64,000 bases of DNA from an uncultured delta proteobacterium (lineage in GTDB: Bacteria > Desulfobacterota > Desulfobacteria > Desulfobacterales > B30-G6). Numbering within the stretch: position 1 is the first letter of the stretch; each line of letters starts with the position of its first letter. Shown here one piece after another: positions 1 to 64,000 of this stretch. The notes beneath the pieces are model-generated. The model ran no database searches, was not told the origin of the DNA, and saw only the letters and a list, made by a program, of their open reading frames with translations. The translations under genes and the position numbers were made by a program. Location of the stretch: contig CAWGLD010000005.1 in NCBI GenBank assembly GCA_963823335.1, positions 160,001-224,000 on the forward strand, read 5' to 3'.

Positions 1-361
1 TGATTCCGAGTTGTATGTTGTGCATGTGATATCCAGTATGAAAATCCCGGTGGAAATACTCGACTACTTGTCTGCTGAAGATATCGATGCGTCACCGGCA
101 AGTTTCTATTTAGAAAAAGTCGGTCAAATGATCATTAAACAAAGTGAGAGCGAGTGCCAAATTACTGGATGCAAAAATGTGCATACGATCGTGCTGCGAG
201 GCGATCCCGCGGATATGATTGTTAAATGGGCCAAAGAAAAACAAATGGACATCATTGTAATAGGTAGCCGCGGATATCATGGGATCAAGGGCAAGCTATT
301 GGGCAGTGTTTCAAGGAAGGTAAGCCACGCGTCGGAATGCTCCTGCATCATCGTAAAATAG
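1..361 (+). CDS. Universal stress protein (UspA family), 5' end outside the window
   Basis: LYVVHV...GDPADMI...DIIVIGSRG...LLGSVSRKVSHASECSCIIVK, typical USP motifs; frame is open back to base 2. Confidence 0.9.
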   Translation, partial: DSELYVVHVISSMKIPVEILDYLSAEDIDASPASFYLEKVGQMIIKQSESECQITGCKNVHTIVLRGDPADMIVKWAKEKQMDIIVIGSRGYHGIKGKLLGSVSRKVSHASECSCIIVK

Positions 362-375
362 GACACCTTTTCAAT

Positions 376-395
376 CCCTGCAGCTTGCTGCAGGG
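376..395. repeat. Short palindromic unit of dispersed repeat family A (CCCTGCAGCTTGCTGCAGGG)
   Basis: Hairpin matching the CCCGTAGCTTGCTGCGGG core at about 42820; lies 15 nt after the USP stop. Confidence 0.7.
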
Positions 396-523
396 TACTC
401 TTTGTGATGAACGTATTTGTTGAAAATACCACTCAAGAATTTTTATGGAATAGGTGTTGCCTGGTGTTGTGTGGAGGGCACTACTTCCCGTGGGGGATAT
501 AACCATCTAATTAGGAGGTTCCA

Positions 524-1300
524 ATGGGCAGGTTGGATAATAAAGTCGCAATTATTACCGGCAGTGCTGAGGGAATTGGTGAAGCTACAGCCAAATTATT
601 TTCAAAAGAGGGGGCTAAGGTGGTTGTGGCCGATATCAACGAAAAGAAAGGACAACAGGTTGCCAATGAAATTGGGGGATCAGGAGGTGATGCATTTTTC
701 TTTTTGCTGGATGTGACGAAGGAAGAACAATGGAAGTCTTTAATGGATATGACCACTCAAAAATACGGCAAATTAAACGTCATTGTCAACAATGCAGGCA
801 TCTCAAGGGCAAAGGATATCGAGAATACAAGCCTTAAGGATTGGAACGATATCATGAACGTTAACGCCACGGGTGTATTTCTTGGCACAAAATATGCGAT
901 TGAAACCATGAAAGACAATGGCGAGCTTTGCTCGATTATCAACCGGTCGTCCATTGATGGTCAAATTGCGGAATCGGGATTGTTCGCATATTGCGCATCC
1001 AAAGGTGCCGTTACAATATTGACGAAATCCGCTGCATTATGCTGTGGTGAGAAAGGGTATAAAATTCGTGTAAACTCTGTTCATCCCGGATATATTCACA
1101 CGGCATTGACTGAAGAAGAGGCAAGGGGATACGGTTTAGAGCCTGAAGAATATTTCGCCAAAGTCGGCAAGCAGCATCCTCTGGGCTGCATCGGGGAACC
1201 GGATGATATTGCCTTCATTGATGTTTATTTGGCATCCGATGAATCAAAATGGACGACCGGGGCGGAGTTTGTCGTAGATGGTGGATGGACGGCCCAATGA
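524..1300 (+). CDS. Classical short-chain dehydrogenase/reductase (NAD-type)
   Basis: TGSAEGIG, NNAG, YCASK catalytic motif, VDGGWTAQ; RBS aggagg. Confidence 0.95.
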   Translation: MGRLDNKVAIITGSAEGIGEATAKLFSKEGAKVVVADINEKKGQQVANEIGGSGGDAFFFLLDVTKEEQWKSLMDMTTQKYGKLNVIVNNAGISRAKDIENTSLKDWNDIMNVNATGVFLGTKYAIETMKDNGELCSIINRSSIDGQIAESGLFAYCASKGAVTILTKSAALCCGEKGYKIRVNSVHPGYIHTALTEEEARGYGLEPEEYFAKVGKQHPLGCIGEPDDIAFIDVYLASDESKWTTGAEFVVDGGWTAQ

Positions 1301-1347
1301 TATCCAGTAAATCTAATTAGACCCAAAGAAGCTATTGTTGGCAGTTT

Positions 1348-2304
1348 ATGAATGGAGATGTGATGTATCGAGTTAATAGAAAAAATATTTCTTTCTTTGT
1401 CGGGTCCGATGTTGAACCGGTCATGGAGGTGCCAAACGGAGCTACGGTAATATTTGAGACTGCTGACTGTTTCGTTGATACGGTAAAAAGCACAAAAGAC
1501 TGTTTTTCTTCTTACGGAGAATGCCTGGAAGCCATTGAAGTGCCATGTCTGAATCCAGTTGCTGGTCCTGTCGCTGTTCAAGGGGCGATGCCAGGGAACT
1601 TTTTGGAGATTGAAATCTTGGATATAAAGCTTCCTGATAGCGGCGTTACTTCCTACATTCCAAGACTCGGTATGTTCGCCTCCTCTTATCAGCTGAGTGA
1701 CGATTTACTGCCCGACACAAGAATTTGCAGGATTGAAGACAATATTGTCTATTTACCTACAAGTCGTGGTGACATCAAGATACCTGTATCACCCATGATC
1801 GGTACAATATGCACATCTCCTGGAAAGGAGAAGATTGCGAGTTTTAAGTTTGGTGCCGAACATCTGGGCAATGTTGACTGCAAGGAAATAACTTCAGGCA
1901 ATAAATTGATACTGCCAATAAATACAAAAGGCGGTCTCTTATCGATGGGTGATGTCCACGCTGCTCAAGGAGATGGAGAGATCTCGTGTGTGGCTGTTGA
2001 AATTGCAGCGGATGTTACCGTGAAAGTAAATGTTCTGACGATGAAAGAGGCCCAATTTGAAAGTTGTCCGCAAATCAACGGAGATGATTTTATCGGTTCC
2101 ATTGGATGTCATTTCGGGAACCTCGTATCAGAGAATATAAAATTTGCTTATTTCGATCTGATTCAAAGGCTAAAAAATCATTTTGGTTTCTCTACCATGG
2201 ATGCCTATCATTTGCTGAGTCAGGTGGGAGAGGTGAGGGTTTGCCAGGTTTTGGGAAATCATCAAGCTGCATTGGCAAAAGTGAAAAAGAGGTTTATCGA
2301 ATGA
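1348..2304 (+). CDS. Acetamidase/formamidase (FmdA/AmdA) family protein
   Basis: ETADC, NPVAGPVAVQGAMPG, PMIGTI, GNVD, GDVHAAQGDGEI; start may be 1363. Confidence 0.9.
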   Translation: MNGDVMYRVNRKNISFFVGSDVEPVMEVPNGATVIFETADCFVDTVKSTKDCFSSYGECLEAIEVPCLNPVAGPVAVQGAMPGNFLEIEILDIKLPDSGVTSYIPRLGMFASSYQLSDDLLPDTRICRIEDNIVYLPTSRGDIKIPVSPMIGTICTSPGKEKIASFKFGAEHLGNVDCKEITSGNKLILPINTKGGLLSMGDVHAAQGDGEISCVAVEIAADVTVKVNVLTMKEAQFESCPQINGDDFIGSIGCHFGNLVSENIKFAYFDLIQRLKNHFGFSTMDAYHLLSQVGEVRVCQVLGNHQAALAKVKKRFIE

Positions 2305-2422
2305 TAAGATTATGATGAAGAATAGGGATTGTTTATTCTCATTTTTATTAAGGTAGTTTGAGGAAAGAACAATGGGCGGTTAGCGCCCGATGTATAACAA
2401 ATAAAACGGAAGGAGGAATACA

Positions 2423-3817
2423 ATGGTTAATGGCAAAGTGCACCCATATATACCCAATTCGGAGGAAAGCGTCAAAAAAGAGATGCTTAAGGAATTGGGG
2501 ATGAAGAGTGCAGAGGATATTTTCAAGGCTATCCCCGAGCACCTTCGTTTTCGTGGCAAGATGAACCTTCCCGAACCTATTCTTTCGGAAGCCCGGCTAC
2601 GACAGCATGTTGAAAGGATGCTGGCAAAAAATAGAAATTGTAAGGAGAACGTAAGCTTTCTCGGCGGCGGGTGCTGGCAGCACCACGTACCATCTGTTTG
2701 TGACACCATTGCCGGACGAGATGAATTTCTCACCGCCTACGTGGGCGACGCCTACTCCGATCATGGTAAGTTCCAGGCCCTTTTCGAGACGGCAAGCATG
2801 CTCGGGGATCTCACAGGGTTTGATGCCTGCAATACGCCGACCTACGATTGGGCTTCGGCTATTGCGATGGCAGGTAGAATGGCCTGCAGAACCCAGGGTC
2901 GACAGCAAATTCTTGTGGGTGGAGATATAAGTCCCGGGCGATTCATGGTCATTCAGAATTACTGGAAACCCGAAATCGAAATCGTCAAGGTGAAGTACGA
3001 TTACGAAAAGTGCGGTATGGATCTCAGCGATCTCAAGAAAAAGATTTCAAAAAAGACCACAGCCGTCTATTTCGAAAATCCCTCCTACCTCGGTTTCATT
3101 GAAACCGGAGTCAACGACATTGTCAAAATCGCACACAAAGCAGGTGCTTTCGTTATCGCAGGGGTCGACCCCTCATCTCTCGGCGTGCTGGAAGGCCCGG
3201 GAAACTATGGAGCAGACTACGCGGTGGGCGATTTCCAGCCTCTGGGGCTGCACCTCGGATTCGGTGGGAATCAGGGCGGTTGGGTCGCAACCAAGGATAA
3301 AAAGGAAATGATCGCCGAGTACCCCTCACTGCTCTTTGGTCTCACACATACAAAGCAGGAGGGTGAGTGGGGTTTCGGTGAAGTTTTCTATGAAAGGACA
3401 TCCTATGCCTCCCGTGAAAAGGGAAAGGATTTCGTGGGCACGACCACGGCTTTGTTTGGTATTGTGGCCGGGGTCTACATGGCACTCATGGGACCACAGG
3501 GCTTTCAGGAACTCGGCGAGGGAATCATGCAGAAGGTTGCCTATGCCAAACAAAAAATTGCATCGGTTCCCAAGGTCAAGATAGCCTCTCCCGATGCCTA
3601 TACATTTAAAGAGTTCATTGTTGATTTCAATGGAACCGGAAAGACGGTCAAAGAAATTAATAAGGCTCTCCTCGCAGCAAATATCTTTGGCGGGATGGAC
3701 ATCAGTCGTGAATTTCCGGTTTTTGGACAGAGCGCTCTTTATTGCATCACGGAAATGCACACCAAGGAAGACATCGACAATTTTGTTACTGTGCTCGCCA
3801 ACGTCTGCGCGGTCTAA
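2423..3817 (+). CDS. gcvPA: Glycine dehydrogenase (decarboxylating) subunit 1-like, divergent
   Basis: HPYIPNS, FLGGGCWQHHVP, EFLTAY, SYASREKG; 464 aa; RBS ggagg. Confidence 0.88.
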   Translation: MVNGKVHPYIPNSEESVKKEMLKELGMKSAEDIFKAIPEHLRFRGKMNLPEPILSEARLRQHVERMLAKNRNCKENVSFLGGGCWQHHVPSVCDTIAGRDEFLTAYVGDAYSDHGKFQALFETASMLGDLTGFDACNTPTYDWASAIAMAGRMACRTQGRQQILVGGDISPGRFMVIQNYWKPEIEIVKVKYDYEKCGMDLSDLKKKISKKTTAVYFENPSYLGFIETGVNDIVKIAHKAGAFVIAGVDPSSLGVLEGPGNYGADYAVGDFQPLGLHLGFGGNQGGWVATKDKKEMIAEYPSLLFGLTHTKQEGEWGFGEVFYERTSYASREKGKDFVGTTTALFGIVAGVYMALMGPQGFQELGEGIMQKVAYAKQKIASVPKVKIASPDAYTFKEFIVDFNGTGKTVKEINKALLAANIFGGMDISREFPVFGQSALYCITEMHTKEDIDNFVTVLANVCAV

Positions 3818-3843
3818 CGATAATAGCATAGGAGGAAGATACA

Positions 3844-5412
3844 ATGGCTATCAGTAAAGTGAGAAAAAACTTTCACCAGGCTCGTTGGGATGAGCCGATT
3901 ATATACGAGCTCTCCACACCTGGCGTGCGAGGTATTCTGACCCCGGAAGTGGAAGATGAAATATCCGCCAGTGTCGGTGATGTGGCAGGTGGGCTCCCCA
4001 AGTCAATCAAGCGCAAGAAAGCCCCGGCGTTGCCTGAAGTTGATCAGAAGAGTGTTCTTGAACACTGGCTGCATCTATCCCAGGAAACCATGGGGTCGAA
4101 TCTGTCAAATGACATCTCTGAGGGAACCTGCACGATGAAGTATAATCCCAGGGTCAATGAAGAAATGGTAGCATTGCCGGATTTTGCCGAAGTGCACCCT
4201 CTCCAGGACGAAAGCACGATGCAAGGCGCCCTGGAGTGTCTGTACAAGTTCGAGCAGATGATCAAGGAAATCTCCGGTATGGATCGTGTGTCCTTTCAGC
4301 CTGGTGGTGGTAACCATGCCGTGTACACGGCTGCATCCATTATGCGGGCTTATCATGCAAGCAGGAACGACTCCAAGCGTGACACCATTATTACGACCAT
4401 ATTTTCTCACCCCTGCGATGCCGCGACTCCGGCAACGGCAGGGTACAAGATCATAACGATTTATCCCGACAAATACGGAATTCCCGACCTCGAAGCCTTC
4501 AAGGCTGCCGTAAAGGATGCGGGTGACCACTTCGCCGGCATTTTCATGACCAATCCCGAGGACATCGGAATTTTTAATCCCAGGATCGATGAATTCGTAA
4601 AGATATCTCATGAAGCCGGTGCCCTGTGTTTCTACGACCAGGCGAATGCCAATGCTTTTTTGGGCGTAACAAGGGCGCGAGAGGCGGATTTCGATATGTG
4701 CCACTTCAATATTCATAAAACATTCGGAACTCCGCATGGGTGTTGCGGCCCTGCCAACGGAGCCATCTGTGTGAGGGATTACCTGGCCAAATTCCTGCCG
4801 GTGCCCACCGTCGAGTTTGACGGCAAGAAATACTGGCTGGATTATGACCGGGCTGAGTCGATCGGAAAAATCAGAGATTTCTACGGAACCACCGGTGTTA
4901 TTCTCAAGGCATATACCTGGACCATGAATATGGGTGCCGAGGGCCTGCGGGAGTGCGCGGACGTGTCTGTGATAAACAACAATTACATGCGCCAGAAAAT
5001 GATGACGATCAAGGGGCTCGGCGAAGCTTATGCCGGAAACGGCATCATGCGAATGGAGCAGATTCGTTATACCTGGGAGAAGCTCCAGAAGGACACCGGC
5101 GTTGGAACAGAAGACGTTAATTGCAGACTCATCGACTTTGGGATTCCCTGGTTCTGGTCCTCCCACCATCCATGGGTGATTCCCGAACCCATGACCCTGG
5201 AGCCCTGCGAAACCTTCAGCAAGGCCAATATCGATTCCTATGTTGATACGCTCAAGCATATCGCAAAGGAGGCATATAAGGATCCCAAGATTGCAAAGAG
5301 CGCTCCGCACAACAGCTGTATCCACAGGGTGAAAAACCCTGAGGAGCTGGATGACCCGGGTAAGTGGGCACTCACCTGGAGAGCCTATCTTAAGAAAAAG
5401 GGTAAAAAGTAA
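3844..5412 (+). CDS. gcvPB: Glycine dehydrogenase (decarboxylating) subunit 2-like, divergent
   Basis: CTMKYNPRVNE, MTNP, PLP-lysine motif HFNIHKTFGTPHG, EPCET; follows gcvPA. Confidence 0.88.
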   Translation: MAISKVRKNFHQARWDEPIIYELSTPGVRGILTPEVEDEISASVGDVAGGLPKSIKRKKAPALPEVDQKSVLEHWLHLSQETMGSNLSNDISEGTCTMKYNPRVNEEMVALPDFAEVHPLQDESTMQGALECLYKFEQMIKEISGMDRVSFQPGGGNHAVYTAASIMRAYHASRNDSKRDTIITTIFSHPCDAATPATAGYKIITIYPDKYGIPDLEAFKAAVKDAGDHFAGIFMTNPEDIGIFNPRIDEFVKISHEAGALCFYDQANANAFLGVTRAREADFDMCHFNIHKTFGTPHGCCGPANGAICVRDYLAKFLPVPTVEFDGKKYWLDYDRAESIGKIRDFYGTTGVILKAYTWTMNMGAEGLRECADVSVINNNYMRQKMMTIKGLGEAYAGNGIMRMEQIRYTWEKLQKDTGVGTEDVNCRLIDFGIPWFWSSHHPWVIPEPMTLEPCETFSKANIDSYVDTLKHIAKEAYKDPKIAKSAPHNSCIHRVKNPEELDDPGKWALTWRAYLKKKGKK

Positions 5413-5422
5413 CCATTCGTTC

Positions 5423-5477
5423 GAATGGATCCTGCCTCGGCACTGGTTTCAAGCGTAAAGCCGGGCGGGATCCATTC
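5423..5477 (+). terminator. Long stem-loop after gcvPB (terminator or mRNA-stabilising hairpin)
   Basis: gaatggatcctgcc...ggcgggatccattc inverted repeat; weak U-tract. Confidence 0.6.
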
Positions 5478-5505
5478 TTCATCTTCCGAACAGGCAATAG
5501 CTATC

Positions 5506-5530
5506 GCATTCCCCTTAGCTTGCTGCGGTG
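5506..5530 (+). repeat. Partial copy of dispersed repeat family A
   Basis: gcattccccttagcttgctgcgg matches gcattccccgtagcttgctgcgg at about 42815. Confidence 0.7.
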
Positions 5531-5592
5531 CAATAGTCAATTAACATGCTGTTATTAGCACTATCCATAAAATAATAGAGGTTCATAAACGG

Positions 5593-6727
5593 ATGAAACG
5601 TATCGGTCTAATTGTCAATCCAATAGCAGGAATGGGCGGTCGCGTCGGGCTGAAGGGTAGTGATGGAAAAGAAACCCTTGAGCTCGCAAGAAAACTCGGT
5701 GCGGTACCCGAGTGCCCAGGGAAGGCCATAACCGCCCTGCAGCAGGTTAAAAACAATTTCAGCGGTGATGTTCAGATAATTACCTATCCTGCCAGTATGG
5801 GTGAGAATGAGGCGCTTGAGTGCTGGATTTCAGCCGAAGGTGATCGGTGACATAAATCTCGAGGAAACGACTGCAGAGGATACCATTCAGGCGGCCAGGG
5901 ACTTGAGGAAAGCCGGGGTTGACCTGATTCTCTTTGCAGGTGGTGATGGTACGGCCCGCAATATTTTCGACGCTCTCGGGGAAGAGAAGGTTGCAGTTTT
6001 AGGTATACCCGGTGGATGCAAGATCCATTCTGCTGTTTACGCCATCAACCCGAAAACTGCCGGCGATCTCGTGGTCCAGTATTTGGAGGGAAAGGTCAAG
6101 GACCTGAAGGTGTCCGAAGTGATGGACATCGATGAGGAGGCGTTCAGGCGGAACGTCGTGACTGCCAAACTCTATGGATATCTGTACGTTCCTAACGAGA
6201 GAAGAATGGTACAGAATATGAAGAGTGGGCGTGGGTACAGCGAAGAGGCAGCCCTTGAACAACTTTCGAGATACGTTGCAGACATTATGGATCCAAACAC
6301 CCTATACGTTGTTGGAACGGGCAGTACCACAAAAAAGATACTGGATAAACTTGGAGAAGAAGGTACACTCCTCGGTGTTGATCTTGTGTACGGGAAGAAG
6401 ATTGTAGCTAAAGACGTAAATGAAAAAGGGATCTTGGACTTCCTGTCAACTACAAACGGAAATGTGAAGATGATCGTCACGGTTATCGGGGGGCAGGGTT
6501 ACATATTCGGGCGTGGAAACCAGCAGCTCAGTCCCGATGTTATTCGACGGGTCGGGTTAGATAATATTATTATCGTGGCATCCAAACCCAAAATGCTTTC
6601 CCTTTTCGGAAAAGCCCTCCTCGTGGATACGGGTGATGAGAAACTGAATGCGGAACTGACGGGCTATCGACGCGTATATGTTGGCTACGAAGACAGCGTT
6701 ATGTTCAAGGTAACAAACACACCATGA
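5593..6727 (+). CDS. ATP-NAD kinase-like protein (predicted polyphosphate/ATP-dependent NAD kinase family), +1 frameshift near 5821
   Basis: IGLIVNPIAGMGGRVGLKGSDG in the first ORF; AGGDGTAR, GCKIHSAVYA, GTLLGVD, GGQGYIFGRGNQQLS in the second; one extra base joins them. Confidence 0.85.
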
Positions 6728-6767
6728 AAACCCGGTCAAACATGTCCGTGGGAAAGAAATGTAAAAA

Positions 6768-7854
6768 ATGGATTGGAGAGAATTAAGTCCAGGAAATGCG
6801 GGAAGCCCTGAACAGGGCGATCAAACGAGAGGACTTCGTCCTTGGCGAGGACGTACAGTCCTTTGAGACCGAGGTGGCTGCTTATCTGGGGGTCAAGCAT
6901 GCGATCGGGCTCAATTCGGGTACGGATGCCTTCAGGATAGCACTGATCGCGATTGATTTGCAGGAGGGTGATGAGGTCATCACCACCCCATTTTGCTTTG
7001 CATCCGATGCTGCGGCAGTGGTCATGGAAGGCGGGAAACCGGTCTTTGCTGATATCGACCCCCGCACTTGCAACATCGATATCGACCGGGTAGCAGAAAA
7101 AATATCGGAGAAAACCAAGGCGATTATTCCTGCCCACATGTATGGTGTTCCCGTCGATATGGATCCACTTATGGCACTTGCCAAGGAACCACGGTATCTA
7201 TGTTATTGAGGATGTGTGTCAGGCTTTCGGCGCAACCTACAAGGGAAAGAAGGTGGGCAGCTTCGGGGAATTTGCCGGGTATTCTTTCTACCCTACCAAA
7301 CCCCTTGGCTCCTACGGTGACGCCGGTCTTATTACAACGGACAGCGATGCATTCTCAGAAAAAATCAAAATGATAAGAAACCATGGAAGCAGGAAAAAGT
7401 ACTATCATGAATTCATCGGATTTTCGAGCAGGCTGGACACCATACAAGCCGCGATTCTCAGAGTAAGATTGAAGTACGTCGATCATATTCTCGATAGCCT
7501 ATCCAGATGCAAGTTGCTTATGACAAAGGATTAAAAGGGATAGGGGACATTATTTTACCACCCAGGTCGACGGAGGTGACCGAAGGTTTCTCTCTCTATA
7601 CGATCAGAACAAAGAGACGTTCCGAACTTCTCGACCACCTTGCTTCCAAAGGCATCAAAGCCGGTGTCTACTATCCGCTTTCCATACACCTGCAGAAAGC
7701 GTTCAGCTTTCTCGGCCACCGCCCGGGAGATTTCCCCGAAAGTGAAAAAGCCCAGGAGGAAGTGCTGTCCCTTCCCTTCGATATTTATACAACCAAAGAG
7801 CAGGTAGATAGTGTTTGCGATGCTATACGTCGGTTTTTCATCAATTTCTATTGA
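6768..7854 (+). pseudogene. DegT/DnrJ/EryC1/StrS aminotransferase interrupted by three frameshifts (about 6791, 7187, 7505)
   Basis: FVLGEDVQSFE, NSGTDA, GDEVITTPF, PAHMYG, IEDVCQA, SFYPTKPLGSYGDAG, SRLDTIQAAIL, VLSLP spread over four frames; may be sequencing error. Confidence 0.8.
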
Positions 7855-7869
7855 TCAAAAGGGGGGGGT

Positions 7870-10230
7870 ATGACGCTATCCATTGGCCCAAGGCGCGGAT
7901 TATTTGTCGATATCAGTCAGGATATGGGCGCTGTAAAAAATATTGTTCAAGATGATGAATTGAAGCAATTTGAAAAATTTGATTTAATTTATCGGACATT
8001 GTGTGCCCTCCTATTCAATTATGCTCCCATGTCAGGCCATCCCGGCGGTTCCATATCTTCCGGACGGTTTGTCGCCGGTATTGTTTTCAATTCCATGGAT
8101 TATGATGTCTCGAATCCCGATCGGGAAGAATCGGACCAAATATCCTATGCGGCAGGTCATAAAGCGCTGGGACTCTATGCCATGTGGGCCCTGAGGAATG
8201 AAATCATGCGGATCGGTTCGGCAGGGTTGCTGCCGGGTAATAAAAAATACCAACTCAGATTGGAAGATCTCTTAGGGTTCAGACGGAATCCGATTACAGA
8301 TACACCTTTATTTACAGAATTTAATTCAAAGCCACTGGATGGTCATCCGACCCCGGCAACACCGTTCTTAAAATTATCCACGGGCGCGTCCGGAGTTGGT
8401 ATCGCTACATCTCTCGGACTGGCATTCGGGGCTCTGGATTATTATGGATCTGACTCGCCGAAAGTCCATATCATCGAAGGCGAAGGCGGTCTTACTCCTG
8501 GACGTGCCGCGGAAGCTTTTGCAGCGGCAGGAACGGCGTCCCTTAAAAATGCGGTTGTCCACCTTGACTGGAATCAATCATCCATCGACTCGGACCGGGT
8601 ATGCAGAAATGGTGATGACCCGGGGGACTATGTTCAGTGGAACCCGCTCGAATTCGGGTATTTGCATGACTGGAATGTCATTTTTGTTCCTGACGGTAAG
8701 GATATTGTCCAGATCATGGCCGCTCAGAATCAGGCCTTGAAAATGGGAAATGACCAACCCACACTGATTGTCTATCGTACAATCAAAGGTTGGCAGTATG
8801 GAATGGAAGGAAGACAGTCCCATGGGGCCGGGCACAAACTTTGCAGCGATCCTTTCTATGATGCACTCAATCCTCTTATGGCTGAGAATGGTCTTGAATT
8901 AAATAAATGTGATCCTGAAGACCAGCGATGCAATAAAGGGAAGGATAAAGTCATCCTGGAATCCTGTTTTTGGGATGCTTTACTATCTATTCGAAACGTG
9001 CTGGAGAACGATGCGGACCTGATCAGTCTGTTGGAACAAAAACTGGTTCAGGCAAAAACAAGATTGGGAAAAAGGAATCGAAAACCGAGAGAGAACGCTC
9101 CTGTCGTGGATATGGTTTATAAGACAGCCAAGGAACAAAGCGATATTTTACCGGATGACCTGAAATTGCTCCCCGGAACCGCAACCACACTCAGAGGAGA
9201 ACTGGGACGGGTCCTGCAATATTTAAACAAGGTGAGCAATGGCTCGATTCTGGCTGCTTCTGCCGATCTTATGGGATCCACCAGTGTAGCTAAAGCAGCC
9301 GCAGATTTTCCGGGAGGATATTATCATTCCAAAAACAATCCGGATTCCAGGGCGCTTTCAATAGGGGGGATCTGTGAGGATGCCATGTCCGGAATTCTTA
9401 CCGGTCTTTCCTCTTATGGCCGGCATATTGGTGCTGGATCATCCTATGCCGCATTTTATGCACCATTGGGTCATATCGCCTCAAGACTTCATGCCATCGG
9501 CGGCCAGGCCAGGCAGGCCATAGCAGAAGAACCATTTAAGACATCTTTTTTGATCTGTGCCCACGCAGGTGTCAAAACGGGTGAAGACGGACCCACACAC
9601 GCAGATCCGCAGGCATTGCAGCTTCTCCAGGAGAACTTCCCCTTAGGCACCATGATTACACTGACCCCATGGGATCCGCATGAAATGTGGCCCCTGGTAG
9701 CCACGGCTCTCAGCAAACGGCCGGCAATCATCGCCCCTTTTGTGACCAGACCGACTGAAACCATTTTGGACCGTGATGCCCTGGGTCTGCCGCCGGTAAG
9801 CAGTGCGGCCAAAGGGCTTTACCTTTTGCGAAAACTGAAAGGAAAAAGCGATGGTACCATCGTACTCCAGGGAAGTGAGGTGGCCTATGCTTTCATAGGG
9901 GAGGCTATGCCTCTCCTGGACAAGGAAGGTATTGAACTGAATGTATATTATATCGCCAGTGCCGAGCTTTTCGATCTTTTGCCAAAAGCTGAACAGGAAA
10001 AAATATTTCCCGAAGAACACGCCATGGAAGCTATGGGGATCAGTGGTTTTACCTTAGCGACCATGTATCGCTGGATCCGTTCAGATTTCGGAAGACAGAT
10101 GACACTACATCCATTTCAGAAAAACCATTATCTGGGAAGCGGTCAGGCAGAGATGGTACTAAAGGAAGCAGGTCTCGATGGCAAGAGCCAATTTAAGCGG
10201 ATCGTTCAATATGTCAAAGAAAGAAAATGA
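7870..10230 (+). CDS. Transketolase-like ThDP enzyme, long and divergent (786 aa)
   Basis: SGHPGGS, AGH, GHPTP, STGASGVG, DWNQSSID, TIKG...HG, SADL, GICE, GEDGPTH. Confidence 0.85.
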   Translation: MTLSIGPRRGLFVDISQDMGAVKNIVQDDELKQFEKFDLIYRTLCALLFNYAPMSGHPGGSISSGRFVAGIVFNSMDYDVSNPDREESDQISYAAGHKALGLYAMWALRNEIMRIGSAGLLPGNKKYQLRLEDLLGFRRNPITDTPLFTEFNSKPLDGHPTPATPFLKLSTGASGVGIATSLGLAFGALDYYGSDSPKVHIIEGEGGLTPGRAAEAFAAAGTASLKNAVVHLDWNQSSIDSDRVCRNGDDPGDYVQWNPLEFGYLHDWNVIFVPDGKDIVQIMAAQNQALKMGNDQPTLIVYRTIKGWQYGMEGRQSHGAGHKLCSDPFYDALNPLMAENGLELNKCDPEDQRCNKGKDKVILESCFWDALLSIRNVLENDADLISLLEQKLVQAKTRLGKRNRKPRENAPVVDMVYKTAKEQSDILPDDLKLLPGTATTLRGELGRVLQYLNKVSNGSILAASADLMGSTSVAKAAADFPGGYYHSKNNPDSRALSIGGICEDAMSGILTGLSSYGRHIGAGSSYAAFYAPLGHIASRLHAIGGQARQAIAEEPFKTSFLICAHAGVKTGEDGPTHADPQALQLLQENFPLGTMITLTPWDPHEMWPLVATALSKRPAIIAPFVTRPTETILDRDALGLPPVSSAAKGLYLLRKLKGKSDGTIVLQGSEVAYAFIGEAMPLLDKEGIELNVYYIASAELFDLLPKAEQEKIFPEEHAMEAMGISGFTLATMYRWIRSDFGRQMTLHPFQKNHYLGSGQAEMVLKEAGLDGKSQFKRIVQYVKERK

Positions 10231-10295
10231 TATTTTTTAAATTTGTAAACGGTCTTTCAAAGAATCGATAAACAATCGGTTAGCGGAGGGAATAT

Positions 10296-11489
10296 ATGCG
10301 AATAGCAAAACGTATCGATCGATTGGGGACGGAGACAGCCTTTGCAGTTTCAGCCGAAGCCGCGGCATTTGCCAACGAGGGCAATAAGGTATACCCGTTT
10401 CATCTGGGTGACATCAATATCAAAACCCCGGCCAATGTAATGGAAGCGGCCATCAAAGCCATGAAAGACGGAAAGACCGGATACTGCCCCAATGTGGGTA
10501 TCCCCCAATTGAGAGAGCTTCTGGCAGAAGATATCAACAGGTCCCGCAATACCTTGTATAAGATCGAGAATGTCGCGATCCAACCCGGGGGCAAACCGAC
10601 CATTGGCAAATTCATTCAGACCTTGATGAATCCGGGAGACGAGGTCCTTTATCCCAATCCCGGGTATCCCATCTACGAATCTCAGATTGAGTTCCATGGA
10701 GGCGTGGCCCTGCCATACGGATTTATAGAGGGAGAAGAAAATTTCGAACTGGATATGGCGTCCATCGAGCGTCAAATCACACCCAGGACAAGGCTGTTGA
10801 TTTTGAACGATCTTCAGAATCCGACCGGTGCCGAGTGCCAGCATTTTGAGTATGAAAAGCTGGCGGAACTGGTACTGAAACACGATCTGCATGTCCTTTG
10901 TGATGAAGCGTATTTCGATATCCGGTACCAGGGGGAAAGTGCATCTTTTACCAGCATGCCGGAAATGGTAGATCGGTGTGTCATACTCTATACCTTTTCA
11001 AAAAAATTCGCCATGACAGGCTGGCGTCTGGGAGCTGTTGTAGGCCCGAGTGAGATCATCGACGTGATTGCAAAATTGAATGTAAATGACGAGTCGTGTT
11101 CAAACCATTTTATCCAGTATGGCGCAATAGAAGGATTGACAGGAGACCAGACCGAACCCAGAAAGATTCTTGAAATTCTGAAAGAAAGGAGAGACGTGGC
11201 TGTCGAAATTCTGAATTCAATAGAGGGGATCAGGTGTTACAGACCGAATGCCACCTTCTACCTGTTTCCAAATGTGACAGGAGCAATGAAGAAAAAAAAG
11301 ATTTTGGATTACGACACATTCCGCAAGGATGCACTCCATAAAACAGGGGTCTCTTTTTGCACCCGCCTCCATTTTGGCCGTCCCATGGAAGAAGAGAAAA
11401 ATATGTATATCAGGCTCGCATATTCCGGGATAGACACTCCCCAGATAAAGGAAGGACTGAATTTATTTAAAACGTATATCGAAGCCTAG
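10296..11489 (+). CDS. Class I/II PLP aminotransferase (aspartate aminotransferase-like)
   Basis: NPGYPIYES, QNPTG, DEAY, FSKKFAMTGWRLG, IRLAY. Confidence 0.95.
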   Translation: MRIAKRIDRLGTETAFAVSAEAAAFANEGNKVYPFHLGDINIKTPANVMEAAIKAMKDGKTGYCPNVGIPQLRELLAEDINRSRNTLYKIENVAIQPGGKPTIGKFIQTLMNPGDEVLYPNPGYPIYESQIEFHGGVALPYGFIEGEENFELDMASIERQITPRTRLLILNDLQNPTGAECQHFEYEKLAELVLKHDLHVLCDEAYFDIRYQGESASFTSMPEMVDRCVILYTFSKKFAMTGWRLGAVVGPSEIIDVIAKLNVNDESCSNHFIQYGAIEGLTGDQTEPRKILEILKERRDVAVEILNSIEGIRCYRPNATFYLFPNVTGAMKKKKILDYDTFRKDALHKTGVSFCTRLHFGRPMEEEKNMYIRLAYSGIDTPQIKEGLNLFKTYIEA

Positions 11490-11605
11490 GTCGGCATTTT
11501 AACAATCATATTCTTTTAGCAGTTCGGCGCATAAAACCCTCAGAATTTCGATTCTTGGAATTCTTTTTCCCAATGTCAGTTGCAATAATCCGCCTATATT
11601 ACCTG

Positions 11606-11636
11606 TTGACATAATAGTTATTTTAAATCATATTTT
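11606..11636 (+). promoter_or_regulatory. Putative sigma70 promoter of the liv operon
   Basis: Perfect TTGACA followed after 17-19 nt by an AT-rich catatt/tatttt. Confidence 0.45.
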
Positions 11637-11705
11637 CTATTCTGGAAATCTATGGCCGCCGTATTTCTCTGCCCAGAACCCTAATCTTAAAAAAAGGAGA
11701 TCGAC

Positions 11706-12869
11706 ATGAAAAGAGGCGTCTTTTTCATCTTATCATTGGCAATGGTTGTTTTATTGCTTTCACCTGCTGTATGGGCTGCAAACGAGATCAAACTGGGATT
11801 CAATATCCCCCTTACAGGTGACAACCCGGATGTGGGTGGCTCATCTAAAAACGCAGCGGAAATGTTCCTGAAAAACAACCCAACCATCGATGTTGGCGGG
11901 AAAGCGTATACCCTGAAATTCGTCTATGAGGACAACGAGTACAAACCTGAATCAGCTGTTAAAATCAACACCAAGCTGATCACGGAAGAAGGTGTTCTCG
12001 GTATTGTCGGCCCGCAGTCTTCCAGCCAGGCGGTTCCGGCCGGTGAGGTTGCCAACAACATGGCCACCCCCATGATCAGCCCCTGGTCCACCAACCCGAA
12101 CACGACCCTGGATCGGCCTTATGTTTTCCGGGGCTGTTTTCTCGATCCCTTCCAGGGGCCGGTGCTTGCCAATTTCGCCACCGAGGAGCTTGGGGCCAAG
12201 AAAGCGGCCGTTATCTATGATATCGCGGCCGACTATCCCAAAGGGCTGGCTGAAAACTTTAAAGAAGCCTTTGAAAAACTGCATGGGTCCGGCTCCGTGG
12301 TTGCCTTTGAATCCTTCACCACCGGTGACAAAGATTTTTCAGCCCAGATGACCAATATCGTCATGTCCAAGGCCGATGTGCTGTTCGTTCCCCAATATTA
12401 CTCTGAAGTCCCCCTGATCATCCGCTCCGCCAAAGAGATGGGCTGGAAAAAGGATATCCTGGGTGCAGATGCCTGGGGTGGTGGCGACTTGATGGGTCTT
12501 TGCGGCGATGACTGCAAGGGCTTGTTCTTTTCTACGCATTATGCTGCAGCGGGCGCCAAAGGGGCCACCAAGGCGTTTATCGATGCCTACACTGCTGCCT
12601 ATGGGAAAACCCCTGACGATGTTGCCGCCCTGACCTGGGACACCATCGGGGTGATGGTTCAGGCCATCAAGGATACCGGCGGTCTGTCCGGGGACATCAA
12701 GGCCGATCGCATGAAAGTTAAAGATGCCCTGGCCGTTGTTAACAATTTTCCGGGAATTACCGGTGCAATGACATTCACCCCTGATGGTGACCCGAAAAAA
12801 TGTGCCGTGATCGTTCAGATTAACGACGACGGTCAATTTGCCTTTCATAAATCCGTGTGTCCAAAATAA
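11706..12869 (+). CDS. livK: Branched-chain amino acid ABC transporter substrate-binding protein
   Basis: Signal peptide, IKLGFNIPLTG, DKDFSAQMT, FPGITG; first gene of the liv cluster. Confidence 0.92.
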   Translation: MKRGVFFILSLAMVVLLLSPAVWAANEIKLGFNIPLTGDNPDVGGSSKNAAEMFLKNNPTIDVGGKAYTLKFVYEDNEYKPESAVKINTKLITEEGVLGIVGPQSSSQAVPAGEVANNMATPMISPWSTNPNTTLDRPYVFRGCFLDPFQGPVLANFATEELGAKKAAVIYDIAADYPKGLAENFKEAFEKLHGSGSVVAFESFTTGDKDFSAQMTNIVMSKADVLFVPQYYSEVPLIIRSAKEMGWKKDILGADAWGGGDLMGLCGDDCKGLFFSTHYAAAGAKGATKAFIDAYTAAYGKTPDDVAALTWDTIGVMVQAIKDTGGLSGDIKADRMKVKDALAVVNNFPGITGAMTFTPDGDPKKCAVIVQINDDGQFAFHKSVCPK

Positions 12870-12916
12870 AATCGTTTTACGATTATATTTTCAATGGACT
12901 GGGGATTCATAATTCA

Positions 12917-12948
12917 TTCACCCACCGTGCACAGGCACGGTGGGTGAA
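12917..12948 (+). terminator. Perfect 14-bp stem-loop after livK
   Basis: ttcacccaccgtgc-acag-gcacggtgggtgaa; typical position for stabilising binding-protein mRNA. Confidence 0.7.
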
Positions 12949-13112
12949 CCTATTATCAGCCCGCACCCGTGGTTTTCATAAAGGCTGTATCCACATTATA
13001 CCCGAGTGTTTCAACTGGGCTTGGATTCGTGTTGTGCAGTCGGATAAAAGCAGCTCGGATTTCGCAGGAAAACCAATGCTTGTGTGCGGTTTTTTATCTG
13101 GGAGAGCACCGC

Positions 13113-14078
13113 ATGACCTTTAATTTTATCATGCAGAACCTCATCAATGCTTTGCAGTGGGGGAGTTTTTACGCCCTCATCGCTTTAGGCTACTCCATGG
13201 TTTACAGTATTCTCATGCTGTTCAACTTTGCCCATGGGGACATTTTTATGGTGGGCGCCTATATCGGTTTAGGTGTTGCAACCGGCCTGCTTGCATTGGC
13301 GGGAACCGGGGCCGCCGCTGTTTTGCCGGGGTGGTTTATTCTGGTGTTGACGATTCTGATATCCATGTTCCTGACCGGTTTTGTGGGCATCATCGTGGAA
13401 AGGGTAGGGTACCGCCCCCTGCGGGATGCCCCGCGTGCTTCTGCCGCCATCACCGGTCTGATGATCGGGATCATTCTGGAAACATCCAACATCCTTTTTC
13501 TGGGAGGATCGCGGCTGAAATTTCCACAGCTCATTCAATCGACCACCTACAATATCGGTGGTGTCTTTGTAACCAATAAAAAAATAATGATCGTACTGGT
13601 TTCCTTGGGATTGATGCTGGCTCTGCACCAGTTCGTGACCCGTACCAAGTACGGCATGGCCATGCGCGCCATGGCATATGATTATCTTGTCATTCCCCTG
13701 ATGGGCGTGTCCATAAATCGAGTAGCCGCCATGACATTTGCCATCGGGTCTGCACTGGCCGCAGCAGCGGGGATTCTGTTCGGGTTGGCATACCCGGTTC
13801 TCGATCCATACATGGGCGTCAGTTTTGGCTGGAAAGCATTTGTAGCGGCAATCCTGGGGGGGCGCGGTTCGATTATGGGAGCCTGTATTGCCGGTTTTAT
13901 GCTCGGATTTATCGAAATCATGACGGTGCCTGCGATCCAGATCGTCAACCGATTGTTTGATTTTAATATCGGCTCTAATCTGCGCGATCTAATTGCCTAT
14001 TCCATCGTGCTGTTGATTCTCATATTCAAACCCCATGGATTGTTCGGCGAAGCGTACAGCGCAAAACTGCGATTGTAA
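13113..14078 (+). CDS. livH: Branched-chain amino acid ABC permease
   Basis: GSFYALIALGYSMVY...FNFAHG, GMAMRA, AFVAAILGG; start reassigned to ATG 13113 (RBS ggag). Confidence 0.92.
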   Translation: MTFNFIMQNLINALQWGSFYALIALGYSMVYSILMLFNFAHGDIFMVGAYIGLGVATGLLALAGTGAAAVLPGWFILVLTILISMFLTGFVGIIVERVGYRPLRDAPRASAAITGLMIGIILETSNILFLGGSRLKFPQLIQSTTYNIGGVFVTNKKIMIVLVSLGLMLALHQFVTRTKYGMAMRAMAYDYLVIPLMGVSINRVAAMTFAIGSALAAAAGILFGLAYPVLDPYMGVSFGWKAFVAAILGGRGSIMGACIAGFMLGFIEIMTVPAIQIVNRLFDFNIGSNLRDLIAYSIVLLILIFKPHGLFGEAYSAKLRL

Positions 14079-14151
14079 AATGACACTTATTGTAATTTTT
14101 ATGCAATGTGTGAGTAAAAATTCTCGATTTCTAAGAGATTTGATCCAAATG

Positions 14152-14277
14152 AAGGGTTCAAGGAGTCAAGGGTTCGAGGGGTCAAGGTGGATGCTTAGAG
14201 GCAATAAGCAGTTAACTGTTTGACAAAGTATTGCCCTTGGACCCTCGAATCCTCGAACCCGCGGACCCTGGTCCCTT
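14152..14277. repeat. Octamer tandem repeat with inverted right arm (family C)
   Basis: aagggttc-aaggagtc-aagggttc-gaggggtc ... cccttgga-ccctcgaa-tcctcgaa-cccgcgga. Confidence 0.8.
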
Positions 14278-14344
14278 CAATCGGGAGAAGAACCATCTTC
14301 ATTGATTCCGTTTTGTCGGAAATAGTAAATTAAGGATTTTATTC

Positions 14345-15689
14345 ATGGCCGCTACAACACAATCGAAACAACAAACGGGCGTAAGGGGAAGTATCCGCCG
14401 TTTTTTTGAGGGCGCCCCCCTGCTGGCAATCTTGTTGGGATTTCTGGCCTGCACACTTTGGGAAAGGATAATCGGTGAGGTGCTGGCATCTGTCTTGCTA
14501 CTGCCTAAAATGCCCATCCTTTTCGGTCTCGTGACCATGTTCAAGGTGATCGCCGGGATGATCAACCTGGTTCTCAAGGACACGCCCTTTGCGTTCAATA
14601 CACTGCTGCATATCCCCATGGCCCTGCTCTACTTTATTTTCGTCTATACGCTGCCATTTGCTATCGTTGTCCGACTGACGGCCCGACCGGCCAATGCCAT
14701 TGCCCGCTCTTTGCAGCAATTGCCTCTAATCATCACCGCCCTGGTTCATCTTGGATTTCTTTATGCCATATTTCACTTCTGGGCTGAAATGAGTGATTAT
14801 CGATTGATTTCTCTGAAGCTGACCCTCATCGCGGTGCTGCTGACCCTCAGTCTGAACATTATCAATGGTTATATGGGGGAATTTTCATGCTCTCATCCCG
14901 GTTTTATGGGCATTGGAGCTTATATGTCCTCGCTCTTCACGGTGGGTCTGTTTGTCAACGACAAGGTTCTGGGAGACGCCTTGCTGGGAATTCCCATGGC
15001 GTATCTGACCTTCCCGTTCGCACTGATTTTCGGTGGATTGTGTGCGTCTGTGTGTGCTTTGATCGTGGCCATTCCGTCATTCAGGACCCGGGGTGACTAT
15101 CTGGCGATTATCAGTCTGGCATTTCTATTTATCGTCAAGAGCTTCTTTGAAAATATGCAGATCCCTGGGTGGTGCCAGGGGTATTATGGGACAACCGGAC
15201 TGGGCGACCCTGCCGGTCATTTTCATCGTGGTGATCATCGGTATATGGGCCATCAATAATTTTGTCACTTCAACTCTCGGCAAGGCCTTGAACGCCGTAC
15301 GGGATGATGAGATGGCTGCCGATGCCATGACCGTGGATACCCGCAAAACCAAAATGGTCGCGTTTCTTTTCGGTGCTTTCTGGGCAGGTCTGGCAGGGGG
15401 CCTGTTGGCTCACGTGCTGCGGTTTATCAACCCGGCCATGTTCGGCATTCAAAAATTGGCTGAAGTTCTGGCAATGGTATACTTCGGCGGACTCAACTCC
15501 GTATATGGCTCCATCGTGGGGGCCGTCTCCATCAGTCTTCTGGGAGAAGTGCTGCGGCCGCTGGAAATATTGAAATGGATTTTTATACCCCTGCTGCTCA
15601 TTCTGGTGATGATCTACAGACCTACCGGTCTGGTTGCATTCAAGGAACTCAATGTACGCACAGTGTTCGGCCCCAAGGAGGAGACGTAA
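14345..15689 (+). CDS. livM: Branched-chain amino acid ABC permease, +1 frameshift near 15164
   Basis: SLNIINGYMGEFSCSH, RTRGDYLAI; continues LGGARGI...AVRDDEMAA...GGLNS; extra C in atccctg. Confidence 0.88.
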
Positions 15690-15690
15690 G

Positions 15691-16465
15691 ATGCCGCTTC
15701 TCGAAGTCATTCAAATGAGTCATAATTTTGGCGGTCTTCAAGCCGTGTCCAACTATAATCTGCAATTGGACCCCGGTCAGATTAAAGGTCTGATCGGCCC
15801 CAATGGTGCAGGCAAAACAACCATATTCAACCTGCTCACCGGTATTTATCAACCGGCAGAAGGTGAAGTTCGACTGAACGGTACCAATCTTGTGGGGCAA
15901 CGGCCAAACCAGATCGCAGCACTGGGCATCGGGCGCACGTTTCAGGAGATGCGTCTGTGGCGGCACATGTCTGTGTTGGAGCATGTGAAAATGGCGCGTT
16001 ATTCAAAGCTCACCTATGGGCTTTTCGGTGCTTTCCTGGACAGCCCCAGACGACGTCACGAAGAAAAGGAGTCCACTGCCAAGGCCATGGATTACCTGGA
16101 ACTGTTCGGTGTAGACCAGTTTGCAGACCAGCTGGTGACCAATTTGCCTTATGGTGCCCAGCGGCGGGTTGAAATGGCCCGCGCCCTGGCCACGGAGCCC
16201 AAGGTGCTGCTGCTCGATGAGCCGACCGTCGGTATGACCCCCGAAGAACTGATGGACATGATTCTGGTGGTGCGCAAGGCGCATGAGCGATTCAATCTGG
16301 CAATTTTTCTGATCGAACATCGATCTACGGGTGGTGCGGGAGTTGTGCCAGAACGTCCAGACGCTGGTATTCGGTGAGGTGATTGTTGAAGGAACGCCGG
16401 AGGAAGTGCAGAATAACCCCAAGGTCATCGAGGCCTATATCGGCGATAAGGAGATAGACTTCTAA
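15691..16465 (+). CDS. livG: Branched-chain amino acid ABC ATPase, +1 frameshift near 16321
   Basis: GPNGAGKTT, LPYGAQRRVE, LLLDEP, IEH; next frame gives GTPEEVQNNPKVIEAYIG; stop overlaps livF ATG. Confidence 0.88.
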
Positions 16466-17182
16466 TGCTGTTAGATGTAAAAAACCTCCAGGTTGCATAT
16501 GGCAAAATCAAAGCCCTGCACGGCATTGATTTCCATATAAACGACGGCGAGATCGTGACGATCATCGGCGCCAATGGCGCCGGGAAAAGCTCCACCCTGC
16601 GCGCCATCTCACGACTGGTTCCATCAGGGGCCGACACGGAAATGACGTTTTCCGGTGAAGATCTGTTGAAATACCCTCCCGAAAAAGTTGTCAGCAAGCT
16701 GGGTATTACCCACGTGCCGGAAGGCCGACGGCTGTTCGGTAATTTGACCGTTCTTGAAAATCTGCAACTGGCAGCTTTTGCACGCAAGGACAAGGACGGT
16801 ATCCAGCGTGACATCGAGCGAGTCTTTGCTATTTTCTCGCGGCTCGAGGAACGCAAGACCCAAAAAGCGGGTACCATGTCCGGCGGTGAACAGCAAATGC
16901 TGGCCGTGGGCCGTGCTTTCTGTTGCAGGGCGCCGCCTGATGCTTCTGGACGAACCCTCCATGGGGCTGTCGCCGCTGTTGATGAAACGCGTATTTCACT
17001 CTTTGAAAGAAATCAACCAGTCAGAGGGAACGGCCATCCTGCTGGTGGAGCAGAATGCCCGTCTGGCATTAAAATTTGCCAAGCGTGGCTATGTCCTGGA
17101 AAATGGCAACATGGTGCTTCATGGCCCTTCAGAAGAACTGCTGGATAACGAAGAGGTGAAGAAAGCTTACCTGGGCGGTTAG
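16465..17182 (+). CDS. livF: Branched-chain amino acid ABC ATPase, +1 frameshift near 16921
   Basis: GANGAGKSS, VPEGRRLF, MSGGEQQML; next frame LLDEPSMGLSP, LVEQNA, KKAYLGG. Confidence 0.88.
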
Positions 17183-17395
17183 CCTTTTATGAACAATAGG
17201 GGACGTCCTTGACTAATTAGACAAATTAGCTCCTTTTCTTTTACACTCACCGGTGGTTGTAGACCTGTAAATCAACCGGCATACCGCCACCTCCATTGGC
17301 AGCCATCGATAAACAATTCGGCTACGTAAGTTTTTCGTGATCTTGTTGAGAGATTCTTAAATCCTTTTTCAAGAGGTCAATAAGGATAAACATCT

Positions 17396-19765
17396 ATGAC
17401 AGCTAGTATGATCCTGGTCCTATGCATTTTAGCGACAGCGGTTGTTTTTCTGGTTTCGGAATGGCTGCCCATGGAGGTGGTGGCACTGCTTGTCCTGGGA
17501 AGCGTGGCGATAACCGGCCTGGTCGATCCGATAAGTGCTTTGGCCGGGTTCAGCAATCCTGCCGTGATTACGGTAGGCGCTGTATTCATTCTGAGCAGTG
17601 GGCTTACCAAGACAGGTGTTGCCAACTGGGTCGGCAAGATAGTGTTGAAACTGTCCGGCAAGAGTGAAGCATCTATTATCGGCGTGATTATGGTTAGCGC
17701 CGGCGTCATGTCCGCTTTTATGAATAACGTGGCCGTGGCGGCGCTGATGCTTCCGGTCATTATGGATATCTCCCGTCAAACCAACAATGCGCCATCCCGC
17801 TTGATGATGCCTCTGGCATATGGTTCGCTATTGGGGGGGCTGACCACTAAAATTGGTACACCGCCCAATCTCTTGGTGAGCGGTGTGTTGAGCGAAAACA
17901 ACCTTGAAGGGTTTGCATTGTTCGATTTTACACCGGTGGGTATTGTGGTCATGGGTTCAGGCGTCCTGTTTATGGTCCTGATAGGCCGTCATCTTCTGCC
18001 CCGTCGAAATATCTCGGAAATGGATCGCAGGGAGAGAGCCCTCGATTATGAAGCACAATACAAGCTCAAAGATCGAATTTATCAACTGAAGATCCCCCTT
18101 GGCTCTCAGCTGGCCGGAAAATCCATTGCCGAAACCCGGATGGGAACACTGCTGGGTTTCACGATTATCAGCATCACCCGGAATGATAAGACCCTGTTGT
18201 CGCCCTCACCATCCGAAACTCTTTCAATATCCGACATATTGACCGTTGAAGGTGGAAAGAAACAGATGCAAATCCTGGAGATGCTGGTTCGAAACTGGAA
18301 TACATTGAGTTTTCAGGTGACGGGAGATTTGTCTCAGTGGCTTTTCTCCAAAAAAACCAGGATGGCGGAAATACGATTGAAGCCGGAAACGGAACTGACG
18401 GCAACCACACTCAAGAAGGCACAGTTTCGTAATCGATTTCAGGTTGTGGTGATGGCCATCAAACGAAAGGATGAAATTTTTCGCACCCGGCTTCAGAATG
18501 TTGTGTTGCAGGCGGGAGATCTCCTCTTTGTTCAGGGAAGCCAGGCGAACATTGAGTCATTGAGCCATCAGCCCATGTTTGAGGAATTCCGATACAGTGA
18601 GCCGGATAGCATCTTGGACATGGTTCGTTCGGATAAAAACCTCATGGTGGTGGGTATTTCCAAAGATTCGGTTCTGCATGAACAGACCCTTGCTGAGAGT
18701 AGGCTCGGGGCTGCTCTCGGTATTCGTGTACTATCCATCAAACGTGGCGAGACTATCTTTAATTTACCCGACTCTGAGCATCAGCTGTTGTCCGGCGACG
18801 TTGTTCTGCTGGAGGGCAGTCCGGATGAATTGGATATTCTCAAACAGCTTTCCGAGCTTGAGGTTCTCCCATATGAAGCGTCGAATCTTGACTGGCTGGA
18901 AACGGAAGATGTCGGTATGGTCGAAGCGATCTTGCATCCTCACTCAACTCTGGCAGGAAAAACCCTGGGCGAGCTTCGGTTTCGTGAAAAATACGGCCTG
19001 AATGTCTTGTCCATATGGCGGGGAGGCAAGGCTTATCGATCTGAAAACTTAGGCGAAATGGCGATCCAGATTGGTGACGCGTTGCTGTTATATGGAAAGC
19101 GGGCAAAATTCAATCTTCTTGGGAGTGAACCGGACTTTATGGTACTGACGGAATCCGCTCAGGAAATTCCGGATTTTAAAAAAGCCAAATTGTCATTGGG
19201 TATCATGCTGGGAGTGCTTTTCCCGGTCTTGATGGGCTGGGTTCCCATTTATATTTCGGCATTATTCGGTGCGGCATTTATGGTGATTACCGGTTGTCTG
19301 ACCACGGAGGAAGCCCACCAGTCCATAGAATGGAAAGGTATTATTCTCATCGCGGGCATGCTGCCGCTGGGGTCGGCCCTTGATGCCACCGGGGCAGCCG
19401 CTTTTCTGGCCGACGGGGTCGTGACCCTGGTGGGACCTTTCGGGCCTGTGGCCGTGATGGGCGGGTTGATGGCGCTTACATTTCTTGCAACCTGCGTTAT
19501 TCCCACGGCCGCTTTGGTGGTTTTGCTGGGACCGATTGTACTGAATACGGCTGCAACCATGGGAATTTCACCCTATGCACTCATGATGGCCATTGCCATG
19601 GCAGCATCCTCAAGCTTTATGACCCCGATTTCCCACCCGGCCAATATTATGGTCATGGGGCCGGGCGGATACAGGTTCAGCGATTATTTAAAGGTTGGCG
19701 TACCCTTGACAATCACCGTTTTTGTCGTGCTGATGCTCGTTCTGCCACTCTTGTGGCCTTTTTAA
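17396..19765 (+). CDS. SLC13/CitT-family anion permease with four TrkA-C domains
   Basis: GFSNPAVIT, SAFMNN, IGTPPNL, repeated S.LAGK(S/T) TrkA-C units, SFMTPISHPANIMVMGPGGYRFSDY. Confidence 0.92.
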   Translation: MTASMILVLCILATAVVFLVSEWLPMEVVALLVLGSVAITGLVDPISALAGFSNPAVITVGAVFILSSGLTKTGVANWVGKIVLKLSGKSEASIIGVIMVSAGVMSAFMNNVAVAALMLPVIMDISRQTNNAPSRLMMPLAYGSLLGGLTTKIGTPPNLLVSGVLSENNLEGFALFDFTPVGIVVMGSGVLFMVLIGRHLLPRRNISEMDRRERALDYEAQYKLKDRIYQLKIPLGSQLAGKSIAETRMGTLLGFTIISITRNDKTLLSPSPSETLSISDILTVEGGKKQMQILEMLVRNWNTLSFQVTGDLSQWLFSKKTRMAEIRLKPETELTATTLKKAQFRNRFQVVVMAIKRKDEIFRTRLQNVVLQAGDLLFVQGSQANIESLSHQPMFEEFRYSEPDSILDMVRSDKNLMVVGISKDSVLHEQTLAESRLGAALGIRVLSIKRGETIFNLPDSEHQLLSGDVVLLEGSPDELDILKQLSELEVLPYEASNLDWLETEDVGMVEAILHPHSTLAGKTLGELRFREKYGLNVLSIWRGGKAYRSENLGEMAIQIGDALLLYGKRAKFNLLGSEPDFMVLTESAQEIPDFKKAKLSLGIMLGVLFPVLMGWVPIYISALFGAAFMVITGCLTTEEAHQSIEWKGIILIAGMLPLGSALDATGAAAFLADGVVTLVGPFGPVAVMGGLMALTFLATCVIPTAALVVLLGPIVLNTAATMGISPYALMMAIAMAASSSFMTPISHPANIMVMGPGGYRFSDYLKVGVPLTITVFVVLMLVLPLLWPF

Positions 19766-19803
19766 ATTGTTTTTTGCACCACGTCCTTTTTTTGAGATGG
19801 CCT

Positions 19804-21522
19804 TTACTTAAAAAGACTCAGGAAATTAATGATTTTAATTGTGCCACCCTCCTTGTCCACGTCTTTAACCAGTGCAACGGCCGGGTTCCGAAACCCGGTA
19901 ACCACCTCTTTCCACACAATCGAATCGACCGTGAGAGAAATGTCCGGGTTGTCTGGAAATTTAGGCTGAATTTCTGCAACACCGTGGCGCACGTGCACGG
20001 TAAAGGCTTCTCCGGTATCGGGAAATCGAAAGCCGGCGATCATGTCCACGTCGGCGCTTTTATCAGGATTGAGGCTCACCGCCATACCCTCGAATAGACC
20101 TTCTAAAGTGATCCTGGAAAGTATTTTCCTGTCTTTGAGTTTCATCGTACCGATGTAAAGTTTGTTTTCTATTTCAAGAGCCTGGGTCAAATAGTAATTC
20201 CTGGCAGTCGATGCGATCTGCCGGTTGCCCAGGGATCTCAACGCCACAGCCTTGAGCTGGCGAACCTCTTCGGATTCCGGACTGATCCGCAGTAACTGAT
20301 CGGAAAGTTCCAGGGCCCACTGGTAATCCTTTTCGGCCACAGCCTGCCGGGTATGTGCCAGCAGATTTTGCTCACTTCCCGCCAGGGAAATGAATCGTCT
20401 GGCCTTCTCATCCGGGGACAGGGGAAAAAGATCGGTAGCGTTTCCGCCGAACCATCCGAGGTAACCGTCAAAAATAGCCCGTACCGACCACGACACCGTT
20501 CCATAATACTCCTTCAGATAGGGTTGTCGCACCAAGTGGGGAGGCAAGGTCACCTGTTGCGCAATTTCCAGGGGAGCCAGGCCCTGGTTTATCAGGCGTA
20601 TGGTCTGGTCGTGGACAAACTGGATGGCATCCCGATAATTGGTGAGGGTTTCGTGTACCGTGTCTGCGCCTGTGAGCGGTCTGGTATGATGCGGAACCAG
20701 ATACGCGGCTTTCAGTTCACGCATTGTATCCAGGCTTTTCACCCACTGGGTCACATCCCGGTAGGCGGTCCCGCGGATGGCATAAAGATTTGGAAAGGAT
20801 TTGTAGAAATTGTCGGCCGGCAGGAGTACCTTTTTTTGCGGCAGCCAGATAAAAATCTGGTCAGGCGTTTCTCCCGGGGCATGAACCAGAACCATCTCGA
20901 TGCCGGCGATCTCAAGTTCAAGGGGGGTCGAACCAAAAGTACGGGTGGGCGTTAATATCGCAAGGGTACTGTCCTCGTTAAACCGGAGTTCCGGCCCGAT
21001 ACCGCAATTTACAAGCCCGCCTTCAGGCAGCAGGGTTCCGAATTGGCGCATGGCCCGGCGATAGGTTGTATCCCGGGTGATATTCGCAATGCGATTCAAA
21101 TAATGTCCGGTGCTTTCATGGGAATACACTTCCGGGTCGTCATTACCGGCCATGACAGCGGCGCCACCTGTATGATCCGAATGAAAGTGCGTGTAGATGA
21201 TGCCCTTGACCGGCTTGGTGGAAATTTTGTCAAAAGCCTCTTTGACCGGAAGGGCAGCTTCAGCGCTTTCCATGGTGTCCACGATAACGACACCGTCATC
21301 GCCAACCAGCAGGACAGCGTTGGCGAGCCCGAACCCAACAGCCACATAAACACCGTCGGTAACTTCGATCACGTCTTGGGTGAATTCCGCTGAATGGGCG
21401 GCAAGATCCGGGTGGCTCTCGACCGCGGAATGCTCAGGGGGCTGAGATTGCGAGCAGGCCGCCACGACGATAAGCGCCATCATGCTGCAAAGCAGATGTG
21501 TCCAGGATTTTATTTTTCTCAT
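19804..21522 (-). CDS. Alkyl sulfatase (SdsA/BDS1-like; MBL fold, dimerisation and SCP-2 domains), probable lipoprotein
   Basis: THFHSDH, APGETPDQ, PNLYAIRG, YRDAIQFVHDQT, EYYG, GYLGWF; lipobox VAAC. Confidence 0.9.
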   Translation of the reverse strand: MRKIKSWTHLLCSMMALIVVAACSQSQPPEHSAVESHPDLAAHSAEFTQDVIEVTDGVYVAVGFGLANAVLLVGDDGVVIVDTMESAEAALPVKEAFDKISTKPVKGIIYTHFHSDHTGGAAVMAGNDDPEVYSHESTGHYLNRIANITRDTTYRRAMRQFGTLLPEGGLVNCGIGPELRFNEDSTLAILTPTRTFGSTPLELEIAGIEMVLVHAPGETPDQIFIWLPQKKVLLPADNFYKSFPNLYAIRGTAYRDVTQWVKSLDTMRELKAAYLVPHHTRPLTGADTVHETLTNYRDAIQFVHDQTIRLINQGLAPLEIAQQVTLPPHLVRQPYLKEYYGTVSWSVRAIFDGYLGWFGGNATDLFPLSPDEKARRFISLAGSEQNLLAHTRQAVAEKDYQWALELSDQLLRISPESEEVRQLKAVALRSLGNRQIASTARNYYLTQALEIENKLYIGTMKLKDRKILSRITLEGLFEGMAVSLNPDKSADVDMIAGFRFPDTGEAFTVHVRHGVAEIQPKFPDNPDISLTVDSIVWKEVVTGFRNPAVALVKDVDKEGGTIKIINFLSLFK

Positions 21523-21571
21523 ATGGCAAAAAAAAGGTGATAAAATTAACTATACCCTACCATCTGGCCTG

Positions 21572-22390
21572 TCAATACAGGCCCTCTACTTCACGGCGGA
21601 AGAAAACAGCGATGACAATCACCGTAATGGTCGGGAATAAAATGATCAAAACCGCTGCAGCATTTACTGCCGGCGTGAAGGTAAAGCGCATGAGGCTGTA
21701 AAGGTACACGGGCAGTGTCAATTCGTGTCCGATCAGGAAGAAAGACAGCAAAAATTCCCCCATGGAGATCGTAAAACAAAAGAGCGCAGCGGCCAGGACG
21801 GAGGGAATTATCAACGGCAACGTGATGTCCAGAAAGGTTCGCAGCCGGGTTGCGCCAAGATCCATGGCAGCTTCTTCCATTTCGAGATCGAAGTTGAGCA
21901 ACCTGTCACGAATAACCATGACAGCAAAGGGCATAATAAAGGTCGTGTGACCTAAAATAGTGGGCCAGATTCCACCCGGGATACCCAGAAAGCGAAACCA
22001 GAGCAGGACCGAGATAGCCGAAACAACCCCGTAGGTGATAATTGCCAGGATGTTGAGAGTCTCGATCAATGATTTGCCTTTGAACTTGAATCTGACCAGG
22101 CCATAGGCCAGCCCGCCTCCGATGAGAGTCGAGAAAAAGGTTGCTACCAGCCCGATGAAGACCGAATTTTTAAGGGCTAGTATTAGTCTGGAATCATCAA
22201 AGGCTTTCTGGAACCAATGGAAGGTCAAGCCCTTCAGGGGCCAGGTCAGATATTCCGACGCGTTGAAAGCATAGAGCACCAGTACTGCCAACGGTAAAAA
22301 AATATAACAAAGGAACAGAATGAAATAAATCTGGAAAGCCTTGTCGCCCCAGTCCTTTACCAGCCAATCAGGCCAACGGGAGTCAGGCAT
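21572..22390 (-). CDS. PotC-like ABC permease
   Basis: LEMEEAAMDLGA EAA motif; ATG 22390 overlaps the upstream stop. Confidence 0.9.
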   Translation of the reverse strand: MPDSRWPDWLVKDWGDKAFQIYFILFLCYIFLPLAVLVLYAFNASEYLTWPLKGLTFHWFQKAFDDSRLILALKNSVFIGLVATFFSTLIGGGLAYGLVRFKFKGKSLIETLNILAIITYGVVSAISVLLWFRFLGIPGGIWPTILGHTTFIMPFAVMVIRDRLLNFDLEMEEAAMDLGATRLRTFLDITLPLIIPSVLAAALFCFTISMGEFLLSFFLIGHELTLPVYLYSLMRFTFTPAVNAAAVLIILFPTITVIVIAVFFRREVEGLY

Positions 22391-23282
22391 ATTCGGCCTC
22401 CTTTCCCAGGCGGACAATTACGGCCGCCAGCATCAACAGGGCCAGAAAGACAACCACCGAAAGCGCACTGCCGGTGGTCCAGTTTGCGCCGCCCATGAAT
22501 GTTTCAAAGATCACCGAGGATATCATCAGCGTATTGGCGCCGCCTAACAACTGCGATGATAACACGTCCCCGAAGCTGGCCAGCAGTACCAGAACAACTC
22601 CGGACACGGTTCCGGAGCTGGTCAGCGGAATCGTTATCCTGATCAATGTTTGCAATTTATTGGCGCCAAGATCCTCGGAGGCCTCCAATAATTTATTGGG
22701 CACCTTGCCCAAACTGGCATAAAGCGGAAGGACCATATAAGGGGTATAGGTGTAGACCAGACCGAAGACAATGCCGGTTCCCGAATATAAAAACCGGATA
22801 GGAGTGTCGAAAAGGCCTAAGGACATCAGCGCCCAATTGAGAATCCCGCTTGAACCCAGAATAATCTTCCAGGCAAAGACGCGCAGAATCACACTGGTCC
22901 AAAATGGGATCAGGAGGGCCAGCAATAGCAAGCTGCCACGCCTGGTTATACGCGACAGATAATAGGCCACCGGATAGGAAATCAGCAGAGAGATGATCGT
23001 TGCCGTGGCGGCATAGCCGGCGGTTCGCATAAAGGCATTGCGATAAATCGGCTCGACGAGGACACGCAGATAGTTGTCAAACGTATAGTGGGGATGGGGA
23101 TCGAAGAAGGGCATGCTGGACAACAGACTGTACCGCAGGGCCACAAACATCGGAATCAGAAAGAAGAGGATCAACAGGATGGCAGCCGGACATATGGTGA
23201 GAATGGGAACGGTCAGTTCATCGAGTCGATCCCGCCACGGCAATGCCCGGTATGTGTTTGTTTGGACTGCGGATTCCTGCAT
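22383..23282 (-). CDS. PotB-like ABC permease
   Basis: PFWTSVILRVFAW, PYMVLPLY, LLEASEDLGA. Confidence 0.9.
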   Translation of the reverse strand: MQESAVQTNTYRALPWRDRLDELTVPILTICPAAILLILFFLIPMFVALRYSLLSSMPFFDPHPHYTFDNYLRVLVEPIYRNAFMRTAGYAATATIISLLISYPVAYYLSRITRRGSLLLLALLIPFWTSVILRVFAWKIILGSSGILNWALMSLGLFDTPIRFLYSGTGIVFGLVYTYTPYMVLPLYASLGKVPNKLLEASEDLGANKLQTLIRITIPLTSSGTVSGVVLVLLASFGDVLSSQLLGGANTLMISSVIFETFMGGANWTTGSALSVVVFLALLMLAAVIVRLGKEAEYA

Positions 23283-23365
23283 TTGTCGACTCCCTGATTC
23301 CCGGAAGCAAGATGCGGTTTCTGATTATCTGAAACACACATCTTGCTTTCCAGTATTGTAGCTCT

Positions 23366-24442
23366 TTATTTACCACGCACGTCCTGGTAGGCCCTCACCA
23401 TTTTTTCGGATGTTTCCGGTTTCAGGGTGGGGTACGGTACCAACCGTTTTGTTTCCTCATCGGAGTAGGTCATAATATCGGCCATTTCCTTTGGCAAGGC
23501 ACTGGCGGCTTCTGCATTGACTACCATATAGCCCATCTTCTTGATCATCTGGGAGGCAACTTTCGGAGATAGCATGTGATTGATCCATTTGTTGGCCGCA
23601 TCCTTGTGGGGGGCATCGGACATGATGCAGAATTGGTCGATCCAGGCCGCGGCCCCTTCTTTAGGAAGCACGAATTTCACCGGTTGCCCGTCGAGCTGCA
23701 TCTTGTGGACCATGCCGTCATCTGCCGACGTGAGCCATATTTCACCCGAAGCCAGGAGATTTTTCATTTCTTCAAGGCTTTCGATGCGCTTCAGCAACAG
23801 GGGATTTTGCTCGGCCAGCTTCTTCTTGATGGGGATCAGTTTGGCGTCGGTGTCGACATCGAGCTGGGTGATATCCATACCGAGATATTTGCCAACGGCA
23901 AAACAGGCATCCACGGGGTTCCGGGAAAAAGCGATACGGCCCTTATAACGCTCATCCCAGAGGGCACCCCAGGAAGTAGGCGCTTCCTTGACCAGGTCGG
24001 AACGATAGGCAATTCCCATGATCCCAAAAGTGTAAGGCACACTGTATTGCTTGCCATCGACCGTATTGTAATCCGCCTTTTTGAAACCTTCCGACAAGCC
24101 TTCATAGTTGGGAATCTTGCTCTTTTCAATGGGCGACAAGAGGCCGGCCTTGGCAAATCGTTGGATCATATGGTTACTGGGCTGAATGATATCGAGGCCC
24201 TTGTGCCCGGCCTGAATCTTGGACCACAGTTCCTCGTTGCCGTGATAGAATGTGCAATTTACCTTGATGCCATACTCTTCTTCGAAGGATTGGGTCGCAA
24301 AATCAGGGCAGTAGATACCCCAGGTCCAGATGTTGAGCTCTGTATCTTCAGCGGCCAACACTCCCTGCAATGGGAATAGTAGACCTAAGAGGAACAAAAA
24401 TACCGCCAACCTGACTGCGATTGAACATTTTGGGTGTTTCAT
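23366..24442 (-). CDS. PotD/PotF-like substrate-binding protein
   Basis: Signal peptide, LNIWTWGIY, FEEEYGIKV, PTSWGALWD, PKEGAAAWID; start 24442 or 24472. Confidence 0.88.
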   Translation of the reverse strand: MKHPKCSIAVRLAVFLFLLGLLFPLQGVLAAEDTELNIWTWGIYCPDFATQSFEEEYGIKVNCTFYHGNEELWSKIQAGHKGLDIIQPSNHMIQRFAKAGLLSPIEKSKIPNYEGLSEGFKKADYNTVDGKQYSVPYTFGIMGIAYRSDLVKEAPTSWGALWDERYKGRIAFSRNPVDACFAVGKYLGMDITQLDVDTDAKLIPIKKKLAEQNPLLLKRIESLEEMKNLLASGEIWLTSADDGMVHKMQLDGQPVKFVLPKEGAAAWIDQFCIMSDAPHKDAANKWINHMLSPKVASQMIKKMGYMVVNAEAASALPKEMADIMTYSDEETKRLVPYPTLKPETSEKMVRAYQDVRGK

Positions 24443-24612
24443 GATAGTCTCCTTCTCTTTGTAATGCTGCATAGGTCCTTGCCGGATTTTGATTTTTTCA
24501 GTCAGTCAAATTTTCTCTGTCCACCCCCTTTCAATTCGGATGTAAGGGTATTACCCACCGTCACTGTTTTTTCACAGATGGAAACCTTCGCCTGCAATAA
24601 GCGAAAGCCGGC

Positions 24613-25722
24613 TTACGTGTTTTCTGAACCCGTTATCTTTACGGCCAGCAGCGCTGCGTCTTTGGCAAACCAACCAATCCGTGTCTTGTCTCCAATCCGG
24701 AAATCAGCGGTAGATTTTGCATCCAAATCCGCTTTAAACTGGACCTTGTTGGGCAACTCGACGATGCAGCGTCGCATGGGTCCGGAATAGATCAAGTTAA
24801 TGATATGGGCCGGGTGTTGGGTGTCGCACCTGTCGGCACTTTCACCGAGCACGATCCTTTCCGGGCGGATACAGAGTGTGACCATCTCACCCACGTCAAA
24901 GCGGTCCGCTTTCTTGGCATGGAACACCAAACCGTCGGCTTCGATTTTGGAAGCGCTTTCTTCGTATCTATAAACCTTGCCGTCCAAAAAATTCGTGTCA
25001 CCGATGAAATCGGCGATAAACCGGGTTCGCGGGCGTTCATAGATCTCCTCGGCGGTGCCGATCTGTTCGATTTTGCCCTGGTTCATGATGGCGATCCGAT
25101 CGCACATATTGAGGGCTTCTTGTTGATCGTGGGTCACGTAGACAAACGTGGTGCCCAAGCGGCGCTGGATGTTTTTGATTTCGATCTGCATTTCCCGGCG
25201 TAGTTTAAGGTCAAGGGAACCCAGAGGTTCGTCAAATAAAACCACGCTGGGCTCAAGAATCAGGGCCCGGGCAAGGGCGACCCGTTGCTGTTGGCCACCA
25301 CTGAGTTGTTTCGGATACCGCTCCCCAAAGCCCTCTAAATGAACGACCTCCAGGGCATCAGCTACCCTGGCTCTGATCTCTTTGGCAGCTACTTTTCGGA
25401 TTTTTAAACCATAGGCCAAATTGGAGAAGACTGACATGTGAGGAAACAGTGCCAGATGCTGGAAAACCATCGTGGTGTTGCGACGATAAGCGGGCCGACG
25501 CCCCATCAGCTCATTCTGGAGATAGACCTCCCCTATATCAGGAATGATAAATCCCCCGATAATACGCATGGTAGTGGTTTTACCGGAACCGCTGGGGCCT
25601 AAAATACCAAAAAATTCACCCTTTTGAATGGCAAGAGAAACATCATGAAGCACCTGGTTGGGTCCGAAATAGTGCGAGATGTTGTGCAGCACACAATCGT
25701 ATGGGGTCTCATTTATCGCCAC
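24613..25722 (-). CDS. PotA-like ABC ATPase with TOBE domain
   Basis: [37 protein letters not shown] start after aggaagg. Confidence 0.92.
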
Positions 25723-25800
25723 ATGCTTTTCCTTCCTCACATAACTGATCCAAAAAAAAGTTTTCAGCAAGAGGTGTATGTTTATTGACGACAGTGTGTG

Positions 25801-25951
25801 TGTATATCGGAAACACAGTAACGGAATAAACACTAAAATGTCAAGCAAAATAATTCCTCATTCTTGCCCTTTCCGGAAGCCAGGAAAATGATATTTTTTT
25901 GCTTGACATTTTTGCAAAAATCTCTGTATGAATGTTTCCTATCCGAATACA
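25801..25951. promoter_or_regulatory. Symmetric divergent promoter region with candidate operators
   Basis: aaaatgtcaagcaaaa (25835-25850) and ttttgcttgacatttt (25897-25912) form a perfect inverted repeat; each contains TTGACA pointing outward and is followed by TGTTTCC...ACA. Confidence 0.65.
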
Positions 25952-26021
25952 AAGCGTCAACGATAAGCATACGATATTTTCTAACCCGACCTTGTACCCT
26001 AACGCGCCATGTGGAGGTTAT

Positions 26022-27887
26022 ATGAATACTGAAAAAATATTTGGAAGTCATGGCCGGCTGCTCAGAATTGACCTCACCCACCAGGTTGTTCAAACAGAAC
26101 AATTGCCCTTAAATGATTTGCGCCTTTATTTGGGCGGAAGAGGGCTGGGTGCTGCAATCATGCTCAGAGAACTTCCGGCCGGAATCGACCCCCTTGGCGA
26201 AGAGAACCTCCTCATTTTTTCTACGGGTCCTCTGGTAGACTCACCTGTTCCTGGGAGCAACCGGTATGTTTTGCACACGAAATCCCCCCAAACGGGTCTC
26301 TATTCCTTTTCCGTGTCAGGCGGCCGTTTTGGTGACATGCTGAAAAAAACGGGTAACGACGTGATCATCATCAAGGGAAAAGCCTCCAGGCCGGTTTATC
26401 TCTTTGTGAAAGATGATGGCCGGGTTGAATTCAAAGACGCGTCACACCTGTGGGGTAAGGATACCGAAAAGACCCAGGAAAGCATCTTGTCGGAAACCGA
26501 CCCGGATGCCAGGGTTACCTGTATCGGTCCCGCCGGGGAGAATCTTGTGCCCTATGCTTGTCTTATCAATGAGCGACGGGCACTGGGGCGTGGTGGTGCA
26601 GGTGCTGTCATGGGATCTAAAAATCTGAAAGCCGTGGCCGTGTTGGGCCGGACCAGTGTTACTTTGGCCGATTCCGAAACCATGAAAACGGCCATAAAAA
26701 ACGGCTATCAGGAGCTTAAACAGAATCCTATGACGGCGAAAATTCTGAAGACCTACGGCAGTTCGAATATGCTCCGGGGCCTGATGAACCACGGTGCGCT
26801 GCCCGGAAATAACTGGGCAGAGGCTGCTCTTGACGAAGCCGAGTCGATTACCGCCGAACAGATGCGGGAGCATTTCCATGTCAAGGATCTGGCCTGTTCG
26901 GCCGGATGCCCGGTCAAGTGCTCGAAGATGTTCGCGGTAAAAGAAGGGGACTATCGCGGTGCGCAAAGCGAGGGTCCTGATTACGAAACCGTTTATGCCT
27001 TTGGGTCCTGTTGCGGTGTTTACGACCTGGCGCCCATCATTAGGGCGGATGAACTTTGCGATCTGTTAGGTCTCGATACAATCAGTACCGGCGTAAGTAT
27101 TGCCTTTGCAATGGAATGCCTGGAAAAAGGCATCATCGATGCCGGTGATGCCGATGCGGGCGATCTGGCATTTGGAAATGCCAAGGCCATGCTCAAGCTT
27201 GTTGAAGATGTGGCTTACAAAAGAGGCTTTGGCGTGGTGGTGGCAGAAGGAACCCGTGCTATGGCAGGCCGTTTTGGACGTGATTCACACAAATTTGCCA
27301 TGCATGCCAAGGGCATGGAGCTGGGGGGCTACGATCCGAGGGGTATGAAAGGGATGGGGCTCGTTTATGCCTGCGGCCCGAGGGGCGGGTGCCACCATGC
27401 CGGCGGCTATACAGCCATTGCTGAAATGATGAACCCCCAGATAGACCGATTTTCAGAAAAGGGTAAGGCCCCACTTGTGGCCGGAACCCGAAACAGACGT
27501 GCTTCTCTTTGCGACTCAGGTCTCATCTGTGCTTTCGTGGCCATCGGGCTCAGCGATGAAACCGTAATCGGTATGCTAAACAGCGCCACCGGGTTCAATT
27601 ACCAGCCAAGTGATCTGCACACCATTGGAGACAGAATCAGCCAGATCGAAAGGGCTTTTAACTGCCGGGAAGGGCTGACACGTGGTGATGACGTGCTCCC
27701 TGAACGGTTGTTGTCAGAAAGTGTCACCCGCGGACCCAGTCAGGGAGGGAAAATGGAGGATTTTGAGGCCATGAAAGACGAGTTCTACACGCTGTGTGGC
27801 TGGGACCTCACTTCAGGTGCTCCTCTGGAAGAAAGACTAGAAGCACTGGATATCGGCTGGGTGAAAGACATTCTCAAAACAAAATAA
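26022..27887 (+). CDS. Aldehyde:ferredoxin oxidoreductase (tungsten family), copy 1
   Basis: YLGGRGLG, KSPQTG, GRGGAGAVMGSKNLKA, CSAGCPVKC, DYET, DLLGLDTIS, GYDPRG, DSGLIC; RBS ggagg. Confidence 0.95.
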   Translation: MNTEKIFGSHGRLLRIDLTHQVVQTEQLPLNDLRLYLGGRGLGAAIMLRELPAGIDPLGEENLLIFSTGPLVDSPVPGSNRYVLHTKSPQTGLYSFSVSGGRFGDMLKKTGNDVIIIKGKASRPVYLFVKDDGRVEFKDASHLWGKDTEKTQESILSETDPDARVTCIGPAGENLVPYACLINERRALGRGGAGAVMGSKNLKAVAVLGRTSVTLADSETMKTAIKNGYQELKQNPMTAKILKTYGSSNMLRGLMNHGALPGNNWAEAALDEAESITAEQMREHFHVKDLACSAGCPVKCSKMFAVKEGDYRGAQSEGPDYETVYAFGSCCGVYDLAPIIRADELCDLLGLDTISTGVSIAFAMECLEKGIIDAGDADAGDLAFGNAKAMLKLVEDVAYKRGFGVVVAEGTRAMAGRFGRDSHKFAMHAKGMELGGYDPRGMKGMGLVYACGPRGGCHHAGGYTAIAEMMNPQIDRFSEKGKAPLVAGTRNRRASLCDSGLICAFVAIGLSDETVIGMLNSATGFNYQPSDLHTIGDRISQIERAFNCREGLTRGDDVLPERLLSESVTRGPSQGGKMEDFEAMKDEFYTLCGWDLTSGAPLEERLEALDIGWVKDILKTK

Positions 27888-27972
27888 TTCTGTGGGCATC
27901 CTAAAAGTGTGAGCGATTGCTTGTGTGCTTTTTTCGACGGCATAAACCAACCTGCGATGAAAGGAGGTAGAT

Positions 27973-28185
27973 GTGACTACGTTCGTCAAGAAAAATCGAC
28001 AATGGTGGATTACGTGGTTAATTGTCTGGATCGTCATGTATCTGCTGGCAATTCTGATATATCCGGACGCCCCCTCGATTTGGTTTGGATGGCTGCCAAG
28101 TTCGGTGGTAACCACTTTCGGGTTGATGGTCGCTTCCCTGATCTTTGGATATCTATTTGCCAAACAGCGGTTCAGCCAGAAATAG
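27973..28185 (+). CDS. Small two-helix membrane protein, probable SSS-symporter accessory subunit
   Basis: 70 aa, hydrophobic, WFGWLP motif, RBS aggagg, upstream of an SSS gene. Confidence 0.75.
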   Translation: MTTFVKKNRQWWITWLIVWIVMYLLAILIYPDAPSIWFGWLPSSVVTTFGLMVASLIFGYLFAKQRFSQK

Positions 28186-28210
28186 TCCTGGTGTCAGTGT
28201 AAACCGCAAC

Positions 28211-28274
28211 AGCGAGCGCATTCCCCATAGGTTCTGCCGTTCGGCAGTGCTTCGCATGCTGCGAGGTTCTTCAA
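28211..28274 (+). repeat. Dispersed repeat family A copy
   Basis: agcgagcgcattcccc...ttctgccgttcggcagtgcttcgcatgctgcgaggttcttcaa; both ends match the 42808 copy. Confidence 0.85.
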
Positions 28275-28327
28275 AACCGTATCTGATCTGGAAATATAAT
28301 TTTCCAGACGCTGGAAAGGAGGCCAAA

Positions 28328-29815
28328 TTGATTCTGAAAGTCATCCCTATCTTAATAATCGTTGCTTACATGGTGGTCTGTCTTGTGGTCGGTTATACTG
28401 TTTTCCGTTCTAAAGCCAAAATGAAATCCGGAGATTATTTTATCGGAGATCGAACCAGCGGTTCTTTTGTGGGACCCATGTCCTACATATCCACGGTATT
28501 CAGCGCTCTTGTCTTCATGGGTGCCGTAGGTATTTATTTTGCCCTCGGTATTGGTTTCAATATCTTTCTTATCAGTGAAATGTTTCTCCTGGCTGTGTTT
28601 GTCCCCACGGTGGGATATCTCTTCTGGCGGCTGGCCCACCAACACCAATACGTAACACCAGCGGACCTGATGACCCATCGCTACGGAAACGGACGGACTG
28701 TCCGGATCATCGTGGGCTTGAACACCGTCGGTTTTATGATATTCTTCATGGCCACCCAAATCGTCGGCATTTCTTACATCATGGAAACCATTACCGGCGG
28801 GCTGATGAGCTATGGTGCCTCGGTTATCCTTATTTCGGTCGTTCTGGCCTTTTATATCGTTTTGGGTGGATTCCGTGCCATAGAGTACACCGACACCTTC
28901 CAGGTGATTATTCTCATGACCTGTGTCGTGGGTACCTTTTTATTTTTAAGCACGAGTATTGACTGGACGGCTGCTTTCGTCCAGGCGCAACAGATCCGTC
29001 CGGCACTTTTCAAGGCTCCGGGCCCGATACCCATCTACACGACCAAGCTTTATATGTCTCAACTCTTTGTCATCGGTCTCGGGTTTGCACTGATGCCGCA
29101 ACTCTGGGTACGGATATACGCCGTCAAGAACGAAAAAGGCCTGCAGAATATCGTGACCTATTTTATCGGGAGCACGATCATCCTGTTCATTATTTCGTTT
29201 TTCCTGGCTGTGGCTGCTGCGCCAATTATTGGCAAACTGTTCGCCGAAGGAGAAAAACTTGTCCCGGCCAAAATTGTCATGAAGCTCATGTTCAGCAACA
29301 TGCCTTCCTGGCTGGCAGCTACGCTGCTTACCGGAGCTATCGCGGCGACCATGTCAACCGTGGACTCGGCGGTGCTGGCCCTCAGTTCCATCCTGACCAT
29401 CGATCTTTACCGCAAGCCGTTCAATCCCGAAATGAACCCGGCAAAAGAGGCCACTGTCGGGCGGATTGTCAGTGTATTGCTGATAGCCATCATGGCAGTT
29501 CTGGCCTTTTATCCACCGCAGTTGCTATTCAATTCGCTCATAGACATGGCCTATCCCGGATTGGTAACCCTTGCACCGGCTGCCATCTTGGGTATGTTCT
29601 GGAAAAAAGCCGGAACCGCTGCCGCGATCTCCAGTATTGTGTCGGGCTCTGTCCTGGCCGTGTATCTGATTTTTCATAAAAACCCAATGGGGCTCTACTC
29701 AGGTTTCTGGACCCTGCTGCTCAGTTTGGCGGTCTTCGGGGCAGTGACGTTTCTTATGCCATCAAAAGACGCAAGCTTTTTCAGGGATGTCGAGCGTGTC
29801 AGTGTTCATGAGTAA
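28328..29815 (+). CDS. Sodium:solute symporter (SSS, PanF/PutP-like)
   Basis: DYFIGDR, GGFRAIEYTDTFQ, AATMSTVDS; TTG start after aaggagg. Confidence 0.92.
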   Translation: MILKVIPILIIVAYMVVCLVVGYTVFRSKAKMKSGDYFIGDRTSGSFVGPMSYISTVFSALVFMGAVGIYFALGIGFNIFLISEMFLLAVFVPTVGYLFWRLAHQHQYVTPADLMTHRYGNGRTVRIIVGLNTVGFMIFFMATQIVGISYIMETITGGLMSYGASVILISVVLAFYIVLGGFRAIEYTDTFQVIILMTCVVGTFLFLSTSIDWTAAFVQAQQIRPALFKAPGPIPIYTTKLYMSQLFVIGLGFALMPQLWVRIYAVKNEKGLQNIVTYFIGSTIILFIISFFLAVAAAPIIGKLFAEGEKLVPAKIVMKLMFSNMPSWLAATLLTGAIAATMSTVDSAVLALSSILTIDLYRKPFNPEMNPAKEATVGRIVSVLLIAIMAVLAFYPPQLLFNSLIDMAYPGLVTLAPAAILGMFWKKAGTAAAISSIVSGSVLAVYLIFHKNPMGLYSGFWTLLLSLAVFGAVTFLMPSKDASFFRDVERVSVHE

Positions 29816-29856
29816 GATGACCTGTTTCACCACACATGGGTCTGGAGAGAAGCATT

Positions 29857-30468
29857 ATGATGGTTGAAGAGTATGTTAGTAAAATCGCCCAGCGGATAAA
29901 AAACCGCCGGATCGAACTGGGTCTTTCTATTCGGGAAGCAGCGAGGTTAACTGACACGTCTCCCTCGACGATCCAGAAAATCGAATCGAACGAGATGGTC
30001 CCATCCATAGCGATTCTAATGAAGATTGCCCGTGGTCTCAATCAAAAGGTCACCTCTTTTTTTGAGAACGCGTCCGAACCCCGGAAAGTAGTGTTGGTGC
30101 GCCATGATGAGCGAAGGTCGACGACAATCCCCGCCTCCGGTCTCAAGGTTGAGGACTTGGGCTCATCGATAGAAGACGCTCGGCTGGAAGCATCGATCCT
30201 GACCATAGAAAAAGGGGGCAGCAGTGGGAAGGATCCCCTCATCCACGAGGGAGAGGAAATCAAGTTCTGTATGAAAGGCAAAATCGGTTACACAATCAGT
30301 GATGAAGAGTATGTGCTCGAAGCTGGAGACTGTATCCATTTTAAATCAGGAAACCCTCACTACTGGAAGAACGAAGATGCCGGAACCACGCGGGTTTTCT
30401 CTGTTGTGTTCAACGGTCCCTATTCCCAGCCGGCAAGAACAAAAAATGGGCGGGTAAAAAAAAGATAG
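29857..30468 (+). CDS. XRE-family HTH plus cupin transcriptional regulator (PuuR-like)
   Basis: GLSIREAARLTDTSPSTIQKIE HTH; HEGEE...GDCIHF...PH cupin. Confidence 0.92.
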   Translation: MMVEEYVSKIAQRIKNRRIELGLSIREAARLTDTSPSTIQKIESNEMVPSIAILMKIARGLNQKVTSFFENASEPRKVVLVRHDERRSTTIPASGLKVEDLGSSIEDARLEASILTIEKGGSSGKDPLIHEGEEIKFCMKGKIGYTISDEEYVLEAGDCIHFKSGNPHYWKNEDAGTTRVFSVVFNGPYSQPARTKNGRVKKR

Positions 30469-30554
30469 TCACAACCGGAAAACACTGCAGGACAATTAAA
30501 AAATCTGAACAAATTCATTGGTATGTGAAACAAAGCCGAAAAGGAGGAAAACCC

Positions 30555-31718
30555 ATGAGAGAACATGCCCTTTTTAATATGAGCTCCGGACCTGTCCAGG
30601 GAAGTGCCCGGACACTCCGGGCGCTATCCCAGCAAATTCTTTACCATCACGATCCTGAGTTTGCTGAGATATTTGATGCCTGCACCGAAAAACTGCAACG
30701 GTTTTTCAAGACATCAGGAGATGTCATTATCATGCAGGGTGAGGCACTCCTGGGCTTGGAAGCTGCGGCGTTCTGTACGATCGAACCCGGTGACAAATGT
30801 CTCAATTTAGTGTCCGGGATATACGGTCATCTATATGCCTGGTACATAGAGGCCTTCGGCGGCCAGATAGTTGAAGTGAGGACCGATTACAACAAGGCTA
30901 TCGATCCGGCCGAGGTGGAGAAGGCTTTTGCTGAGAACCCGGACATCAAGATCATGGCGGTTGTACACAGTGAGACACCTTCGGGAACTGTCAACCCCAT
31001 CGAGGACCTCTGCCCCATCGCTAAGAAATACGGCGCAATAACTATCGTCGATGCAGTTTCTTCCATTGGTGGGACAGAAGTGAATGTAGACGACTGGGGG
31101 ATCGACATCTGTTGTATCGGCCCGCAGAAGTGCCTGGCGTCGTCCCCGGGACTTGCACCAGTGGCTGTGAGTGAAGATGCCTGGGAAAAGATGCGCACTA
31201 AATCCAAGCCAGTGAGGTACTCCTACATGAGCATGCTCGATTTTAAAGAGCAATGGCTGTGTGAGAAAGAAAAGCGCAGTTTTCCGTATACCATGTTTAC
31301 CAATGAAGTCGTGGCCCTTGACGAAACCCTGGATCAGGTGTTTGAGGAAGGTCTGGAAAATATGATCGCTCGACACAAAACGGCGGCCAGAATGGCGCGT
31401 GCCGGGGTTAAGGGGATGGGACTTTCACTCTGGGCAGACACGGAAGACATCTGCGGGCCCTGCGCCACGGCGGTCAGAGCGCCGGACGGTGTCGACGAAG
31501 TCAAATTGCGGCGGCATCTTTATGATAAATATCGGATAACCATTTCCGGTGGATTCCGCGAACTTAAAGGAAAACTTTTCCGACTGGGCCATATGGGGCC
31601 GACGGCCAACCCTGCCTATGTCGCCATGCAGTTGGCAATGGTGGAAAAATCACTCCACGATATGGGCTACCCGGTTAAACTCGGCAGCGGTGTTGGGGCG
31701 GCTCTGGAAGCGATTTAA
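30555..31718 (+). CDS. Class V aminotransferase, pyridoxamine-pyruvate aminotransferase-like
   Basis: QGEALLGLEAAA, LNLVSGIYG, YNKAIDP, HSETPSGTVNP, VDAVSS, GPQKCL, TAVRAPDGVDE, RLGHMGPTA; parallels the Mesorhizobium PPAT sequence as recalled. Confidence 0.8.
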   Translation: MREHALFNMSSGPVQGSARTLRALSQQILYHHDPEFAEIFDACTEKLQRFFKTSGDVIIMQGEALLGLEAAAFCTIEPGDKCLNLVSGIYGHLYAWYIEAFGGQIVEVRTDYNKAIDPAEVEKAFAENPDIKIMAVVHSETPSGTVNPIEDLCPIAKKYGAITIVDAVSSIGGTEVNVDDWGIDICCIGPQKCLASSPGLAPVAVSEDAWEKMRTKSKPVRYSYMSMLDFKEQWLCEKEKRSFPYTMFTNEVVALDETLDQVFEEGLENMIARHKTAARMARAGVKGMGLSLWADTEDICGPCATAVRAPDGVDEVKLRRHLYDKYRITISGGFRELKGKLFRLGHMGPTANPAYVAMQLAMVEKSLHDMGYPVKLGSGVGAALEAI

Positions 31719-31746
31719 TTTAAACAGGATGCAAGGGAGGCAAAAA

Positions 31747-32145
31747 ATGCTGAATTTTGCAAACGAGAAATGCGTTAACTGTCGACTCTGTGAGGAGGTC
31801 TGCTCTTTCAGACTTACCAATGCGGTTTATCCCGGTGTTGCGGCTATTCGCATCGGTCGGGAGGAAGGCAGGTGGGGGACACCCTATGCCATGGTTTGTA
31901 ATCTGTGTGAGGGTTTGGAAGAACAGAAATGCATAACGGCATGTCCGGAAGATGCGCTCAACCTTGGTAACGGGGTGATCGTTTGGGATGATGAAAAATG
32001 TACCCGGTGTGAGCTGTGTGTCGACGCGTGTCCGCAAAAGGGGGTGGCTTTCGACAGCCGGTCCGAACGTATTCATATCTGTGATCTTTGCGGCGGTGAA
32101 CCGCTATGTATCGAGTGGTGCCCTGAAGAAGTGATTACCCTTTAA
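31747..32145 (+). CDS. Multi-[4Fe-4S] electron-transfer subunit (AOR partner)
   Basis: CVNCRLCEEVC, CNLC...CITACP, CTRCELCVDACP, CDLC...CIEWCP. Confidence 0.92.
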   Translation: MLNFANEKCVNCRLCEEVCSFRLTNAVYPGVAAIRIGREEGRWGTPYAMVCNLCEGLEEQKCITACPEDALNLGNGVIVWDDEKCTRCELCVDACPQKGVAFDSRSERIHICDLCGGEPLCIEWCPEEVITL

Positions 32146-32169
32146 GTCAAGATTGAAAGGAGCACAAAA

Positions 32170-33982
32170 ATGAAATTCAAGGGATATAAAGGACAGCTCT
32201 TGGTTGTAGATCTGACCTCGGGAACCATTGGCAAGCGGGGTCTCGACGAAGCGATCCTCCAAAAATATATCGGTGGCCGCGGTCTTGCAGCCAGAATTCT
32301 CTACGATGAAATCAAAGCCAAAGCCGACCCATATTCAGATGACAACCGTCTTCTCTTTATCACTGGGCCAGCCGCTGGTACGCTCATCCCCACCAGTGGG
32401 CGTTACGGTGTGGGTACCAAGTCGCCTTTAACCGGAGGCTTTTCCGTAGGATATGCCGGTGGACACTGGGCCAATAATTTGAAATACGCTGGTCATGACG
32501 GCATTCTATTTCAGGGCAGGAGTCCCAGTCCGGTTTACCTGTTTGTGGATGACGACAAGATCGAACTTCGTGATGCCGGAACCCTGTGGGGCAAGACCAC
32601 CGAACAAACTGAAGACACCCTGAAAAATGATCTGGGAAAGGGTTTTGAAATAGCCTCCATCGGGTTTGGCGGTGAGAACCAGGTTGGCTACGCAACCATA
32701 AGCAATGAGCAGCACGTGGTGGGCCGGGCCGGACAGGGTGCCGTCATGGGCTGGATGAACCTGAAAGCCGTCGCGGTTCGGGGGTCCGGAAGCGTCGATA
32801 TGGGTGTTGCAGGCAGGCAAGGTATCCAGGATGTTTTTTTTCTACACAAGACCATCCGCGAGAATGAAGTACGGGGACTCTTTCGCGATGTCGGTACCAC
32901 CGGCATGCTCGATCCCATAAACGAAGCAGCGGGCCAGCCCAGTTTTAATTTTCAAAAAACCTCTTTTCCAGATGTTGAAAAAATAAATGCCAACAACATG
33001 CGGCCCTGGTTTCAGAGGTTCGAATCCTGCTCCGGTTGTCCTGTGGCATGCGGCTCGATAACCAAATTCAAGCTGGACGGTGCTGACTTCACCACCGAAC
33101 GAATCGAGCATCAGAGTGTGGGAGCCCTGGCAACGAATTGCGGTATCTCCGATCTGCCGCGGGTCTTCGAAGCGCACGACCTCTGTGATAAATATGGTAT
33201 CGACACAATTTCTGCGGGTCTCTCCATCGCCTGGGCCATGGAGTGTTCTGAAAAGGGTTTGCTGTCCCTCGAAGAAGCGGACGGACTAGAAAATCAAGTT
33301 TGGCAATGCAATGGTCCTCAAGCCTTTGATTGAAAAAATCGCCCGAAAAGAAGGCATTGGTGCCTTGCTGGCCAAGGGGGTCCGGGCGGCTTCCCAGGAA
33401 CTGGGACGCGGATCGGAAAAATACGCCATGCACGTCAAGGGGCTGGAGATGCCCGGGTACGATCCGCGTGGCTTTTTCGGTATGGCTCTCAATCTGGCCA
33501 CAACCGCCCGTGGGGCCGACCATAATAAGGCTTTTACCATCGCGGCCGAGTTTCTGGGTGTTCTGGGCGATTACGACCGGTTTGCCTATGAAGGCAAGGC
33601 CGAGCTGGTCAAACGGATGCAGGATTCGACCGTTATTATCGACTCTATTATCATGTGCATGTTTACGGTGGATCTGGGTATCAGCGTGGATCTGTATGCC
33701 AAGGCCGTCAATCTCGCCACCGGTATGAACATAAGCGCTGACGATGTCTATACCATCGGTGACCGGGTCAACACGCTGGAGCGTCTGTTCAACCTGCGTG
33801 AAGGTGTCGGTTCGGACCAGGATAGACTGCCCGAACGGTTTGCCGAGGAGCCCGGTTCCGACCCGGAAGGACATGTAGTGGACGTATCCAGGATGTTGCC
33901 GGAGTATTATGAGCTCAGAGGATGGGATAAAAACGGTGTTCCGACCCCAGAGCATCTAAAAAAAATAGGCATCGACATTTAA
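32170..33982 (+). CDS. Aldehyde:ferredoxin oxidoreductase, copy 2, +1 frameshift near 33290
   Basis: YIGGRGL, KSPLTG, CSGCPVAC, DKYGIDTIS; next frame GYDPRG, RGADH, DSIIMC; extra A in gaaaatc. Confidence 0.9.
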
Positions 33983-34013
33983 TACCGAATAAAAACAAGA
34001 AAGGAAAATATTC

Positions 34014-35204
34014 ATGGCAAATCTCAATGTGAATTTTGCAGGATTGGAGCTGAAGAATCCATTTATCGCAGCCTCTTCCGAGTTGACCGATGAGTTCGAC
34101 AAAATCCGATGGGCAGAAGACTTCGGCGCCAGCGCCGTTTGTACCAAACTTGCGTTTCTCCAGGTGCCCTTTTATGCGCGTCCCTACCACGTGTTTGAAA
34201 AGGGAGGCGGATTTTACTCCCCCTCCGGGCATCGCCTGGGTGTGGAAGAGGCGCAGGTACTGATCCGTAAAACCAAGGAACAGACCGAACTGAAGGTGAT
34301 TGCCAACATGATGGGCCCCGGGGAAAATCTCGAAGGCTGGGTCAAGCTGGCTCAGATGCTCGAAGAGGCCGGCGCGGATATGGTGGAACTGAACATGTCC
34401 TGCCCCAACGTCGGTCTGATGGCAAAAAAGATGAACGTCGATGTCACCGATGAACTGGGAGCCCACCTGGGCAAGAACCCCGTACTGGCGCGAGAAGTCT
34501 GCCGGGCAATCTCGAGCAATCTCACCATTCCGGTCATGGCAAAAATGACCCCGGAAGGGCCTTGTGACATCGTGGCCGAGGGGTGTCAGCAGGGTGGTGC
34601 AGCCGCGGTGTCCGGGATCAATTGCCCCATGTCTCTGCCGGGATGTGATATTTACAACGACGGAAAGCCCCTTTACCCCAGCACCCATAATCAGTCCTTT
34701 GCCGGTATTTGCGGACCTTGGATTCGCCCACTGGCCTTCCGGCACATAGCCCAGATGCGTATGAAGTGTCCTGATCTGCCCATCGCCGGTGGCGGCGGTA
34801 TATCAAACTGGCAGCAATCTGTCCAGATGGTCATGTACGGTGCCACCGTCCTGACATACTGTACCCTGTTTTACACCGATGGCTACAAGGCTTTACCCAA
34901 GCTTGAAAAAGGTGTGCGGAAGTGGATGGACGAGATGGGGCACGAAACCCTGGCTGATTTTCAGAATATTGCCCTCAAACACATCGTCACCCCGCAAAAA
35001 GTCGAATACTTTGACGCCTACCCGGTCATCGATGAAGAGAAATGTAACGGCTGCAAGGTGTGTGTAGACCTGGGTCACTGTGAAGTAATGTCCTTTGACG
35101 AGGAAAGTAAAAAGGCCCATGTCCAAAAAAAGGACAAGTGCTACATGTGCGGTGTCTGCTACTGGCTCTGCAAGCGCAAGGCCATTACCATGGAAGCTGT
35201 CTAA
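34014..35204 (+). CDS. Dihydropyrimidine dehydrogenase PreA-like FMN TIM-barrel with C-terminal ferredoxin domain
   Basis: GLELKNPFIAAS, ELNMSCPN, PVMAKMTP, GIN, GGGGIS, CNGCKVC and CYMCGVCYWLC. Confidence 0.85.
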   Translation: MANLNVNFAGLELKNPFIAASSELTDEFDKIRWAEDFGASAVCTKLAFLQVPFYARPYHVFEKGGGFYSPSGHRLGVEEAQVLIRKTKEQTELKVIANMMGPGENLEGWVKLAQMLEEAGADMVELNMSCPNVGLMAKKMNVDVTDELGAHLGKNPVLAREVCRAISSNLTIPVMAKMTPEGPCDIVAEGCQQGGAAAVSGINCPMSLPGCDIYNDGKPLYPSTHNQSFAGICGPWIRPLAFRHIAQMRMKCPDLPIAGGGGISNWQQSVQMVMYGATVLTYCTLFYTDGYKALPKLEKGVRKWMDEMGHETLADFQNIALKHIVTPQKVEYFDAYPVIDEEKCNGCKVCVDLGHCEVMSFDEESKKAHVQKKDKCYMCGVCYWLCKRKAITMEAV

Positions 35205-35295
35205 GATTGATCTCAGTCACCAAACAAAAATCGATACGTAATATTTTATCACAACCGATGTGCTACAGAGGTTGGGAAAATGGAGGTTCTTTAAC

Positions 35296-36714
35296 ATGCC
35301 GTATGATAGCTTTCAGCATTATTTAGAGACGCTTGAAAAAAATGACTGTGTCAAGTGGGTCGAGAAAGAAGTAGATAAAGATTGGGAAATTACGAGTGTG
35401 GCTCGTAATTACTTCAGGAAAACCAAGGAAAGTGAAAGATGTGCATTGGGCTTTCGAAACGTGAAAGGGTACGACATTCCCGTGGTTCTCGGAGCCATCG
35501 GGGCATCCCGGAAAATATATGGTCTCGCCATTGAAACAGACCCTGGGTTCAGCAGTATCAAAGAGACCTTGTCCGGTGCTCTGGCAAACCCCATCGACCC
35601 GGTAGTGGTCGATAGTGGCCCGTGCAAGGATGTGATTTTGACCGGTGATGAAGTGGACTTGTACCGCTTTCCCATTCCCACATGGACACCGGAAAAGGAT
35701 CCAGCTCCATTTCTGACAGCCCCTTGTCTGTTCACACGCCACGCTGAAACCGGGGTTGGAAACATCGGAACTTACCGGATGGAAATAAAGGCCAAAAATG
35801 AAACAGGTGTGTTATGGGATCTTCCAAGCCAACATGGCGCCGTTCATTACGCCTCATGGGAAAAACGGAACGAACCCATGCCCATGGCGGTTGTCATCGG
35901 AGCGGATCCGACCATCATCATGTCATCGGTAAGCAAGGTGCCGTTGGGGGTTGACGAAATATCCGTTGCCGGAGGACTGCGTGGCAAACCCGTGGAGGTG
36001 GTCAAATGCGAAACATGCGACATATACGTACCAGCCACCGCCGAAATCGTTCTCGAAGGCGTGGTTTTGCCTGGTGAGAGTGTGGTGGAAGGACCCTTTG
36101 GGGAATACACCGGATACATGGGTGGTCCGTATATGATGCCCAAGTTTTATGTCAAGTGCATCACCCATCGCAAAAAGCCGGTCTATCACGCACTGTTCAG
36201 CCAGATGCCGCCAAGCGAGAGCAGCCTGATGCGGCAGCTGCCCGAAGAGGCCAATGTCTATCAACATCTGAACGGCTATCTGAAAATACCCGGTATAAAG
36301 GACGTTCATCTGCCTGAGGCAGGCGGGAGCTACTCCATCTGCTGGATCAGCATGAAAACCTCCTTTCCCGGACACGTACAGCAAGTCTTGTCCGCTGCCT
36401 GGACCCACCACCCCACATTTGCCAAATGGATCGTGGTCACCGACGATGACGTGGACATTCGCGACCCGTTTATACGGGAATGGATTCTGGCTTTTAGGGT
36501 GGAACCTCAAAAAGACATCACGTTTATGCCAAACACGGCCCCCATACTCCTGGATCCATCCTCGGATCCCCCCGAGGTGCCGCTATGGGATCGGCGCTCT
36601 TCCAAGGTGCTGATCGATGCCACCCAGAACTGGGAATATCCGGAAATTGCCTTGCCGCCCCAGAAGTATTTGGACCAGGCGGCTGACCAGTGGGAAAAAT
36701 ACGAATTAGATTGA
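35296..36714 (+). CDS. UbiD-family (prFMN-dependent) decarboxylase
   Basis: NIGTYRME, VVIGADP, VPATAEIVLEG, EGPFGEYTGY, VTDDDVD, KVLIDAT. Confidence 0.93.
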   Translation: MPYDSFQHYLETLEKNDCVKWVEKEVDKDWEITSVARNYFRKTKESERCALGFRNVKGYDIPVVLGAIGASRKIYGLAIETDPGFSSIKETLSGALANPIDPVVVDSGPCKDVILTGDEVDLYRFPIPTWTPEKDPAPFLTAPCLFTRHAETGVGNIGTYRMEIKAKNETGVLWDLPSQHGAVHYASWEKRNEPMPMAVVIGADPTIIMSSVSKVPLGVDEISVAGGLRGKPVEVVKCETCDIYVPATAEIVLEGVVLPGESVVEGPFGEYTGYMGGPYMMPKFYVKCITHRKKPVYHALFSQMPPSESSLMRQLPEEANVYQHLNGYLKIPGIKDVHLPEAGGSYSICWISMKTSFPGHVQQVLSAAWTHHPTFAKWIVVTDDDVDIRDPFIREWILAFRVEPQKDITFMPNTAPILLDPSSDPPEVPLWDRRSSKVLIDATQNWEYPEIALPPQKYLDQAADQWEKYELD

Positions 36715-36728
36715 TCAAGGAGAATTCT

Positions 36729-37679
36729 ATGAAAACTTTCGATATAAAAAAGGTGGCGGTTATCGGCACCGGAACCATGGGCCCGGGTATCGCCCAGGTG
36801 CTGGCTCAGCACGAGATCGATGTGCAGATATTCGACATCGATCCCGAACAGTTAATAAAAGCTCGGGAAACCCTGGGCGCGAACCTGGGCCTGGTGAAAC
36901 AGGCCGGTATGCTCTCTGACACCGAAGCGGTAGAGATCCAGAACCGGATTCAAAACGCCGCCAGTCTGGCGGATGCTGTCTTGAATGCCGACCTGGTACT
37001 CGAGGTCATTCCCGAAGTGATGGATCTCAAGACACGGCTTTTGCGTGAACTGGACGAAATCTGCGGGCCGGACACCATCCTGGCCAGCAACACCTCGGGG
37101 CTCAGCATTACCAGGATGGCCCAGGCCACCCGGCGTCCGGAAAAAGTGGTTGGTATGCACTGGTGGAACCCACCCATAATCATCCCGGTCATCGAAATCG
37201 TCAAGGGTGAGTCAACGGGTGAGGATGTTCTGCAAACAGTTGATAATCTGATCCGTAAAATAGGTAAGGTACCGGTTCTGGTCAAAAAAGACGTTCCGGG
37301 CTTTTTGGGCAATCGCTTACAGTACGCGCTCATGCGAGAAGCAATTGCGCTATTGAACGAGGGGGTTGCCAGCGCGGAAGACATCGACACCATGATCAAG
37401 GCCGGAATCGGATTCAAGTTTCCCGTTATGGGACCACTTGAAACAATCGACATGGCGGGTCTGGACATTTACTACCGCGTGTCCCAGTACCTGAATAAAG
37501 AGTTGGACAAGTCCGAAGGCGCCGCGCCCATCGTTGCCAAGATGGTCGAGCAGGGCGATCTGGGTCTCAAGAGCGGCAAAGGTTTCTACGATTATTCAAA
37601 CCAGGATGTCAAAGCGTTGATGGGTGGAAGGATTAAAAAACTGCTCCTTCTGCTGAAAGAGCTGGGATACGTGAAATAG
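36729..37679 (+). CDS. 3-hydroxyacyl-CoA dehydrogenase-family protein, 5-formyl-3-hydroxy-2-methylpyridine-4-carboxylate dehydrogenase-like
   Basis: GTGTMGPG, SNTSG, GMHWWNPPIIIPVIE, VKKDVPGF, GIGFK...GP, DMAGLDIY; family certain, specific assignment from recalled similarity and context. Confidence 0.75.
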   Translation: MKTFDIKKVAVIGTGTMGPGIAQVLAQHEIDVQIFDIDPEQLIKARETLGANLGLVKQAGMLSDTEAVEIQNRIQNAASLADAVLNADLVLEVIPEVMDLKTRLLRELDEICGPDTILASNTSGLSITRMAQATRRPEKVVGMHWWNPPIIIPVIEIVKGESTGEDVLQTVDNLIRKIGKVPVLVKKDVPGFLGNRLQYALMREAIALLNEGVASAEDIDTMIKAGIGFKFPVMGPLETIDMAGLDIYYRVSQYLNKELDKSEGAAPIVAKMVEQGDLGLKSGKGFYDYSNQDVKALMGGRIKKLLLLLKELGYVK

Positions 37680-37720
37680 CTTTTTAATTGCATCTTTATT
37701 TCCAGATGAAGGAGGCACAT

Positions 37721-38722
37721 ATGAAATCAAGCATCACACTGATCAAGGGCGCCAGGTTGATCGTGGAGCATTGCATGACGGTCAAGGCCGACGACAAGGT
37801 CCTGATTATCGCCGACGATGAGCACATGCCGGAAGCACAAAGTATTGCCGGCGTGGCATACTCACTGGGAGCCTATCCCGTGATTGCCAATGTGACCCAT
37901 CATGTCAGCGCCGCATTGGCTTCCATGACGGTGCCCATGGAACCACCGGCGCATCTGGCCCAGGCTATGCTGAACGCCGACGAGATCATCATCACCACCA
38001 ACCTGGAATGGGCAAACCGTTTTGCCCACGTAGACCCGGTCAAAGGCAGCGTCGAACGCGGTGCCAAGATAGCCTCCGTCGAGGAGGGGCTGGGCAGCTG
38101 GGACCTTGAGATCAGCGACATCGACCTGATCACCGAACGGGCGGAGAAGATAATCACGGCCATGCAAGGCGCCAAGTGGGTTCACGTAACCAATCCAGCG
38201 GGCACCGATGTCAATGTCTGTATTGAGAATCGGCCGCCACTGAAGGTCGTTCCGGTAAAAGAACCCGGTATCATGATGGGCCCAATCCCGTTGTGGGGGG
38301 AGGTCGCATATGCCGCCGTTGAGAACAAAACCCACGGCAAGATCGTGGTGGACGGTATCATGCTGGGTGTCGGGATCAGTGGCACCTTGCCGGAACATAT
38401 GACCTGGACCATCGAAAACGGTCGTGCGGTGGATATTTCCGGTGGCGAGGCAGCGCAAAAATTAAAAAAGGTCGTAGCCGATGCTGAGGAGAATGCCAAC
38501 ACCATTGCCGAATTTGCCATCGGTACCAGTCATAAGGAAAAATTCGGTAGCCCTTCTGAAAAAGGCATGCTGGGAACGGTCCACTTTGCCCTGGGGGACA
38601 ATGCCCACTGCTACCCCGGGGGACAGAGCTGGTGCAGTGTTCATCTTGATGGCAGTGTTCGGGATGTGACCATCGAAGTGGATGGCAAGCCGATTATGAA
38701 AGACGGCCAACTCATCATCTAA
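37721..38722 (+). CDS. Aminopeptidase T/M29-like metalloprotein (NicX-related fold)
   Basis: GEV, HGKIVVDG, IAEFAIGT, EKGMLGTVHFALGDN, HLDG. Confidence 0.8.
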   Translation: MKSSITLIKGARLIVEHCMTVKADDKVLIIADDEHMPEAQSIAGVAYSLGAYPVIANVTHHVSAALASMTVPMEPPAHLAQAMLNADEIIITTNLEWANRFAHVDPVKGSVERGAKIASVEEGLGSWDLEISDIDLITERAEKIITAMQGAKWVHVTNPAGTDVNVCIENRPPLKVVPVKEPGIMMGPIPLWGEVAYAAVENKTHGKIVVDGIMLGVGISGTLPEHMTWTIENGRAVDISGGEAAQKLKKVVADAEENANTIAEFAIGTSHKEKFGSPSEKGMLGTVHFALGDNAHCYPGGQSWCSVHLDGSVRDVTIEVDGKPIMKDGQLII

Positions 38723-38738
38723 GAAAGAGAGGAAAGCA

Positions 38739-39101
38739 ATGGGTATCAAAATTGTCAAAATATCTGAAATCGAGGCCATTCCGCTACCCAATGACAGCTG
38801 GTCAAAAAAAGTGTTGACCGCTGAAACTGTCGGGGCCGGGAAAATGTGTATGGGTGTATCTAAATTTGCTCCCGGGGTGGTGACGGACTTGTTGGTACAC
38901 GAAGAAGAGGAGCTGGCATACGTGCTCAAGGGTAAGGGCAGCCTGCGTCTAAAGGACGGTTCAGAGGTAACATACGAAGCAGGTGACGGCATCTACATCC
39001 CACCCGGAGTAGCGCACAGCGTGGTCAACGAAGGGAACGAAGACGTCGAAATGGTTTTCGGGTTTTCTTGGCCGGACTATCCTCCCACGCACAAGGAATA
39101 A
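38739..39101 (+). CDS. Cupin-domain protein
   Basis: HEEEELAYVLKGKG...GDGIYIPPGVAHSVVN. Confidence 0.9.
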   Translation: MGIKIVKISEIEAIPLPNDSWSKKVLTAETVGAGKMCMGVSKFAPGVVTDLLVHEEEELAYVLKGKGSLRLKDGSEVTYEAGDGIYIPPGVAHSVVNEGNEDVEMVFGFSWPDYPPTHKE

Positions 39102-39113
39102 CCGTCCGTATTG

Positions 39114-39141
39114 TCCGAAGACGACTGGCCGTCGTTTTCGG
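39114..39141 (+). terminator. Intra-operon stem-loop
   Basis: ccgaagacgac-tggcc-gtcgttttcgg. Confidence 0.45.
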
Positions 39142-39174
39142 GCCGGACACAACCGCATTATCAGGGAGAGTTTT

Positions 39175-40056
39175 ATGAAAGCCTTTGATTATGAGCGGCC
39201 CTCGGGTTTTGAAGATGCCTGTCGGTTACTGAATGGGGCCGGTGGCAGCAAGAAAGTTTTGGCGGGAGGGACGGATCTTCTTGTCAAAACAAGACATGGG
39301 GTGATTGCTCCAGAAGGGATGATCAGTCTCAGGGACATTCCCGGGTTGTCGGACATCTCATTTGATCCTGACAAGGGTCTATCGCTCGGTGCCATGACGC
39401 GACTTACCGATGTCGAAAACGATGGTATCGTGAAAGAACAATACCCGGCACTTGGCGCGGCAGTCGCTACCATAGGATCCACACAGGTCCGAAACAGGGC
39501 CACCATCGGAGGCAACATATGCAATGCGGCACCATCAGCGGATTCACCGCCGATCCTAATCGCCTACGGGGCTTCCGTAGTTATCGGGGATGGAAAAACT
39601 GAACGAGAAGTGCTGTTAGAGGAGTTTTTTACCGGCCCAGGACAGACCGTTCTGCGGGTGGGGGAAATCGTCAAGCAGATTCTTGTCCCGACACCGCCAA
39701 AAAATGTCTTCGCTATCTACATCAAGGCCGCCAGGTCTGCCCTCGATATCGCCCTTGTCGGTGTGGCCCTTGTGGCCATTTACGATCCTGCCGATTTGGT
39801 GGTCAAGGATCTGAAAGTAGCTTTGGCGGCCGTGGCGCCGACACCGGTTCGATCCAGAGAAATGGAACGCATCGTCATTGGAAACAGACTCGACCAGGCA
39901 ATCATCGAGAAAGCCGTTGGAGAATCCTGCACCGATGCCTGTTCCATAACCGATATCCGGACAACCGAAGGCTATCGGGACACATTGGTTGAAACTCACA
40001 CCAGGCAGGCGCTTGAAGCGGCCAGGGCCTGGATCGAAAAGGGAGGTGCGCGGTGA
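39175..40056 (+). CDS. Xanthine dehydrogenase-family FAD subunit
   Basis: AGGTDL, QVRNRATIGGNICNAAPSAD. Confidence 0.95.
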   Translation: MKAFDYERPSGFEDACRLLNGAGGSKKVLAGGTDLLVKTRHGVIAPEGMISLRDIPGLSDISFDPDKGLSLGAMTRLTDVENDGIVKEQYPALGAAVATIGSTQVRNRATIGGNICNAAPSADSPPILIAYGASVVIGDGKTEREVLLEEFFTGPGQTVLRVGEIVKQILVPTPPKNVFAIYIKAARSALDIALVGVALVAIYDPADLVVKDLKVALAAVAPTPVRSREMERIVIGNRLDQAIIEKAVGESCTDACSITDIRTTEGYRDTLVETHTRQALEAARAWIEKGGAR

Positions 40057-40523
40057 AACGGGAACTCAACACAACGATCAACGGTCAGCCTTACAACCTC
40101 TTCGTGAGCACTCACCGCACACTTCTTGAGGTCATTCGCGACGACCTCGGTCTGACCGGGACCAAGGTGGGCTGTGAGATGGGAGAGTGCGGCGCCTGTA
40201 CGGTAATCATGGATGGCCGAACGGTTAATTCCTGCCTGGTTCTGGCACATGAGGCAGAAGGTTGTGAGGTGCAAACCATCGAGGATTTGGCAAAAGATGG
40301 CAAGCTGCATCCCATCCAGACATCGTTTATCGAACACGGAGCCATACAGTGCGGTTTCTGTACTTCCGGCATGATCATGTCAACCAAAGGTCTTTTGGAA
40401 AAGAACCCCCATCCCCTAAATGATGAAATCCGTTCAGAAATGCGGGGTAACATCTGCCGTTGTACAGGATACGTCAAGATCGTCGAGGCCATTGAAGCCG
40501 TCAGGGATGGAGGTGACAAATGA
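40053..40523 (+). CDS. Xanthine dehydrogenase-family [2Fe-2S] subunit
   Basis: GCEMGECGACTV, NSC, QCGFCT, NICRCTGY. Confidence 0.96.
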   Translation: MKRELNTTINGQPYNLFVSTHRTLLEVIRDDLGLTGTKVGCEMGECGACTVIMDGRTVNSCLVLAHEAEGCEVQTIEDLAKDGKLHPIQTSFIEHGAIQCGFCTSGMIMSTKGLLEKNPHPLNDEIRSEMRGNICRCTGYVKIVEAIEAVRDGGDK

Positions 40524-42799
40524 AGGGCAACATCATCGGAAAGAGAATCCCGAGGATCGACTCGGTTCCCAAGGCCACAGGCACAGCCCAGTACACCGTG
40601 GATCTGAAACTCCCGGGGATGATTTACGGCAAGATTCTGCGAAGTCCTGTTCCCCATGCTAGAATCAAGTCCCTGGATGTGTCCAAGGCCAAAGCGGTTC
40701 CGGGTGTCTGCGCCGTGATCACGGCCGACGACGTTCCCATGGGAAAGTTCAGTTTTTTTCAATGGCTGGCGGACAAAACAATTTTCGCCTCCGACAAGGT
40801 GCGTTACGTGGGCGACGAAGTGGCCGCGGTTGCCGCCATCGATGCAGATACTGCCGAAAGGGCCATCGAACTGATCGAGGTCGAGTATGAACCTTTAGCG
40901 ACGGTTTTTGATGCAGAAGAAGCCATGAAAGAGGATGCACCACGGATACATGACGGCGAAAGCAACGTGGGATTCAAGGTCGAGCGACATTTCGGTGATC
41001 CGGACAAGGCCTTTGATTCGTGTGATTTTGTGGCTGAGGGGCGTTACAAAACCGACCGGGTTGCACATTGTTGTCTTGAAGTATCCAATTGTGTGGCTTC
41101 GTGGACGCCGGACGGGCGGTTGACCATTATGACCAATGCTCAAGCACCGCACACCCAAAGACAGGAAGTAGCCCATATACTAGACATACCGTTGCGTGAC
41201 GTACGGATTATTAATTCTCATATGGGTGGCGGATTTGGTTCCAAGCTAGTGATGGACATGAAGTTGCCCATCGCTGCGGTACTGTCGAAAAAAACAGGTT
41301 GCCCGGTCAAGATCCAGAACACAAGGGCCGAAGAGTTTTCTACAGCCAAAACCCGCTATGGATACACCATGTATGTCAAAACCGGCGCCAAAAAAGACGG
41401 CACCCTACAGGCAAGGACCGTCCGGGTTGTTGCAGACAACGGTGCCTATCACGATAAGGGCCCGGCCACTCTCAATTTTTCATCGATGATGTTCGCAACC
41501 TTGTACAATATACCCAATATTCATTACGAGGGTCTGCTGGTCTATACCAACAAACAGATGGGTACCGCGTTTAGGGGTTTTGGCAACCCGCAACTGACCT
41601 TTGCCTGCGAGGTCCAGCTCGACGAACTGGCTGAAAAAATGGGTATGGATCCCATTGAAATCAGACGCATCAATGCAAATTATCCCGGTCAAAAATTACA
41701 GTGCGGCGCAATAGTTCCCACCTGTGGGCTCAAGGAGTGCATCGACGTGGCGGCTGAAAAAATCGCCTGGAAAGAGAAATTCAACCGCAAAGAGAAGCTC
41801 AGGGGTGTTGGTGTTGCCAATATGGTCCACACGGCGGCCGGCGGCCGTTACTATGGTTACAATGCCACGGATTCTTTTTTGAAGATTTCCGATGATGGTA
41901 CGGTTTCCATTGTCACCCCCGGTCTCGAAATGGGCCAGGGAGTTCACACGGTGGTGGCCATGATCGTGGCGGAAGAGCTTGGGTTGGACATGAAATCCGT
42001 CAAGGTGCTCTCCAACGATACCGATCTGACACCCTTTGATCTCGGTTCCTGGGGCAGCAGAGCAACCTTCGTGGTTGGCAATGCCGCCTTGGCAACGGCT
42101 CGCGAAGCCCGGACTGTCATTATCGAGACGGCTGCCAAAATGCTCGATGCAAAACCGGAGTTTGTCGATCTCGAAAACGGCATGGCCCTAGTCCGGTGTC
42201 CGGGGTTGCCGGAGAGATCCGTGAGCATGGGAGAACTCGCCGCTTACGCCATCAATAAACTGAAAGCACCCATTTCGGTCAGGGGTCAATGGGCGGATGA
42301 TATTCCTGAGGATTGGGATATCAAAACGGAGTTTGTTAAAAATGTCAGAAGCTTCGCCTTTGCAACCCAGACCTGCGAGGTTGAAATCGATGCGGGCACC
42401 GGAGAGGTCAAGGTGCTCAAGTTCGTGGCTGCCCATGAAACCGGAACAACGATGAATGAAATGCTCGCCGAAGGGCAGATTGAAGGGGCGGTCATGCAGG
42501 GTATCGGTTTTACGCTTATGGAAGCGATGACCCTCGACAATGGCCGAGTGGTCAACGATGGGTTTCTGGATTACAAACTCCCTACCTTTGGCGAACAACC
42601 TGAAATAGATGTACAGCTCATCGAGACCGGTGATCCCCATGGGCCATATGGAGCAAAAGGAATCGGTGAAGCCGGGCTGGTGCCCACTGCTGCTGCGCTT
42701 GCCAACGCTATCTACGATGCGTCAGGAATACGGGTGACGGAACTGCCCGTCACCCGTGAATTCATACTCAATGCGTTGAGGGAAAAGAAGATGTCCTGA
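40520..42799 (+). CDS. Xanthine dehydrogenase-family molybdopterin subunit
   Basis: GGGFGSK, AFRGFG, EMGQG, GSRAT, EGQIEG, GAKGIGE catalytic Glu. Confidence 0.95.
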   Translation: MKGNIIGKRIPRIDSVPKATGTAQYTVDLKLPGMIYGKILRSPVPHARIKSLDVSKAKAVPGVCAVITADDVPMGKFSFFQWLADKTIFASDKVRYVGDEVAAVAAIDADTAERAIELIEVEYEPLATVFDAEEAMKEDAPRIHDGESNVGFKVERHFGDPDKAFDSCDFVAEGRYKTDRVAHCCLEVSNCVASWTPDGRLTIMTNAQAPHTQRQEVAHILDIPLRDVRIINSHMGGGFGSKLVMDMKLPIAAVLSKKTGCPVKIQNTRAEEFSTAKTRYGYTMYVKTGAKKDGTLQARTVRVVADNGAYHDKGPATLNFSSMMFATLYNIPNIHYEGLLVYTNKQMGTAFRGFGNPQLTFACEVQLDELAEKMGMDPIEIRRINANYPGQKLQCGAIVPTCGLKECIDVAAEKIAWKEKFNRKEKLRGVGVANMVHTAAGGRYYGYNATDSFLKISDDGTVSIVTPGLEMGQGVHTVVAMIVAEELGLDMKSVKVLSNDTDLTPFDLGSWGSRATFVVGNAALATAREARTVIIETAAKMLDAKPEFVDLENGMALVRCPGLPERSVSMGELAAYAINKLKAPISVRGQWADDIPEDWDIKTEFVKNVRSFAFATQTCEVEIDAGTGEVKVLKFVAAHETGTTMNEMLAEGQIEGAVMQGIGFTLMEAMTLDNGRVVNDGFLDYKLPTFGEQPEIDVQLIETGDPHGPYGAKGIGEAGLVPTAAALANAIYDASGIRVTELPVTREFILNALREKKMS

Positions 42800-42807
42800 A
42801 CCGAAAA

Positions 42808-42914
42808 AGCGAGCGCATTCCCCGTAGCTTGCTGCGGGGTTAGCGAGCGAATCTAGATTAGACAGAATTCCTTACGGTCGAAGATTACTCGGAGCTTGCT
42901 GCGAGGTTCTTCAA
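42808..42914 (+). repeat. Dispersed repeat family A, long copy (REP/MITE-like)
   Basis: agcgagcgcattccccgtagcttgctgcggggttagcgagcgaa...ccttacggtcg...agcttgctgcgaggttcttcaa. Confidence 0.85.
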
Positions 42915-43160
42915 TAGCCCTTTAGGCTTACCCCGGGTAAATTATTGAAAGGGGTCTGGCGATTTTGTACGGTACGGGAACGGCTGGTCGGGTGGTTCAA
43001 TGGATCGATCGGTTGTTTTAATCGGATCAACATACAATTTAAAATGATTTTCGTTCAATAAATTATCCGCCATTGACACCAGATTTTCTCGGTGAACGAA
43101 TTTCGGATAAAGATGTGAACCGATCGATCCGCTATGGTATAGCACCTGAGGTAGACAGAC

Positions 43161-44693
43161 ATGAACGCTCAACCACTCATTAGAACCACCGGTATAACCA
43201 AATCTTTTCCCGGTGTCCTGGCGAATGATCATATCGACTTTGATCTCTTTCCCGGAGAGGTCCACACACTTCTGGGAGAAAACGGCGCCGGAAAAACAAC
43301 TTTGATGAACATCCTTTACGGGCTGTATCAACCCGACCAGGGGCGTATCGAGGTAGGCGGGCAGGAAACCCATATTCGTTCTCCCTACGATTCACTGAAG
43401 CTTGGTATCGGCATGGTGCACCAGCACTTTGCGCTGATTCCGAACATGAGTGTTCTTGAAAATCTCGTATTGGGGTTCGAAGGCGGGTTTGTATTAAACA
43501 TGAAGGCTGCTGAAATAAAGCTGGTACGGATTTCAGAAGAGTATGGGCAGGCCATCGATCCACATGAATTGATCCAGAACCTCTCCGTGGGAGAACGTCA
43601 GAGAACCGAAATCATAAAGACACTTTTTCGCGGTTCCGAGGCCTTGATTCTGGACGAACCCACCTCGGTTCTGACGCCCATCGAAGCGGAGGAGCTTTTT
43701 CAGACCATTATTGCACTGAAAAAGGCCGGCAAGGGAGTGGTCCTGATTACCCACAAGCTGAACGAAGCACTGGCCATATCAGATCGCATCAGCATTTTAA
43801 GTCTGGGCCGCAAGATTGCGGAGCTGGATGGTGATGAGCTTCGTGCCATGGGCGAAAAAGAAGCTACCAAAAAAATTCTGAATATTATGTTCGGGGGTAA
43901 ACCCATACCCGAATGTTCCCTGGTGGAGAAAACAATTTCGGACCAGGTTGTCTTACAACTCGAGGATGTTGAGGTGATGAACAGCCGAGATGTAATCGGT
44001 CTGAAGAAGGTCTCTTTTGAAATTCATGGGGGAGAGATATTTGGGATCGCAGGTGTCGACGGTAACGGGCAGAAGTCGCTATGTGAGGCAATTGGCGGTC
44101 AACGTGAGCTCGTATCCGGGCGAATACGATTCAAAGGAGAGGATATTTCACGCCAGAGCATCTCCAGGCGACACGAGATGGGTATATCCTATATTACGGA
44201 CGACCGTATGAATGAGGGATGTGTCCTCGACTTGAGCCTGTCTGAAAATGCTATTTTAAGGGGGTACCGCCGGCAACCCTACTCCCGGTTTAACATTATC
44301 AATAACAGGGTTGTTGACGGGTTTGCCAACACGTTGATCATGGATTTTGACGTCAAGGCAACCGGTCCGGATGTCAGGGCCGGAACACTCAGCGGCGGCA
44401 ATATCCAGAAATTCATCCTGGCCCGCGGGCTCTCCACCAAGCCGGGATTGATTGTCTGCAGCAAACCCACCTACGGACTGGATGCCAGGACCGTTAGCTA
44501 CATTCAAGAGCTGCTTCTGGAAGAAAGCAAGCAGGGTACCGCCGTTCTGCTCATCACTTCAGATATGGATGAACTGATCAACTGCTCAGACCGGATAGGG
44601 GTCCTGTTCAATGGTAAGATCATGGCTATTTTGGAGACGTGCGACGCCACACCGGAAAAAATCGGCAAGCTTATGCTTGGTATTGAAGAATAG
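43161..44693 (+). CDS. Nucleoside/sugar (CUT2) ABC ATPase with two NBDs
   Basis: GENGAGKTT, GMVHQHF, DEPT, GVDGNGQ, LSGGNIQK. Confidence 0.93.
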   Translation: MNAQPLIRTTGITKSFPGVLANDHIDFDLFPGEVHTLLGENGAGKTTLMNILYGLYQPDQGRIEVGGQETHIRSPYDSLKLGIGMVHQHFALIPNMSVLENLVLGFEGGFVLNMKAAEIKLVRISEEYGQAIDPHELIQNLSVGERQRTEIIKTLFRGSEALILDEPTSVLTPIEAEELFQTIIALKKAGKGVVLITHKLNEALAISDRISILSLGRKIAELDGDELRAMGEKEATKKILNIMFGGKPIPECSLVEKTISDQVVLQLEDVEVMNSRDVIGLKKVSFEIHGGEIFGIAGVDGNGQKSLCEAIGGQRELVSGRIRFKGEDISRQSISRRHEMGISYITDDRMNEGCVLDLSLSENAILRGYRRQPYSRFNIINNRVVDGFANTLIMDFDVKATGPDVRAGTLSGGNIQKFILARGLSTKPGLIVCSKPTYGLDARTVSYIQELLLEESKQGTAVLLITSDMDELINCSDRIGVLFNGKIMAILETCDATPEKIGKLMLGIEE

Positions 44694-44702
44694 AGGAACA
44701 AC

Positions 44703-45734
44703 GTGAAAAAAATTGAGTTCAACGACATCGCTCCCGCATTTTATTCTGTGCTTTCCATCGTATTTGCCCTGATCACCGGGGCCGTCATCCTGATCTTTAT
44801 CGGTAAGAATCCATTGCTGTACTTTGGGCAGCTTTTCTTTCAGGGGATGTTCAGTTCCCTGGGTCTTGTGGAATCCATTATCAAAATGGCACCGCTCCTG
44901 ATCATCTCGGCCGGTCTTTTAGCCTGTTTTTCAGCCGGGTTATGGAATATCGGTGTGGAAGGCCAGTTCTTGATCGGAGCGGTTCTGGCCGGGTGGAGCG
45001 CACCCACGTTGGCCAGCCTGCTGCCGTATCCTATCTACTTGCTTTCCGTAGCTTTGCTGGGGGCGCTGGGGGGTATGTTCTGGATCCTTCTTCCTGCCGT
45101 TCTCAAAGCACGCTACGACATGAACGAGATTATCACCACGATGATGATGAACTGGGTGGCCATCAGCCTGGTCACATGGCTGGTCAAGGGGCCCATCAAT
45201 GATCCCACGACCGTTCCGGCCCAGACAGCGCTGATCCCAATGGAGTACCGTCTTTCCATGATTCCGTTTACATCAATCCATATCGGTCTGATTGTAGGGA
45301 TTATCTGCCTTTTTATCATGCACTACGTAATCCGTAGAACGACCCTCGGGTATGAGTTTCGGGTGCTTTTATCCAACAAATGTGCGGCATTTCACTCCGG
45401 CATGAGTGTCGCCCGAATTACCATCTGGGGGCTTTTAATCAGCGGTGGCTTTGCCGGTCTGGCCGGGGTTAGTGATGTCATTGCCATCAAGGGGCTATTC
45501 CAAGGAGACTGGAATCCGGCATATGGAATGACGGCCATTCCTCTTGTATTTCTGGCAAGATTTAATGGGTGGGCGGTTGTTCCTCTGGCATTTTTCTTCT
45601 CATTTTTAATTGTAGGGGGAGAGTTCGTAGCCCGGGATCAGGGGGTGCCGATCTTTTTTGTTCACATTCTGGAAGGATTGACCCTCCTGTTTTTCGCAGC
45701 CTCTGAATATATAGAAAAAAGGAGGGCAATCTAA
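44703..45734 (+). CDS. Nucleoside-type ABC permease 1
   Basis: WNIGVEGQ, NEIITTMMMNW. Confidence 0.9.
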   Translation: MKKIEFNDIAPAFYSVLSIVFALITGAVILIFIGKNPLLYFGQLFFQGMFSSLGLVESIIKMAPLLIISAGLLACFSAGLWNIGVEGQFLIGAVLAGWSAPTLASLLPYPIYLLSVALLGALGGMFWILLPAVLKARYDMNEIITTMMMNWVAISLVTWLVKGPINDPTTVPAQTALIPMEYRLSMIPFTSIHIGLIVGIICLFIMHYVIRRTTLGYEFRVLLSNKCAAFHSGMSVARITIWGLLISGGFAGLAGVSDVIAIKGLFQGDWNPAYGMTAIPLVFLARFNGWAVVPLAFFFSFLIVGGEFVARDQGVPIFFVHILEGLTLLFFAASEYIEKRRAI

Positions 45735-46672
45735 TGAGTTCCCTAATGGATATGGCTTTGATCGGTGCGGTTATGGCATCTACCCTCAGGGGAACTACAC
45801 CCATTCTTCTGGGGGCCCTGGGCGAGACCTTTGTGGAGCGCTCAGGTCTGATGAACCTGGGTCTCGAAGGGATGATGGTGGCGGGCGCCTTCGCATCCTT
45901 TTTGGTTGGATTCAAACTGGACAGTCTATTGCTCGGTTTTGCTGCGGCCGCCGCTGTCGGGTTGGTTCTGGGTCTTCTTTTTGGATTTATGGCCATCACC
46001 CTCAGGGTGAACCAGATCGTGGTCGGACTCGGTATAACCATTTTTGCACATTCCAGTTGCAGTTTTCTGCACCGTGTTATTTTCGGGAATCAATTCCCTA
46101 TTATGTTCACTGCGGGTCAGACAAATGAAATACCATTTCTGTCCAAAATACCCTTGATTGGTCAACCTTTATTCAACCAGCACTGGTTGCTGTACCTGAC
46201 CTTTTTGAGCGTACCTGTGCTCTATTTTATCATGTACAAAACCAGTCTGGGTCTGAGAATCCAAGCCGTGGGGGAAACACCTTGGGCAGCGGATTCGTCC
46301 GGTGTAAACGTTCTTAAAACCCGCTATATAACGATCCTGTTCGGAGGCGCTATGGGAGGACTGGCCGGTGCATTCATGTCTCTCGGGGACCTGGCTTTTT
46401 TTGTACCCAACATGATCATGGGTCGGGGATACATCGCCATCGTCGTGGTCATGCTTGGGAAATGGGATCCGTTTAAAGTGTTTCTTGGAACGCTTTTGTT
46501 TGGATTTTCCATGTCCCTGACCAGTGCGCTGCAGGTGGCCGGGGTAAATATCAGCCCCGATTTTATCCTCATGACGCCCTATCTTGTCGTCATCGCTACC
46601 CTGCTGATCTTCGCGCGATCGACAAACCTGCCGGCAGCACTGTGTATCCCGTATGAGCGGGGTCAAAAATAG
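45734..46672 (+). CDS. Nucleoside-type ABC permease 2
   Basis: ERSGLMNLGLEGMM, AVGETP, GRGYIAI. Confidence 0.92.
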   Translation: MSSLMDMALIGAVMASTLRGTTPILLGALGETFVERSGLMNLGLEGMMVAGAFASFLVGFKLDSLLLGFAAAAAVGLVLGLLFGFMAITLRVNQIVVGLGITIFAHSSCSFLHRVIFGNQFPIMFTAGQTNEIPFLSKIPLIGQPLFNQHWLLYLTFLSVPVLYFIMYKTSLGLRIQAVGETPWAADSSGVNVLKTRYITILFGGAMGGLAGAFMSLGDLAFFVPNMIMGRGYIAIVVVMLGKWDPFKVFLGTLLFGFSMSLTSALQVAGVNISPDFILMTPYLVVIATLLIFARSTNLPAALCIPYERGQK

Positions 46673-46804
46673 ACTGCATCGTAATCATATCGTTAATCAA
46701 GCATTGAAAGGGGGTGATGGCAAGCCAACACGAAACTTGAATGAAACAATCTTAACTGAAAATGCTTCAACAATTTCTCAATCCACAAAATAAGGAGCGA
46801 CAAC

Positions 46805-47842
46805 ATGAGAAGAATTCTAGCGACAGCGACAACCCTGGCGATTATGATCTGCCTTTCAACCAGTCTTGTCCTGGCAGCCGATCTGCCGAAACTGGTGGGG
46901 CTGACCATTCCAGAAGCGGGCACGGATAAAGGGTGGAACGAACAAGGTAAGGTGGGGCTTGAAATGATTGCCGCAAAATACGGTTTTAAAATGGAGCTGG
47001 GCGAGGCCCTAGGTTATGGTGATATCAAACCAACCCTTCGTGACATGGTCAAAAAAGGGAGTGATTTGATTATCTGTCACGCTTCCGGGTATCAAACAGT
47101 TGCTCCTGAAATCGCACGAGAAACCGGCGTACGGGTTGTCACCACTGAAAATCACAAAGACGTTACCCCGGGACTGATTAGCGACATCGACACCCAACCC
47201 CAGGGCGGCTGCTATATGGCTGGTTATCTGGCCGGCAAGATGACGCGTTCGAACATTGTCGGTATCGTTACTTCCGGGGAGCCACCCACATGGAACCGGA
47301 TGTCGGCAGGGTTTGCACAGGGACTCAAGGCGTCCAACCCCGGTGCCAAACTTCTGTACAGCATCATCGGAGAGGCGGCTTACGCAGATGCGGCCGGTGC
47401 CAAACGGAACACAGAGGATCAGATCGCCGTGGGTGCGGATGTTATTTTCGGAATGGGTGACGGTGCTTCCTTTGGCATGCTCCAGGCCTGCTCTAGCAAG
47501 AAAGCCAAAGACGGCGGCAAGGTCTGGTTTATCGATGTCATCGGCGACAAGCGTTCCATTGACAGGGCCGACGTTCTGTTGAGTTCGGTGCTGTGGGACA
47601 TGTCGGTGGTCTACGACGAGATCATCCAGAGCTGGAAGGACGGTTCATTTGGCAAGCAGCATTGGGTTGCCATGGATAACGGGGCCATCCGTCTCTTGGA
47701 ACCGAACAAGGCTGTTTCGAGCGAATTACGTAAAGAGATCGAGGGCCTGGAAGCAAAACTGAAATCCAAGGCCATCGCTGTGGTGGACATGCCGGTAGCC
47801 GCAGATCTTCATAAGTACCTGGACGAGCAATTCCCGAAATAA
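46805..47842 (+). CDS. BMP/PnrA-family substrate-binding protein
   Basis: Signal peptide, DKGWN, YMAGYLAG, GADVIF. Confidence 0.88.
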   Translation: MRRILATATTLAIMICLSTSLVLAADLPKLVGLTIPEAGTDKGWNEQGKVGLEMIAAKYGFKMELGEALGYGDIKPTLRDMVKKGSDLIICHASGYQTVAPEIARETGVRVVTTENHKDVTPGLISDIDTQPQGGCYMAGYLAGKMTRSNIVGIVTSGEPPTWNRMSAGFAQGLKASNPGAKLLYSIIGEAAYADAAGAKRNTEDQIAVGADVIFGMGDGASFGMLQACSSKKAKDGGKVWFIDVIGDKRSIDRADVLLSSVLWDMSVVYDEIIQSWKDGSFGKQHWVAMDNGAIRLLEPNKAVSSELRKEIEGLEAKLKSKAIAVVDMPVAADLHKYLDEQFPK

Positions 47843-47858
47843 ACCTTCAACTGCAAAT

Positions 47859-47887
47859 TCCGGGGGACGATTTATTTGTCCCCCGGA
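47859..47887. terminator. Stem-loop between convergent genes
   Basis: tccgggggac-N9-gtcccccgga. Confidence 0.65.
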
Positions 47888-47927
47888 GTAAACCCATGGT
47901 GCCGGTGTTTGTTCGGTTTCGGACCCT

Positions 47928-49274
47928 TTACCTGGGCTCGCCGTACATCTCCACTTTGGACCAGCTATCAAGCATTGCCATGTATGCCTCCCGGGTGAAA
48001 GCCGTTTGGTGGTTCCTTAGAATACTTCGTGCTGCTTCGGCATCACCCCACAACAAGTCAACTGCGGTCATCGCCATCAGTTTGGCCACTTTTGTGTAGA
48101 CAGCCGATCGGTCAACGAGCTGCCAGCTTTTACCATGTGGGGATCCGACGGCGCCGGCCAGATACGGATGGAGTGCCGGCATAATTTGTGAAAGATCGCC
48201 CATGTCCGTGGACCCGCTGCGATGCGGAACTAGGCCGAATGCATCGTCGCCCAACAACGCGCGACTGTTGGTACCGAACACATCCGTCATTTCCGGGTTG
48301 TTCGTCATGGGCAGATAGCCAGGAATCGTTTTGATTTCGACACCGGCACCCAGGGCCATGGCGCCTGCGCGGAGGGATCGGTCCACCTTTTCGGATGCAT
48401 CCCGTATGGCTTCCTCCGTCCGTGCCCGTACAAACATCTCCAGCCAGACTTCCGAAGGCACCGTGTTGACGGAATCACCACCCCGGGTGATGATGGGGTG
48501 AACCCGTACGGAATCCGAATCTTGAAACGTCTCTCTCTGAGCATGAATGGCCGCTATCGCAAGGTGGGCAGCGTTTAAGGCATTGATGCCTTGGTGAGGC
48601 GCTAGGCCGGCATGGGCCGATCTTCCTAGAAAACGGACTTTCTTTACCACAAAACCGTTGGATGACTCGGCTACGGCCACGGTGGGAAAGTCGGCACTGC
48701 TGTGAATGTGTATCATCAGCGAAAGATTCACGTTATCAAAAAAGCCCAGCTTGATGAGTTCCTGCTTTCCGCCCAAATAGGAGATCAGCCCTTCCTTCTG
48801 CAAACCCTCCCGGAACTCGATATCAACGTATTCTTCGGCCGGTACACAAAAGAAAATGATTGTTCCGGCAATATATGGCGCTACCCCCGCTGCCGTCAGA
48901 CCGAGAACGGCCCCTAAGAGCCCGGCAACCTGTGCGTCGTGACCACAGTTGTGCGACACCCCGGTCTCCGGATCAGCCCAGGGATGGTCCGGTGCAGGCA
49001 GGGCGTCCATTTCACCAATGAGGGCTATGGCAGGGCCGTGGCGTTTCCCCGCGAGTCGACCCTTGACGCCGGTTATGGCCAGTCCGGACTCAACAGAAAG
49101 ACCTGCTTTTTCCATGATGCGGACTGAGAGGTCGGCGGTTTGAAATTCCTTATAGCCGAGTTCGGGTTTTTTGCGTATTGCGTCGCCTATCGCTGTGATA
49201 TCTTTTGTCTGCCCATCGATAATGTCGCAGATCTTTGTTTTGAGTGCTTTCTTGCTGTTTACGGTCATTCCCAA
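47928..49274 (-). CDS. M20D amidohydrolase (ACY1L2/AbgB-like)
   Basis: PELGYKE, GEMDAL, HNCGH, PAEE, GRSAHAG, GSTDMGD. Confidence 0.92.
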   Translation of the reverse strand: MGMTVNSKKALKTKICDIIDGQTKDITAIGDAIRKKPELGYKEFQTADLSVRIMEKAGLSVESGLAITGVKGRLAGKRHGPAIALIGEMDALPAPDHPWADPETGVSHNCGHDAQVAGLLGAVLGLTAAGVAPYIAGTIIFFCVPAEEYVDIEFREGLQKEGLISYLGGKQELIKLGFFDNVNLSLMIHIHSSADFPTVAVAESSNGFVVKKVRFLGRSAHAGLAPHQGINALNAAHLAIAAIHAQRETFQDSDSVRVHPIITRGGDSVNTVPSEVWLEMFVRARTEEAIRDASEKVDRSLRAGAMALGAGVEIKTIPGYLPMTNNPEMTDVFGTNSRALLGDDAFGLVPHRSGSTDMGDLSQIMPALHPYLAGAVGSPHGKSWQLVDRSAVYTKVAKLMAMTAVDLLWGDAEAARSILRNHQTAFTREAYMAMLDSWSKVEMYGEPR

Positions 49275-49327
49275 TTACCCCCTGTCACATTTTTACAGCA
49301 GCTCTGTTTCGGCACCGGTTGACTGGA

Positions 49328-50128
49328 TCAAAGTGTCATTTCAATTTGAATAGCGCAGAATTCGAGCGTAAACATAGGCATGATACGGTTTGTTATTTTG
49401 GATGAAAAAAAGTGATCGAGATTGGCATAAATGGTTTCGACACCACCCATACGGCTTGTCAATTCGCCATTGGGATGAAGCACCATATTTTTTATTTCAT
49501 CCAGCTGAAGTTTGCCGTCCGCCAGGGTCGTGCCCGTCAAGTGGATGATATTCCCTGAAGAATCGGCCTCTTTAAAGCGAAAAGATCCGACAAGCTTCCC
49601 CATGTGAAACAAAACCTGCATTTCAAGGGAGCGGCCGCTTCCGTTTCCGTAGCCCCGATTGACCAAGACGGTCAAAGGTCCGTGCAGGCGATTATTCTTG
49701 AAAGAAATCCGGGCGACAACCCCCACTTTTTCTCCCGTGCGGATCCACTCACCCGCTCGTTTGCCTTGGTCAAAGTGGATTTTGAGACGCGATTTGCCAT
49801 TTTCATACCAGGCCAGACATGCGCCGTCCAGACGATCATCGATAAAACTGCTGATCAATTTCCGGTTTCCGTTTTCGTACCACAACAGGTGCCGGCCGTT
49901 TCTTTTCCCGTGGGCGAATACGGTTTCTTCGGCCAGGGCACCGTTTGGGAACCACCGACGATACACATCATCGGCACCCGCGCTAAGGTCAAGCGGATCA
50001 ACGACTTTCTGTTCTGCGTTCTGCCCGGTTTCGTGGGTACGGTCAGGGTTCACAACAGCCGCACAAGAGACGGCGAGAAAACCCAGACATAGAATAAACA
50101 GCCGCCGCCATCGTTTTTTATGGATCAT
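49328..50128 (-). CDS. MORN-variant (YwqK-like) repeat lipoprotein
   Basis: Repeated WFPNG/WYENG units, lipobox AVSC; start reassigned to 50128. Confidence 0.7.
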   Translation of the reverse strand: MIHKKRWRRLFILCLGFLAVSCAAVVNPDRTHETGQNAEQKVVDPLDLSAGADDVYRRWFPNGALAEETVFAHGKRNGRHLLWYENGNRKLISSFIDDRLDGACLAWYENGKSRLKIHFDQGKRAGEWIRTGEKVGVVARISFKNNRLHGPLTVLVNRGYGNGSGRSLEMQVLFHMGKLVGSFRFKEADSSGNIIHLTGTTLADGKLQLDEIKNMVLHPNGELTSRMGGVETIYANLDHFFSSKITNRIMPMFTLEFCAIQIEMTL

Positions 50129-50343
50129 GATCACCTCGATATCTGCACAAATAGAAGTCGATTCTGGGCTTGTTTTCTCCTGCCGGTTTTGATAGTTTTG
50201 TGATGCATGAGAAAAGTTCGACAGGGTATTTTTAAGGTTAATATCCTTTGGATATATAGAGATTTTCCCGTGCTTAAGCAACTGATTATTTATGCTTATT
50301 GTGCATGCTGTTTTGTTATCCTCTCTATATTGGAGTCAACGAA

Positions 50344-51144
50344 ATGATCATCAGCATCAAGGGCGCCGGAGAGATCGCCAGCGCAATCGCCTGGCGGCTA
50401 TATATGGCGAACATTCGAAAAATATTTATGATGGAATGTTCCAGGCCGCTGGCGGTGAGACGCAATGTCTCCTTCTGTGAAGCTGTTTACGATGGAACCA
50501 GCGAAGTGGAGAACGTCAGGGCCGTTCTCTGCCATGATGTCAGTGAGATCGAAAGGTGCTGGCAAAACGAAACTATCGCCGTTACCGTGGACCCCACAGG
50601 GCAACTGCTGACACAACTACCTGTCAATGTTGTGGTGGACGCTGTACTGGCCAAGCAGAATCTTGGGACGACGATGGGTGACGCGCAGCTCGTTATCGGT
50701 TTGGGACCGGGGTTCATTGCCGGGCGTGATGTGCATGTGGTTGTTGAAACCAACAGGGGGCATGATTTGGGAAGAATTCTGCTCTCGGGTTCTGCAGAGC
50801 CCAATACCGGTATCCCGGGAAGCATCGATGGTTATACCGAGCAGAGGGTTTTAAGGGCACCGGCAGCGGGCCGATTCATATCGAACAAAAAAATTGGTGA
50901 CTGTGTGGAGAAAGACGATATTCTCGGCAGGGTTGACAACATGGCGGTTTCGGCTCAAATCAATGGAATTCTGCGCGGTCTTATCAGACCGGACAGTGAG
51001 GTTAGGAAAGGATTGAAAATAGGTGATATCGATCCAAGGAGGCAAAAGGATTACTGCCATACGATTTCCGATAAAGCGCGCGCGATCAGCGGTTCCGTAC
51101 TGGAAGCTGTCTTGAGAGTATTCCCACCAGGCCAAAACTTATGA
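50344..51144 (+). CDS. yqeB: Selenium-dependent molybdenum hydroxylase system protein YqeB (EF2563 family)
   Basis: KGAGEIASAIA, PLAVRR, DAVLAKQNLGT, GPGF, ETNRGHDLG, KIGDIDPR, SDKARAI. Confidence 0.92.
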   Translation: MIISIKGAGEIASAIAWRLYMANIRKIFMMECSRPLAVRRNVSFCEAVYDGTSEVENVRAVLCHDVSEIERCWQNETIAVTVDPTGQLLTQLPVNVVVDAVLAKQNLGTTMGDAQLVIGLGPGFIAGRDVHVVVETNRGHDLGRILLSGSAEPNTGIPGSIDGYTEQRVLRAPAAGRFISNKKIGDCVEKDDILGRVDNMAVSAQINGILRGLIRPDSEVRKGLKIGDIDPRRQKDYCHTISDKARAISGSVLEAVLRVFPPGQNL

Positions 51145-51158
51145 AATCAGCATGATTT

Positions 51159-51962
51159 TTACGATAAGGGCTGATGAAAAGCATGCCATTCGAGTACCGG
51201 TGGTTCATGTGCGATACTGCCAAGTATCACACGTGAAATATCCGGGGGGTTTGTCTCGGCAAGAGATTGAATGATGGATTGCCCGGCATGTTTGTTTTGG
51301 GGGCTGTCTGCCTGGTTGAGAAACGCAATTTTCCTGGCCCCTGTGGGTGTTCCTTGAAAAACTCCTTGCCGGTGGCGTAACAGGTCGCATATGGTTTTAG
51401 CCACAATGTTCTTGCCTTCTGGCAAACCGGTAATTTTCGAAACAAGCTCGGGTCTGAATACGGTGTGTTTATCAAGAGGTCGTCCCAGGGCGCTGAGACC
51501 GATGATACCGATGACCCAGTCGCTACATTCCGGAACGACGGGCTCGTGTGCTGCAGGCGCCTTCAGGGGCAGCCTGGCCGCTCCATCCGCCTCGACAATT
51601 ATCCAGCGAAAAAGGTTTGATCTCAGGAACAGTTCAATCGTTTCAGGTAACAATCCGGTGAGTTTTCCAGTTTCTGGCATATAATGAGCGGCGGCGGTAA
51701 TATGGGGGGTGTGCTTTAGCATCTGCCTGGCCCTGTTTAATATTTTGTCTGGGGAAGGAGAAACAAGCAGGTGGGCTGACTGGTCTGTCGTTGGATATAA
51801 AATCTTTGTGGTGGTGGTTGTCAACACGGAGGCCCCTGTTGATGAAAGCTCGCGGGCTAACCTGAACATCAAGCTCGTTTTGCCGCCCGCCCCAACAAGG
51901 CTGATCACACCCTTGTTTTTCAGCCCAAGCCCTTGGTATAAAGAGGTCATTAATTTATCCAT
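51159..51962 (-). CDS. yqeC: Selenium cofactor biosynthesis protein YqeC
   Basis: VGAGGKTS, TTTTKI, VEADGAARLPLKAPAAHEPVVP. Confidence 0.92.
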   Translation of the reverse strand: MDKLMTSLYQGLGLKNKGVISLVGAGGKTSLMFRLARELSSTGASVLTTTTTKILYPTTDQSAHLLVSPSPDKILNRARQMLKHTPHITAAAHYMPETGKLTGLLPETIELFLRSNLFRWIIVEADGAARLPLKAPAAHEPVVPECSDWVIGIIGLSALGRPLDKHTVFRPELVSKITGLPEGKNIVAKTICDLLRHRQGVFQGTPTGARKIAFLNQADSPQNKHAGQSIIQSLAETNPPDISRVILGSIAHEPPVLEWHAFHQPLS

Positions 51963-52020
51963 TTAAGAGGTCAGCTATTTTTATAACAGAAAACAGATCA
52001 GACCGTCAAAAAGAGTTCCC

Positions 52021-52647
52021 ATGGTGAAGAAAAAACCGACAGCAGGAATTGTTTTGGCGGCCGGCATGTCTTCAAGATTCGGGAGACCCAAGCAATTGCT
52101 GGAGCTTGGAGGAAAGCCTGTTATCGAATGGACCTTGAAAGCCTGTCTGGATTCACAACTTGAAAGTATTTATTTAATTCTTGGTTATAAACACCGGCAA
52201 ATATTGAAAAAAATATCAAAGGAAATTAGATGTTCCCTCCGAAATGTCATTGTAAATAATAACTATAAAAGCGGTCAAAGCACGTCACTTCAGGCCGGTA
52301 TACGGGCCATTGGAGATGCCTATCCATCTGCCATGTTTATTTTAGGTGATCAGCCTTTCATTGATTCGCCGACAATAAATCATCTGTTGGAACGTTTCTG
52401 GGTTTCAGGAAAAAATATCTGTGTCCCCTTTTATCAGAAGAAAAGAGGCAATCCGGTAATTTTCAGCACCCTGTTTTATGATAAAATAAACAGCATAAAA
52501 GGGGATATCGGCGCCAGGGGAATCATAGAAGATCATCCGGGCCATATCCTTAGCGTTCCAGTGAAACGGCTATCCTTTTTTCACGACATTGACACTCAGA
52601 GAGATTTCGAAAAGGCCCAGGCATTCATCGCGTCTCAGGACCGTTGA
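52021..52647 (+). CDS. mocA: Molybdenum cofactor cytidylyltransferase
   Basis: LAAGMSSRFG.PKQLL, GQSTSL, LGDQP, RGNPV, GDIGAR, DIDT. Confidence 0.88.
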   Translation: MVKKKPTAGIVLAAGMSSRFGRPKQLLELGGKPVIEWTLKACLDSQLESIYLILGYKHRQILKKISKEIRCSLRNVIVNNNYKSGQSTSLQAGIRAIGDAYPSAMFILGDQPFIDSPTINHLLERFWVSGKNICVPFYQKKRGNPVIFSTLFYDKINSIKGDIGARGIIEDHPGHILSVPVKRLSFFHDIDTQRDFEKAQAFIASQDR

Positions 52648-52652
52648 GTCGA

Positions 52653-53672
52653 TTATTTGCCGAAGGGGCAGATAGGGAAACGGCAGGTGTCGCAATTGGA
52701 ACAGAAACCACCGTGCCCCATGGCAACGATATCGTCTCTGGTTACGGATTCACCAGCCAGGAGTCTTGGCACCACCAGATCGAAAATCGACGTCTGGTGA
52801 TACATGACACATCCGGGGAGTCCTATGACCGGGATATTCTGAACATAGGCCAGCATGAACATTGCCCCCGGCAGAACCGGGGCACCATAGACAATGACTT
52901 CTCCGCCGGCAGCGCGAATACTGGCGGGTGTCTGGTCATCCGGATCCACCGACATACCGCCGGTGAGGGCGATCATATCGGCTCCTTTTTGGATGAAATC
53001 GTGGATGGCTTTCACCGTCATTCCAACATCATCTGACACTTTAACATTGCCCATTACACGACTGCCGAGGCTAACGAACTTTTTTTCAACCACCGGTCCA
53101 AATCCATCTTCGATACGGCCTTCAAAGACTTCACTACCTGTTACGATCAGGCCTACCCGGTATGGCACAAAGGGCTTTACCTGCAGTATGGGGAAATGAT
53201 TTCGGCAGATAGCCTCCACGCGCCGGATACGCGCTTCGTCGGTTACCAGTGGTATGATGCGTGTCCCTCCCACCGGCTGGTTGTCGCTAACCGGCTGGTT
53301 GCTGTGAAGTGTCGCAAACATGATATCTTCGATCTGGTTGATCAGGGACAGCGCCGGTGCATCGACCTTAAACAGACCTTTTTCGGCAGCTGTAAGGGTT
53401 ACTTTTCCTTCGGAGGGGTCGGACAATAAAAGCCCAAGACCTGCGGCAGCCTTGGCGATCCGTTTGGCGGCTTCATTTTCGTGCACCTGGTCTTTTGTCA
53501 ATTCAAAGACATAAATGAATCGCTTGCCGAGGTCGAGCAATTTCTCGATATCGGAATTTTGGATGACATGACCTTTGCGAAAGGAAGGTCCTTTGAATTT
53601 CCCCGGGACGATTTCCGTGACATCATGACATAGCACCATCCCGGCTGCGTTTTTTACGTGGATACTTTTCAT
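52653..53672 (-). CDS. MoeA-like molybdopterin-binding protein
   Basis: GMVLCHDVTEI, VTGSEV, TGGMSVDPDD.TP, YGAPVLPGAM, C-terminal GGFCSNCDTCRFPICPFGK. Confidence 0.88.
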   Translation of the reverse strand: MKSIHVKNAAGMVLCHDVTEIVPGKFKGPSFRKGHVIQNSDIEKLLDLGKRFIYVFELTKDQVHENEAAKRIAKAAAGLGLLLSDPSEGKVTLTAAEKGLFKVDAPALSLINQIEDIMFATLHSNQPVSDNQPVGGTRIIPLVTDEARIRRVEAICRNHFPILQVKPFVPYRVGLIVTGSEVFEGRIEDGFGPVVEKKFVSLGSRVMGNVKVSDDVGMTVKAIHDFIQKGADMIALTGGMSVDPDDQTPASIRAAGGEVIVYGAPVLPGAMFMLAYVQNIPVIGLPGCVMYHQTSIFDLVVPRLLAGESVTRDDIVAMGHGGFCSNCDTCRFPICPFGK

Positions 53673-53955
53673 GGTTTTCCCTGATAACGTCGCGTAAGGA
53701 TATTATCTGATACGACAGTCTCGCTTATCCATCGAGCAAAAAGCTGACATTTCCAGACATACTGGAGCTCTGTTTAAAAGCACATTGACATGAGAATATC
53801 AACCCAACAAAAATGATTATCCCTTTTTTTATTCTGTATCGAAAACCTGGCCCTTTGGACCTGGGTATTTGCCAAGCAACACCAAAGGTGTCCGTTATCG
53901 TGTTGTTGGATAATTCCCCTGTTGACACGCCACACGGCCATGGTATCTTCCCTGC

Positions 53956-55071
53956 ATGATTGCCGTCAATGCCGCTGCCATTATTCTCGCTGCAGGAGTA
54001 TCCTCACGCATGGGTAAATTCAAGCCCCTCCTGCCACTGGGCAATAAAACCGTGATCGAGCGAATTGTGGCGATGTTTTTACATGCCGGTGTTCGTGATG
54101 TACGGGTCGTCTTAGGATACAAGGCCCGCGATGTGATCGCCGTGCTGAAGAATCTGGGGGTGTCCTGGTGCATCAACGATGATTACCCGTCGGAAATGTT
54201 CACCTCCGTAAAAGTGGGGTTAGGTGGTCTGAAACAGGATGCCGAGGCTTTTTTTGTATTACCGGTTGATATTCCCCTGGTTAAAGCACAGACACTCCAA
54301 TGGCTCATGGGGGGTTCTGCTAAAGACACACACCAAATCATGTACCCCACATTTCTTGGTGAAAGGGGGCACCCACCCCTGATTTCGCGCCACTATGCGC
54401 GGGAACTCATGACTTGGGCAGGCAAGGGTGGTCTGAAGGGGTTCTTAGAACAGTATGACCATAATTCCCGCGATGTGCCGGTGTTCGACGAGGGAATCCT
54501 GATGGACATGGATACGCCCAGCCAATATCGGGAGATTGTCACTCGGTATGAAAAAAGACAGGTTCCAACCAAGGCAGAAATCACAGCCATGATGACAACC
54601 CGTTTTTCCGCAGATCATCGTGTTGTAAAGCACAGCAAGGTTGTCGCACGGGTTGCACGGGTTGTCGGGGAAAAGCTGTTGAATGCCGGGCACAAGATAG
54701 ATGTCAGCCTGGTGGACGCCTGCGGGTATCTGCATGACATAGGGAAAGGTGAAAAACAACATGCAAAATTCGGTGCTCGACTTCTGAAAAGCATGGGATA
54801 TCCACAGGTTGCCGATATCATCGTGTCCCACATGGATTTATCTTTTGCTGAAGAAGGCAACATTACGGAAAAAGAGGTTGTTTATCTGGCCGACAAACTG
54901 ACGTATGGTGAAAAAATATTGCCTCTCGACAAACGATTGAAATCGAAATTGAACCAGCTCACCGATCAAACAAAGGGAAAAGTGGCTGCTGAAAAGCGGA
55001 TTAGAACCGCCATGCAGATTGAGCATGCGATTGAAAAAATTGTCGGGGAAAAACTGTCGGTGTTTTTATAA
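53956..55071 (+). CDS. MobA/MocA-like NTP transferase fused to HD domain
   Basis: LAAGVSSRMG.FKPLL, PVDIP, GHPPL, DMDT; H...LHDIGK...H...HMD...YLADK. Confidence 0.88.
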   Translation: MIAVNAAAIILAAGVSSRMGKFKPLLPLGNKTVIERIVAMFLHAGVRDVRVVLGYKARDVIAVLKNLGVSWCINDDYPSEMFTSVKVGLGGLKQDAEAFFVLPVDIPLVKAQTLQWLMGGSAKDTHQIMYPTFLGERGHPPLISRHYARELMTWAGKGGLKGFLEQYDHNSRDVPVFDEGILMDMDTPSQYREIVTRYEKRQVPTKAEITAMMTTRFSADHRVVKHSKVVARVARVVGEKLLNAGHKIDVSLVDACGYLHDIGKGEKQHAKFGARLLKSMGYPQVADIIVSHMDLSFAEEGNITEKEVVYLADKLTYGEKILPLDKRLKSKLNQLTDQTKGKVAAEKRIRTAMQIEHAIEKIVGEKLSVFL

Positions 55072-55086
55072 GCGTGAGAATATCAT

Positions 55087-55395
55087 CTCAATATCAAGGA
55101 TAAGGGCCTGGTGGTCATTTCCGGCTGTGCCCATGCAGGTATCGTGAATACAATCAAATATGCACAGCATATTACGGGCGTAAGGGATGTATGGGCGGTC
55201 ATGGGCGGCTTTCATTTGTCAGGGGCGGATTTTGCCGGTGTCATATCGCCTACCACGGCAGGGTTAAAAGAGATCAATCCTCATTACATCATACCAGCGC
55301 ATTGTACCGGTCGGGATGCTGTCATGCACATTGAAAGGGAGATGCCTGATGCGTTTTTGTTGAATATGGCAGGCACAAAAATGACATTTGCTTAG
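55087..55395 (+). pseudogene. C-terminal fragment of an MBL-fold metallohydrolase
   Basis: KGLVVISGCAHAG, GGFHL, PAHCTG; N-terminal HxHxDH half missing; in-frame stop at 55075. Confidence 0.8.
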
Positions 55396-55401
55396 GAGCC
55401 C

Positions 55402-55463
55402 TAAGCTGTAAGCCATAAGCGATAAGCTGCTTACTGCTTAAAGCTTATCGTCGCTTATCGCTT
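55402..55463. repeat. Heptamer TAAGCNN tandem repeat with inverted arm (family B)
   Basis: taagctg-taagcca-taagcga-taagctg / cttactg-cttaaag-cttatcg. Confidence 0.85.
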
Positions 55464-55529
55464 GACAGACCCGGTTATCGTGCCTATTTACTGCTTCTGA
55501 AAAATGAACCGCAACAGGAGAATTAAAAC

Positions 55530-55910
55530 ATGAAAATCGCTTTTCCAACGCAGGAAAATAAAGGCTTAGAGAGTACAGTGCACAACCATTTTGGGTCTGC
55601 ACCGTTTTTTGTTGTTGTGACTTCGGAGAATGGTGAATTGGAAATTCTGGACAATCAAGATCTGGGACATGAACATGGGAACTGCCAGCCGTTGGCCGCG
55701 CTTGGCGGGGCACCTGTCGATGCGGTGGTGGTGGGCGGTATCGGCGGTGGTGCGTTAAAAAAACTGGCGGATGCCGGCATCCAGGCCTACCGGGCAGTGG
55801 AAGGAACGGTATCTGATAATCTTTCACTCATAAAAGAGGGCAGGTTGCCCGTGTTTACCATCGACCAGACCTGCCGCGGGCATCAGGGGATCGGCAATTG
55901 CGTTCACTAG
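55530..55910 (+). CDS. NifB/NifX-family (FeMo-cofactor-binding domain) protein
   Basis: MKIAFP, HFGSAPFF, GGIGGGA. Confidence 0.88.
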   Translation: MKIAFPTQENKGLESTVHNHFGSAPFFVVVTSENGELEILDNQDLGHEHGNCQPLAALGGAPVDAVVVGGIGGGALKKLADAGIQAYRAVEGTVSDNLSLIKEGRLPVFTIDQTCRGHQGIGNCVH

Positions 55911-56092
55911 AAGCATCTCAAAAATGTCTTTAGGCCCAAATCCTGTGTTGGGTCCTCGTTTCAAGTCCTCAACATACTTGAGTATGCCTGCGGGTTGAAA
56001 CTTGGATCCGTCTTGGCTTTGACGAAGATCCCGCTCTTTTTGCGGGGAACCAGAATCCTGTTTTTGAGATGGCTTCTAATAAGGAATTGAAG

Positions 56093-56248
56093 ATGTCTGC
56101 TAAAAAATTTGAAACGACCGGCGCTTCTGATGGTGATATCTTCCGCGTTCTGCAGGACATTCCAGCCAAAAAGCATCACTGTATCCAGTTGGCGGTCAAA
56201 GCGCTTCACAAAACAATTGATGCTTATCAACAGCGCAACCCGCTATAA
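56093..56248 (+). pseudogene. NifU/IscU-like C-terminal fragment (51 aa, absent from ORF track)
   Basis: DIFRVLQDIPAKKHHCIQLAVKALHKTIDAY resembles the IscU LP..K.HC..LA..AL..AI..Y helix; other Cys motifs absent. Confidence 0.6.
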
Positions 56249-56299
56249 CATCTGGTTTATATCTTCAACTCCTGGCGAGAAACCTGCCTGGTTAGCATG

Positions 56300-57217
56300 C
56301 TAACCGGGCGTACCGGAGTTGCGATAGTGTACAACGGAGTCGGCAGAATAGACAGCAAGGGCTGCCCAGATCAGGAAAAAGCTGATAAGCTGTTCTATCT
56401 TAAATGGCTCCAGATAAACAAAGACAGCCATCACAAACATACAACTGGGCGCGATGTATTGCAGGAAGCCCAGTGTTGTCAGTCTGACTCTACGGGCACT
56501 CATGGCAAATAAAAGCAGGGGCAGGGCGGTGACAATTGACGTTCCCATAAGAAGCAGATCGATCTGAAGCGATAGCTTTAAAAAAACGGCGGAGCCGTTC
56601 ATGCCCAGATAGATCAAGTATCCCAAGGCGGGTGCGGTCAACAAAAAAGTTTCGATGGCCAGGCCCACCAGAGAACCCACCGCGATAATTTTGCGGATCA
56701 ATCCATATAAACCGAACGTAAGTGCAAGGATGCATGCGATCCAGGGAAACTGGCCATAAAAGATGGTGAGAAAGAATACTCCCCCTCCGGCAAGCAGCAC
56801 CGCAAGTACCTGGAAAGTCCTTAGGCGCTCTTTCAAAAACAGGGTGCCCAGCAGGACATTCACGAGGGGGTTGATATAGTAGCCGAGACTGGCCTGCAGC
56901 AGAAACTCATTGTTGATCGCCCAGATGTAGACGAGCCAGTTGCAGGAGACAAACAGGGAGGTTACCGCCAGGGTACAAATTGAGCGCCAGCTTGTCAAAG
57001 CCAGCAGGAATTCTTTCCAGCGTCTCCTGAACAAAATCAAGGGCATGAGGAGCAGAAAGGACCAGACCACCCTGTGGGCAACGATTTCGAGTGCCGGTAC
57101 TGCCGTCAATGTTTTCCAGTAAAGTGGGCTGATACCCCAGATGAGAAAAGCGGCTGCACCGAAAACAACACCGGAAATCGGTGTGGGGGTGGTTTTGTCT
57201 GAAGATGGTGGGCTCAT
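56300..57217 (-). CDS. rarD: EamA-family transporter RarD
   Basis: HRVVWS, NWLVYIWA, ASLGYYINPL, GFLQYIAPS. Confidence 0.93.
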   Translation of the reverse strand: MSPPSSDKTTPTPISGVVFGAAAFLIWGISPLYWKTLTAVPALEIVAHRVVWSFLLLMPLILFRRRWKEFLLALTSWRSICTLAVTSLFVSCNWLVYIWAINNEFLLQASLGYYINPLVNVLLGTLFLKERLRTFQVLAVLLAGGGVFFLTIFYGQFPWIACILALTFGLYGLIRKIIAVGSLVGLAIETFLLTAPALGYLIYLGMNGSAVFLKLSLQIDLLLMGTSIVTALPLLLFAMSARRVRLTTLGFLQYIAPSCMFVMAVFVYLEPFKIEQLISFFLIWAALAVYSADSVVHYRNSGTPG

Positions 57218-57664
57218 GAGAGGTTGTCGGGCGTTTTCGGCGTATGGTGACGCGGTTATTTCAAACGTTTGACCCTTCTGCTGATGATGGATACCGATTT
57301 CTCAAGCGCGAGAACTTTTTTTTCGACATTTCCAAGGGTGTAATCTGATCCACTCATAACGCAGGTTGCTTCTGACTGATTCCATCCTTTTCCTCAAAAT
57401 AAATTTGTTTTACGAATTTATACCGCTTGTCATAATAATGTTCCGAAAATAGGATGGCGGCATAAGGGGTTGTAGCAGATAAAAGGTCCTCAATCGGAAC
57501 GGTTTTCTGGCAACCCCTATATAAAACGCGACGATGTCGCTTTTTTGTGAGAGAACAACGAGAACTATATTCCAAATTGGTCATGAATAACAAGCATTTT
57601 GTATTCTATAACTTTAATTTATTACCAAGCGACACAACAATGCAGTGATAGGGAGAGGTAGACG

Positions 57665-58129
57665 ATGGGGACTGAAATCGAAAGAAAATTTCTGCTGAAG
57701 AACGATGCATGGCGATCTCTGGCCAGGGGGACGAGATACAGGCAAGGGTATTTGAACAGTACCAAGGAGCGTACCGTACGGGTACGCACCATCGAGAACA
57801 GCGGCTATTTGACCATTAAAGGGCCTAACGAAAGAGCTACCCGGGTCGAATATGAATATGGCATTCCTGAAAGCGATGCAACGGCCATGTTGGATGATCT
57901 CTGCGAGAAACCCATCATCGAAAAAGATCGGTATAAAATTGAATTGGGCGGGCTGGTCTGGGAAGTCGATGAGTTTTTCGGTGAAAATACAGGATTGATT
58001 GTGGTAGAGGTAGAATTGGAAAGCGAGGACCAGGATTTTGAAAAACCGGAGTGGATCGGCGATGAAGTGACGGGTGAACCTAAATATTATAATGCCAGCC
58101 TTGTGATTCATCCATACACGAAATGGTGA
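57665..58129 (+). CDS. CYTH-domain (triphosphate tunnel) protein
   Basis: EIERKFL, QGYL, TVRVR, LTIKG, WEVDEF, EVELE. Confidence 0.93.
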   Translation: MGTEIERKFLLKNDAWRSLARGTRYRQGYLNSTKERTVRVRTIENSGYLTIKGPNERATRVEYEYGIPESDATAMLDDLCEKPIIEKDRYKIELGGLVWEVDEFFGENTGLIVVEVELESEDQDFEKPEWIGDEVTGEPKYYNASLVIHPYTKW

Positions 58130-58211
58130 GGATTTTAACCCGTTGCTTTCCTGTCATTTTTCTGATAATAGCGATCATATCTTCAATCTTACCGGAAAAC
58201 AGAGCTCTCCC

Positions 58212-58553
58212 ATGAATGAACAGGATCATCAAAATAGCGATCAGGACCGGCGTTCTGAGCAGAGGATGGCGCCTGACAAGTATTACAGTGTTCAATTTTC
58301 CGTTAAAGACCTGGCCTACATTTATCAGTTCAAAATACGCGATGTCTCAGCCGAGGGGCTTTGTATCCTGGTGGATGAGAATTCAGAAGTGTTGAAACAT
58401 CTCAAAGCAGGTGATGTCATCGACATGAAGTATTACCTGTCCGAATCCATGGGTACAACGGAAGCCCTCAAGACAGAAATCCGCCATGTCACCAAGGATG
58501 CGGATATGCGTTTCAAGGGACATTGCCAGGTCGGTCTGCTTATTCTTGAATAG
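58212..58553 (+). CDS. PilZ-domain protein
   Basis: RRSEQR and DVSAEG (RxxxR, DxSxxG). Confidence 0.82.
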   Translation: MNEQDHQNSDQDRRSEQRMAPDKYYSVQFSVKDLAYIYQFKIRDVSAEGLCILVDENSEVLKHLKAGDVIDMKYYLSESMGTTEALKTEIRHVTKDADMRFKGHCQVGLLILE

Positions 58554-58613
58554 CTATAAGCAATAAGCTCTAAGGGTTAAGCTACAAGCGGATAGCCAGC
58601 TTATGCTTACTAG
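58551..58613. repeat. Heptamer repeat family B
   Basis: taagcaa-taagctc-taagggt-taagcta-caagcgg ... cttatg-cttac. Confidence 0.75.
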
Positions 58614-58744
58614 TAAAAATTACCCCCCCAAACATAGAAGAATCTCAAATATGCCGACAACTGCATCACAGCAGGCACTGACTGGATTGCGAGATCTTTC
58701 CATGCTCGAATGGTACGTGATCCCTTACCGCGTAAGGTTTATCT

Positions 58745-58771
58745 CCTTGGATCCAGGACCTCTTGGACCCT
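58745..58771 (-). repeat. Partial octamer repeat (family C) just after the PBP1A stop
   Basis: ccttggatccaggacctcttggaccct resembles 14234-14277. Confidence 0.5.
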
Positions 58772-58773
58772 TT

Positions 58774-60708
58774 TTATGGTTTCCTCACAAGTATCGTAAC
58801 CGAACCGGGGATGTCATCGATAGTAATGACACCCGTGTGGGGATCCATGTGAACCTGGGAAACGTCGTCTGGAATGCTGAAGTGGCGATAGGGCCGGTCT
58901 TTAAGCACCTCCGACATGAATGCCACCCAAATGGGAAGGGCTGCTCTTGCTCCGGTTTCCCCTTTTCCCAGAGACTCGGATCCATCCTGGCCGACCCATA
59001 TGCCTACCGTAATTTCCGGTGAAAAACCGATAAAAAGTGCATCCCTGAAATCATCTGTGGTACCTGTTTTCCCGGCTACTGGTCTCTGAAGAATTTTTGC
59101 TTTCCGACCGGTTCCTTCCTGGACAGCCGCCACCAGCATGTCTGTAACAATGGCTGCACCGCTTTCAGACATGACGACACGTTTCTCAGGAGTGGGATGC
59201 CAAATTGTCCGGCCCCTTGAATCATCAACCGCCATGATACTGAACGGTTTTACAGCCCTGCCTTTGTTCGGAAATACGGCGTATGTGCTGGTGAGATCCA
59301 GAAGGGATATTTCCGATGTGCCCAGGGCCAGGGACAATTCCGGCGGCAACAACGAGGAAATCCCCATGGTGTGTGCAAACTGAACTACCGCTGATGGGCC
59401 CAGCATCTGAATAAGTCGTACAGCCGGAATGTTTTTTGATGTGGCCAGGGCTTTGCGAAAGGTTATCTCTCCGGAATAGGTATTGGAAAAATTTTGGGGC
59501 TGCCAGACTTCCTGAGAGGGGCTGTTTCTAAAAGCGACCGGCGCATCGAGCACCATCTGGTTTTGGGAAAATCCGTTTTCTACAGCGAGGGCATAGACGA
59601 TCGGTTTGAAGGCGGATCCCGGCTGTCGTTTTGCCATGGTGGCCCGGTTGTATGAATTCTCATAGTAGTCTTTGCCCCCGACCATGGCCAGAATCGCACC
59701 AGAATCCACCTGAAGGGCGATCAAAGCGGCCTGAAGTGATATTACAGGCACGTTTTGGCGTTTCATACGGGATTCCAGGTCAGCCAGGCCTTTTTGGACG
59801 GCGTCTTCAGCTGCTGACTGCATTTCATTTGAGAGTGTCGTATAAACGTTTAATCCGCCTTTATAGAGCTGGGAGGGACCCAGTTTTTTTTCGAGTTCTT
59901 TTTTGGCATGTTCGACAAAATAGGGCGACGTGGAGGCTGTATTCCTGTTGCCGGCCGTTGCTACGGGTGTATTCAATGCAGACTGATAGTCTTTTTCCTG
60001 GATAATACCGGTGGCGAGCATCTGCTTCAAAACAATATTTCTTCGTTGTTCTGCCAGTTCCCGATTCACCAGGGGGGAGAAACGGGAGGGGGCTTTCGGC
60101 ATGGCCGCGATCAGAGCACATTCCGGCAGGTCAAGCTGTTTTACCGATTTTCCAAAAAAAATGTCAGCTGCCGACTCAACCCCATAGGCGCCGCTGCCGA
60201 GGTATATTTGATTGAGATAAAGCTCCAATATTTCGGCTTTTGTGTATCTGCGTTCAATCTGGAATGCCAGTATCGCTTCCTTGATTTTTCTGGGGAGTGT
60301 TTTGCTGGAGGCCAGAAAAAGGGTTTTGGCGAGTTGCTGCGTAATGGTGCTGGCACCTTCGACAAATTTACGTGCTTTAATGTCCCTGACAAGCGCCCGC
60401 AGGATGCCTTTGAGGTCGATCCCGCTGTGCTGGTAGAAGTTTCTATCTTCCGTCGCAACGAGACCGGCTTTCAAGAAATAGGGAATATCTTCCAGGGACA
60501 CCGGTCTTCTTTTTTCCATGAATAGTTCGGACAGGATTACGCCATCAGCGGAATGTATACGCGTAACGGCAGAGGGAACATAGGATTTTAATGCCAGAAT
60601 TTGGGGGAGGTCGTGGGTCAACCCAAAAAAGGCACCGGCCAGCACGCCGCAGCTGGTGCCGAAAACCATCAACAGCAACAGGGTGATATATTTTCTATTG
60701 GCTTTCAT
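58774..60708 (-). CDS. Penicillin-binding protein 1A (transglycosylase-transpeptidase)
   Basis: EDRNF, GASTITQQ, RKIKE, YLNQIY, PGSAFK, SKN, GKTGT. Confidence 0.95.
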   Translation of the reverse strand: MKANRKYITLLLLMVFGTSCGVLAGAFFGLTHDLPQILALKSYVPSAVTRIHSADGVILSELFMEKRRPVSLEDIPYFLKAGLVATEDRNFYQHSGIDLKGILRALVRDIKARKFVEGASTITQQLAKTLFLASSKTLPRKIKEAILAFQIERRYTKAEILELYLNQIYLGSGAYGVESAADIFFGKSVKQLDLPECALIAAMPKAPSRFSPLVNRELAEQRRNIVLKQMLATGIIQEKDYQSALNTPVATAGNRNTASTSPYFVEHAKKELEKKLGPSQLYKGGLNVYTTLSNEMQSAAEDAVQKGLADLESRMKRQNVPVISLQAALIALQVDSGAILAMVGGKDYYENSYNRATMAKRQPGSAFKPIVYALAVENGFSQNQMVLDAPVAFRNSPSQEVWQPQNFSNTYSGEITFRKALATSKNIPAVRLIQMLGPSAVVQFAHTMGISSLLPPELSLALGTSEISLLDLTSTYAVFPNKGRAVKPFSIMAVDDSRGRTIWHPTPEKRVVMSESGAAIVTDMLVAAVQEGTGRKAKILQRPVAGKTGTTDDFRDALFIGFSPEITVGIWVGQDGSESLGKGETGARAALPIWVAFMSEVLKDRPYRHFSIPDDVSQVHMDPHTGVITIDDIPGSVTILVRKP

Positions 60709-60758
60709 TGAAGGTCGCTTGACTTATGGTTCCCGTGATATTAAATTTGGACCGCGAC

Positions 60759-60870
60759 AGCGGGCGCGGACCCCGTGGATTCTGCTTGCGGCGGTGCTTC
60801 GCATGCCGCAGGGTTAGCGAGCGAAACAAAATTAGATAGAAATCCTTACGGTCGCTGCGAAGCACTGCAT
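60759..60870 (+). repeat. Dispersed repeat family A, composite copy
   Basis: Joins the gtgcttcgcatg module of 28211 to the ggttagcgagcgaa...ccttacggtcg module of 42808. Confidence 0.8.
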
Positions 60871-60904
60871 GAAATAATTGTCAATCCGAAGAAAAGGAAA
60901 TGCC

Positions 60905-61156
60905 ATGACACACCACCATGACCATCATCACGATGTGACAAGTGATTTAACATTTGAGGAGAAATTGATCAAGCTGCTCGAGCATTGGCTGAAACATAAC
61001 CATGATCATGCCCATACTTACCGGGAATGGGCGGAACGGGCCAAGGCAAATGATCTTACGCAAGTTGCTGTTCTGATAGATGAAATCGGTGAGATTACCC
61101 GGCTCATCGATGAAAAGATCAAGGAAGCTCTCAAAACAGTATCAATTAAGCCATAA
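60905..61156 (+). CDS. Small His-rich hypothetical protein
   Basis: MTHHHDHHHD...LLEHWLKHNHDHAHTY; RBS aagga. Confidence 0.75.
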   Translation: MTHHHDHHHDVTSDLTFEEKLIKLLEHWLKHNHDHAHTYREWAERAKANDLTQVAVLIDEIGEITRLIDEKIKEALKTVSIKP

Positions 61157-61198
61157 GCTGTAAGCAATAAGCGTTTAGCAGCTTACAGCTTATAGCTT
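61147..61198. repeat. Heptamer repeat family B
   Basis: taagcca-taagctg-taagcaa-taagcgt / cttacag-cttatag. Confidence 0.85.
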
Positions 61199-61426
61199 CA
61201 TTCGTTATATGCATCAGGGTTTCAACCCGTCCAGTGGATTCGTACCATCGATGCCCACAGGCTGTTGTATTCCCAGTTTTATTTGGCAGGTTGTGAGCCC
61301 TGATTGTTGACATCGATCCACCGGGGCATTAGTTTTGTTACGTCGTCTCTGGGAAATGGCTTATATATTGTTTAACCGAAAGCACAATACAGACATCGTT
61401 GCGATGTCGTTGAAAGAGAACTGTCA

Positions 61427-61654
61427 ATGATGCTCAGTGAGATGAAAGAAGGGGAAACCGGAACGATCCTCCGGATCGGGGGAGAAGGCGCTCTTCGCCG
61501 AAGAATTCTTGAAATGGGTCTTATCAAGAACACCGAGGTATATGTGGAAAAATACGCCCCCTTGAAAGACCCTCTGGAGTTGATCGTGAAAGGATATCAT
61601 TTATCCCTGAGGGTCAATGAAGCTTCCCAGATTACGGTGGAAAAAGTGGTCTAG
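61427..61654 (+). CDS. feoA: Ferrous iron transport protein A
   Basis: RRRILEMG, APLKDP, LSLR. Confidence 0.93.
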   Translation: MMLSEMKEGETGTILRIGGEGALRRRILEMGLIKNTEVYVEKYAPLKDPLELIVKGYHLSLRVNEASQITVEKVV

Positions 61655-61682
61655 AAAGGGCTGCCCAAAATTAAAACTCGAC

Positions 61683-61744
61683 AGCGAGTTCATTGCCCGT
61701 GGTTCTGCCTGCGGCAGTGCTTCGCATGCTGCAAGATTCCCCAA
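61683..61744 (+). repeat. Dispersed repeat family A copy
   Basis: agcgag...ggttctgcctgcggcagtgcttcgcatgctgc, close to 28211-28274. Confidence 0.8.
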
Positions 61745-61825
61745 TCGGTCAATAAAAACACAGAACTGCTAACCTGTTATTTTATTTTACGCGTGGGTTA
61801 TAGAAATTCTGAGACGTAAACGAAG

Positions 61826-64000
61826 ATGCCAGCCATGCCCCAAAAATCACTCACCATTGCCCTTTCCGGAAACCCCAACGCCGGAAAAACCTCCATTTTC
61901 AATCATCTTACGGGAACCCGTCAGAAAGTCGGAAACTGGCCGGGCGTGACGGTGGAGAAAAAGGAAGGCACCATCCATAGGCATGGGTATGAACTCAGAA
62001 TCATCGATCTTCCCGGTACCTACAGCCTCACACCGTTTTCCATTGAAGAGATTATCGCCAGGGACTTCATTCTAGAAGAATCACCGGATGTCGTTGTGGT
62101 CATTATCGATGCTTCGAATCTGGAAAGGAGCCTTTATCTTGCAACCCAGATTCGAGAATTGGATTGCAAGGTGGTATTTTGCCTCAACATGGCGGATGTT
62201 GCAAAATCGCGAGGCATCAAAATCGATGCTGCGAAATTGTCGGAACTTCTGGATGTGCCGGTTCTTTTTACGGTGGGCAATAAAAACGATGGTATCGATG
62301 AACTGCTAAAGACCGCTATCGGCCTGGCCGAGACAGATAGTTCCACCACCCAGAAAAGAAGGGTCCGGTATCGGGCAGACATTGAAAAAGCCATCCAGGA
62401 GCTAGGATCGGTCCTGACGGCGGAGCTTGGATCGACACTTCCCTACAACACCAGATGGGTGTCAATTAAATTAATCGAAAACGATACCATCGTCAAAGAA
62501 AGGATTCAGCAGTTAGCAGGCAGCAAGGGCGAAAGGGTATTTGAAGCGGTTCAAACACAGCGGGATACCCTCATGGGCCTCTTTGATGAAGAACCGGAAA
62601 TACTGACCACGGACGAACGTTACGGTTTTATTGCCGGCATTATCAAGGAGGTACATACCACAGCGGTACAGCAGCGAGTTGACATTTCCCGGAACATTGA
62701 CCTGGTTCTGACAAACAGGTTTGTGGGGTTCCCCATCTTCATTCTGTTTATCTGGATCATGTTCCAATCGACCTTCACTTTTGGTGAATATCCCATGGAG
62801 TGGATAAAGACCGTTATCAATGGTTTTTCCATGTTTGTGGGTAGCGTTGTGCCTGATTCTCTGATAAAGGAGCTACTCCTGGAAGGGGTGATAGCCGGTG
62901 TCGGCAGTGTCATTGTATTCTTACCCAATATCCTGATACTTTTCTTCTGCATCGCTATTTTTGAAGATACAGGATACATGTCCCGGGCTGCTTTTCTGAT
63001 GGACAAGATCATGCATCTGATCGGTCTGCACGGAAAATCCTTTATTCCCATGTTGATGGGATTTGGCTGCAACGTTCCGGCGATCATGGCTGCCAGAACC
63101 CTGGAAAGTGAAAAAGACCGCATCCTGACCATTCTGATTACACCCTTTATGTCTTGCTCCGCAAAACTGCCCGTCTACATCGTCCTGGCGGGTGCGTTTT
63201 TCGGGCCGCGTGCGGGGACTGTTATCTTTCTCATATACCTTCTGGGGATTGTTCTCTCCATTGTCACCGGCAGACTGTTTCGTTCCGTGTTACTCAAAGG
63301 TGCTGACGCACCTTTTGTCATGGAACTTCCACCATACCGGGTGCCGATGCTCAAGAGCCTCGTGATTCATATGTGGGATCGCAGCAGGATATTTTTAAAA
63401 AAAATGGGAGGGATTATCCTGGTGGGATCGGTGGTGGTCTGGTGCCTGACGGCATTCCCGCGGCAGGTGTCCTACACCATGGATTATGATGCAGAGATCT
63501 CAAGAATCGAACAGACATATCAGGCATTTCAACCGGCTCCGGAAATGGAGTTGCTGGCAAAGGTTCAGGCAAAAAAAGACCAGGAGATCCAGCAGTTGAA
63601 AATGGCTCGGGCTGCTGAAAGGGCAGAAAATTCTTTTATGGGCCGTATCGGTACCACCATCGCGCCATTTTTTCATCCCCTCGGTATTGACTGGAAAGGG
63701 GGCGTGGCGCTTCTGACGGGTTTTGTTGCCAAAGAAATCGTGGTCAGTACCCTTGGGGTCCTGTATGCCGCTGACGATGCCTCGGAACACGATGCGCTCA
63801 AAAAAGCGCTTTTGGCATCCAACGTTACACCTCTGTCGGCTTTTTCGATGATGATCTTTGTGCTGCTCTATCTCCCGTGTCTTGCCACAGTTGCCGCAAT
63901 TCGACGAGAGACCCGCTCCCTGCGGTGGATGCTCTTCAGTATCGGCTACACGACATCGGTAGCCTGGGTCATGTCTTTTCTGGTGTATCAGGGCGGGAAG
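61826..64000 (+). CDS. feoB: Ferrous iron transport protein B, 3' end outside the window
   Basis: GNPNAGKT, GNWPGVTVEKK, DLPGTYS, NMAD, GFGCNVP, PFMSCSA, LYLPC; frame open to the window end. Confidence 0.95.
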   Translation, partial: MPAMPQKSLTIALSGNPNAGKTSIFNHLTGTRQKVGNWPGVTVEKKEGTIHRHGYELRIIDLPGTYSLTPFSIEEIIARDFILEESPDVVVVIIDASNLERSLYLATQIRELDCKVVFCLNMADVAKSRGIKIDAAKLSELLDVPVLFTVGNKNDGIDELLKTAIGLAETDSSTTQKRRVRYRADIEKAIQELGSVLTAELGSTLPYNTRWVSIKLIENDTIVKERIQQLAGSKGERVFEAVQTQRDTLMGLFDEEPEILTTDERYGFIAGIIKEVHTTAVQQRVDISRNIDLVLTNRFVGFPIFILFIWIMFQSTFTFGEYPMEWIKTVINGFSMFVGSVVPDSLIKELLLEGVIAGVGSVIVFLPNILILFFCIAIFEDTGYMSRAAFLMDKIMHLIGLHGKSFIPMLMGFGCNVPAIMAARTLESEKDRILTILITPFMSCSAKLPVYIVLAGAFFGPRAGTVIFLIYLLGIVLSIVTGRLFRSVLLKGADAPFVMELPPYRVPMLKSLVIHMWDRSRIFLKKMGGIILVGSVVVWCLTAFPRQVSYTMDYDAEISRIEQTYQAFQPAPEMELLAKVQAKKDQEIQQLKMARAAERAENSFMGRIGTTIAPFFHPLGIDWKGGVALLTGFVAKEIVVSTLGVLYAADDASEHDALKKALLASNVTPLSAFSMMIFVLLYLPCLATVAAIRRETRSLRWMLFSIGYTTSVAWVMSFLVYQGGK

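Follow-up and report, generated by a model that had tools for sequence, protein, structure and literature searches.

The described proteins closest to those of the locus considered here include (i) PPAT of M. loti/japonicum, (ii) FHMPC dehydrogenase, (iii) the furan-2,5-dicarboxylate decarboxylase PtHmfF, (iv) the nicotinate dehydrogenase of E. barkeri, and (v) NicX, an Fe(II) dioxygenase that cleaves the ring of 2,5-dihydroxypyridine. His265 and Ser302 are both essential in NicX, according to PMC7910607, and a Mo hydroxylase that turns 3-hydroxypyridine into 2,5-dihydroxypyridine is known. No anaerobic B6 pathway was found in the literature searched, in line with a preliminary description of this DNA that knew of none. 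Breakdown of B6 without oxygen, if true, would be a route not yet described.

The window, which is the whole 64,000-nucleotide stretch of DNA analysed, belongs to a sulfate-reducing sediment bacterium of the Desulfobacterota whose dsrA scores over the cut-off (616 bits). It contains a co-directional cluster of about 22 kb (26022-47842) with maturation genes downstream. Judged from sequence, the most likely function of this cluster, which we hold with moderate confidence, is the oxygen-independent catabolism of non-phosphorylated B6 compounds (pyridoxamine, pyridoxal, 4-pyridoxate). The features are as follows.

26022..27887, + strand: AOR1, a tungsten-type aldehyde:ferredoxin oxidoreductase (Pfam AFOR_N, AFOR_C)
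28145..29815, + strand: SSS sodium:solute symporter (Pfam SSF; best NCBIfam panF, 163 bits, below the cut-off of 328)
29836..30468, + strand: PuuR-like HTH_3 + cupin transcription regulator (Pfam HTH_3, Cupin_2; PuuR 70 bits, below cut-off)
30555..31718, + strand: PPAT-like class V aminotransferase (NF046070, PDB 2z9u, tree; ORF opens at 30525)
31747..32145, + strand: small 4Fe-4S ferredoxin-like subunit preceding AOR2 (Fer4 family matches)
32170..33982, + strand: AOR2, a second aldehyde:ferredoxin oxidoreductase (AFOR_N, AFOR_C), split in this assembly
34014..35204, + strand: PreA-like reductase, a DHO_dh/FMN barrel with a C-terminal 2x[4Fe-4S] domain (Pfam DHO_dh, Fer4)
35260..36714, + strand: UbiD-family (prFMN) decarboxylase (TIGR00148, 314 bits, cut-off of 245 passed)
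36729..37679, + strand: FHMPC-dehydrogenase-like HAD-family NAD dehydrogenase (NF042925, PDB 4om8; ORF opens at 36690)
37721..38722, + strand: NicX-fold / M29-like metalloenzyme (Pfam M29, 44 bits; Foldseek; ORF opens at 37688)
38739..39101, + strand: small cupin of 120 aa (Pfam Cupin_2)
39175..40056, + strand: XDH-family FAD subunit (FAD_binding_5, CO_deh_flav_C; XdhB 223 bits, below cut-off)
40053..40523, + strand: XDH-family 2x[2Fe-2S] subunit (Fer2, Fer2_2)
40520..42799, + strand: XDH-family molybdopterin subunit (Ald_Xan_dh_C, MoCoBD_1/2)
43161-44693, + strand: BMP-type ABC ATPase (best NCBIfam within NF047927-30, 563 bits, cut-off 670)
44703-45734, + strand: BMP-type ABC permease 1 (same families, 335 bits, cut-off 400)
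45734-46672, + strand: BMP-type ABC permease 2 (same families, 282 bits, cut-off 465)
46805-47842, + strand: BMP-type binding protein (same families, 331 bits, cut-off 400)
47928..49274, - strand (opposite): M20 amidohydrolase (TIGR01891, 184 bits, cut-off of 154 passed), whose membership in the pathway is uncertain
50299-51144, + strand: YqeB (355 bits, cut-off of 220 passed)
51159-51962, - strand: YqeC (193 bits, cut-off of 73 passed)
52021-52647, + strand: MocA-like protein (Pfam)
52653-53672, - strand: MoCF_biosynth protein (Pfam)
53956-55071, + strand: DVU_1551-family NTP transferase (431 bits, cut-off of 315 passed)

ORF and family searches recover every gene of the run previously described, from AOR1 through the SSS symporter, regulator, aminotransferase, 4Fe-4S subunit, AOR2, PreA-like, UbiD, HAD, M29-like and cupin genes to the FAD, FeS and Mo subunits of the XDH trimer, all co-directional on the + strand and of the families assigned. 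The starts given for 26022, 30555, and 36729 are also the most plausible, each being an ATG after a Shine-Dalgarno-like motif (GGAGG for AOR1, whose ORF spans 25932-27887). The run is thus real, with three corrections: the frames of AOR2, the NicX fold of the metalloenzyme, and a longer extent. The XDH trimer ends at 42799, and the co-directional run goes on to 47842 via the four-gene BMP-type ABC transporter, with Mo-cofactor maturation genes beyond it, to 55071. This B6-type transporter and the maturation genes of a selenium-dependent Mo hydroxylase had been missed, and their presence strengthens the case made earlier. The XDH-family hydroxylase is probably selenium-dependent.

AOR1 has AORs as its best PDB matches (441, 412, and 407 bits), in alignments that begin at residue 36-37 of the longer ORF, and orthologues of its type with 46-60% identity occur at four other loci. 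The ferredoxin-like subunit starts at ATG 31747, preceded by AAGGGAGG, and its pairing with an AOR is kept at five other loci. AOR2 occupies two frames, 32170-33333 (AFOR_N and the first part of AFOR_C) and 33311-33982 (the rest of AFOR_C), due to one extra A in the run 33290-33293. Its halves share one frame at two other loci, and near-identical contigs of three public runs have one letter fewer at 33290.

Three independent B6 markers are present: the PPAT-like transaminase, the FHMPC-dehydrogenase-like HAD protein, and the B6-type ABC transporter. The aminotransferase has PPAT as its best NCBIfam (NF046070, 396 bits vs 214 for the next family) and as its best PDB match (2z9u, entry identity confirmed, 312 bits vs 175). 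The resemblance to PPAT noted beforehand also holds in phylogeny: a quick ML tree of 61 rows places the protein in one 21-row clade (SH-aLRT 98) with the genuine PPATs (645, 590, and 579 bits). This set reaches 26 rows (SH-aLRT 97) once cluster copies from Aerophobetes and Spirochaetes join, and it excludes the 35 rows that are BhcA-like or otherwise AGXT-like. Lys, Glu, and Arg are retained at their positions. The Glu, which presumably excludes the PLP phosphate, also occurs in an AGXT-family protein of P. acidaminophilum and is non-discriminating among the eight sequences compared. PPAT Arg336 aligns with a Phe, with an Arg one residue later. PPAT-model scores of relatives form a continuum (258-579 bits), so the family has no sharp boundary. 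The PPAT-like gene lies within the cluster in seven genomes, the window's included, and was not found at E<=1e-60 in one cluster-bearing genome (G001, locus L004). A Peptococcaceae genome has three PPAT-like genes in tandem, in the company of an AOR, an ECF module, and four genes for ECF S components.

The HAD protein most closely matches FHMPC dehydrogenase, both in NCBIfam (NF042925, 328 bits vs 268) and in the PDB (4om8, 262 bits vs 215). This family ranks first for all nine cluster-linked HADs tested and for none of 15 control HADs (E<=1e-78), which bears out the likeness proposed before. Among 25 listed of 74 plasmid records, none is named as a genuine FHMPC dehydrogenase. All four ABC subunits have “putative B6 ABC transporter” (NF047927-30) as their top NCBIfam, which is also the only family match for the binding proteins of three other loci. 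A Rhizobium plasmid carries, next to a gene that PGAP names PPAT, a binding protein with 49% identity to that of the window.

Computational tests thus favour the anaerobic B6 pathway proposed in the preliminary description. The verdict is partial because the markers fall below cut-off, the steps of the route are inferred, and the NicX and cupin folds include O2-dependent dioxygenases, which qualifies the claim about oxygenases. The equivalog cut-off is missed by PPAT (396/600), FHMPC_DH (328/500), PreA (NF006183, 210/335), and all four transporter subunits at the scores listed. These shortfalls would agree with a pathway of the same logic acting on another small N-heterocycle with aminomethyl or hydroxymethyl groups, such as the thiamine pyrimidine moiety (4-amino-5-hydroxymethyl- or 5-aminomethyl-2-methylpyrimidine) or another substituted hydroxypyridine, which we consider unlikely. 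The PreA-like reductase, conserved at 55-96% identity across cluster loci, points the same way, as its best PDB match is dihydropyrimidine dehydrogenase (90 bits). So do the divergent variants L012 and L020, in which HAD, UbiD, NicX-fold, and XDH genes are paired with an ABC transporter of the SsuA/NMT1 type in place of the BMP type, and the ECF S components beside the PPAT-like genes of the Peptococcaceae genome, which matched no specific vitamin family. However, a B6-catabolism protein is the nearest named relative of three unrelated proteins (transaminase, HAD, and ABC transporter), and the transaminase falls in a clade with genuine PPATs. The NicX fold and the nicotinate-dehydrogenase-like Mo subunit indicate a pyridine rather than a pyrimidine ring, and the two aldehyde-level carbons of B6 agree with the two conserved AOR types.

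The metalloenzyme at 37721..38722 gave no match in a PDB sequence search. Its AF2 model (pLDDT 82.8) has NicX (7cn3/7cup) as its best Foldseek match (TM 0.71-0.75), and by this predicted structure the protein carries the NicX fold, which supersedes its former M29-like label. Along its entire length it shares 24% identity with a protein that PGAP names 2,5-DHP dioxygenase. Among the residues invariant in the family are E205, E275, H299, H319, and D321, a set that we take to resemble the metal site of M29 hydrolases. The small cupin is kept in eight relatives with invariant H54, E57, E58, and H93, and weak family matches link it to, among others, gentisate 1,2-dioxygenase and the oxalate decarboxylase family. 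The earlier statement that no oxygenase is present therefore needs qualification, since both folds include O2-dependent ring-cleaving dioxygenases; in its favour, two of the four NicX iron ligands are replaced in the window protein.

B6 could also be degraded with O2-dependent ring cleavage, the NicX-fold protein or the cupin acting as a dioxygenase under microoxic conditions. The structural match to an Fe(II) dioxygenase, the weak cupin matches, the conservation of NicX His318 and Asp320, and a NicX-family gene in an aerobic-type Rhizobium plasmid cluster with PPAT would all suit this scheme, which nevertheless appears quite improbable. The invariant, presumably hydrolase-like residues speak against it, as do the dsrA of the host and the AORs and YqeB/YqeC-type hydroxylase that accompany the cluster, and a dioxygenase that cut the aromatic ring would leave a ring reductase with nothing to do. 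Moreover, His265 and Ser302, essential in NicX according to PMC7910607, align with Glu275 and Leu302.

The UbiD-family protein, whose genome encodes UbiX elsewhere, has PtHmfF (6h6x/6h6v) as its best solved relative (230 bits). An anaerobic 5-hydroxymethylfurfural/furfural pathway would assign the AORs and HAD protein to the oxidation of HMF to furan-2,5-dicarboxylate, an HmfF-like UbiD to its decarboxylation, and the XDH trimer to a role like that of furoyl-CoA dehydrogenase. HMF has one formyl and one hydroxymethyl group, as B6 does, and HmfABC belongs to the trimeric enzymes of the XDH family. This pathway is very unlikely: the HmfF match barely exceeds that to E. coli UbiD (218 bits), family searches of the cluster found no CoA ligase, and the PPAT-clade transaminase, the NicX-fold protein, and the B6-type transporter would be left without a role.

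The gene grouping is, on comparison of sequences, not chance adjacency, since, of 80 loci retrieved from other genomes, 12 show the HAD gene in the same company, as the cluster or a variant of it, and their record titles name several phyla. The core (two AOR types, transaminase, PreA-like, UbiD, HAD, NicX-fold, and cupin) recurs in MAGs labelled Desulfobacterales, SAR324, Aerophobetes, Spirochaetes, Clostridia, and Peptococcaceae, with Deltaproteobacteria and Nitrospinota also among the 12 loci by record title; a synteny search in anaerobes, as suggested earlier, thus finds the cluster again. Homologues of the SSS symporter occur at four of the loci and those of the regulator at five (29-80% identity). 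Near-identical sequence exists in sediment and estuary metagenomes, and contigs from two RNA libraries span 27/30 and 28/30 bins, which is weak evidence and not proof of transcription. In a sample of 401 host-phylum genomes, the NicX-fold marker occurs only in G000 and one other, and the cluster in two, the host included, a rarity that weighs against the B6 reading. Recurrence in varied order together with this rarity would fit a mobile functional unit. Several unrelated operons side by side (aldehyde detoxification, a purine/nicotinate hydroxylase, a nucleoside ABC transporter) are a highly improbable explanation: BMP-family transporters and XDH enzymes are often found in purine metabolism, and the gaps 27888-28144 and 42800-43160, which contain a repeated element, may divide transcription units, but distant lineages carry the same gene set in different orders, with the ABC transporter inside the cluster in L008 (between AOR and XDH) and G002 (between HAD and Fd-AOR), and the restricted occurrence of the NicX-fold marker fits a mobile unit.

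For the oxygen-independent catabolism of B6, gene content and conservation are observed, and from these sequences we infer the order of the steps and each catalytic step. Uptake would proceed via the BMP-type ABC transporter and/or the SSS symporter. The PPAT-like transaminase would convert pyridoxamine and pyruvate to pyridoxal and alanine, and a tungsten-type AOR would oxidize pyridoxal to 4-pyridoxate with reduction of ferredoxin. The FHMPC-dehydrogenase-like enzyme would oxidize the 5-hydroxymethyl group with NAD+ to a 5-formyl compound, which either this enzyme or the second AOR may take to the 4,5-dicarboxylate. Loss of one carboxyl group by the prFMN-dependent UbiD would afford 3-hydroxy-2-methylpyridine-5-carboxylate. 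The XDH-family hydroxylase may then place a water-derived oxygen onto the free carbon beside the ring nitrogen, yielding a substituted 2,5-dihydroxypyridine (5-hydroxy-2-pyridone). This ring would be reduced by the PreA-like FMN/FeS reductase, plausibly with low-potential electrons from the AORs, and opened hydrolytically by the NicX-fold metalloenzyme without use of O2. The cupin and perhaps the M20 amidohydrolase would process the open-chain product.

The closest solved relative of the UbiD protein, PtHmfF, decarboxylates a heteroaromatic dicarboxylate. The Mo subunit matches the alpha subunit of 4-HBCR (439 bits) and the L and M chains of E. barkeri nicotinate dehydrogenase (313 + 184 bits), which jointly span its residues 4-754. 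The FAD subunit matches 4-HBCR beta poorly (100 bits in two stretches). The metalloenzyme shares, in its predicted model, the fold of the ring-cleaving dioxygenase NicX. By analogy with these systems, the NicX fold, the Mo hydroxylase, and the UbiD chemistry would fit a 3-hydroxypyridine.

The gene run between about 26.0 and 47.8 kb on the forward strand of the window comprises 18 genes and is a candidate for anaerobic breakdown of vitamin B6. The host genome (4.37 Mb, 11 contigs, 93.9% complete) encodes DsrA (616 bits, above cut-off) adjoining a dsrB-like gene. When 19 translated ORFs are scanned with Pfam and NCBIfam, every gene family that the preliminary description had named from sequence is recovered: AOR1, an SSS symporter, an HTH_3 plus cupin regulator, an aminotransferase of class V, AOR2 preceded by a small 4Fe-4S protein, a PreA-like DHO_dh/FeS reductase, UbiD, an HAD-family dehydrogenase, a weak match to peptidase M29, a 120-aa cupin, and an XDH-type FAD/2Fe-2S/Mo trimer that extends to 42799. 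The starts proposed there at 26022, 30555, and 36729 are ATG codons after Shine-Dalgarno-like motifs and agree with where solved AORs start aligning. The run had been taken to end at 42799, which has to be revised, since a four-gene BMP-type ABC transporter continues at 43161-47842. The principal features are as follows.

26022-27887, + strand, AOR1
30555-31718, + strand, aminotransferase resembling pyridoxamine-pyruvate transaminase (PPAT)
32170-33982, + strand, AOR2, in two frames
34014-35204, + strand, PreA-like reductase
35260-36714, + strand, UbiD
36729-37679, + strand, HAD enzyme resembling FHMPC dehydrogenase
37721-38722, + strand, NicX-fold protein
38739-39101, + strand, cupin
39175-42799, + strand, XDH-family FAD, 2Fe-2S, and Mo subunits
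43161-47842, + strand, BMP-type ABC transporter

The transporter is followed by an M20 amidohydrolase gene on the opposite strand and then by molybdenum-hydroxylase maturation genes, which encode YqeB (355 bits, cut-off 220), YqeC (193 bits, cut-off 73), a MocA-like cytidylyltransferase, and a DVU_1551-family NTP transferase. Directly upstream of the cluster, 19804-25848 on the reverse strand carries a divergent potABCD-like ABC transporter and an alkylsulfatase-like metallo-beta-lactamase protein. Rfam at the gathering threshold gives no hits in the whole window, and a promoter/terminator scan returns counts near the shuffled expectation and is uninformative. An intergenic repeat of ~45 nt occupies 28200-28245, in the gap that follows AOR1, and 42797-42841, in the gap that follows the XDH genes, with a partial copy at 42884-42908. 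Its bins are 20-100 times deeper than the neighbouring bins in each of the four public sequencing runs, contigs link both sites, and the repeat is probably a REP-like element common in these metagenomes.

AOR2 is spread over two frames (32170-33333 and 33311-33982) by one extra A in the run at 33290-33293. At two related loci, one from a Desulfobacterales and one from a SAR324 metagenome-derived genome, both halves share one frame. Contigs of the public runs were aligned to 25900-45899 of the window. The letter at 33290 is missing in the RNA-library run X9 and in two further runs, X1, whose 2458-nt piece shows 8 differences besides, and X3, whose piece spans 938 nt and shows 4. No contig of X6 spans the site. 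The intact relatives and the public contigs lacking the letter together indicate that the split is an assembly error or a strain variant and that the gene is intact in the population. A DegT-type aminotransferase likewise lies in two pieces (6796-7209 and 7507-7854), and liv-type permease and ATPase genes within 14345-17148 (14345-15259 and 16465-17148) match only part of their models; with the AOR2 frameshift, these cases suggest assembly indel errors. Bins at 35238-36571 are nearly devoid of depth in each of the four runs, the DNA runs among them, though such holes prove nothing.

Three independent markers point to B6 chemistry, namely two enzymes and the ABC transporter, the first being the aminotransferase. 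Its best NCBIfam family is NF046070 (PPAT, EC 2.6.1.30) at 396 bits, followed by BhcA at 214; the curated equivalog cut-off of 600 bits is not reached. Homologues from related clusters score 366-406 bits against the same model, and a PGAP-named Rhizobium PPAT scores 645. The closest solved structure is 2z9u/2z9x (312 bits versus 175 for the next), and Table 2 of PMC6797613 lists 2Z9X as the PPAT of Mesorhizobium japonicum. A search of 1.84 billion protein cluster representatives yields 947 matches at E ≤ 1e-30. The first 63 listed were taken, with P0184-P0270 left out, and removal of 13 fragments or sequences of odd length left 50 for scanning; among these 50, PPAT-model scores are continuous from 258 to 579 bits. 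In a quick maximum-likelihood tree of the 50 representatives and 11 window or locus proteins, the window protein falls in a 21-row clade (SH-aLRT 98) with the SAR324 copy, Peptococcaceae copies, and genuine PPATs from Rhizobium (645 bits), Haematobacter (590), and representative P0135 (579). Adding the Aerophobetes and Spirochaetes cluster copies gives a 26-row set (SH-aLRT 97), outside which fall the 35 BhcA-like and other AGXT-like rows. The comparison with characterised PPAT that the preliminary description had called for thus points the same way by family, structure, and tree.

In the active site of PPAT, Lys197 forms the Schiff base and Glu68 excludes the phosphate of PLP, with Arg336 and Arg345 as further active-site residues. 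Equivalents of the Lys, the Glu, and Arg345 are invariant in all eight aligned sequences, and Arg336 aligns to a Phe in the window protein, with an Arg at the next position. Glu68 was considered as a PPAT discriminator and rejected: its equivalent also occurs in an AGXT-family protein of P. acidaminophilum that carries no PPAT label, so the residue does not discriminate in this set. The window aminotransferase is a candidate PPAT, predicted from its family relationships to transaminate pyridoxamine with pyruvate.

The second enzyme is the HAD protein. FHMPC dehydrogenase has dismutase activity, and its model NF042925 is the best family for the window protein (328 bits, next family 268), with the best structure being 4om8 (262 versus 215 bits). 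The curated cut-off of 500 bits is not reached by the window protein or by the cluster homologues (287-325 bits). FHMPC dehydrogenase is the top family in all nine cluster-linked HADs tested (those of the window and of loci L004, L005, L006, L007, L008, L012, L017, and L020) and, at E ≤ 1e-78, in none of 15 control HADs of the same fetch. Five of these controls are clearly CoA dehydrogenases, one (locus L019) is a near tie (277.7 vs 275.1), and nine have no match at E ≤ 1e-78. By these scores, the affinity is specific to the cluster-linked copies, and the window enzyme is nearer to FHMPC dehydrogenase than to 3-hydroxyacyl-CoA dehydrogenases by both family and PDB scores, as had been suspected. 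No PGAP-named FHMPC dehydrogenase appears among the 25 listed of 74 plasmid records, and a Haematobacter HAD gene near a PPAT-type gene, tried as a candidate, proved carnitine-dehydrogenase-like.

The candidate for ring opening is a protein of 334-344 aa that finds no PDB match by sequence at E ≤ 0.01 and aligns over its full length to a Rhizobium NicX-family protein with 24% identity (BLASTP). An AlphaFold model (pLDDT 82.8), computed from an alignment of 10 sequences, has NicX as its best Foldseek matches (7cn3 and 7cup; E 5e-21, TM 0.71-0.75, 348 aa versus 344 aa), and NicX-domain clusters are indicated for it in a protein atlas. The M29 aminopeptidases PepS, AmpT, and AmpS come second (TMq 0.65-0.72), with targets ~65 residues longer. 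With regard to the earlier label "M29-like", Pfam PF02073 (peptidase M29) is matched weakly (44 bits, cut-off 27) and only over residues 151-304, profile positions 191-348 of 406; the fold is that of NicX.

NicX binds Fe(II) through His265, Ser302, His318, and Asp320, each reported to be essential (PMC7910607). The aligned positions, reached via the 24%-identity NicX-family protein, whose numbering matches NicX, are Glu275, Leu302, His319, and Asp321, so that two of the four ligands are replaced (His265 to Glu, Ser302 to Leu). Invariant in the 10-sequence family alignment are E205, E275, H299, H319, and D321, a set that presumably resembles the metal site of M29 hydrolases. The replaced ligands and this presumed M29-like site are the grounds for not classing the protein as a NicX dioxygenase; on the structural model, it is proposed to be a hydrolase on a NicX scaffold. 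The earlier statement that the cluster has no flavin oxidase or oxygenase holds for the flavin oxidase and the MHPC oxygenase, neither of which is found by Pfam or NCBIfam, and needs qualifying for this protein, which has a dioxygenase fold with replaced ligands.

The XDH trimer consists of FAD, 2Fe-2S, and MoCoBD domain subunits, with yqeB and yqeC no more than 9 kb away. The best single PDB match of the Mo subunit is 4-hydroxybenzoyl-CoA reductase (4-HBCR) alpha at 439 bits, and its whole length is covered by the two chains of Eubacterium barkeri nicotinate dehydrogenase together (313 + 184 bits). The trimer scores below the substrate-specific equivalog cut-offs (4-HBCR alpha 631 of 995 bits, XdhA 588 of 780). 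Assignment as 4-HBCR was set aside, since the FAD subunit, which presumably has the length of XdhB, matches 4-HBCR beta at only 100 bits in two stretches. The nicotinate-dehydrogenase coverage, this poor beta match, and YqeB/YqeC together suggest a selenium-dependent hydroxylase of the nicotinate-dehydrogenase kind.

UbiD passes TIGR00148 (314 bits, cut-off 245), and a UbiX prenyltransferase is encoded elsewhere in the host genome (contig C1, 573918-574460; 241 bits vs 109). The best solved relative of UbiD is PtHmfF (6h6v/6h6x) at 230 bits, barely above E. coli UbiD at 218, and substrate specificity is unreadable from such a score. AOR1 matches AFOR_N and AFOR_C of Pfam at 246 and 402 bits and scores 441-407 bits against AOR structures, versus 310 for FOR and 195 for BamB; AOR2 has the same domains, frameshifted in this assembly. 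The PreA-like reductase reaches 210 bits with NF006183, below the cut-off of 335, and a Pfam scan of the cluster finds no PreT-like gene.

For all four subunits of the BMP-type transporter, the best NCBIfam family is a "putative B6 ABC transporter" model (NF047927-NF047930), with every score below its cut-off (563 of 670, 335 of 400, 282 of 465, and 331 of 400 bits). This is also the sole family for the binding proteins of loci L003, L005, and L008. The window binding protein is 49% identical to one beside PPAT on a Rhizobium daejeonense plasmid (NZ_CP048425, 5493-26672), where an aerobic-type cluster combines a PGAP-named PPAT and a BMP ABC transporter with a GntR regulator, a lactonase-type protein, SDR and GMC enzymes, and a NicX-family "2,5-dihydroxypyridine 5,6-dioxygenase". 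The plasmid cluster may be an undescribed aerobic B6 variant that likewise passes through a dihydroxypyridine. It also carries two amidases and a 4-hydroxyphenylacetate-3-hydroxylase-like protein.

Related loci were retrieved with an alignment of HAD homologues, 80 being kept of 124 confirmed relatives, and 21 window proteins were compared by tblastn with these 80 loci and a neighbouring stretch of one contig. This synteny search places the cluster, complete or in variant form, at 12 of these 80 loci, from several phyla.

Loci with the cluster or a variant (MAG, metagenome-assembled genome)
L001, Desulfobacterales MAG, 80-96% identity, complete
L002, Deltaproteobacteria MAG, contig begins inside AOR2
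L003, SAR324 MAG, complete
L004, Deltaproteobacteria MAG
L005 with L093, Spirochaetes MAG
L006, Aerophobetes MAG
L007, Clostridia MAG
L008, Spirochaetes MAG
L017 and L026, Peptococcaceae MAGs
L012 and L020, more divergent variants, a bacterium and a Nitrospinota MAG

The recurring core consists of the regulator, Fd-AOR, PPAT-like, PreA-like, UbiD, HAD, NicX-fold, and cupin genes and a second AOR of AOR1 type, and the insertion place of the BMP transporter and XDH genes differs between genomes. The PPAT-like gene lies within the cluster in seven genomes (the window, L001, L003, L006, L008, and relatives G002 and G003), and relative G001 has no PPAT-like copy at E ≤ 1e-60. Since the NicX-fold marker occurs in 2 of 401 sampled genomes of the host's phylum, the host included, the cluster is rare and patchy. 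An Amidohydro_2 gene (PF04909), absent from the window, is inserted beside the ABC transporter in SAR324 (L003, 16379-17092) and Spirochaetes (L005, 5505-6221), and the Spirochaetes version has an Fe-dependent alcohol dehydrogenase (L005, 11325-12476) that is also absent from the window.

A second, independent pairing of PPAT-like transaminases with a vitamin-type importer and an AOR is found in a Peptococcaceae genome (G004, contig C20, 1-20000). Here, outside the cluster at ~4600-19000, four genes for ECF S components (PF07155) are interspersed among three tandem PPAT-like genes (394-406 bits), and genes for ECF A, A′, and T and for an AOR come next; the S components match no specific vitamin family. 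The divergent loci L012 and L020 pair an FHMPC-dehydrogenase-type HAD with UbiD, with no PPAT-like, PreA-like, or cupin gene in view, and L012 additionally encodes the NicX-fold protein, XDH subunits, and an ABC transporter of SsuA/NMT1 type. Both may act on a related substrate.

The interpretation put forward in the preliminary description came through the computational tests run, and from the observed gene content, family relationships, and conservation we infer the substrate and every pathway step. Tungsten AORs would act instead of oxidases, a prFMN-dependent UbiD would serve as decarboxylase, and a selenium-molybdenum hydroxylase would take the place of the MHPC oxygenase. The XDH trimer would hydroxylate the 3-hydroxypyridine of B6 at the sole free position beside the nitrogen to give a 2,5-dihydroxypyridine type, and the NicX-fold protein, as a hydrolase, would open the reduced pyridone ring. 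Low-potential electrons for the ring reductase would come from the AORs; judging by the gene order Fd-AOR2-PreA, ring reduction may be fed by aldehyde oxidation. The cluster could encode the first oxygen-independent mineralisation of vitamin B6 and 4-pyridoxate, rare and horizontally spread among sediment anaerobes of several phyla, with anaerobic enzyme replacements, a NicX-fold hydrolase, and an AOR-fed reductase, a reading that we advance tentatively, as a real possibility short of a probable one.

The strongest rival, which we consider rather unlikely, is that the substrate is a related heterocycle such as the pyrimidine of thiamine. In its favour, all B6 markers score under their cut-offs, the reductase is DPD-like, and the variants L012 and L020 occur with an SsuA/NMT1-type transporter; on the other side stand the transaminase, HAD, and transporter, for each of which a B6 model is the best family. 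Less likely are O2-dependent ring cleavage, suggested by the NicX fold and opposed by its replaced iron ligands, a furan pathway, suggested by the PtHmfF match and opposed by the PPAT-like transaminase, the NicX-fold protein, and the B6-type transporter, and chance adjacency of the genes, opposed by the recurring core.

Under the B6 reading, the consequences extend to vitamin cycling. To our knowledge, bacterial B6 breakdown has been described only in aerobes, where ring opening requires O2. In agreement with the preliminary description, a search of the literature outside subscription journals found no anaerobic B6 pathway. Of 22 listed runs, 20 contain words of window positions 32900-33700; these runs come from 13 metagenome studies of sediments, estuaries, and marine sediments, six of them are RNA libraries, and RNA-library contigs span 27 and 28 of the 30 cluster bins, which is no proof of transcription. 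According to a 2026 preprint, 4-pyridoxate is a terminal product that is excreted widely, that most taxa are unable to metabolise, and that members of the marine microbiome exchange as a signal. If real, an anaerobic sediment sink would close the 4-pyridoxate loop. The pathway further predicts (i) a PLP-independent transaminase in strict anaerobes, (ii) AORs acting on pyridoxal, (iii) a UbiD acting on a pyridine dicarboxylate, and (iv) a non-oxygenase member of the NicX fold, which we know so far only as an Fe(II) dioxygenase.

Among known systems, the aerobic B6 pathway I of Mesorhizobium loti/japonicum provides, in PPAT and FHMPC dehydrogenase, the nearest named relatives of two cluster enzymes. 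A related BMP-type ABC transporter lies beside PPAT in a rhizobial B6-type cluster, and the proposed intermediates would be identical down to the pyridine monocarboxylate. In contrast to pathway I, Pfam and NCBIfam find no flavin oxidase, GMC dehydrogenase, lactonase, class II aldolase-type decarboxylase, or MHPC oxygenase in the window cluster; their roles are proposed to fall to AORs of tungsten type, the decarboxylase UbiD, a Mo hydroxylase, a ring reductase, and the NicX-fold enzyme. Only ~40-49% identity is shared with the aerobic enzymes, and all scores lie under the curated cut-offs.

Single steps have counterparts elsewhere. PtHmfF is a furan-2,5-dicarboxylate decarboxylase (PMC8988006) and removes one carboxyl from a heteroaromatic dicarboxylate, as proposed for the window UbiD. 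The molybdenum hydroxylase HpdA of Ensifer adhaerens HP1 converts 3-hydroxypyridine to 2,5-dihydroxypyridine (bioRxiv 10.1101/2020.01.08.898148), by description the same step as that proposed for the XDH trimer; as described, HpdA is a four-component enzyme of an aerobe, one component being a separate SRPBCC subunit, whereas the window encodes a three-subunit XDH type with YqeB/YqeC. NicX of Pseudomonas putida KT2440 (7cn3, 7cup) shares fold, length, the His318 and Asp320 equivalents, and the expected hydroxypyridine or pyridone substrate with the window protein, which is only 18-19% identical to the NicX chains and comes from a sulfate reducer.

The nicotinate fermentation of E. barkeri employs a selenium-dependent nicotinate dehydrogenase, 6-hydroxynicotinate reductase, and enamidase. 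It differs from the window cluster, in which the reductase is PreA/DPD-like, the candidate hydrolase is of NicX/M29 fold, a single chain instead of two makes up the Mo subunit, no amidohydrolase-type enamidase is found, and the upper pathway (transaminase, AORs, HAD, UbiD) is without counterpart in nicotinate fermentation. Common to both would be hydroxylation beside the ring nitrogen with oxygen from water, reduction of the pyridone, and hydrolytic opening; the Mo subunit matches both nicotinate dehydrogenase chains over its whole length, and the cluster is accompanied by YqeB/YqeC. The "hydroxylate, reduce, hydrolyse" logic of nicotinate fermentation would thereby be extended to a second vitamin.

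Follow-up and report, generated by a model that had tools for sequence, protein, structure and literature searches.

A pyridoxamine-pyruvate transaminase-type gene and its probable role at the entry of a vitamin B6 catabolic cluster in a Desulfobacterales genome

Introduction

Does the class V aminotransferase gene at 30555-31718 of the 64,000-nucleotide stretch of DNA analysed here (the window) encode an enzyme that takes free pyridoxamine as its substrate, and do its neighbours form with it a cluster for the breakdown of vitamin B6? The first-pass annotation had noticed in this gene a Glu residue characteristic of the pyridoxamine-pyruvate transaminase (PPAT) of M. loti, and had taken it as a pointer to B6 catabolism. 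Only two routes of bacterial B6 degradation, both from aerobes, are described in the Introduction of PMC3538738, and a literature search found no report of an anaerobic B6 route, or of one that employs NicX, UbiD, a molybdenum hydroxylase or an aldehyde:ferredoxin oxidoreductase (AOR).

Based on the analysis below, the gene probably encodes a PPAT-type transaminase with free pyridoxamine as substrate, which would stand at the entry to a cluster for vitamin B6 catabolism. Membership in the PPAT clade is already recognised in the naming by the JGI pipeline, and the Glu signature is confirmation rather than discovery. The value of the locus lies in the gene setting: a PPAT-type gene heads a conserved array in a Desulfobacterales genome that carries dsrA.

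Results

The transaminase gene and its motifs

The stop codon of the transaminase gene ends at 31718. As its start, ATG 30555 is preferred over GTG 30525 because of the Shine-Dalgarno sequence listed below; no ribosome-binding site precedes the GTG, and most homologues (88 of the 120 listed) are 384-391 residues long. The features of the gene are as follows.

30541..30547, + strand: Shine-Dalgarno sequence AAGGAGG, 7 nt 5' of ATG 30555 (direct reading of the sequence)
30555..31718, + strand: PPAT-clade class V aminotransferase (P0001), 387 aa (open reading frame and translation, match to 2z9u, NF046070, structure model)
30741..30743, + strand: codon GAG of Glu63, equivalent of PPAT Glu68, replacing Thr of the S-G-T-G-S phosphate loop (translation, alignment)
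31581..31583, + strand: codon of Arg343, equivalent of PPAT Arg345, presumably contacting the substrate carboxylate (alignment)
31050..31052, + strand: codon of Asp166, equivalent of PPAT Asp171, at pyridine N1 (alignment; role as given in the section consulted of PMC9309667)
31128..31130, + strand: codon of Lys192, equivalent of PPAT Lys197, forming the Schiff base with pyridoxal (alignment; role from the same section)

Residues 61-72 read QGEALLGLEAAA and include Glu63 at the codon claimed in the first-pass annotation. The other motifs named there were also found and align with M. loti PPAT, namely GPQKCL (189-194), TAVRAPDGVDE (305-315) and RLGHMGPTA (343-351). Its placing of a Glu in the phosphate loop stands, with one refinement of wording: the usual loop, given there as G-S/T-G-T, is here S-G-T-G-S, with Glu63 standing at its Thr position.

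Similarity to PPAT in sequence, fold and active-site residues

Among solved structures searched with phmmer, the best relative of the transaminase was 2z9u, M. loti PPAT (6e-92, 311.6 bits; 2z9u bears the same title as 2Z9X, which is named PPAT), followed by PucG (2e-50, 174.9 bits), 137 bits below. The top NCBIfam model, the best of 24 matching families, was NF046070, pyridoxamine--pyruvate transaminase, with 396.4 bits against an equivalog cut-off of 600, while Pfam PF00266 gave 92 bits. PPATs that are characterised or named by a pipeline are only 39-40% identical to the protein. The AlphaFold model of the protein (pLDDT 95) superimposes on 2z9u with TM 0.96/0.95 and an rmsd of 1.3 A, which supplies the structural comparison proposed in the first-pass annotation; PPAT comes first by fold, narrowly, with TM 0.96 vs 0.93 for PucG.

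Residues E63, D166, K192 and R343 align with PPAT Glu68, Asp171, Lys197 and Arg345, in an alignment with 2z9u that is ungapped up to about residue 236. Glu63 pairs with position 67 of the 2z9u chain, and D166 and K192 pair with positions 170 and 196. Since D171 and K197 are the pyridine-N and Schiff-base residues of PPAT in section 7 of a review (PMC9309667), the chain numbering is that of the literature minus one, and chain position 67 is therefore Glu68; the misalignment named beforehand as grounds for rejection was thus not found. Asp166 and Lys192 are invariant in our alignment (A1), and column 343 is R in 115 of 120 homologues. The other Arg of PPAT, Arg336, which together with Arg345 we take to bind the substrate carboxylate, aligns with Phe334 of the window protein. 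Arg335 is adjacent, and a basic residue (K or R) occupies column 335 in 57 of the 120 homologues; the oxo-acid partner may therefore differ from that of PPAT.

The comparison demonstrates that the protein has the PPAT fold with the catalytic Lys and Asp and with Arg343 for the carboxylate, and that its loop, which is shortened, bears a Glu at the site of the phosphate-binding Thr. In the 2008 PPAT structure paper, Glu68 is said to exclude the phosphate. By analogy with PPAT, free pyridoxamine would be the amino donor and a 2-oxo acid, perhaps pyruvate, the acceptor; pyridoxal would form the Schiff base with Lys192 and then leave as product, not being retained as cofactor. The side chain of Glu63 is predicted to fill the phosphate pocket, so that PLP and PMP would not be bound.

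Glu as the mark of a clade

A word-based search gave 120 homologues, of which 117 have E in column 63, one has D and two have a gap, a count in which the Glu of loci L084-L158 is ascertained, these having been fetched by a pattern containing the Glu motif. For comparison, 76 other class V aminotransferases were fetched by patterns without that motif; the single-protein locus search had given mostly ordinary class V enzymes of 31-37% identity, and these were kept for this control set. In these 76 the column holds T in 62, S in 7, E in 4, and D, C and P in one each. The transaminase lacks a loop of the S-G-T-G-S type and reads Q-G-E-A, with one residue fewer; 62 of the 76 have an additional residue ahead of the loop, and a paralogue in the same genome (L002, 33% identity) reads SGTGS.

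In a tree of 108 rows, made by a quick LG+G4 search, all rows bearing E or D form one clade (SH-aLRT 98). The PPAT of a Rhizobium daejeonense plasmid (L159), so named by the NCBI pipeline, nests in the 83-row clade of the window protein (98), with the join of L159 and L160 flagged as a meeting of long branches. Judged from the sequences, the Glu marks a clade, in which the JGI pipeline names relatives PPAT, and the window transaminase is a divergent member of a small recognised family.

Genes around the transaminase

The neighbouring genes, all in the same orientation, are as follows.

25932..27887, + strand: aldehyde:ferredoxin oxidoreductase 1, AOR family (Pfam AFOR_N, AFOR_C; syntenic in L004, L007)
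28145..29815, + strand: sodium:solute symporter, closest to PanF below cut-off, start uncertain (Pfam, NCBIfam; syntenic in L004, L005, L007)
29836..30468, + strand: regulator with XRE-HTH and cupin domains (PuuR-like), directly upstream of the transaminase (Pfam, NCBIfam; syntenic in L004, L005, L007)
31747..32145, + strand: poly-ferredoxin-like 4Fe-4S protein, separating the transaminase from AOR2 (Pfam Fer4 families; start read from the sequence)
32170..33982, + strand: aldehyde:ferredoxin oxidoreductase 2 (AOR2), in two frames, with one extra base near 33288-33293 (Pfam; DNA alignment with L004, L007)
34014..35204, + strand: PreA/dihydropyrimidine-dehydrogenase-like flavoprotein with a 4Fe-4S motif (Pfam; NF006183, 210 bits, below the cut-off of 335; PDB match DPD 1gt8)
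35260..36714, + strand: UbiD-family (prFMN) decarboxylase (Pfam; TIGR00148, 314 bits, above cut-off; best PDB matches 6h6x, 6h6v)
36690..37679, + strand: FHMPC-5-dehydrogenase-like NAD dehydrogenase of the 3-hydroxyacyl-CoA dehydrogenase family (best PDB match 4om8; NF042925)
37721..38722, + strand: NicX-like / M29-fold metalloprotein (weak Pfam M29; Atlas PF26233 NicX; fold 7cn3)
39175..42799, + strand: xanthine-dehydrogenase (XDH)-family molybdenum hydroxylase with FAD, 2Fe-2S and Mo subunits (Pfam; NCBIfam matches all below cut-offs)
43161..47842, + strand: ABC transporter (ATPase, two permeases) with a BMP-family binding protein at 46805-47842 (Pfam; NF047927)

Two of these genes point to B6 independently of the transaminase, in support of the catabolic reading of the first-pass annotation. 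The FHMPC-dehydrogenase-like protein, whose true start is probably about 18 codons after 36690, has 4om8 as its best solved relative (9e-77, 261.6 bits vs 215.5 for the next) and FHMPC_DH (NF042925) as its best NCBIfam model (328 bits, cut-off 500). The BMP-family binding protein matched a single NCBIfam model, NF047927, 'putative B6 ABC transporter substrate-binding protein' (331 bits, cut-off 400), and no purine-nucleoside model of NCBIfam at E <= 1e-10. All three B6-related genes, with the transaminase at 396 of 600, thus score below their equivalog cut-offs.

The two frames of AOR2 were considered as a real pseudogene. This reading was not adopted: the break is a single extra base in an A-run and the window contains a second split gene, so that an assembly error is the more probable cause. 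In both L004 and L007, AOR2 lies in one frame when the DNA is aligned.

A Desulfobacterales MAG (L004) and a SAR324 MAG (L007, 80% identity) show synteny with the whole array from AOR1 to the XDH genes, and the order transaminase-ferredoxin-AOR was found in L004, L005, L007, L091 and L113. Over 82 clade loci, many of them short so that all counts are lower bounds, the BMP binding protein is near clade members in at least 36, the FHMPC-dehydrogenase-like gene adjoins them in at least 20, XDH subunits are near in at least 16-18, the NicX-like gene in at least 11, and ferredoxin plus AOR2 in at least 7; the UbiD gene accompanies the transaminase in only 3 and the PreA-like gene in only 2. The adjacencies Bmp-transaminase-HCDH and transaminase-ferredoxin-AOR recur in Chloroflexota, Thermomicrobiales, Bipolaricaulia and Bathyarchaeia. 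A simpler core (BMP transporter, transaminase, FHMPC-type dehydrogenase, molybdenum hydroxylase and NicX-like protein) is present in these four groups and in Actinomycetota. On the Rhizobium plasmid, PPAT is accompanied by a lactonase, SDRs, a GMC oxidoreductase, a NicX-type dioxygenase and a BMP ABC system.

The NicX-like protein

The NicX-like protein (37721-38722) had no match by sequence among solved structures and none in NCBIfam. It was placed by the Atlas clusters (PF26233 NicX) and by fold search, in which the best match was 7cn3 (TM 0.78). For the iron ligands, the alignment was made through the NicX-type protein of L159, which has all four at the numbers of NicX. The window protein keeps the H-x-D motif, corresponding to His318 and Asp320 of NicX, while the Fe(II) ligands His265 and Ser302 are replaced by Glu and Leu, so that the full set His265/Ser302/His318/Asp320 is not kept. 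With these ligands altered, its chemistry may differ from that of NicX.

Discussion

A putative route of B6 breakdown

A reaction order can be proposed for the cluster, in which the enzymes acting after the transaminase are assigned by family only. B6 vitamers would enter via the BMP-type ABC system, the sodium symporter or both, and the transaminase would convert pyridoxamine to pyridoxal. The adjacent ferredoxin and tungsten-type AOR could then oxidise the aldehyde to 4-pyridoxate; it would make chemical sense for an aldehyde oxidoreductase to lie beside a transaminase that forms an aldehyde. The FHMPC-dehydrogenase-like enzyme and the second AOR may oxidise the side chain further, UbiD may decarboxylate, the molybdenum hydroxylase may hydroxylate the ring, and the PreA-like and NicX-like proteins may reduce it, open it, or both.

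We suggest tentatively, as a possibility somewhat short of an even chance, that the transaminase opens a third, undescribed route of B6 degradation, in which AORs, UbiD, the molybdenum hydroxylase, the PreA-like protein and the NicX-fold enzyme with altered ligands replace the oxygen-requiring steps of the two aerobic routes. The AORs would be ferredoxin-linked tungsten enzymes, the molybdenum hydroxylase would be water-dependent, and the PreA-like protein would serve as ring reductase. A strictly oxygen-free pathway is not proposed: the genome has two COX1-family genes, and the candidate for ring cleavage has a dioxygenase fold. If the third route is real, sulfate reducers and other anaerobes could take B6 vitamers as a source of carbon and nitrogen, cofactor turnover in anoxic sediments would gain a testable genetic basis, and substrates would be assigned to several orphan AOR, UbiD and NicX-like proteins.

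Other readings of the transaminase and its cluster

The supply of B6 to the host itself argues in part against breakdown. The window's genome (93.9% complete) gave no match for PdxS, PdxJ or PdxA, and searches of all 15 family genomes, the window's own included, recovered neither PdxJ nor PdxS. The host seems unable to make PLP, and wholesale destruction of B6 looks odd in such an organism. The transaminase might then serve salvage, turning imported pyridoxamine into pyridoxal for PLP in a B6 auxotroph, with the neighbouring oxidoreductases acting on another substrate. A PdxH-type oxidase in the genome and the two transport systems flanking the transaminase gene fit this, as do L006 and L008, where a Pot-like ABC system adjoins the transaminase and no further gene of the window's cluster was matched in the part examined, up to the transaminase. 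We nevertheless regard salvage as unlikely. The window's genome yielded no pyridoxal kinase (no match to TIGR00687, only 23.8 bits with Phos_pyr_kin), and none of the 15 family genomes gave a full-length match, so that pyridoxal would lack a known route to PLP. Moreover, the transaminase gene is present in only 5 of these 15 genomes, all of one genus, and in none of 16 genomes from other families; since the apparent auxotrophy is common to all 15, the gene is an accessory trait. The tight and recurrent synteny with the FHMPC-dehydrogenase-like gene also speaks against salvage, since the known relative of that gene acts far beyond any step that salvage would involve.

Within the PPAT mechanism, the substrate could be a B6 analogue or another aminomethyl heteroaromatic, or the oxo acid a different one, so that the enzyme would not be strictly EC 2.6.1.30. 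The unconserved Arg336, the modest identity to known PPATs with a score under the equivalog cut-off, and downstream enzymes unlike those of both described B6 pathways would allow this, but the chemistry presumably needs a substrate that acts as its own electron sink, which suggests a 3-hydroxy-4-aminomethylpyridine, and two neighbours are closest to B6-specific families; we consider such a shift of substrate improbable. Least probable of all is an ordinary PLP-dependent class V aminotransferase (AGT, SGAT or PucG-like) in a cluster for breakdown of purines or other N-heterocycles with an XDH-type enzyme, an M20 amidohydrolase and a BMP transporter. Purine clusters, too, typically contain XDH subunits, an M20 amidohydrolase and a BMP-family binding protein, all of which occur here; close homologues bear the NCBI name 'alanine--glyoxylate aminotransferase family protein', the PPAT model falls under its cut-off, and PucG is the runner-up both by sequence and by fold. 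Against these stand the loop, shorter by one residue and with Glu where PucG has Thr and 69 of the 76 control enzymes have T or S, and the lead of PPAT over PucG in bits; the binding protein matches the B6 model and none for purine nucleosides, and the neighbouring dehydrogenase is closest to a B6-pathway enzyme. The catabolic reading, with pyridoxamine as substrate, is the one we retain.

Comparison with known systems

Ordinary class V aminotransferases (AGT, SGAT, PucG, PhnW; PF00266) share the fold of the window protein (TM 0.90-0.93 to its model), and the catalytic Lys, Asp and Arg are kept in 76, 76 and 75 of the 76 control enzymes. They differ from it in the loop, S-G-T-G-S preceded by an additional residue as against Q-G-E-A in the window protein, and they retain PLP as cofactor, which the window protein is predicted not to do.

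Nicotinate catabolism in Pseudomonas putida (NicAB, NicX) follows the same logic as that proposed for the later steps here, a molybdenum hydroxylase acting on the pyridine ring and then a NicX-fold enzyme, with the difference that the window protein has Glu and Leu for two of the iron ligands. Nicotinate is also fermented anaerobically, by Eubacterium barkeri. We know of no nicotinate pathway with a transaminase as its entry step.

The aerobic B6 pathways I and II (Pseudomonas MA-1 and M. loti; Pseudomonas IA and Arthrobacter) share with the window, by homology, the entry transaminase and a step of the FHMPC-dehydrogenase type. The M. loti-type set of pathway I consists of PPAT, pyridoxal 4-dehydrogenase, lactonase, 4-pyridoxate dehydrogenase, FHMPC dehydrogenase, a class II aldolase-type decarboxylase, MHPC oxygenase and a final hydrolase; among the cluster genes scanned, only the PPAT-like and FHMPC-dehydrogenase-like members are present. 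No homologue of the GMC oxidase or of the flavin ring-opening oxygenase was found by Pfam and NCBIfam among the cluster genes (25932-47842), where instead two AORs, a ferredoxin, UbiD, the PreA-like protein, the molybdenum hydroxylase and the NicX-like protein are located.

The closest known system is M. loti PPAT itself (EC 2.6.1.30; PDB 2Z9U-2Z9X; NF046070), with which the window transaminase shares the fold, an alignment over the full length, the Glu, the Schiff-base Lys, the pyridine-N Asp and the distal Arg; a BMP-type ABC transporter is linked both to it and to the Rhizobium plasmid PPAT. It differs from M. loti PPAT in having Phe334 for Arg336, in its identity of about 39-40% and in a model score below the 600-bit cut-off. 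Its neighbours are AOR, UbiD, PreA-like, XDH and NicX-like genes, whereas the aerobic route has pyridoxal dehydrogenase, lactonase and flavin oxygenase, and its host, which carries dsrA, is of a sulfite/sulfate-reducer type.

PPAT-type active site of the transaminase

The open reading frame at 30555-31718 on the plus strand encodes a protein of 387 residues, referred to here as the transaminase. Its residues 61-72 read QGEALLGLEAAA, and the codon GAG at 30741-30743 specifies Glu63, as stated in the first-pass annotation. The sequence AAGGAGG (30541-30547) lies 7 nt upstream of the ATG at 30555, which is favoured as the start over the upstream GTG at 30525, because 88 of the 120 homologues listed are 384-391 residues long. 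When the transaminase was compared with all solved structures, the top match was 2z9u (E-value 6.3e-92, 311.6 bits, residues 6-386 against chain positions 10-387), titled in Foldseek as pyridoxamine-pyruvate aminotransferase (PPAT) of Mesorhizobium loti, followed by PucG (3isl) with 174.9 bits. The entry 2Z9X likewise appears as PPAT in the list of a plant AGT1 paper.

The alignment with 2z9u contains no gap across the first ~230 residues and places E63, D166 and K192 opposite chain positions 67, 170 and 196. According to the review PMC9309667, K197 of PPAT forms the Schiff base and D171 pairs with pyridine N1. Since D166 and K192 pair with these two residues, the chain index equals the published numbering minus one, and E63 is therefore the equivalent of Glu68, in agreement with the early assignment; the GPQKCL, TAVRAPDGVDE and RLGHMGPTA motifs, cited there as further likeness to PPAT, all aligned to 2z9u as well. 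In the 2008 structure paper of PPAT, the bulk of Glu68 is said to block the PLP phosphate, and the substrate carboxylate is reportedly bound by Arg336 and Arg345. The equivalent of Arg345 is R343 (Arg in 115 of 120 homologues). Arg336, within S-S-G-R in both the M. loti and Rhizobium enzymes, is opposite Phe334, which is followed by Arg335 in a column occupied by Lys or Arg in 57 of 120 homologues. Because Arg336 is not kept at the aligned position, the oxo-acid partner, as far as the alignment indicates, may be other than pyruvate.

The structure model led to the same reference. The AlphaFold2 model (mean pLDDT 95.0; input alignment of 36 sequences) gave 2z9u_A as the best Foldseek match (TM 0.96/0.95, rmsd 1.3 A, 39% identity), with PucG and AGT-type enzymes behind (TM 0.90-0.93), so that the comparison proposed earlier, by alignment and by model, selected PPAT both times. 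The top NCBIfam model was NF046070, pyridoxamine--pyruvate transaminase, at 396.4 bits (next family, 214 bits), short of its equivalog cut-off of 600 bits. A Rhizobium daejeonense gene named pyridoxamine--pyruvate transaminase by the NCBI pipeline (L159; tblastn against plasmids) is 40% identical, and its corresponding motif is LQGEPVLGLEAAA.

Glu63 as a signature of the clade

Column 63 was compared between 120 homologues (50-93% identity, listed by a word-based search) and 76 other class V aminotransferases (loci L002 and L009-L083), for which the fetch patterns lacked the Glu motif. The homologues carry Glu (117), Asp (1) or a gap (2, fragments), against Thr (62), Ser (7), Glu (4), Asp (1), Cys (1) and Pro (1) in the controls, 62 of which have one residue more ahead of the loop. 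All 76 controls retain K192 and D166, and 75 of them R343; the own-genome paralogue (L002, 33% identity) has the loop SGTGS. The claim that Glu stands where ordinary class V enzymes have another loop residue thus holds, with Thr or Ser in 62 + 7 of the 76. Judging from these alignments, Glu in a loop shorter by one residue is a signature of the clade, taking the place of Thr in S-G-T-G-S, since it is found in 117 of 120 homologues versus mostly Thr or Ser in a longer loop among the controls.

The five controls with Glu or Asp are all PPAT relatives: L010 (Bathyarchaeia), L009 (Syntrophomonas, with the Asp) and a more distant G-E-G group of L011 (Fusobacteriaceae) and L040 and L050 (Methanimicrococcus), to which L161 (Peptoclostridium acidaminophilum) was later added. 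The loop of this sister group reads G-E-G-[IM]-[LV] (34-37% identity). The group might include the gene behind the pyridoxamine(-phosphate) transaminase activity reported from a Clostridium, which PMC9309667 mentions.

A quick maximum-likelihood tree (LG+G4, short search, 108 rows) covered 88 PPAT-like loci and 20 ordinary class V enzymes picked by hand, besides the window protein; one of 108 candidate loci was left out, its match being too short. All 88 Glu/Asp rows fell together on one side of a branch (SH-aLRT 98), where the Glu of L084-L158 is ascertained and non-independent evidence, because the fetch pattern contained GEA[LVI]L[GA]LEAA. The Rhizobium PPAT was inside an 83-row clade with the window protein (support 98), the placement of L159 and L160 being flagged as a meeting of long branches.

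Gene organization around the transaminase

From 25932 to 47842 every gene is on the plus strand, with short gaps.

Genes of the array, in order
From 25932, plus strand: AOR1, aldehyde:ferredoxin oxidoreductase (AOR), first in the array
After AOR1, plus strand: sodium:solute symporter
Between symporter and transaminase, plus strand: XRE-cupin regulator
30555-31718, plus strand: transaminase
Start 31747, plus strand: 4Fe-4S protein (ferredoxin), directly after the transaminase
32170-33982, plus strand: AOR2, after the 4Fe-4S protein
After AOR2, plus strand: PreA/dihydropyrimidine-dehydrogenase-like protein
After the PreA-like gene, plus strand: UbiD decarboxylase (best solved relatives 6h6x, 6h6v)
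After the UbiD gene, plus strand: 3-hydroxyacyl-CoA-dehydrogenase-family protein (FHMPC-DH-like)
37721-38722, plus strand: M29-like (NicX-like) protein, after the dehydrogenase gene
After the M29-like gene, plus strand: xanthine-dehydrogenase-family molybdenum hydroxylase (XDH), three subunits
To 47842, plus strand: ABC transporter with BMP-family binding protein, last in the array

An M20 amidohydrolase gene is located beyond the ABC transporter. The UbiD protein exceeds the NCBIfam cut-off of a UbiD subfamily. The top solved relative of the dehydrogenase is 4om8 (9.1e-77, 261.6 bits), 5-formyl-3-hydroxy-2-methylpyridine 4-carboxylate (FHMPC) 5-dehydrogenase, ahead of the best 3-hydroxybutyryl-CoA dehydrogenase with 215.5 bits. 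Among NCBIfam models the window's dehydrogenase fits FHMPC_DH best, with 328 bits of the 500 set as cut-off. For the binding protein, NCBIfam (E <= 1e-10) yields a single model, NF047927, named 'putative B6 ABC transporter substrate-binding protein', with 331 bits of the required 400. By similarity, therefore, two neighbours point to vitamin B6 apart from the transaminase, adding support to the earlier interpretation as B6 catabolism.

The M29-like protein gave no match in a sequence search of solved structures. The nearest Atlas clusters bear Pfam NicX, and its model (pLDDT 87) best matched NicX (7cn3, TM 0.78), with M29 aminopeptidases ranking below. The Fe(II) ligands of NicX are His265, Ser302, His318 and Asp320 (PMC7910607). 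Aligned via a Rhizobium NicX-type protein, which has 4/4 ligands at the same numbers, the window protein keeps H-x-D and has Glu opposite His265 and Leu opposite Ser302; by its model the protein thus has a NicX fold, but by the alignment its ligand set departs from that of NicX, and its reaction may differ.

Within AOR2, an extra base in an A-run (33288-33293) yields two frames, against a single frame in both L004 and L007. This is probably an assembly error, because the genome is in 11 contigs only, with a real frameshift as the alternative. A branched-chain-type ABC permease is also split into two overlapping frames (14345-15259 and 15093-15689), one matching the beginning and the other the end of Pfam BPD_transp_2, likely a second frameshift of the window. 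Genes for YqeC, two MobA-like nucleotidyltransferases (one an HD-domain fusion) and a MoCF-biosynthesis-domain protein at 51159-55071 are likely to serve in maturing the cluster's molybdenum hydroxylase.

Recurrence of the array in other genomes

Full synteny of the array from AOR1 to XDH is seen in two MAGs, one of Desulfobacterales (L004), where the transaminase is 97% identical, and one of SAR324 (L007), where it is 80% identical. In a tblastn census with window proteins at 82 clade loci (L004-L010 and L084-L158), many on short contigs, the transaminase was accompanied by the BMP binding protein (36/82), its two permeases (29/82 and 32/82), the FHMPC-DH-like gene (20/82), XDH subunits (16-18/82), the NicX-like gene (11/82), ferredoxin and AOR2 (7/82), UbiD (3/82) and the PreA-like gene (2/82). 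The orders Bmp-transaminase-dehydrogenase and transaminase-ferredoxin-AOR recur in Chloroflexota, Thermomicrobiales, Bipolaricaulia and one Bathyarchaeia archaeon. Around the named PPAT on the Rhizobium plasmid are a lactonase-type protein, SDRs, a GMC oxidoreductase, a '2,5-dihydroxypyridine 5,6-dioxygenase' and a BMP ABC system.

Immediately upstream of AOR1, the minus strand (19804-25848) carries an alkyl-sulfatase-like metallo-beta-lactamase protein and a Pot-like ABC transporter. In L006 and L008 this same transporter directly adjoins the transaminase gene, and a comparison limited to the window's cluster genes gave no further match there. Because of this direct adjacency, a B6 vitamer or an amine may be among the substrates of the window's Pot-like transporter.

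Vitamin B6 genes of the host genome

The closest loci belong to Desulfobacterales and 'delta proteobacterium' MAGs. The window's genome (4.37 Mb, 11 contigs, 93.9% complete) contains dsrA (615.8 bits, above cut-off), two COX1-family genes, a PdxH-type C-terminal domain and a UbiX candidate. PdxS, PdxJ and PdxA were not found in it, and neither was pyridoxal kinase (TIGR00687; Phos_pyr_kin at most 23.8 bits); in a MAG such absence is no proof. When all 15 family genomes were searched (G000-G014, own included), PdxS, PdxJ, PdxA, pyridoxal kinase, a full-length Phos_pyr_kin match and a full-length ThiD/PdxK-family gene were each found in 0/15; PdxJ was detected in 9 and PdxS in 4 of 16 genomes from other families. 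Auxotrophy of the family for B6, perhaps also for the thiamine pyrimidine, is one possibility, and the use of unknown genes another. Upstream in the window, 2423-5412 and 7870-11489 encode glycine-cleavage P-protein subunits, a transketolase-like protein and a class I/II aminotransferase, PLP-dependent enzymes in a genome where PLP synthesis was undetected.

Such apparent auxotrophy would suit a role of the transaminase in B6 salvage. Two points argue against salvage: the missing pyridoxal kinase and the patchy distribution of the transaminase gene, which was detected in five family genomes out of 15, members of a single genus, and in 0/16 from other families.

Proposed route and comparison with known systems

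Catabolism is the reading followed here. The transaminase most likely works in the PPAT fashion: free pyridoxal would be held on Lys192 as an aldimine, the Glu63 side chain would fill the site where a cofactor phosphate anchors, and Arg343 would hold the amino or oxo acid with which the amino group is swapped before the vitamer product is released. Because this product is an aldehyde and the ferredoxin and AOR genes are immediately downstream, we propose that they oxidise pyridoxal to 4-pyridoxate. Side-chain oxidation by the FHMPC-DH-like enzyme and the second AOR might come next, with decarboxylation by UbiD, hydroxylation adjacent to the ring nitrogen by the molybdenum hydroxylase, and ring reduction and/or opening by the PreA-like and NicX-like proteins and amidohydrolases. 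Evidence at the residue level is for the first step; later steps are assigned by family and position.

PMC3538738 describes two B6 pathways, both aerobic. Our literature search, with supplements and subscription journals outside it, returned no anaerobic B6 route and none made from AOR, UbiD, molybdenum hydroxylase or NicX. Compared with NicX, the plasmid NicX-type gene of Rhizobium (L159, 4017-5060) keeps 4/4 ligands and has Phe for the substrate-guiding His105; both this protein and that of the window may take methylated dihydroxypyridines derived from B6. For the transaminase itself, the early observation of Glu63 is confirmed and its interpretation supported: E63, D166, K192 and R343 correspond to residues of M. 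loti PPAT, with Phe334 opposite Arg336. The protein belongs, as a divergent member, to a family that one annotation pipeline already names, and for this reason the gene alone is of modest interest; any novelty would lie in the surrounding cluster, which is a plausible candidate for a form of B6 catabolism not yet described.

Follow-up and report, generated by a model that had tools for sequence, protein, structure and literature searches.

The gene at 36729..37679 (+ strand) of the window, by which we mean the whole 64,000-nucleotide stretch analysed here, encodes what appears to be a CoA-independent, NAD(H)-dependent dehydrogenase. It has the 3-hydroxyacyl-CoA dehydrogenase (HAD) fold and forms a sister lineage of the aerobic 5-dehydrogenase of FHMPC (5-formyl-3-hydroxy-2-methylpyridine-4-carboxylate). 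Most likely, the enzyme acts on the C5' substituent of a B6-derived pyridine, within an oxygen-independent B6 catabolic operon. We put the probability that it oxidises the 5'-hydroxymethyl or 5'-formyl group of such a pyridine, coupled to aldehyde:ferredoxin oxidoreductase (AOR) and a UbiD decarboxylase, at about 55%. In terms of homology, it is this dehydrogenase that most strongly ties the AOR/UbiD/molybdenum hydroxylase operon of the window to the known B6 pathway. To our knowledge, the described bacterial routes of vitamin B6 degradation are all oxygen-dependent, and the literature searched, in which most subscription journals lay outside coverage, yielded no paper on an anaerobic one.

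The dehydrogenase and its operon

The dehydrogenase gene and its neighbours are arranged as follows.

25932..27887, + strand: aldehyde:ferredoxin oxidoreductase 1 (AOR1; AFOR_N and AFOR_C)
28145..29815, + strand: sodium:solute symporter (SSF; 41% homologue in L005)
29836..30468, + strand: HTH-cupin regulator (HTH_3 and Cupin_2)
30525..31718, + strand: pyridoxamine-pyruvate-transaminase (PPAT)-like class V aminotransferase (NF046070, 396 bits)
31549..32145, + strand: 4Fe-4S ferredoxin-type protein (Fer4 families at residues 114-196)
32170..33982, + strand: aldehyde:ferredoxin oxidoreductase 2 (AOR2; AFOR_N/AFOR_C on two overlapping ORFs)
34014..35204, + strand: PreA/dihydroorotate-dehydrogenase-like flavoprotein with C-terminal 4Fe-4S domain (Pfam DHO_dh and Fer4)
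35260..36714, + strand: UbiD-family (prFMN) decarboxylase (Pfam UbiD, UbiD_C and UbiD_N)
36717..36722, + strand: ribosome-binding site AAGGAG, 6 nt 5' of ATG 36729 (read from the sequence)
36729..37679, + strand: FHMPC-dehydrogenase-like NAD dehydrogenase, 316 aa (Pfam 3HCDH_N and 3HCDH)
37688..38722, + strand: M29-like protein (weak Peptidase_M29 match, 44 bits)
38739..39101, + strand: small cupin (Cupin_2)
39175..42799, + strand: xanthine-dehydrogenase-family molybdenum hydroxylase with three subunits, FAD 39175-40056, 2Fe-2S 40053-40523 and Mo 40520-42799 (Pfam, NCBIfam)
43161..47842, + strand: BMP-type ABC transporter of the 'putative B6' kind, ATPase 43161-44693, permeases 44703-45734 and 45734-46672, binding protein 46805-47842 (NF047930, NF047927)
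47928..49274, - strand: M20 amidohydrolase (TIGR01891, 183.8 bits against a cut-off of 153.75)
50299-51144, + strand: YqeB (TIGR03309, 354.8 bits against a cut-off of 220)
51159-51962, - strand: YqeC (PF19842)

The dehydrogenase ORF can be read from GTG 36690 or ATG 36729 to 37679. The ATG is the likely start, since it follows the AAGGAG at 36717-36722, the UbiD stop codon lies at 36712-36714 (14 nt 5' of the ATG) and relatives align from residue 1. No terminator-like site was found on the + strand between 34953 and 44776, with overall counts of such sites about equal to those in shuffled sequence.

Several neighbours resemble named families at scores below the curated cut-offs. The PPAT-like gene reaches 396 bits with NF046070 (cut-off 600; second family 214) and is 39-41% identical to Mesorhizobium PPAT genes, including 41% to that of M. 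loti. The ABC transporter, whose top families are NF047930 (562.8 bits) and NF047927 (331.4 bits), both below cut-off, is 38-50% identical to that of Mesorhizobium B6 clusters. The NCBIfam 'putative B6' names of these transporter families are themselves based on context. All NCBIfam matches of the molybdenum hydroxylase fall below the equivalog cut-offs, as does that of the PreA-like flavoprotein (NF006183, 210 bits). The UbiD protein exceeds its cut-off (TIGR00148, 314 against 245), and its closest solved relatives are 6h6x and 6h6v, structures of the furan-dicarboxylate decarboxylase PtHmfF. The M29-like protein has no NCBIfam match and no PDB sequence match. YqeB and YqeC (50299..51962) are accessory genes of selenium-dependent molybdenum hydroxylases. 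The ORF of the ferredoxin-type protein probably has its true start downstream of 31718, and AOR2 is frameshifted near 33288 in this assembly by a 1-nt insertion relative to the single-frame genes of two related loci (L093 and L096).

Similarity to FHMPC dehydrogenase

The dehydrogenase carries GTGTMGPGI at residues 13-21, GMHWWNPPIIIPVIE at residues 142-156, VKKDVPGF at residues 185-192, GIGFK at residues 226-230 and DMAGLDIY at residues 241-248. The motifs quoted in the first-pass annotation (GTMGPG, a stretch differing from the usual HFFNP, VKKDVPGF, GIGFK and DMAGLDIY) are thus all present in ORF 36729-37679. In the HMMER alignment, their counterparts in the M. loti FHMPC dehydrogenase (PDB 4om8) read GMHWSNPPHIIPMIE, VKKDVPGF, GIGYK and DMAGLDIY. 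These motifs are rare within the HAD family. A phmmer search of the whole library, clustered at 50% identity, gave 149 representatives, of which five carry MHW[SW]NP, five G[IL]G[FY]K and one VKKDVPGF, whereas 49 have HFFNP. All of the 120 best matches of the dehydrogenase contain MHWWNPP, and the clusters (90% identity) with this motif number at least 120. Paralogs encoded in the same genome have HF(F/M)(N/S/G)P or HYFNP in place of HWWNP, and relative to them the GIGFK region contains a 3-residue insertion.

In a PDB sequence search, 4om8 ranked first (E 8.2e-77, 261.7 bits), while the best 3-hydroxybutyryl-CoA dehydrogenase (Hbd), 6aa8, scored 215.5 bits. The first NCBIfam match was FHMPC_DH (NF042925, EC 1.2.1.100) at 328.5 bits, followed by a second family at 268.7 bits. 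The curated equivalog cut-off of NF042925 is 500 bits, a value exceeded by the M. loti LU gene (566.5 bits) and missed by the window dehydrogenase and also by a Caldilineaceae gene that neighbours PPAT and ABC transporter genes (L002; 407.5 bits). The AF2 model of the dehydrogenase (pLDDT 95.9) ends in a C-terminal helix at residues 294-311. Foldseek placed 4om8_A first (E 1.6e-30, TMq 0.76) with an alignment of 312 columns that includes this helix; Hbd chains reached TMq 0.66-0.69. The window protein and the M. loti LU FHMPC dehydrogenase gene are reciprocal best hits (256.5 bits against 177.8 for the runner-up from the window side, 226 against 173 from the M. loti side), and identity to the characterised M. 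loti enzyme is 42%. Other non-CoA enzymes of the HAD fold were considered and ruled out: carnitine dehydrogenase, L-gulonate dehydrogenase (lambda-crystallin) and diketoreductase scored 160.8, 138 and 121.7 bits, respectively, against 328.5 (NCBIfam) and 261.7 (PDB) for FHMPC dehydrogenase.

The likeness to M. loti FHMPC dehydrogenase that was first recognised from motifs is hence borne out by the top ranks in PDB, NCBIfam and Foldseek and by reciprocal best hits, and is upheld by the tree and the shared B6-type neighbours described below.

Phylogeny and active-site residues

A phylogeny with FHMPC dehydrogenase had been suggested in the first-pass annotation. In a careful maximum-likelihood tree of 65 rows, with six own-genome paralogs as outgroup clade, the window type and bona fide aerobic FHMPC dehydrogenases form one clade (UFBoot 100 / SH-aLRT 99), far from the 11 paralogs of the host genome; a quick tree of 91 rows recovers the same clade with SH-aLRT 99. 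Within it, the window clade is sister to the aerobic clade and not nested inside it. A 96/90 branch divides the dehydrogenase from the Hbd-like paralogs. In the paralog-rooted tree, the aerobic enzymes nest beside sequences from anaerobic contexts (L005, L007 and L097; 96/90).

Ser123, Glu156 and Asn195 are invariant across 44 sequences, in which His144, Asn147 and the NAD-type acidic residue Asp36 are at least 90% conserved. Ser123, His144 and Glu156 align with Ser116, His137 and Glu149 of 4om8, which we take to be catalytic, together with two Asn residues. Nine positions with at least 91% conservation in 99 sequences of aerobic-type FHMPC dehydrogenases carry another residue in the window clade. 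Two of the changes, from the aerobic to the window type, lie beside the catalytic His (S139 to W146 and H143 to I150) and one beside the catalytic Asn (E187 to G194). The others are W218 to A225, Y222 to F229, R255 to S262, Q124 to A131, P119 to S126 and L173 to K180. These nine differences, like the score below the NF042925 cut-off, speak against strict equivalence with the aerobic enzymes, and the exact substrate of the window dehydrogenase may differ from theirs. For several of the nine, the window type retains the residue seen in unrelated HADs, suggesting that the aerobic FHMPC dehydrogenase may be a specialised form.

Gene context and host genome

Gene context tracks the dehydrogenase clade. 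In a census of loci of at least 8 kb, all six loci of the window type contained UbiD, M29-like, PreA-like, AOR or B6-ABC genes, and a B6-type binding protein or PPAT was found at 62 of the 80 loci of the aerobic type. None of these genes occurred at the 32 loci of other HADs. Six genes of the window operon recur in the verified B6 cluster of M. loti, namely the dehydrogenase, the four ABC transporter genes and PPAT. A PPAT-like transaminase and a B6-type ABC transporter occur together in the operons of the window, L093 and L096, and at L001 the dehydrogenase is found together with a B6-type transporter and an AOR.

Homologues of AOR1 (57-60%) lie directly 5' of the dehydrogenase in L094, L095 and G330. 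A decarboxylase lies close to the dehydrogenase in three unrelated forms: UbiD directly 5' in the window and L005, Amidohydro_2 directly 3' in L001, and in M. loti a class II aldolase-type gene one GMC gene away. The M29-like gene beside UbiD and the dehydrogenase is syntenic in L005, L093, L094, L096, L097 and G330. Homologues of the HTH-cupin regulator are present in L093, L094, L096, L097 and G330, and the place of the small cupin (38739-39101) is likewise taken by a cupin in L005 and L094. At L094, G330, L097 and L005, where the core is kept, neither PPAT nor the B6-type transporter was found within the DNA examined. The transporters there are Liv-type, NMT1/THI5-like or SSF, with NMT1/THI5-like binding proteins at L097. 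With other transporters and no PPAT, the substrate at these four loci need not be B6.

The host is a sulfate-reducing bacterium whose genome (93.9% complete) carries dsrA, and UbiX outside the operon region. Neither of the two M. loti GMC oxidoreductases has a tblastn match in it at E<=1e-5, which confirms for this genome the earlier statement that the FAD-dependent 4-pyridoxate dehydrogenase is missing. Homologues of the M. loti MHPC-oxygenase-like gene and aldolase-type decarboxylase are likewise absent from this genome, as is the lactonase of the aerobic route.

A candidate oxygen-independent route

From the gene set we infer substrate, direction and coupling as follows. Imported pyridoxamine would be converted to pyridoxal by the PPAT-like transaminase, and the 4-aldehyde to 4-pyridoxate by an AOR. 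The dehydrogenase, through its Ser123-His144-Glu156 triad with Asn147 and Asn195, would then oxidise the 5'-hydroxymethyl group by hydride transfer to NAD+, giving the 5'-aldehyde (FHMPC or a close analogue). Oxidation of an alcohol by NAD+ costs about +20 to +25 kJ/mol, and that of an aldehyde is strongly exergonic. The unfavourable step could be driven by the second AOR, which would use ferredoxin to oxidise the aldehyde irreversibly to the dicarboxylate. Alternatively, the dehydrogenase itself may act on the aldehyde in its hydrated form, as is the case for the M. loti enzyme. The neighbouring UbiD would then decarboxylate the pyridine dicarboxylate.

The FHMPC dehydrogenase of M. loti is a dismutase, which both oxidises and reduces FHMPC. 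That the window enzyme might run from 4-pyridoxate to the aldehyde, pulled by AOR, gains circumstantial support from the two AORs of the operon and from the AOR directly 5' of the dehydrogenase in three related loci. Counting against this alcohol-first direction, the reduction of FHMPC to 4-pyridoxate by the M. loti enzyme is reportedly practically irreversible. The frameshift of AOR2 in this assembly also weighs against the proposed route.

We tentatively extend this model, in a form that we consider less probable than not. Here, the HAD-fold dehydrogenase would stand in, without oxygen, for the FAD 4-pyridoxate dehydrogenase of the membrane. Beginning with the alcohol 4-pyridoxate, it would feed pyridine-4,5-dicarboxylate to the prFMN (UbiD) decarboxylase, either by itself or together with a tungsten AOR. 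These would be the central steps of an undescribed anaerobic mineralisation of B6 in sulfate reducers. On this view, the aerobic enzyme would have branched off from this anaerobic lineage as a derived form, as suggested by its nesting beside the sequences from anaerobic contexts.

Alternative functions

The position of the gene between UbiD and an M29-like, hydrolase-type gene, near the PreA-like reductase and the Se-Mo hydroxylase, could also point to a later step, in which the dehydrogenase would serve as a 3-hydroxy-acid dehydrogenase or NADH-dependent formyl reductase after the ring has been reduced or opened. The enzyme set around UbiD resembles the logic of nicotinate fermentation, where 2-(hydroxymethyl)glutarate dehydrogenase acts after molybdenum hydroxylase, ring reductase and amidohydrolase steps, and the aerobic-conserved polar residues H143, E187, Y222 and R255 are replaced in the window clade. 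However, the closest characterised relative uses an intact pyridine, and both the AOR directly 5' of the dehydrogenase in three loci and the nearby decarboxylase in three non-homologous forms suit aromatic side-chain oxidation better, so that we consider a later step unlikely. The chemistry may instead be as proposed (heteroaromatic hydroxymethyl or formyl oxidation with AOR and UbiD) and the substrate other than 4-pyridoxate or FHMPC, for example a C4-decarboxylated B6 intermediate, isopyridoxal or 5-pyridoxate, the thiamine pyrimidine HMP or a hydroxymethyl-furan acid. The relationship of the UbiD to PtHmfF, the NMT1/THI5-like binding proteins at L097, the lack of PPAT and B6 transporter at L094 and G330, and the loss of H143 and R255, for which binding of the 4-carboxylate is our guess, would all fit such a substrate. 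Against this speak the PPAT-like transaminase and B6-type ABC transporter in the operons of the window, L093 and L096, and the union of dehydrogenase, B6-type transporter and AOR at L001; we regard a different substrate as rather improbable.

An ordinary (S)-3-hydroxyacyl-CoA or 3-hydroxybutyryl-CoA dehydrogenase that sits in the operon by chance would agree with the Pfam domains, with the public annotation of homologues as '3-hydroxyacyl-CoA dehydrogenase' and with the 260-269 bits that Hbd models still give. Yet every Hbd/HAD cut-off of NCBIfam is missed (best PRK08269, 268.7 against 427), HWWNP replaces HFFNP, the GIGFK region has its insertion and the 96/90 branch sets the protein apart from the Hbd-like paralogs. 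The statement that the window holds no thiolase, crotonase or CoA ligase was confirmed by Pfam for 48 ORFs of at least 150 aa and for the cupin at 38739-39101. None of these 48 ORFs is of the CoA-pathway type. By contrast, among the 11 further PF02737 paralogs of the host genome, nine adjoin or are fused with a gene of the thiolase, ECH, acyl-CoA dehydrogenase or CoA-ligase type; the tenth adjoins an HpaB/AbfD-like gene, and the eleventh has no such partner. This function thus seems very improbable, and oxidation at C5' of a B6-derived pyridine remains our preferred reading.

Comparison with known systems

The M. loti FHMPC 5-dehydrogenase (4om8) shares with the window enzyme the two-domain HAD fold with C-terminal helix, the Ser-His-Glu triad with two Asn, the motifs GMHW.NPP, VKKDVPGF, GIG(F/Y)K and DMAGLDIY, and PPAT and a B6-type ABC transporter as neighbours. 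Unlike M. loti, the host of the window is a dsrA-bearing anaerobe. Here, the partners are AOR, UbiD, a PreA-like protein and an Se-Mo hydroxylase, in place of the GMC 4-pyridoxate dehydrogenase, aldolase-type decarboxylase and MHPC oxygenase of M. loti, and the proposed physiological direction begins at the alcohol. Hbd (PDB 6aa8, 4kue) has the same fold, NAD binding and catalytic residues, but lacks the C-terminal helix (alignments stop near residue 290), carries HFFNP instead of HWWNP and acts on CoA esters with thiolase and crotonase as partners, neither of which occurs among the 48 window ORFs scanned.

The proposed reactions resemble the HMF/FDCA pathway, in which a hydroxymethyl group on a heteroaromatic acid is converted via the formyl to the carboxyl stage, followed by prFMN-dependent decarboxylation (HmfF). 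There, a 5-hydroxymethyl-furan acid is converted to furan-2,5-dicarboxylate by an oxidase or other dehydrogenases; the ring is a furan and not a pyridine, and PPAT and a B6 transporter are lacking. In anaerobes that oxidise ethanol (Pelobacter/Desulfovibrio), an NAD alcohol dehydrogenase is pulled by ferredoxin-dependent aldehyde oxidation (AOR). The adjoining AOR and dehydrogenase genes in L094, L095 and G330 resemble such couples, although these use Fe-ADH and Zn-ADH families rather than the HAD fold, and the substrate here is presumably a pyridine.

If the substrate is confirmed, the dehydrogenase would serve as a marker gene in tracing anaerobic B6 turnover in sediments, and it would add to the non-CoA functions of the HAD fold. 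The operon would further offer a worked example of AOR, prFMN and Se-Mo enzymes replacing oxygenase and oxidase steps.

In a search of 401 genomes of the phylum with the M29-like protein encoded directly after the dehydrogenase, close matches (75%) were found only in its own genome and in G330, and 25 other genomes encode paralogs at 27-36%.

The dehydrogenase and its closest relatives

The gene considered here encodes a protein of the 3-hydroxyacyl-CoA-dehydrogenase (HAD) fold.

36690/36729-37679, + strand: dehydrogenase ORF, resembling 5-formyl-3-hydroxy-2-methylpyridine-4-carboxylate (FHMPC) dehydrogenase, taken as 316 aa

The likely start, ATG 36729, has AAGGAG upstream of it (36717-36722), and the stop of the preceding gene, which encodes the prFMN decarboxylase UbiD, is found 14 nt before it. 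The length was taken as 316 aa because alignments to close relatives begin at residue 1. The protein contains the Pfam domains 3HCDH_N (2.9e-59) and 3HCDH (2.1e-27), and all motifs singled out by the first-pass annotation are present: GTGTMGPGI (residues 13-21), GMHWWNPPIIIPVIE (142-156), VKKDVPGF (185-192), GIGFK (226-230) and DMAGLDIY (241-248). These are unusual within the family. Among 149 representatives of a whole-library phmmer search, one per 50%-identity cluster, MHW[SW]NP and G[IL]G[FY]K were each found in five and VKKDVPGF in one; HFFNP occurred in 49. MHWWNPP is shared by all 120 best matches of a word-indexed search (54-95% identity to the dehydrogenase). Many of the top-scoring representatives (P0121-P0124, P0126 and others) are 520-660 aa long and match in two stretches, as if they consisted of two HAD domains in tandem.

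In a comparison with the whole set of PDB sequences, the FHMPC 5-dehydrogenase of M. loti, 4om8, scores highest (E 8.2e-77, 261.7 bits, residues 6-308), followed by the 3-hydroxybutyryl-CoA dehydrogenase (Hbd) 6aa8 of Clostridium (215.5 bits). The likeness to the M. loti enzyme proposed in the first-pass annotation is borne out by the alignment, in which 4om8 carries GMHWSNPPHIIPMIE, VKKDVPGF, GIGYK and DMAGLDIY. The top NCBIfam family is NF042925 (FHMPC_DH) with 328.5 bits, below its curated cut-off of 500; the runner-up is an Hbd model (268.7 bits), and the protein also falls below every Hbd and HAD cut-off in NCBIfam. An AlphaFold2 model built from a 44-sequence alignment (mean pLDDT 95.9) again has 4om8_A as its top Foldseek match in the PDB (E 1.6e-30, TMq 0.76, 312 columns, 42% identity). 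This alignment covers the C-terminal helix 294-311, unlike those to Hbd structures (286-290 columns, TMq 0.67-0.69). In the alignment with 4om8, the residues Ser123, His144 and Glu156 correspond to Ser116, His137 and Glu149, the catalytic triad named by its depositors. Across the 44 aligned sequences Ser123, Glu156 and Asn195 never vary; for His144, Asn147 and Asp36 conservation is 90% or higher.

Orthology, phylogeny and residue differences

In the M. loti LU genome, the best match of the window protein is the FHMPC dehydrogenase gene of the vitamin B6 cluster (256.5 bits, next 177.8), which itself scores 566.5 bits on NF042925. Conversely, the M. loti enzyme finds the window gene first in the window's own genome (226 bits, next 173). 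A phylogeny, proposed at the outset as a check, places the window clade with the aerobic FHMPC dehydrogenases. In this IQ-TREE analysis (65 rows, LG+G4), the window protein groups with metagenome and MAG sequences in a clade of 13 rows (support 99/92), which is united at 100/99 with a clade (96/90) of three related loci (L005, L097 and L007) and the aerobic type, itself at 100/100. Six own-genome paralogs form a separate outgroup clade (96/90). A quick 91-row tree recovered the same union at SH-aLRT 99. A third HAD set of the GTHFWNPP type (~40% identical, ~310 aa) lies outside this union. This ~310-aa group comprises 53 loci (including L003, L006, L012, L042, L052, L074-L078 and L080) with the motifs GTHFWNPP, VKKDVPGF, GFG.R and DM.GLDLT; its scores on FHMPC_DH models and on CoA-dehydrogenase models are similar, and it lacks the B6 or UbiD context.

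We classed 160 fetched loci by dehydrogenase motifs alone (M143-H-W145, S or W at 146, K230, Y/F248); of fifteen positions specific to the joint clade, four are class-defining and hence not independent. Nine positions at least 91% conserved in 99 aerobic-type sequences are changed in the window clade (M. loti numbering: P119S, Q124A, S139W, H143I, L173K, E187G, W218A, Y222F and R255S), and three of these changes lie beside catalytic residues. In several cases the window type has the state of unrelated HADs, so the aerobic FHMPC dehydrogenases, rather than the window type, may be the specialised form, and the predicted substrate of the window enzyme may lack, for example, the 4-carboxylate.

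The operon

From 25932 to 47842 every gene is on the + strand, in the following order:

AOR1 (aldehyde:ferredoxin oxidoreductase), SSF transporter, HTH-cupin regulator, class V aminotransferase, ferredoxin
AOR2 (32170-33982), PreA-like flavoprotein, UbiD, dehydrogenase, M29-like protein (37688-38722, +), cupin
three-subunit xanthine-dehydrogenase-family hydroxylase, four-gene BMP-type ABC transporter
near the operon: M20 amidohydrolase, YqeB, YqeC

The aminotransferase is closest to pyridoxamine-pyruvate transaminase (PPAT; 396 bits, next family 214, cut-off 600). 'Putative B6 ABC transporter' models give the best scores for the transporter ATPase (563 bits against a cut-off of 670) and for the binding protein (331 against 400), though these NCBIfam names are themselves context-derived. 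The nearest solved relatives of UbiD are 6h6x and 6h6v (229.8 and 223.6 bits), structures of the furan-dicarboxylate decarboxylase PtHmfF, with E. coli UbiD at 218.6. The M29-like protein, a conserved neighbour of the dehydrogenase, had no match in NCBIfam or PDB sequence searches. Its family occurs in 27 of 401 genomes of the phylum, and since paralogs (27-36%) are found in 25 other genomes of this sample, often several in each, it belongs to a sizeable uncharacterised family.

Relative to L093 and L096, two close relatives of the window in which AOR2 is in one frame, the window's AOR2 has a 1-nt insertion in an A-rich run (~33288) that breaks it into two overlapping ORFs; either the frameshift is genuine or the assembly is wrong at this point. 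Further upstream, overlapping ORFs at 14345-15259 and 15093-15689 share one BPD_transp_2 permease profile (positions 6-96 and 135-269) and may be another frameshifted or split gene, in a Liv-type ABC transporter. At 50299-55071, YqeB (above cut-off), YqeC, two MobA-like nucleotidyltransferases and a MoCF_biosynth protein adjoin xanthine-dehydrogenase-family genes, which suggests that the hydroxylase is of the selenium-dependent molybdenum type.

Genomic setting

The first-pass remark that thiolase, crotonase and CoA ligase are missing from the window holds for all 48 ORFs of at least 150 aa, and acyl-CoA dehydrogenase and CoA-transferase domains are likewise absent from them. As a control, we inspected the 11 other PF02737 paralogs of the same genome within ~3 genes. 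Nine have a CoA-pathway-type neighbour or fusion; of the other two, one lies by an HpaB/AbfD-like gene and the second lacks neighbours of either kind. The lack of CoA-pathway partners sets the dehydrogenase apart. One own-genome HAD paralog without a CoA-pathway neighbour (G000:C1:1842114-1842653; L211:5986-7110; 374 aa, matched in the N-terminal domain only) adjoins an NMT1/THI5-like gene.

In the genome (4.37 Mb, 11 contigs, 93.9% complete), the FAD-dependent 4-pyridoxate dehydrogenase is indeed missing, as neither GMC oxidoreductase of M. loti was matched (tblastn, E<=1e-5). The same search found no match for the MHPC-oxygenase-like and aldolase-type genes, and the M. loti lactonase has only a 23% tblastn match. 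The genome encodes dsrA above cut-off and is thus that of a sulfate/sulfite-reducing anaerobe. UbiX, which is needed for the prFMN supply to UbiD, is present.

A putative anaerobic route

The dehydrogenase is an NAD enzyme of the HAD fold that keeps its full set of catalytic residues and forms the sister lineage of the FHMPC dehydrogenases. It is encoded together with two AORs, an importer of the B6 type, a PPAT-like enzyme and a UbiD of the heteroaromatic type, in a genome that lacks the oxygen-dependent enzymes. The best explanation as a whole, to which we give a probability of about 0.55, is that it oxidises a B6-type pyridine together with AOR and UbiD. With 4-pyridoxate or a close analogue as substrate, it would take a hydride from the 5'-hydroxymethyl group and pass it to NAD+. 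This alcohol step is endergonic by about +20 to +25 kJ/mol, a textbook value. Oxidation of the aldehyde could pull it, catalysed either by AOR using ferredoxin or by the dehydrogenase itself on the hydrated aldehyde, and UbiD would then remove a carboxyl group.

The initial interpretation as an FHMPC dehydrogenase stands in part. The top PDB, NCBIfam, Foldseek and reciprocal matches, the 100/99 clade and the B6-type neighbours speak for it; the score of 328.5 against 500 bits and the nine changed conserved positions speak against strict equivalence, and the protein should not be filed as an FHMPC dehydrogenase equivalog. The M. loti enzyme is its nearest relative and putatively works in a similar way; unlike it, the window protein is found in an anaerobic setting with different partners. 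Neither an anaerobic B6 degradation route nor the window-type clade was described in the literature searched, which covered few subscription journals.

Variation across related loci

In a tblastn comparison of the window proteins with 80 species-representative loci, the FHMPC dehydrogenase gene of Mesorhizobium and many other aerobes adjoins the same transporter (38-50% identity) and transaminase (37-49%). The M. loti LU locus was verified as the known B6 cluster by FHMPC_DH, four B6 ABC models, 4-pyridoxolactonase and PPAT, all above cut-off; it additionally holds two GMC oxidoreductases, an MHPC-oxygenase-like gene and a class II aldolase-type gene.

Genes near the dehydrogenase by motif class, counted only in loci of at least 8 kb, in a sample biased to these families by collection with peptide patterns including VKKDVPGF and MHWWNPPI
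Aerobic type: 99 loci fetched, 80 counted; B6-type binding protein 61, PPAT-like 52, either 62, neither 18
Window type: 8 fetched, 6 counted; UbiD 5, M29-like 5, PreA-like 4, AOR 4, B6-type binding protein 3, PPAT-like 2, at least one of the listed genes 6
Other types: 53 fetched, 32 counted; none of the listed genes in any, Mo subunit in 3

Two short window-type loci carry UbiD (L007) and AOR (L095). L093 and L096 (90-92% identity) show full synteny with the window from AOR1 to the binding protein. An AOR (57-60% to AOR1) lies immediately 5' of the dehydrogenase in L094, L095 and G330, a genome of the same phylum (62% identity). In L094 and G330 a regulator-PreA-UbiD-M29 block follows further downstream, in G330 with hydroxylase genes behind it, and neither PPAT nor a B6-type transporter was present in the DNA examined. 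Such core operons may have other heteroaromatic alcohols as predicted substrates.

Transport in L005 is represented by SSF transporters and in L097 by NMT1/THI5-like binding proteins. The L097 proteins hint at variants of the core pathway with another heteroaromatic substrate, such as a thiamine pyrimidine. The two NMT1/THI5-like proteins of this locus lie at 1165-2517 and 5202-6197; its dehydrogenase is 48% identical, and it contains UbiD, M29-like and hydroxylase genes.

In L001, a Spirochaetes MAG, the next gene downstream of the dehydrogenase is an Amidohydro_2 protein (PF04909, 5505-6221), followed by a B6-type transporter, Fe-ADH, ferredoxin and AOR; a gene for UbiD did not turn up in the 14.6 kb covered. 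The Amidohydro_2 family includes non-oxidative hydroxy-aryl-acid decarboxylases, and this protein may be a non-homologous replacement of the decarboxylase. A putative decarboxylase gene is found near this dehydrogenase type in three non-homologous forms, UbiD, Amidohydro_2 and aldolase II-type, which fits an aromatic carboxylate as the product. UbiD lies directly upstream of the dehydrogenase in the window and L005; in M. loti, one GMC gene separates the aldolase II-type gene from the dehydrogenase.
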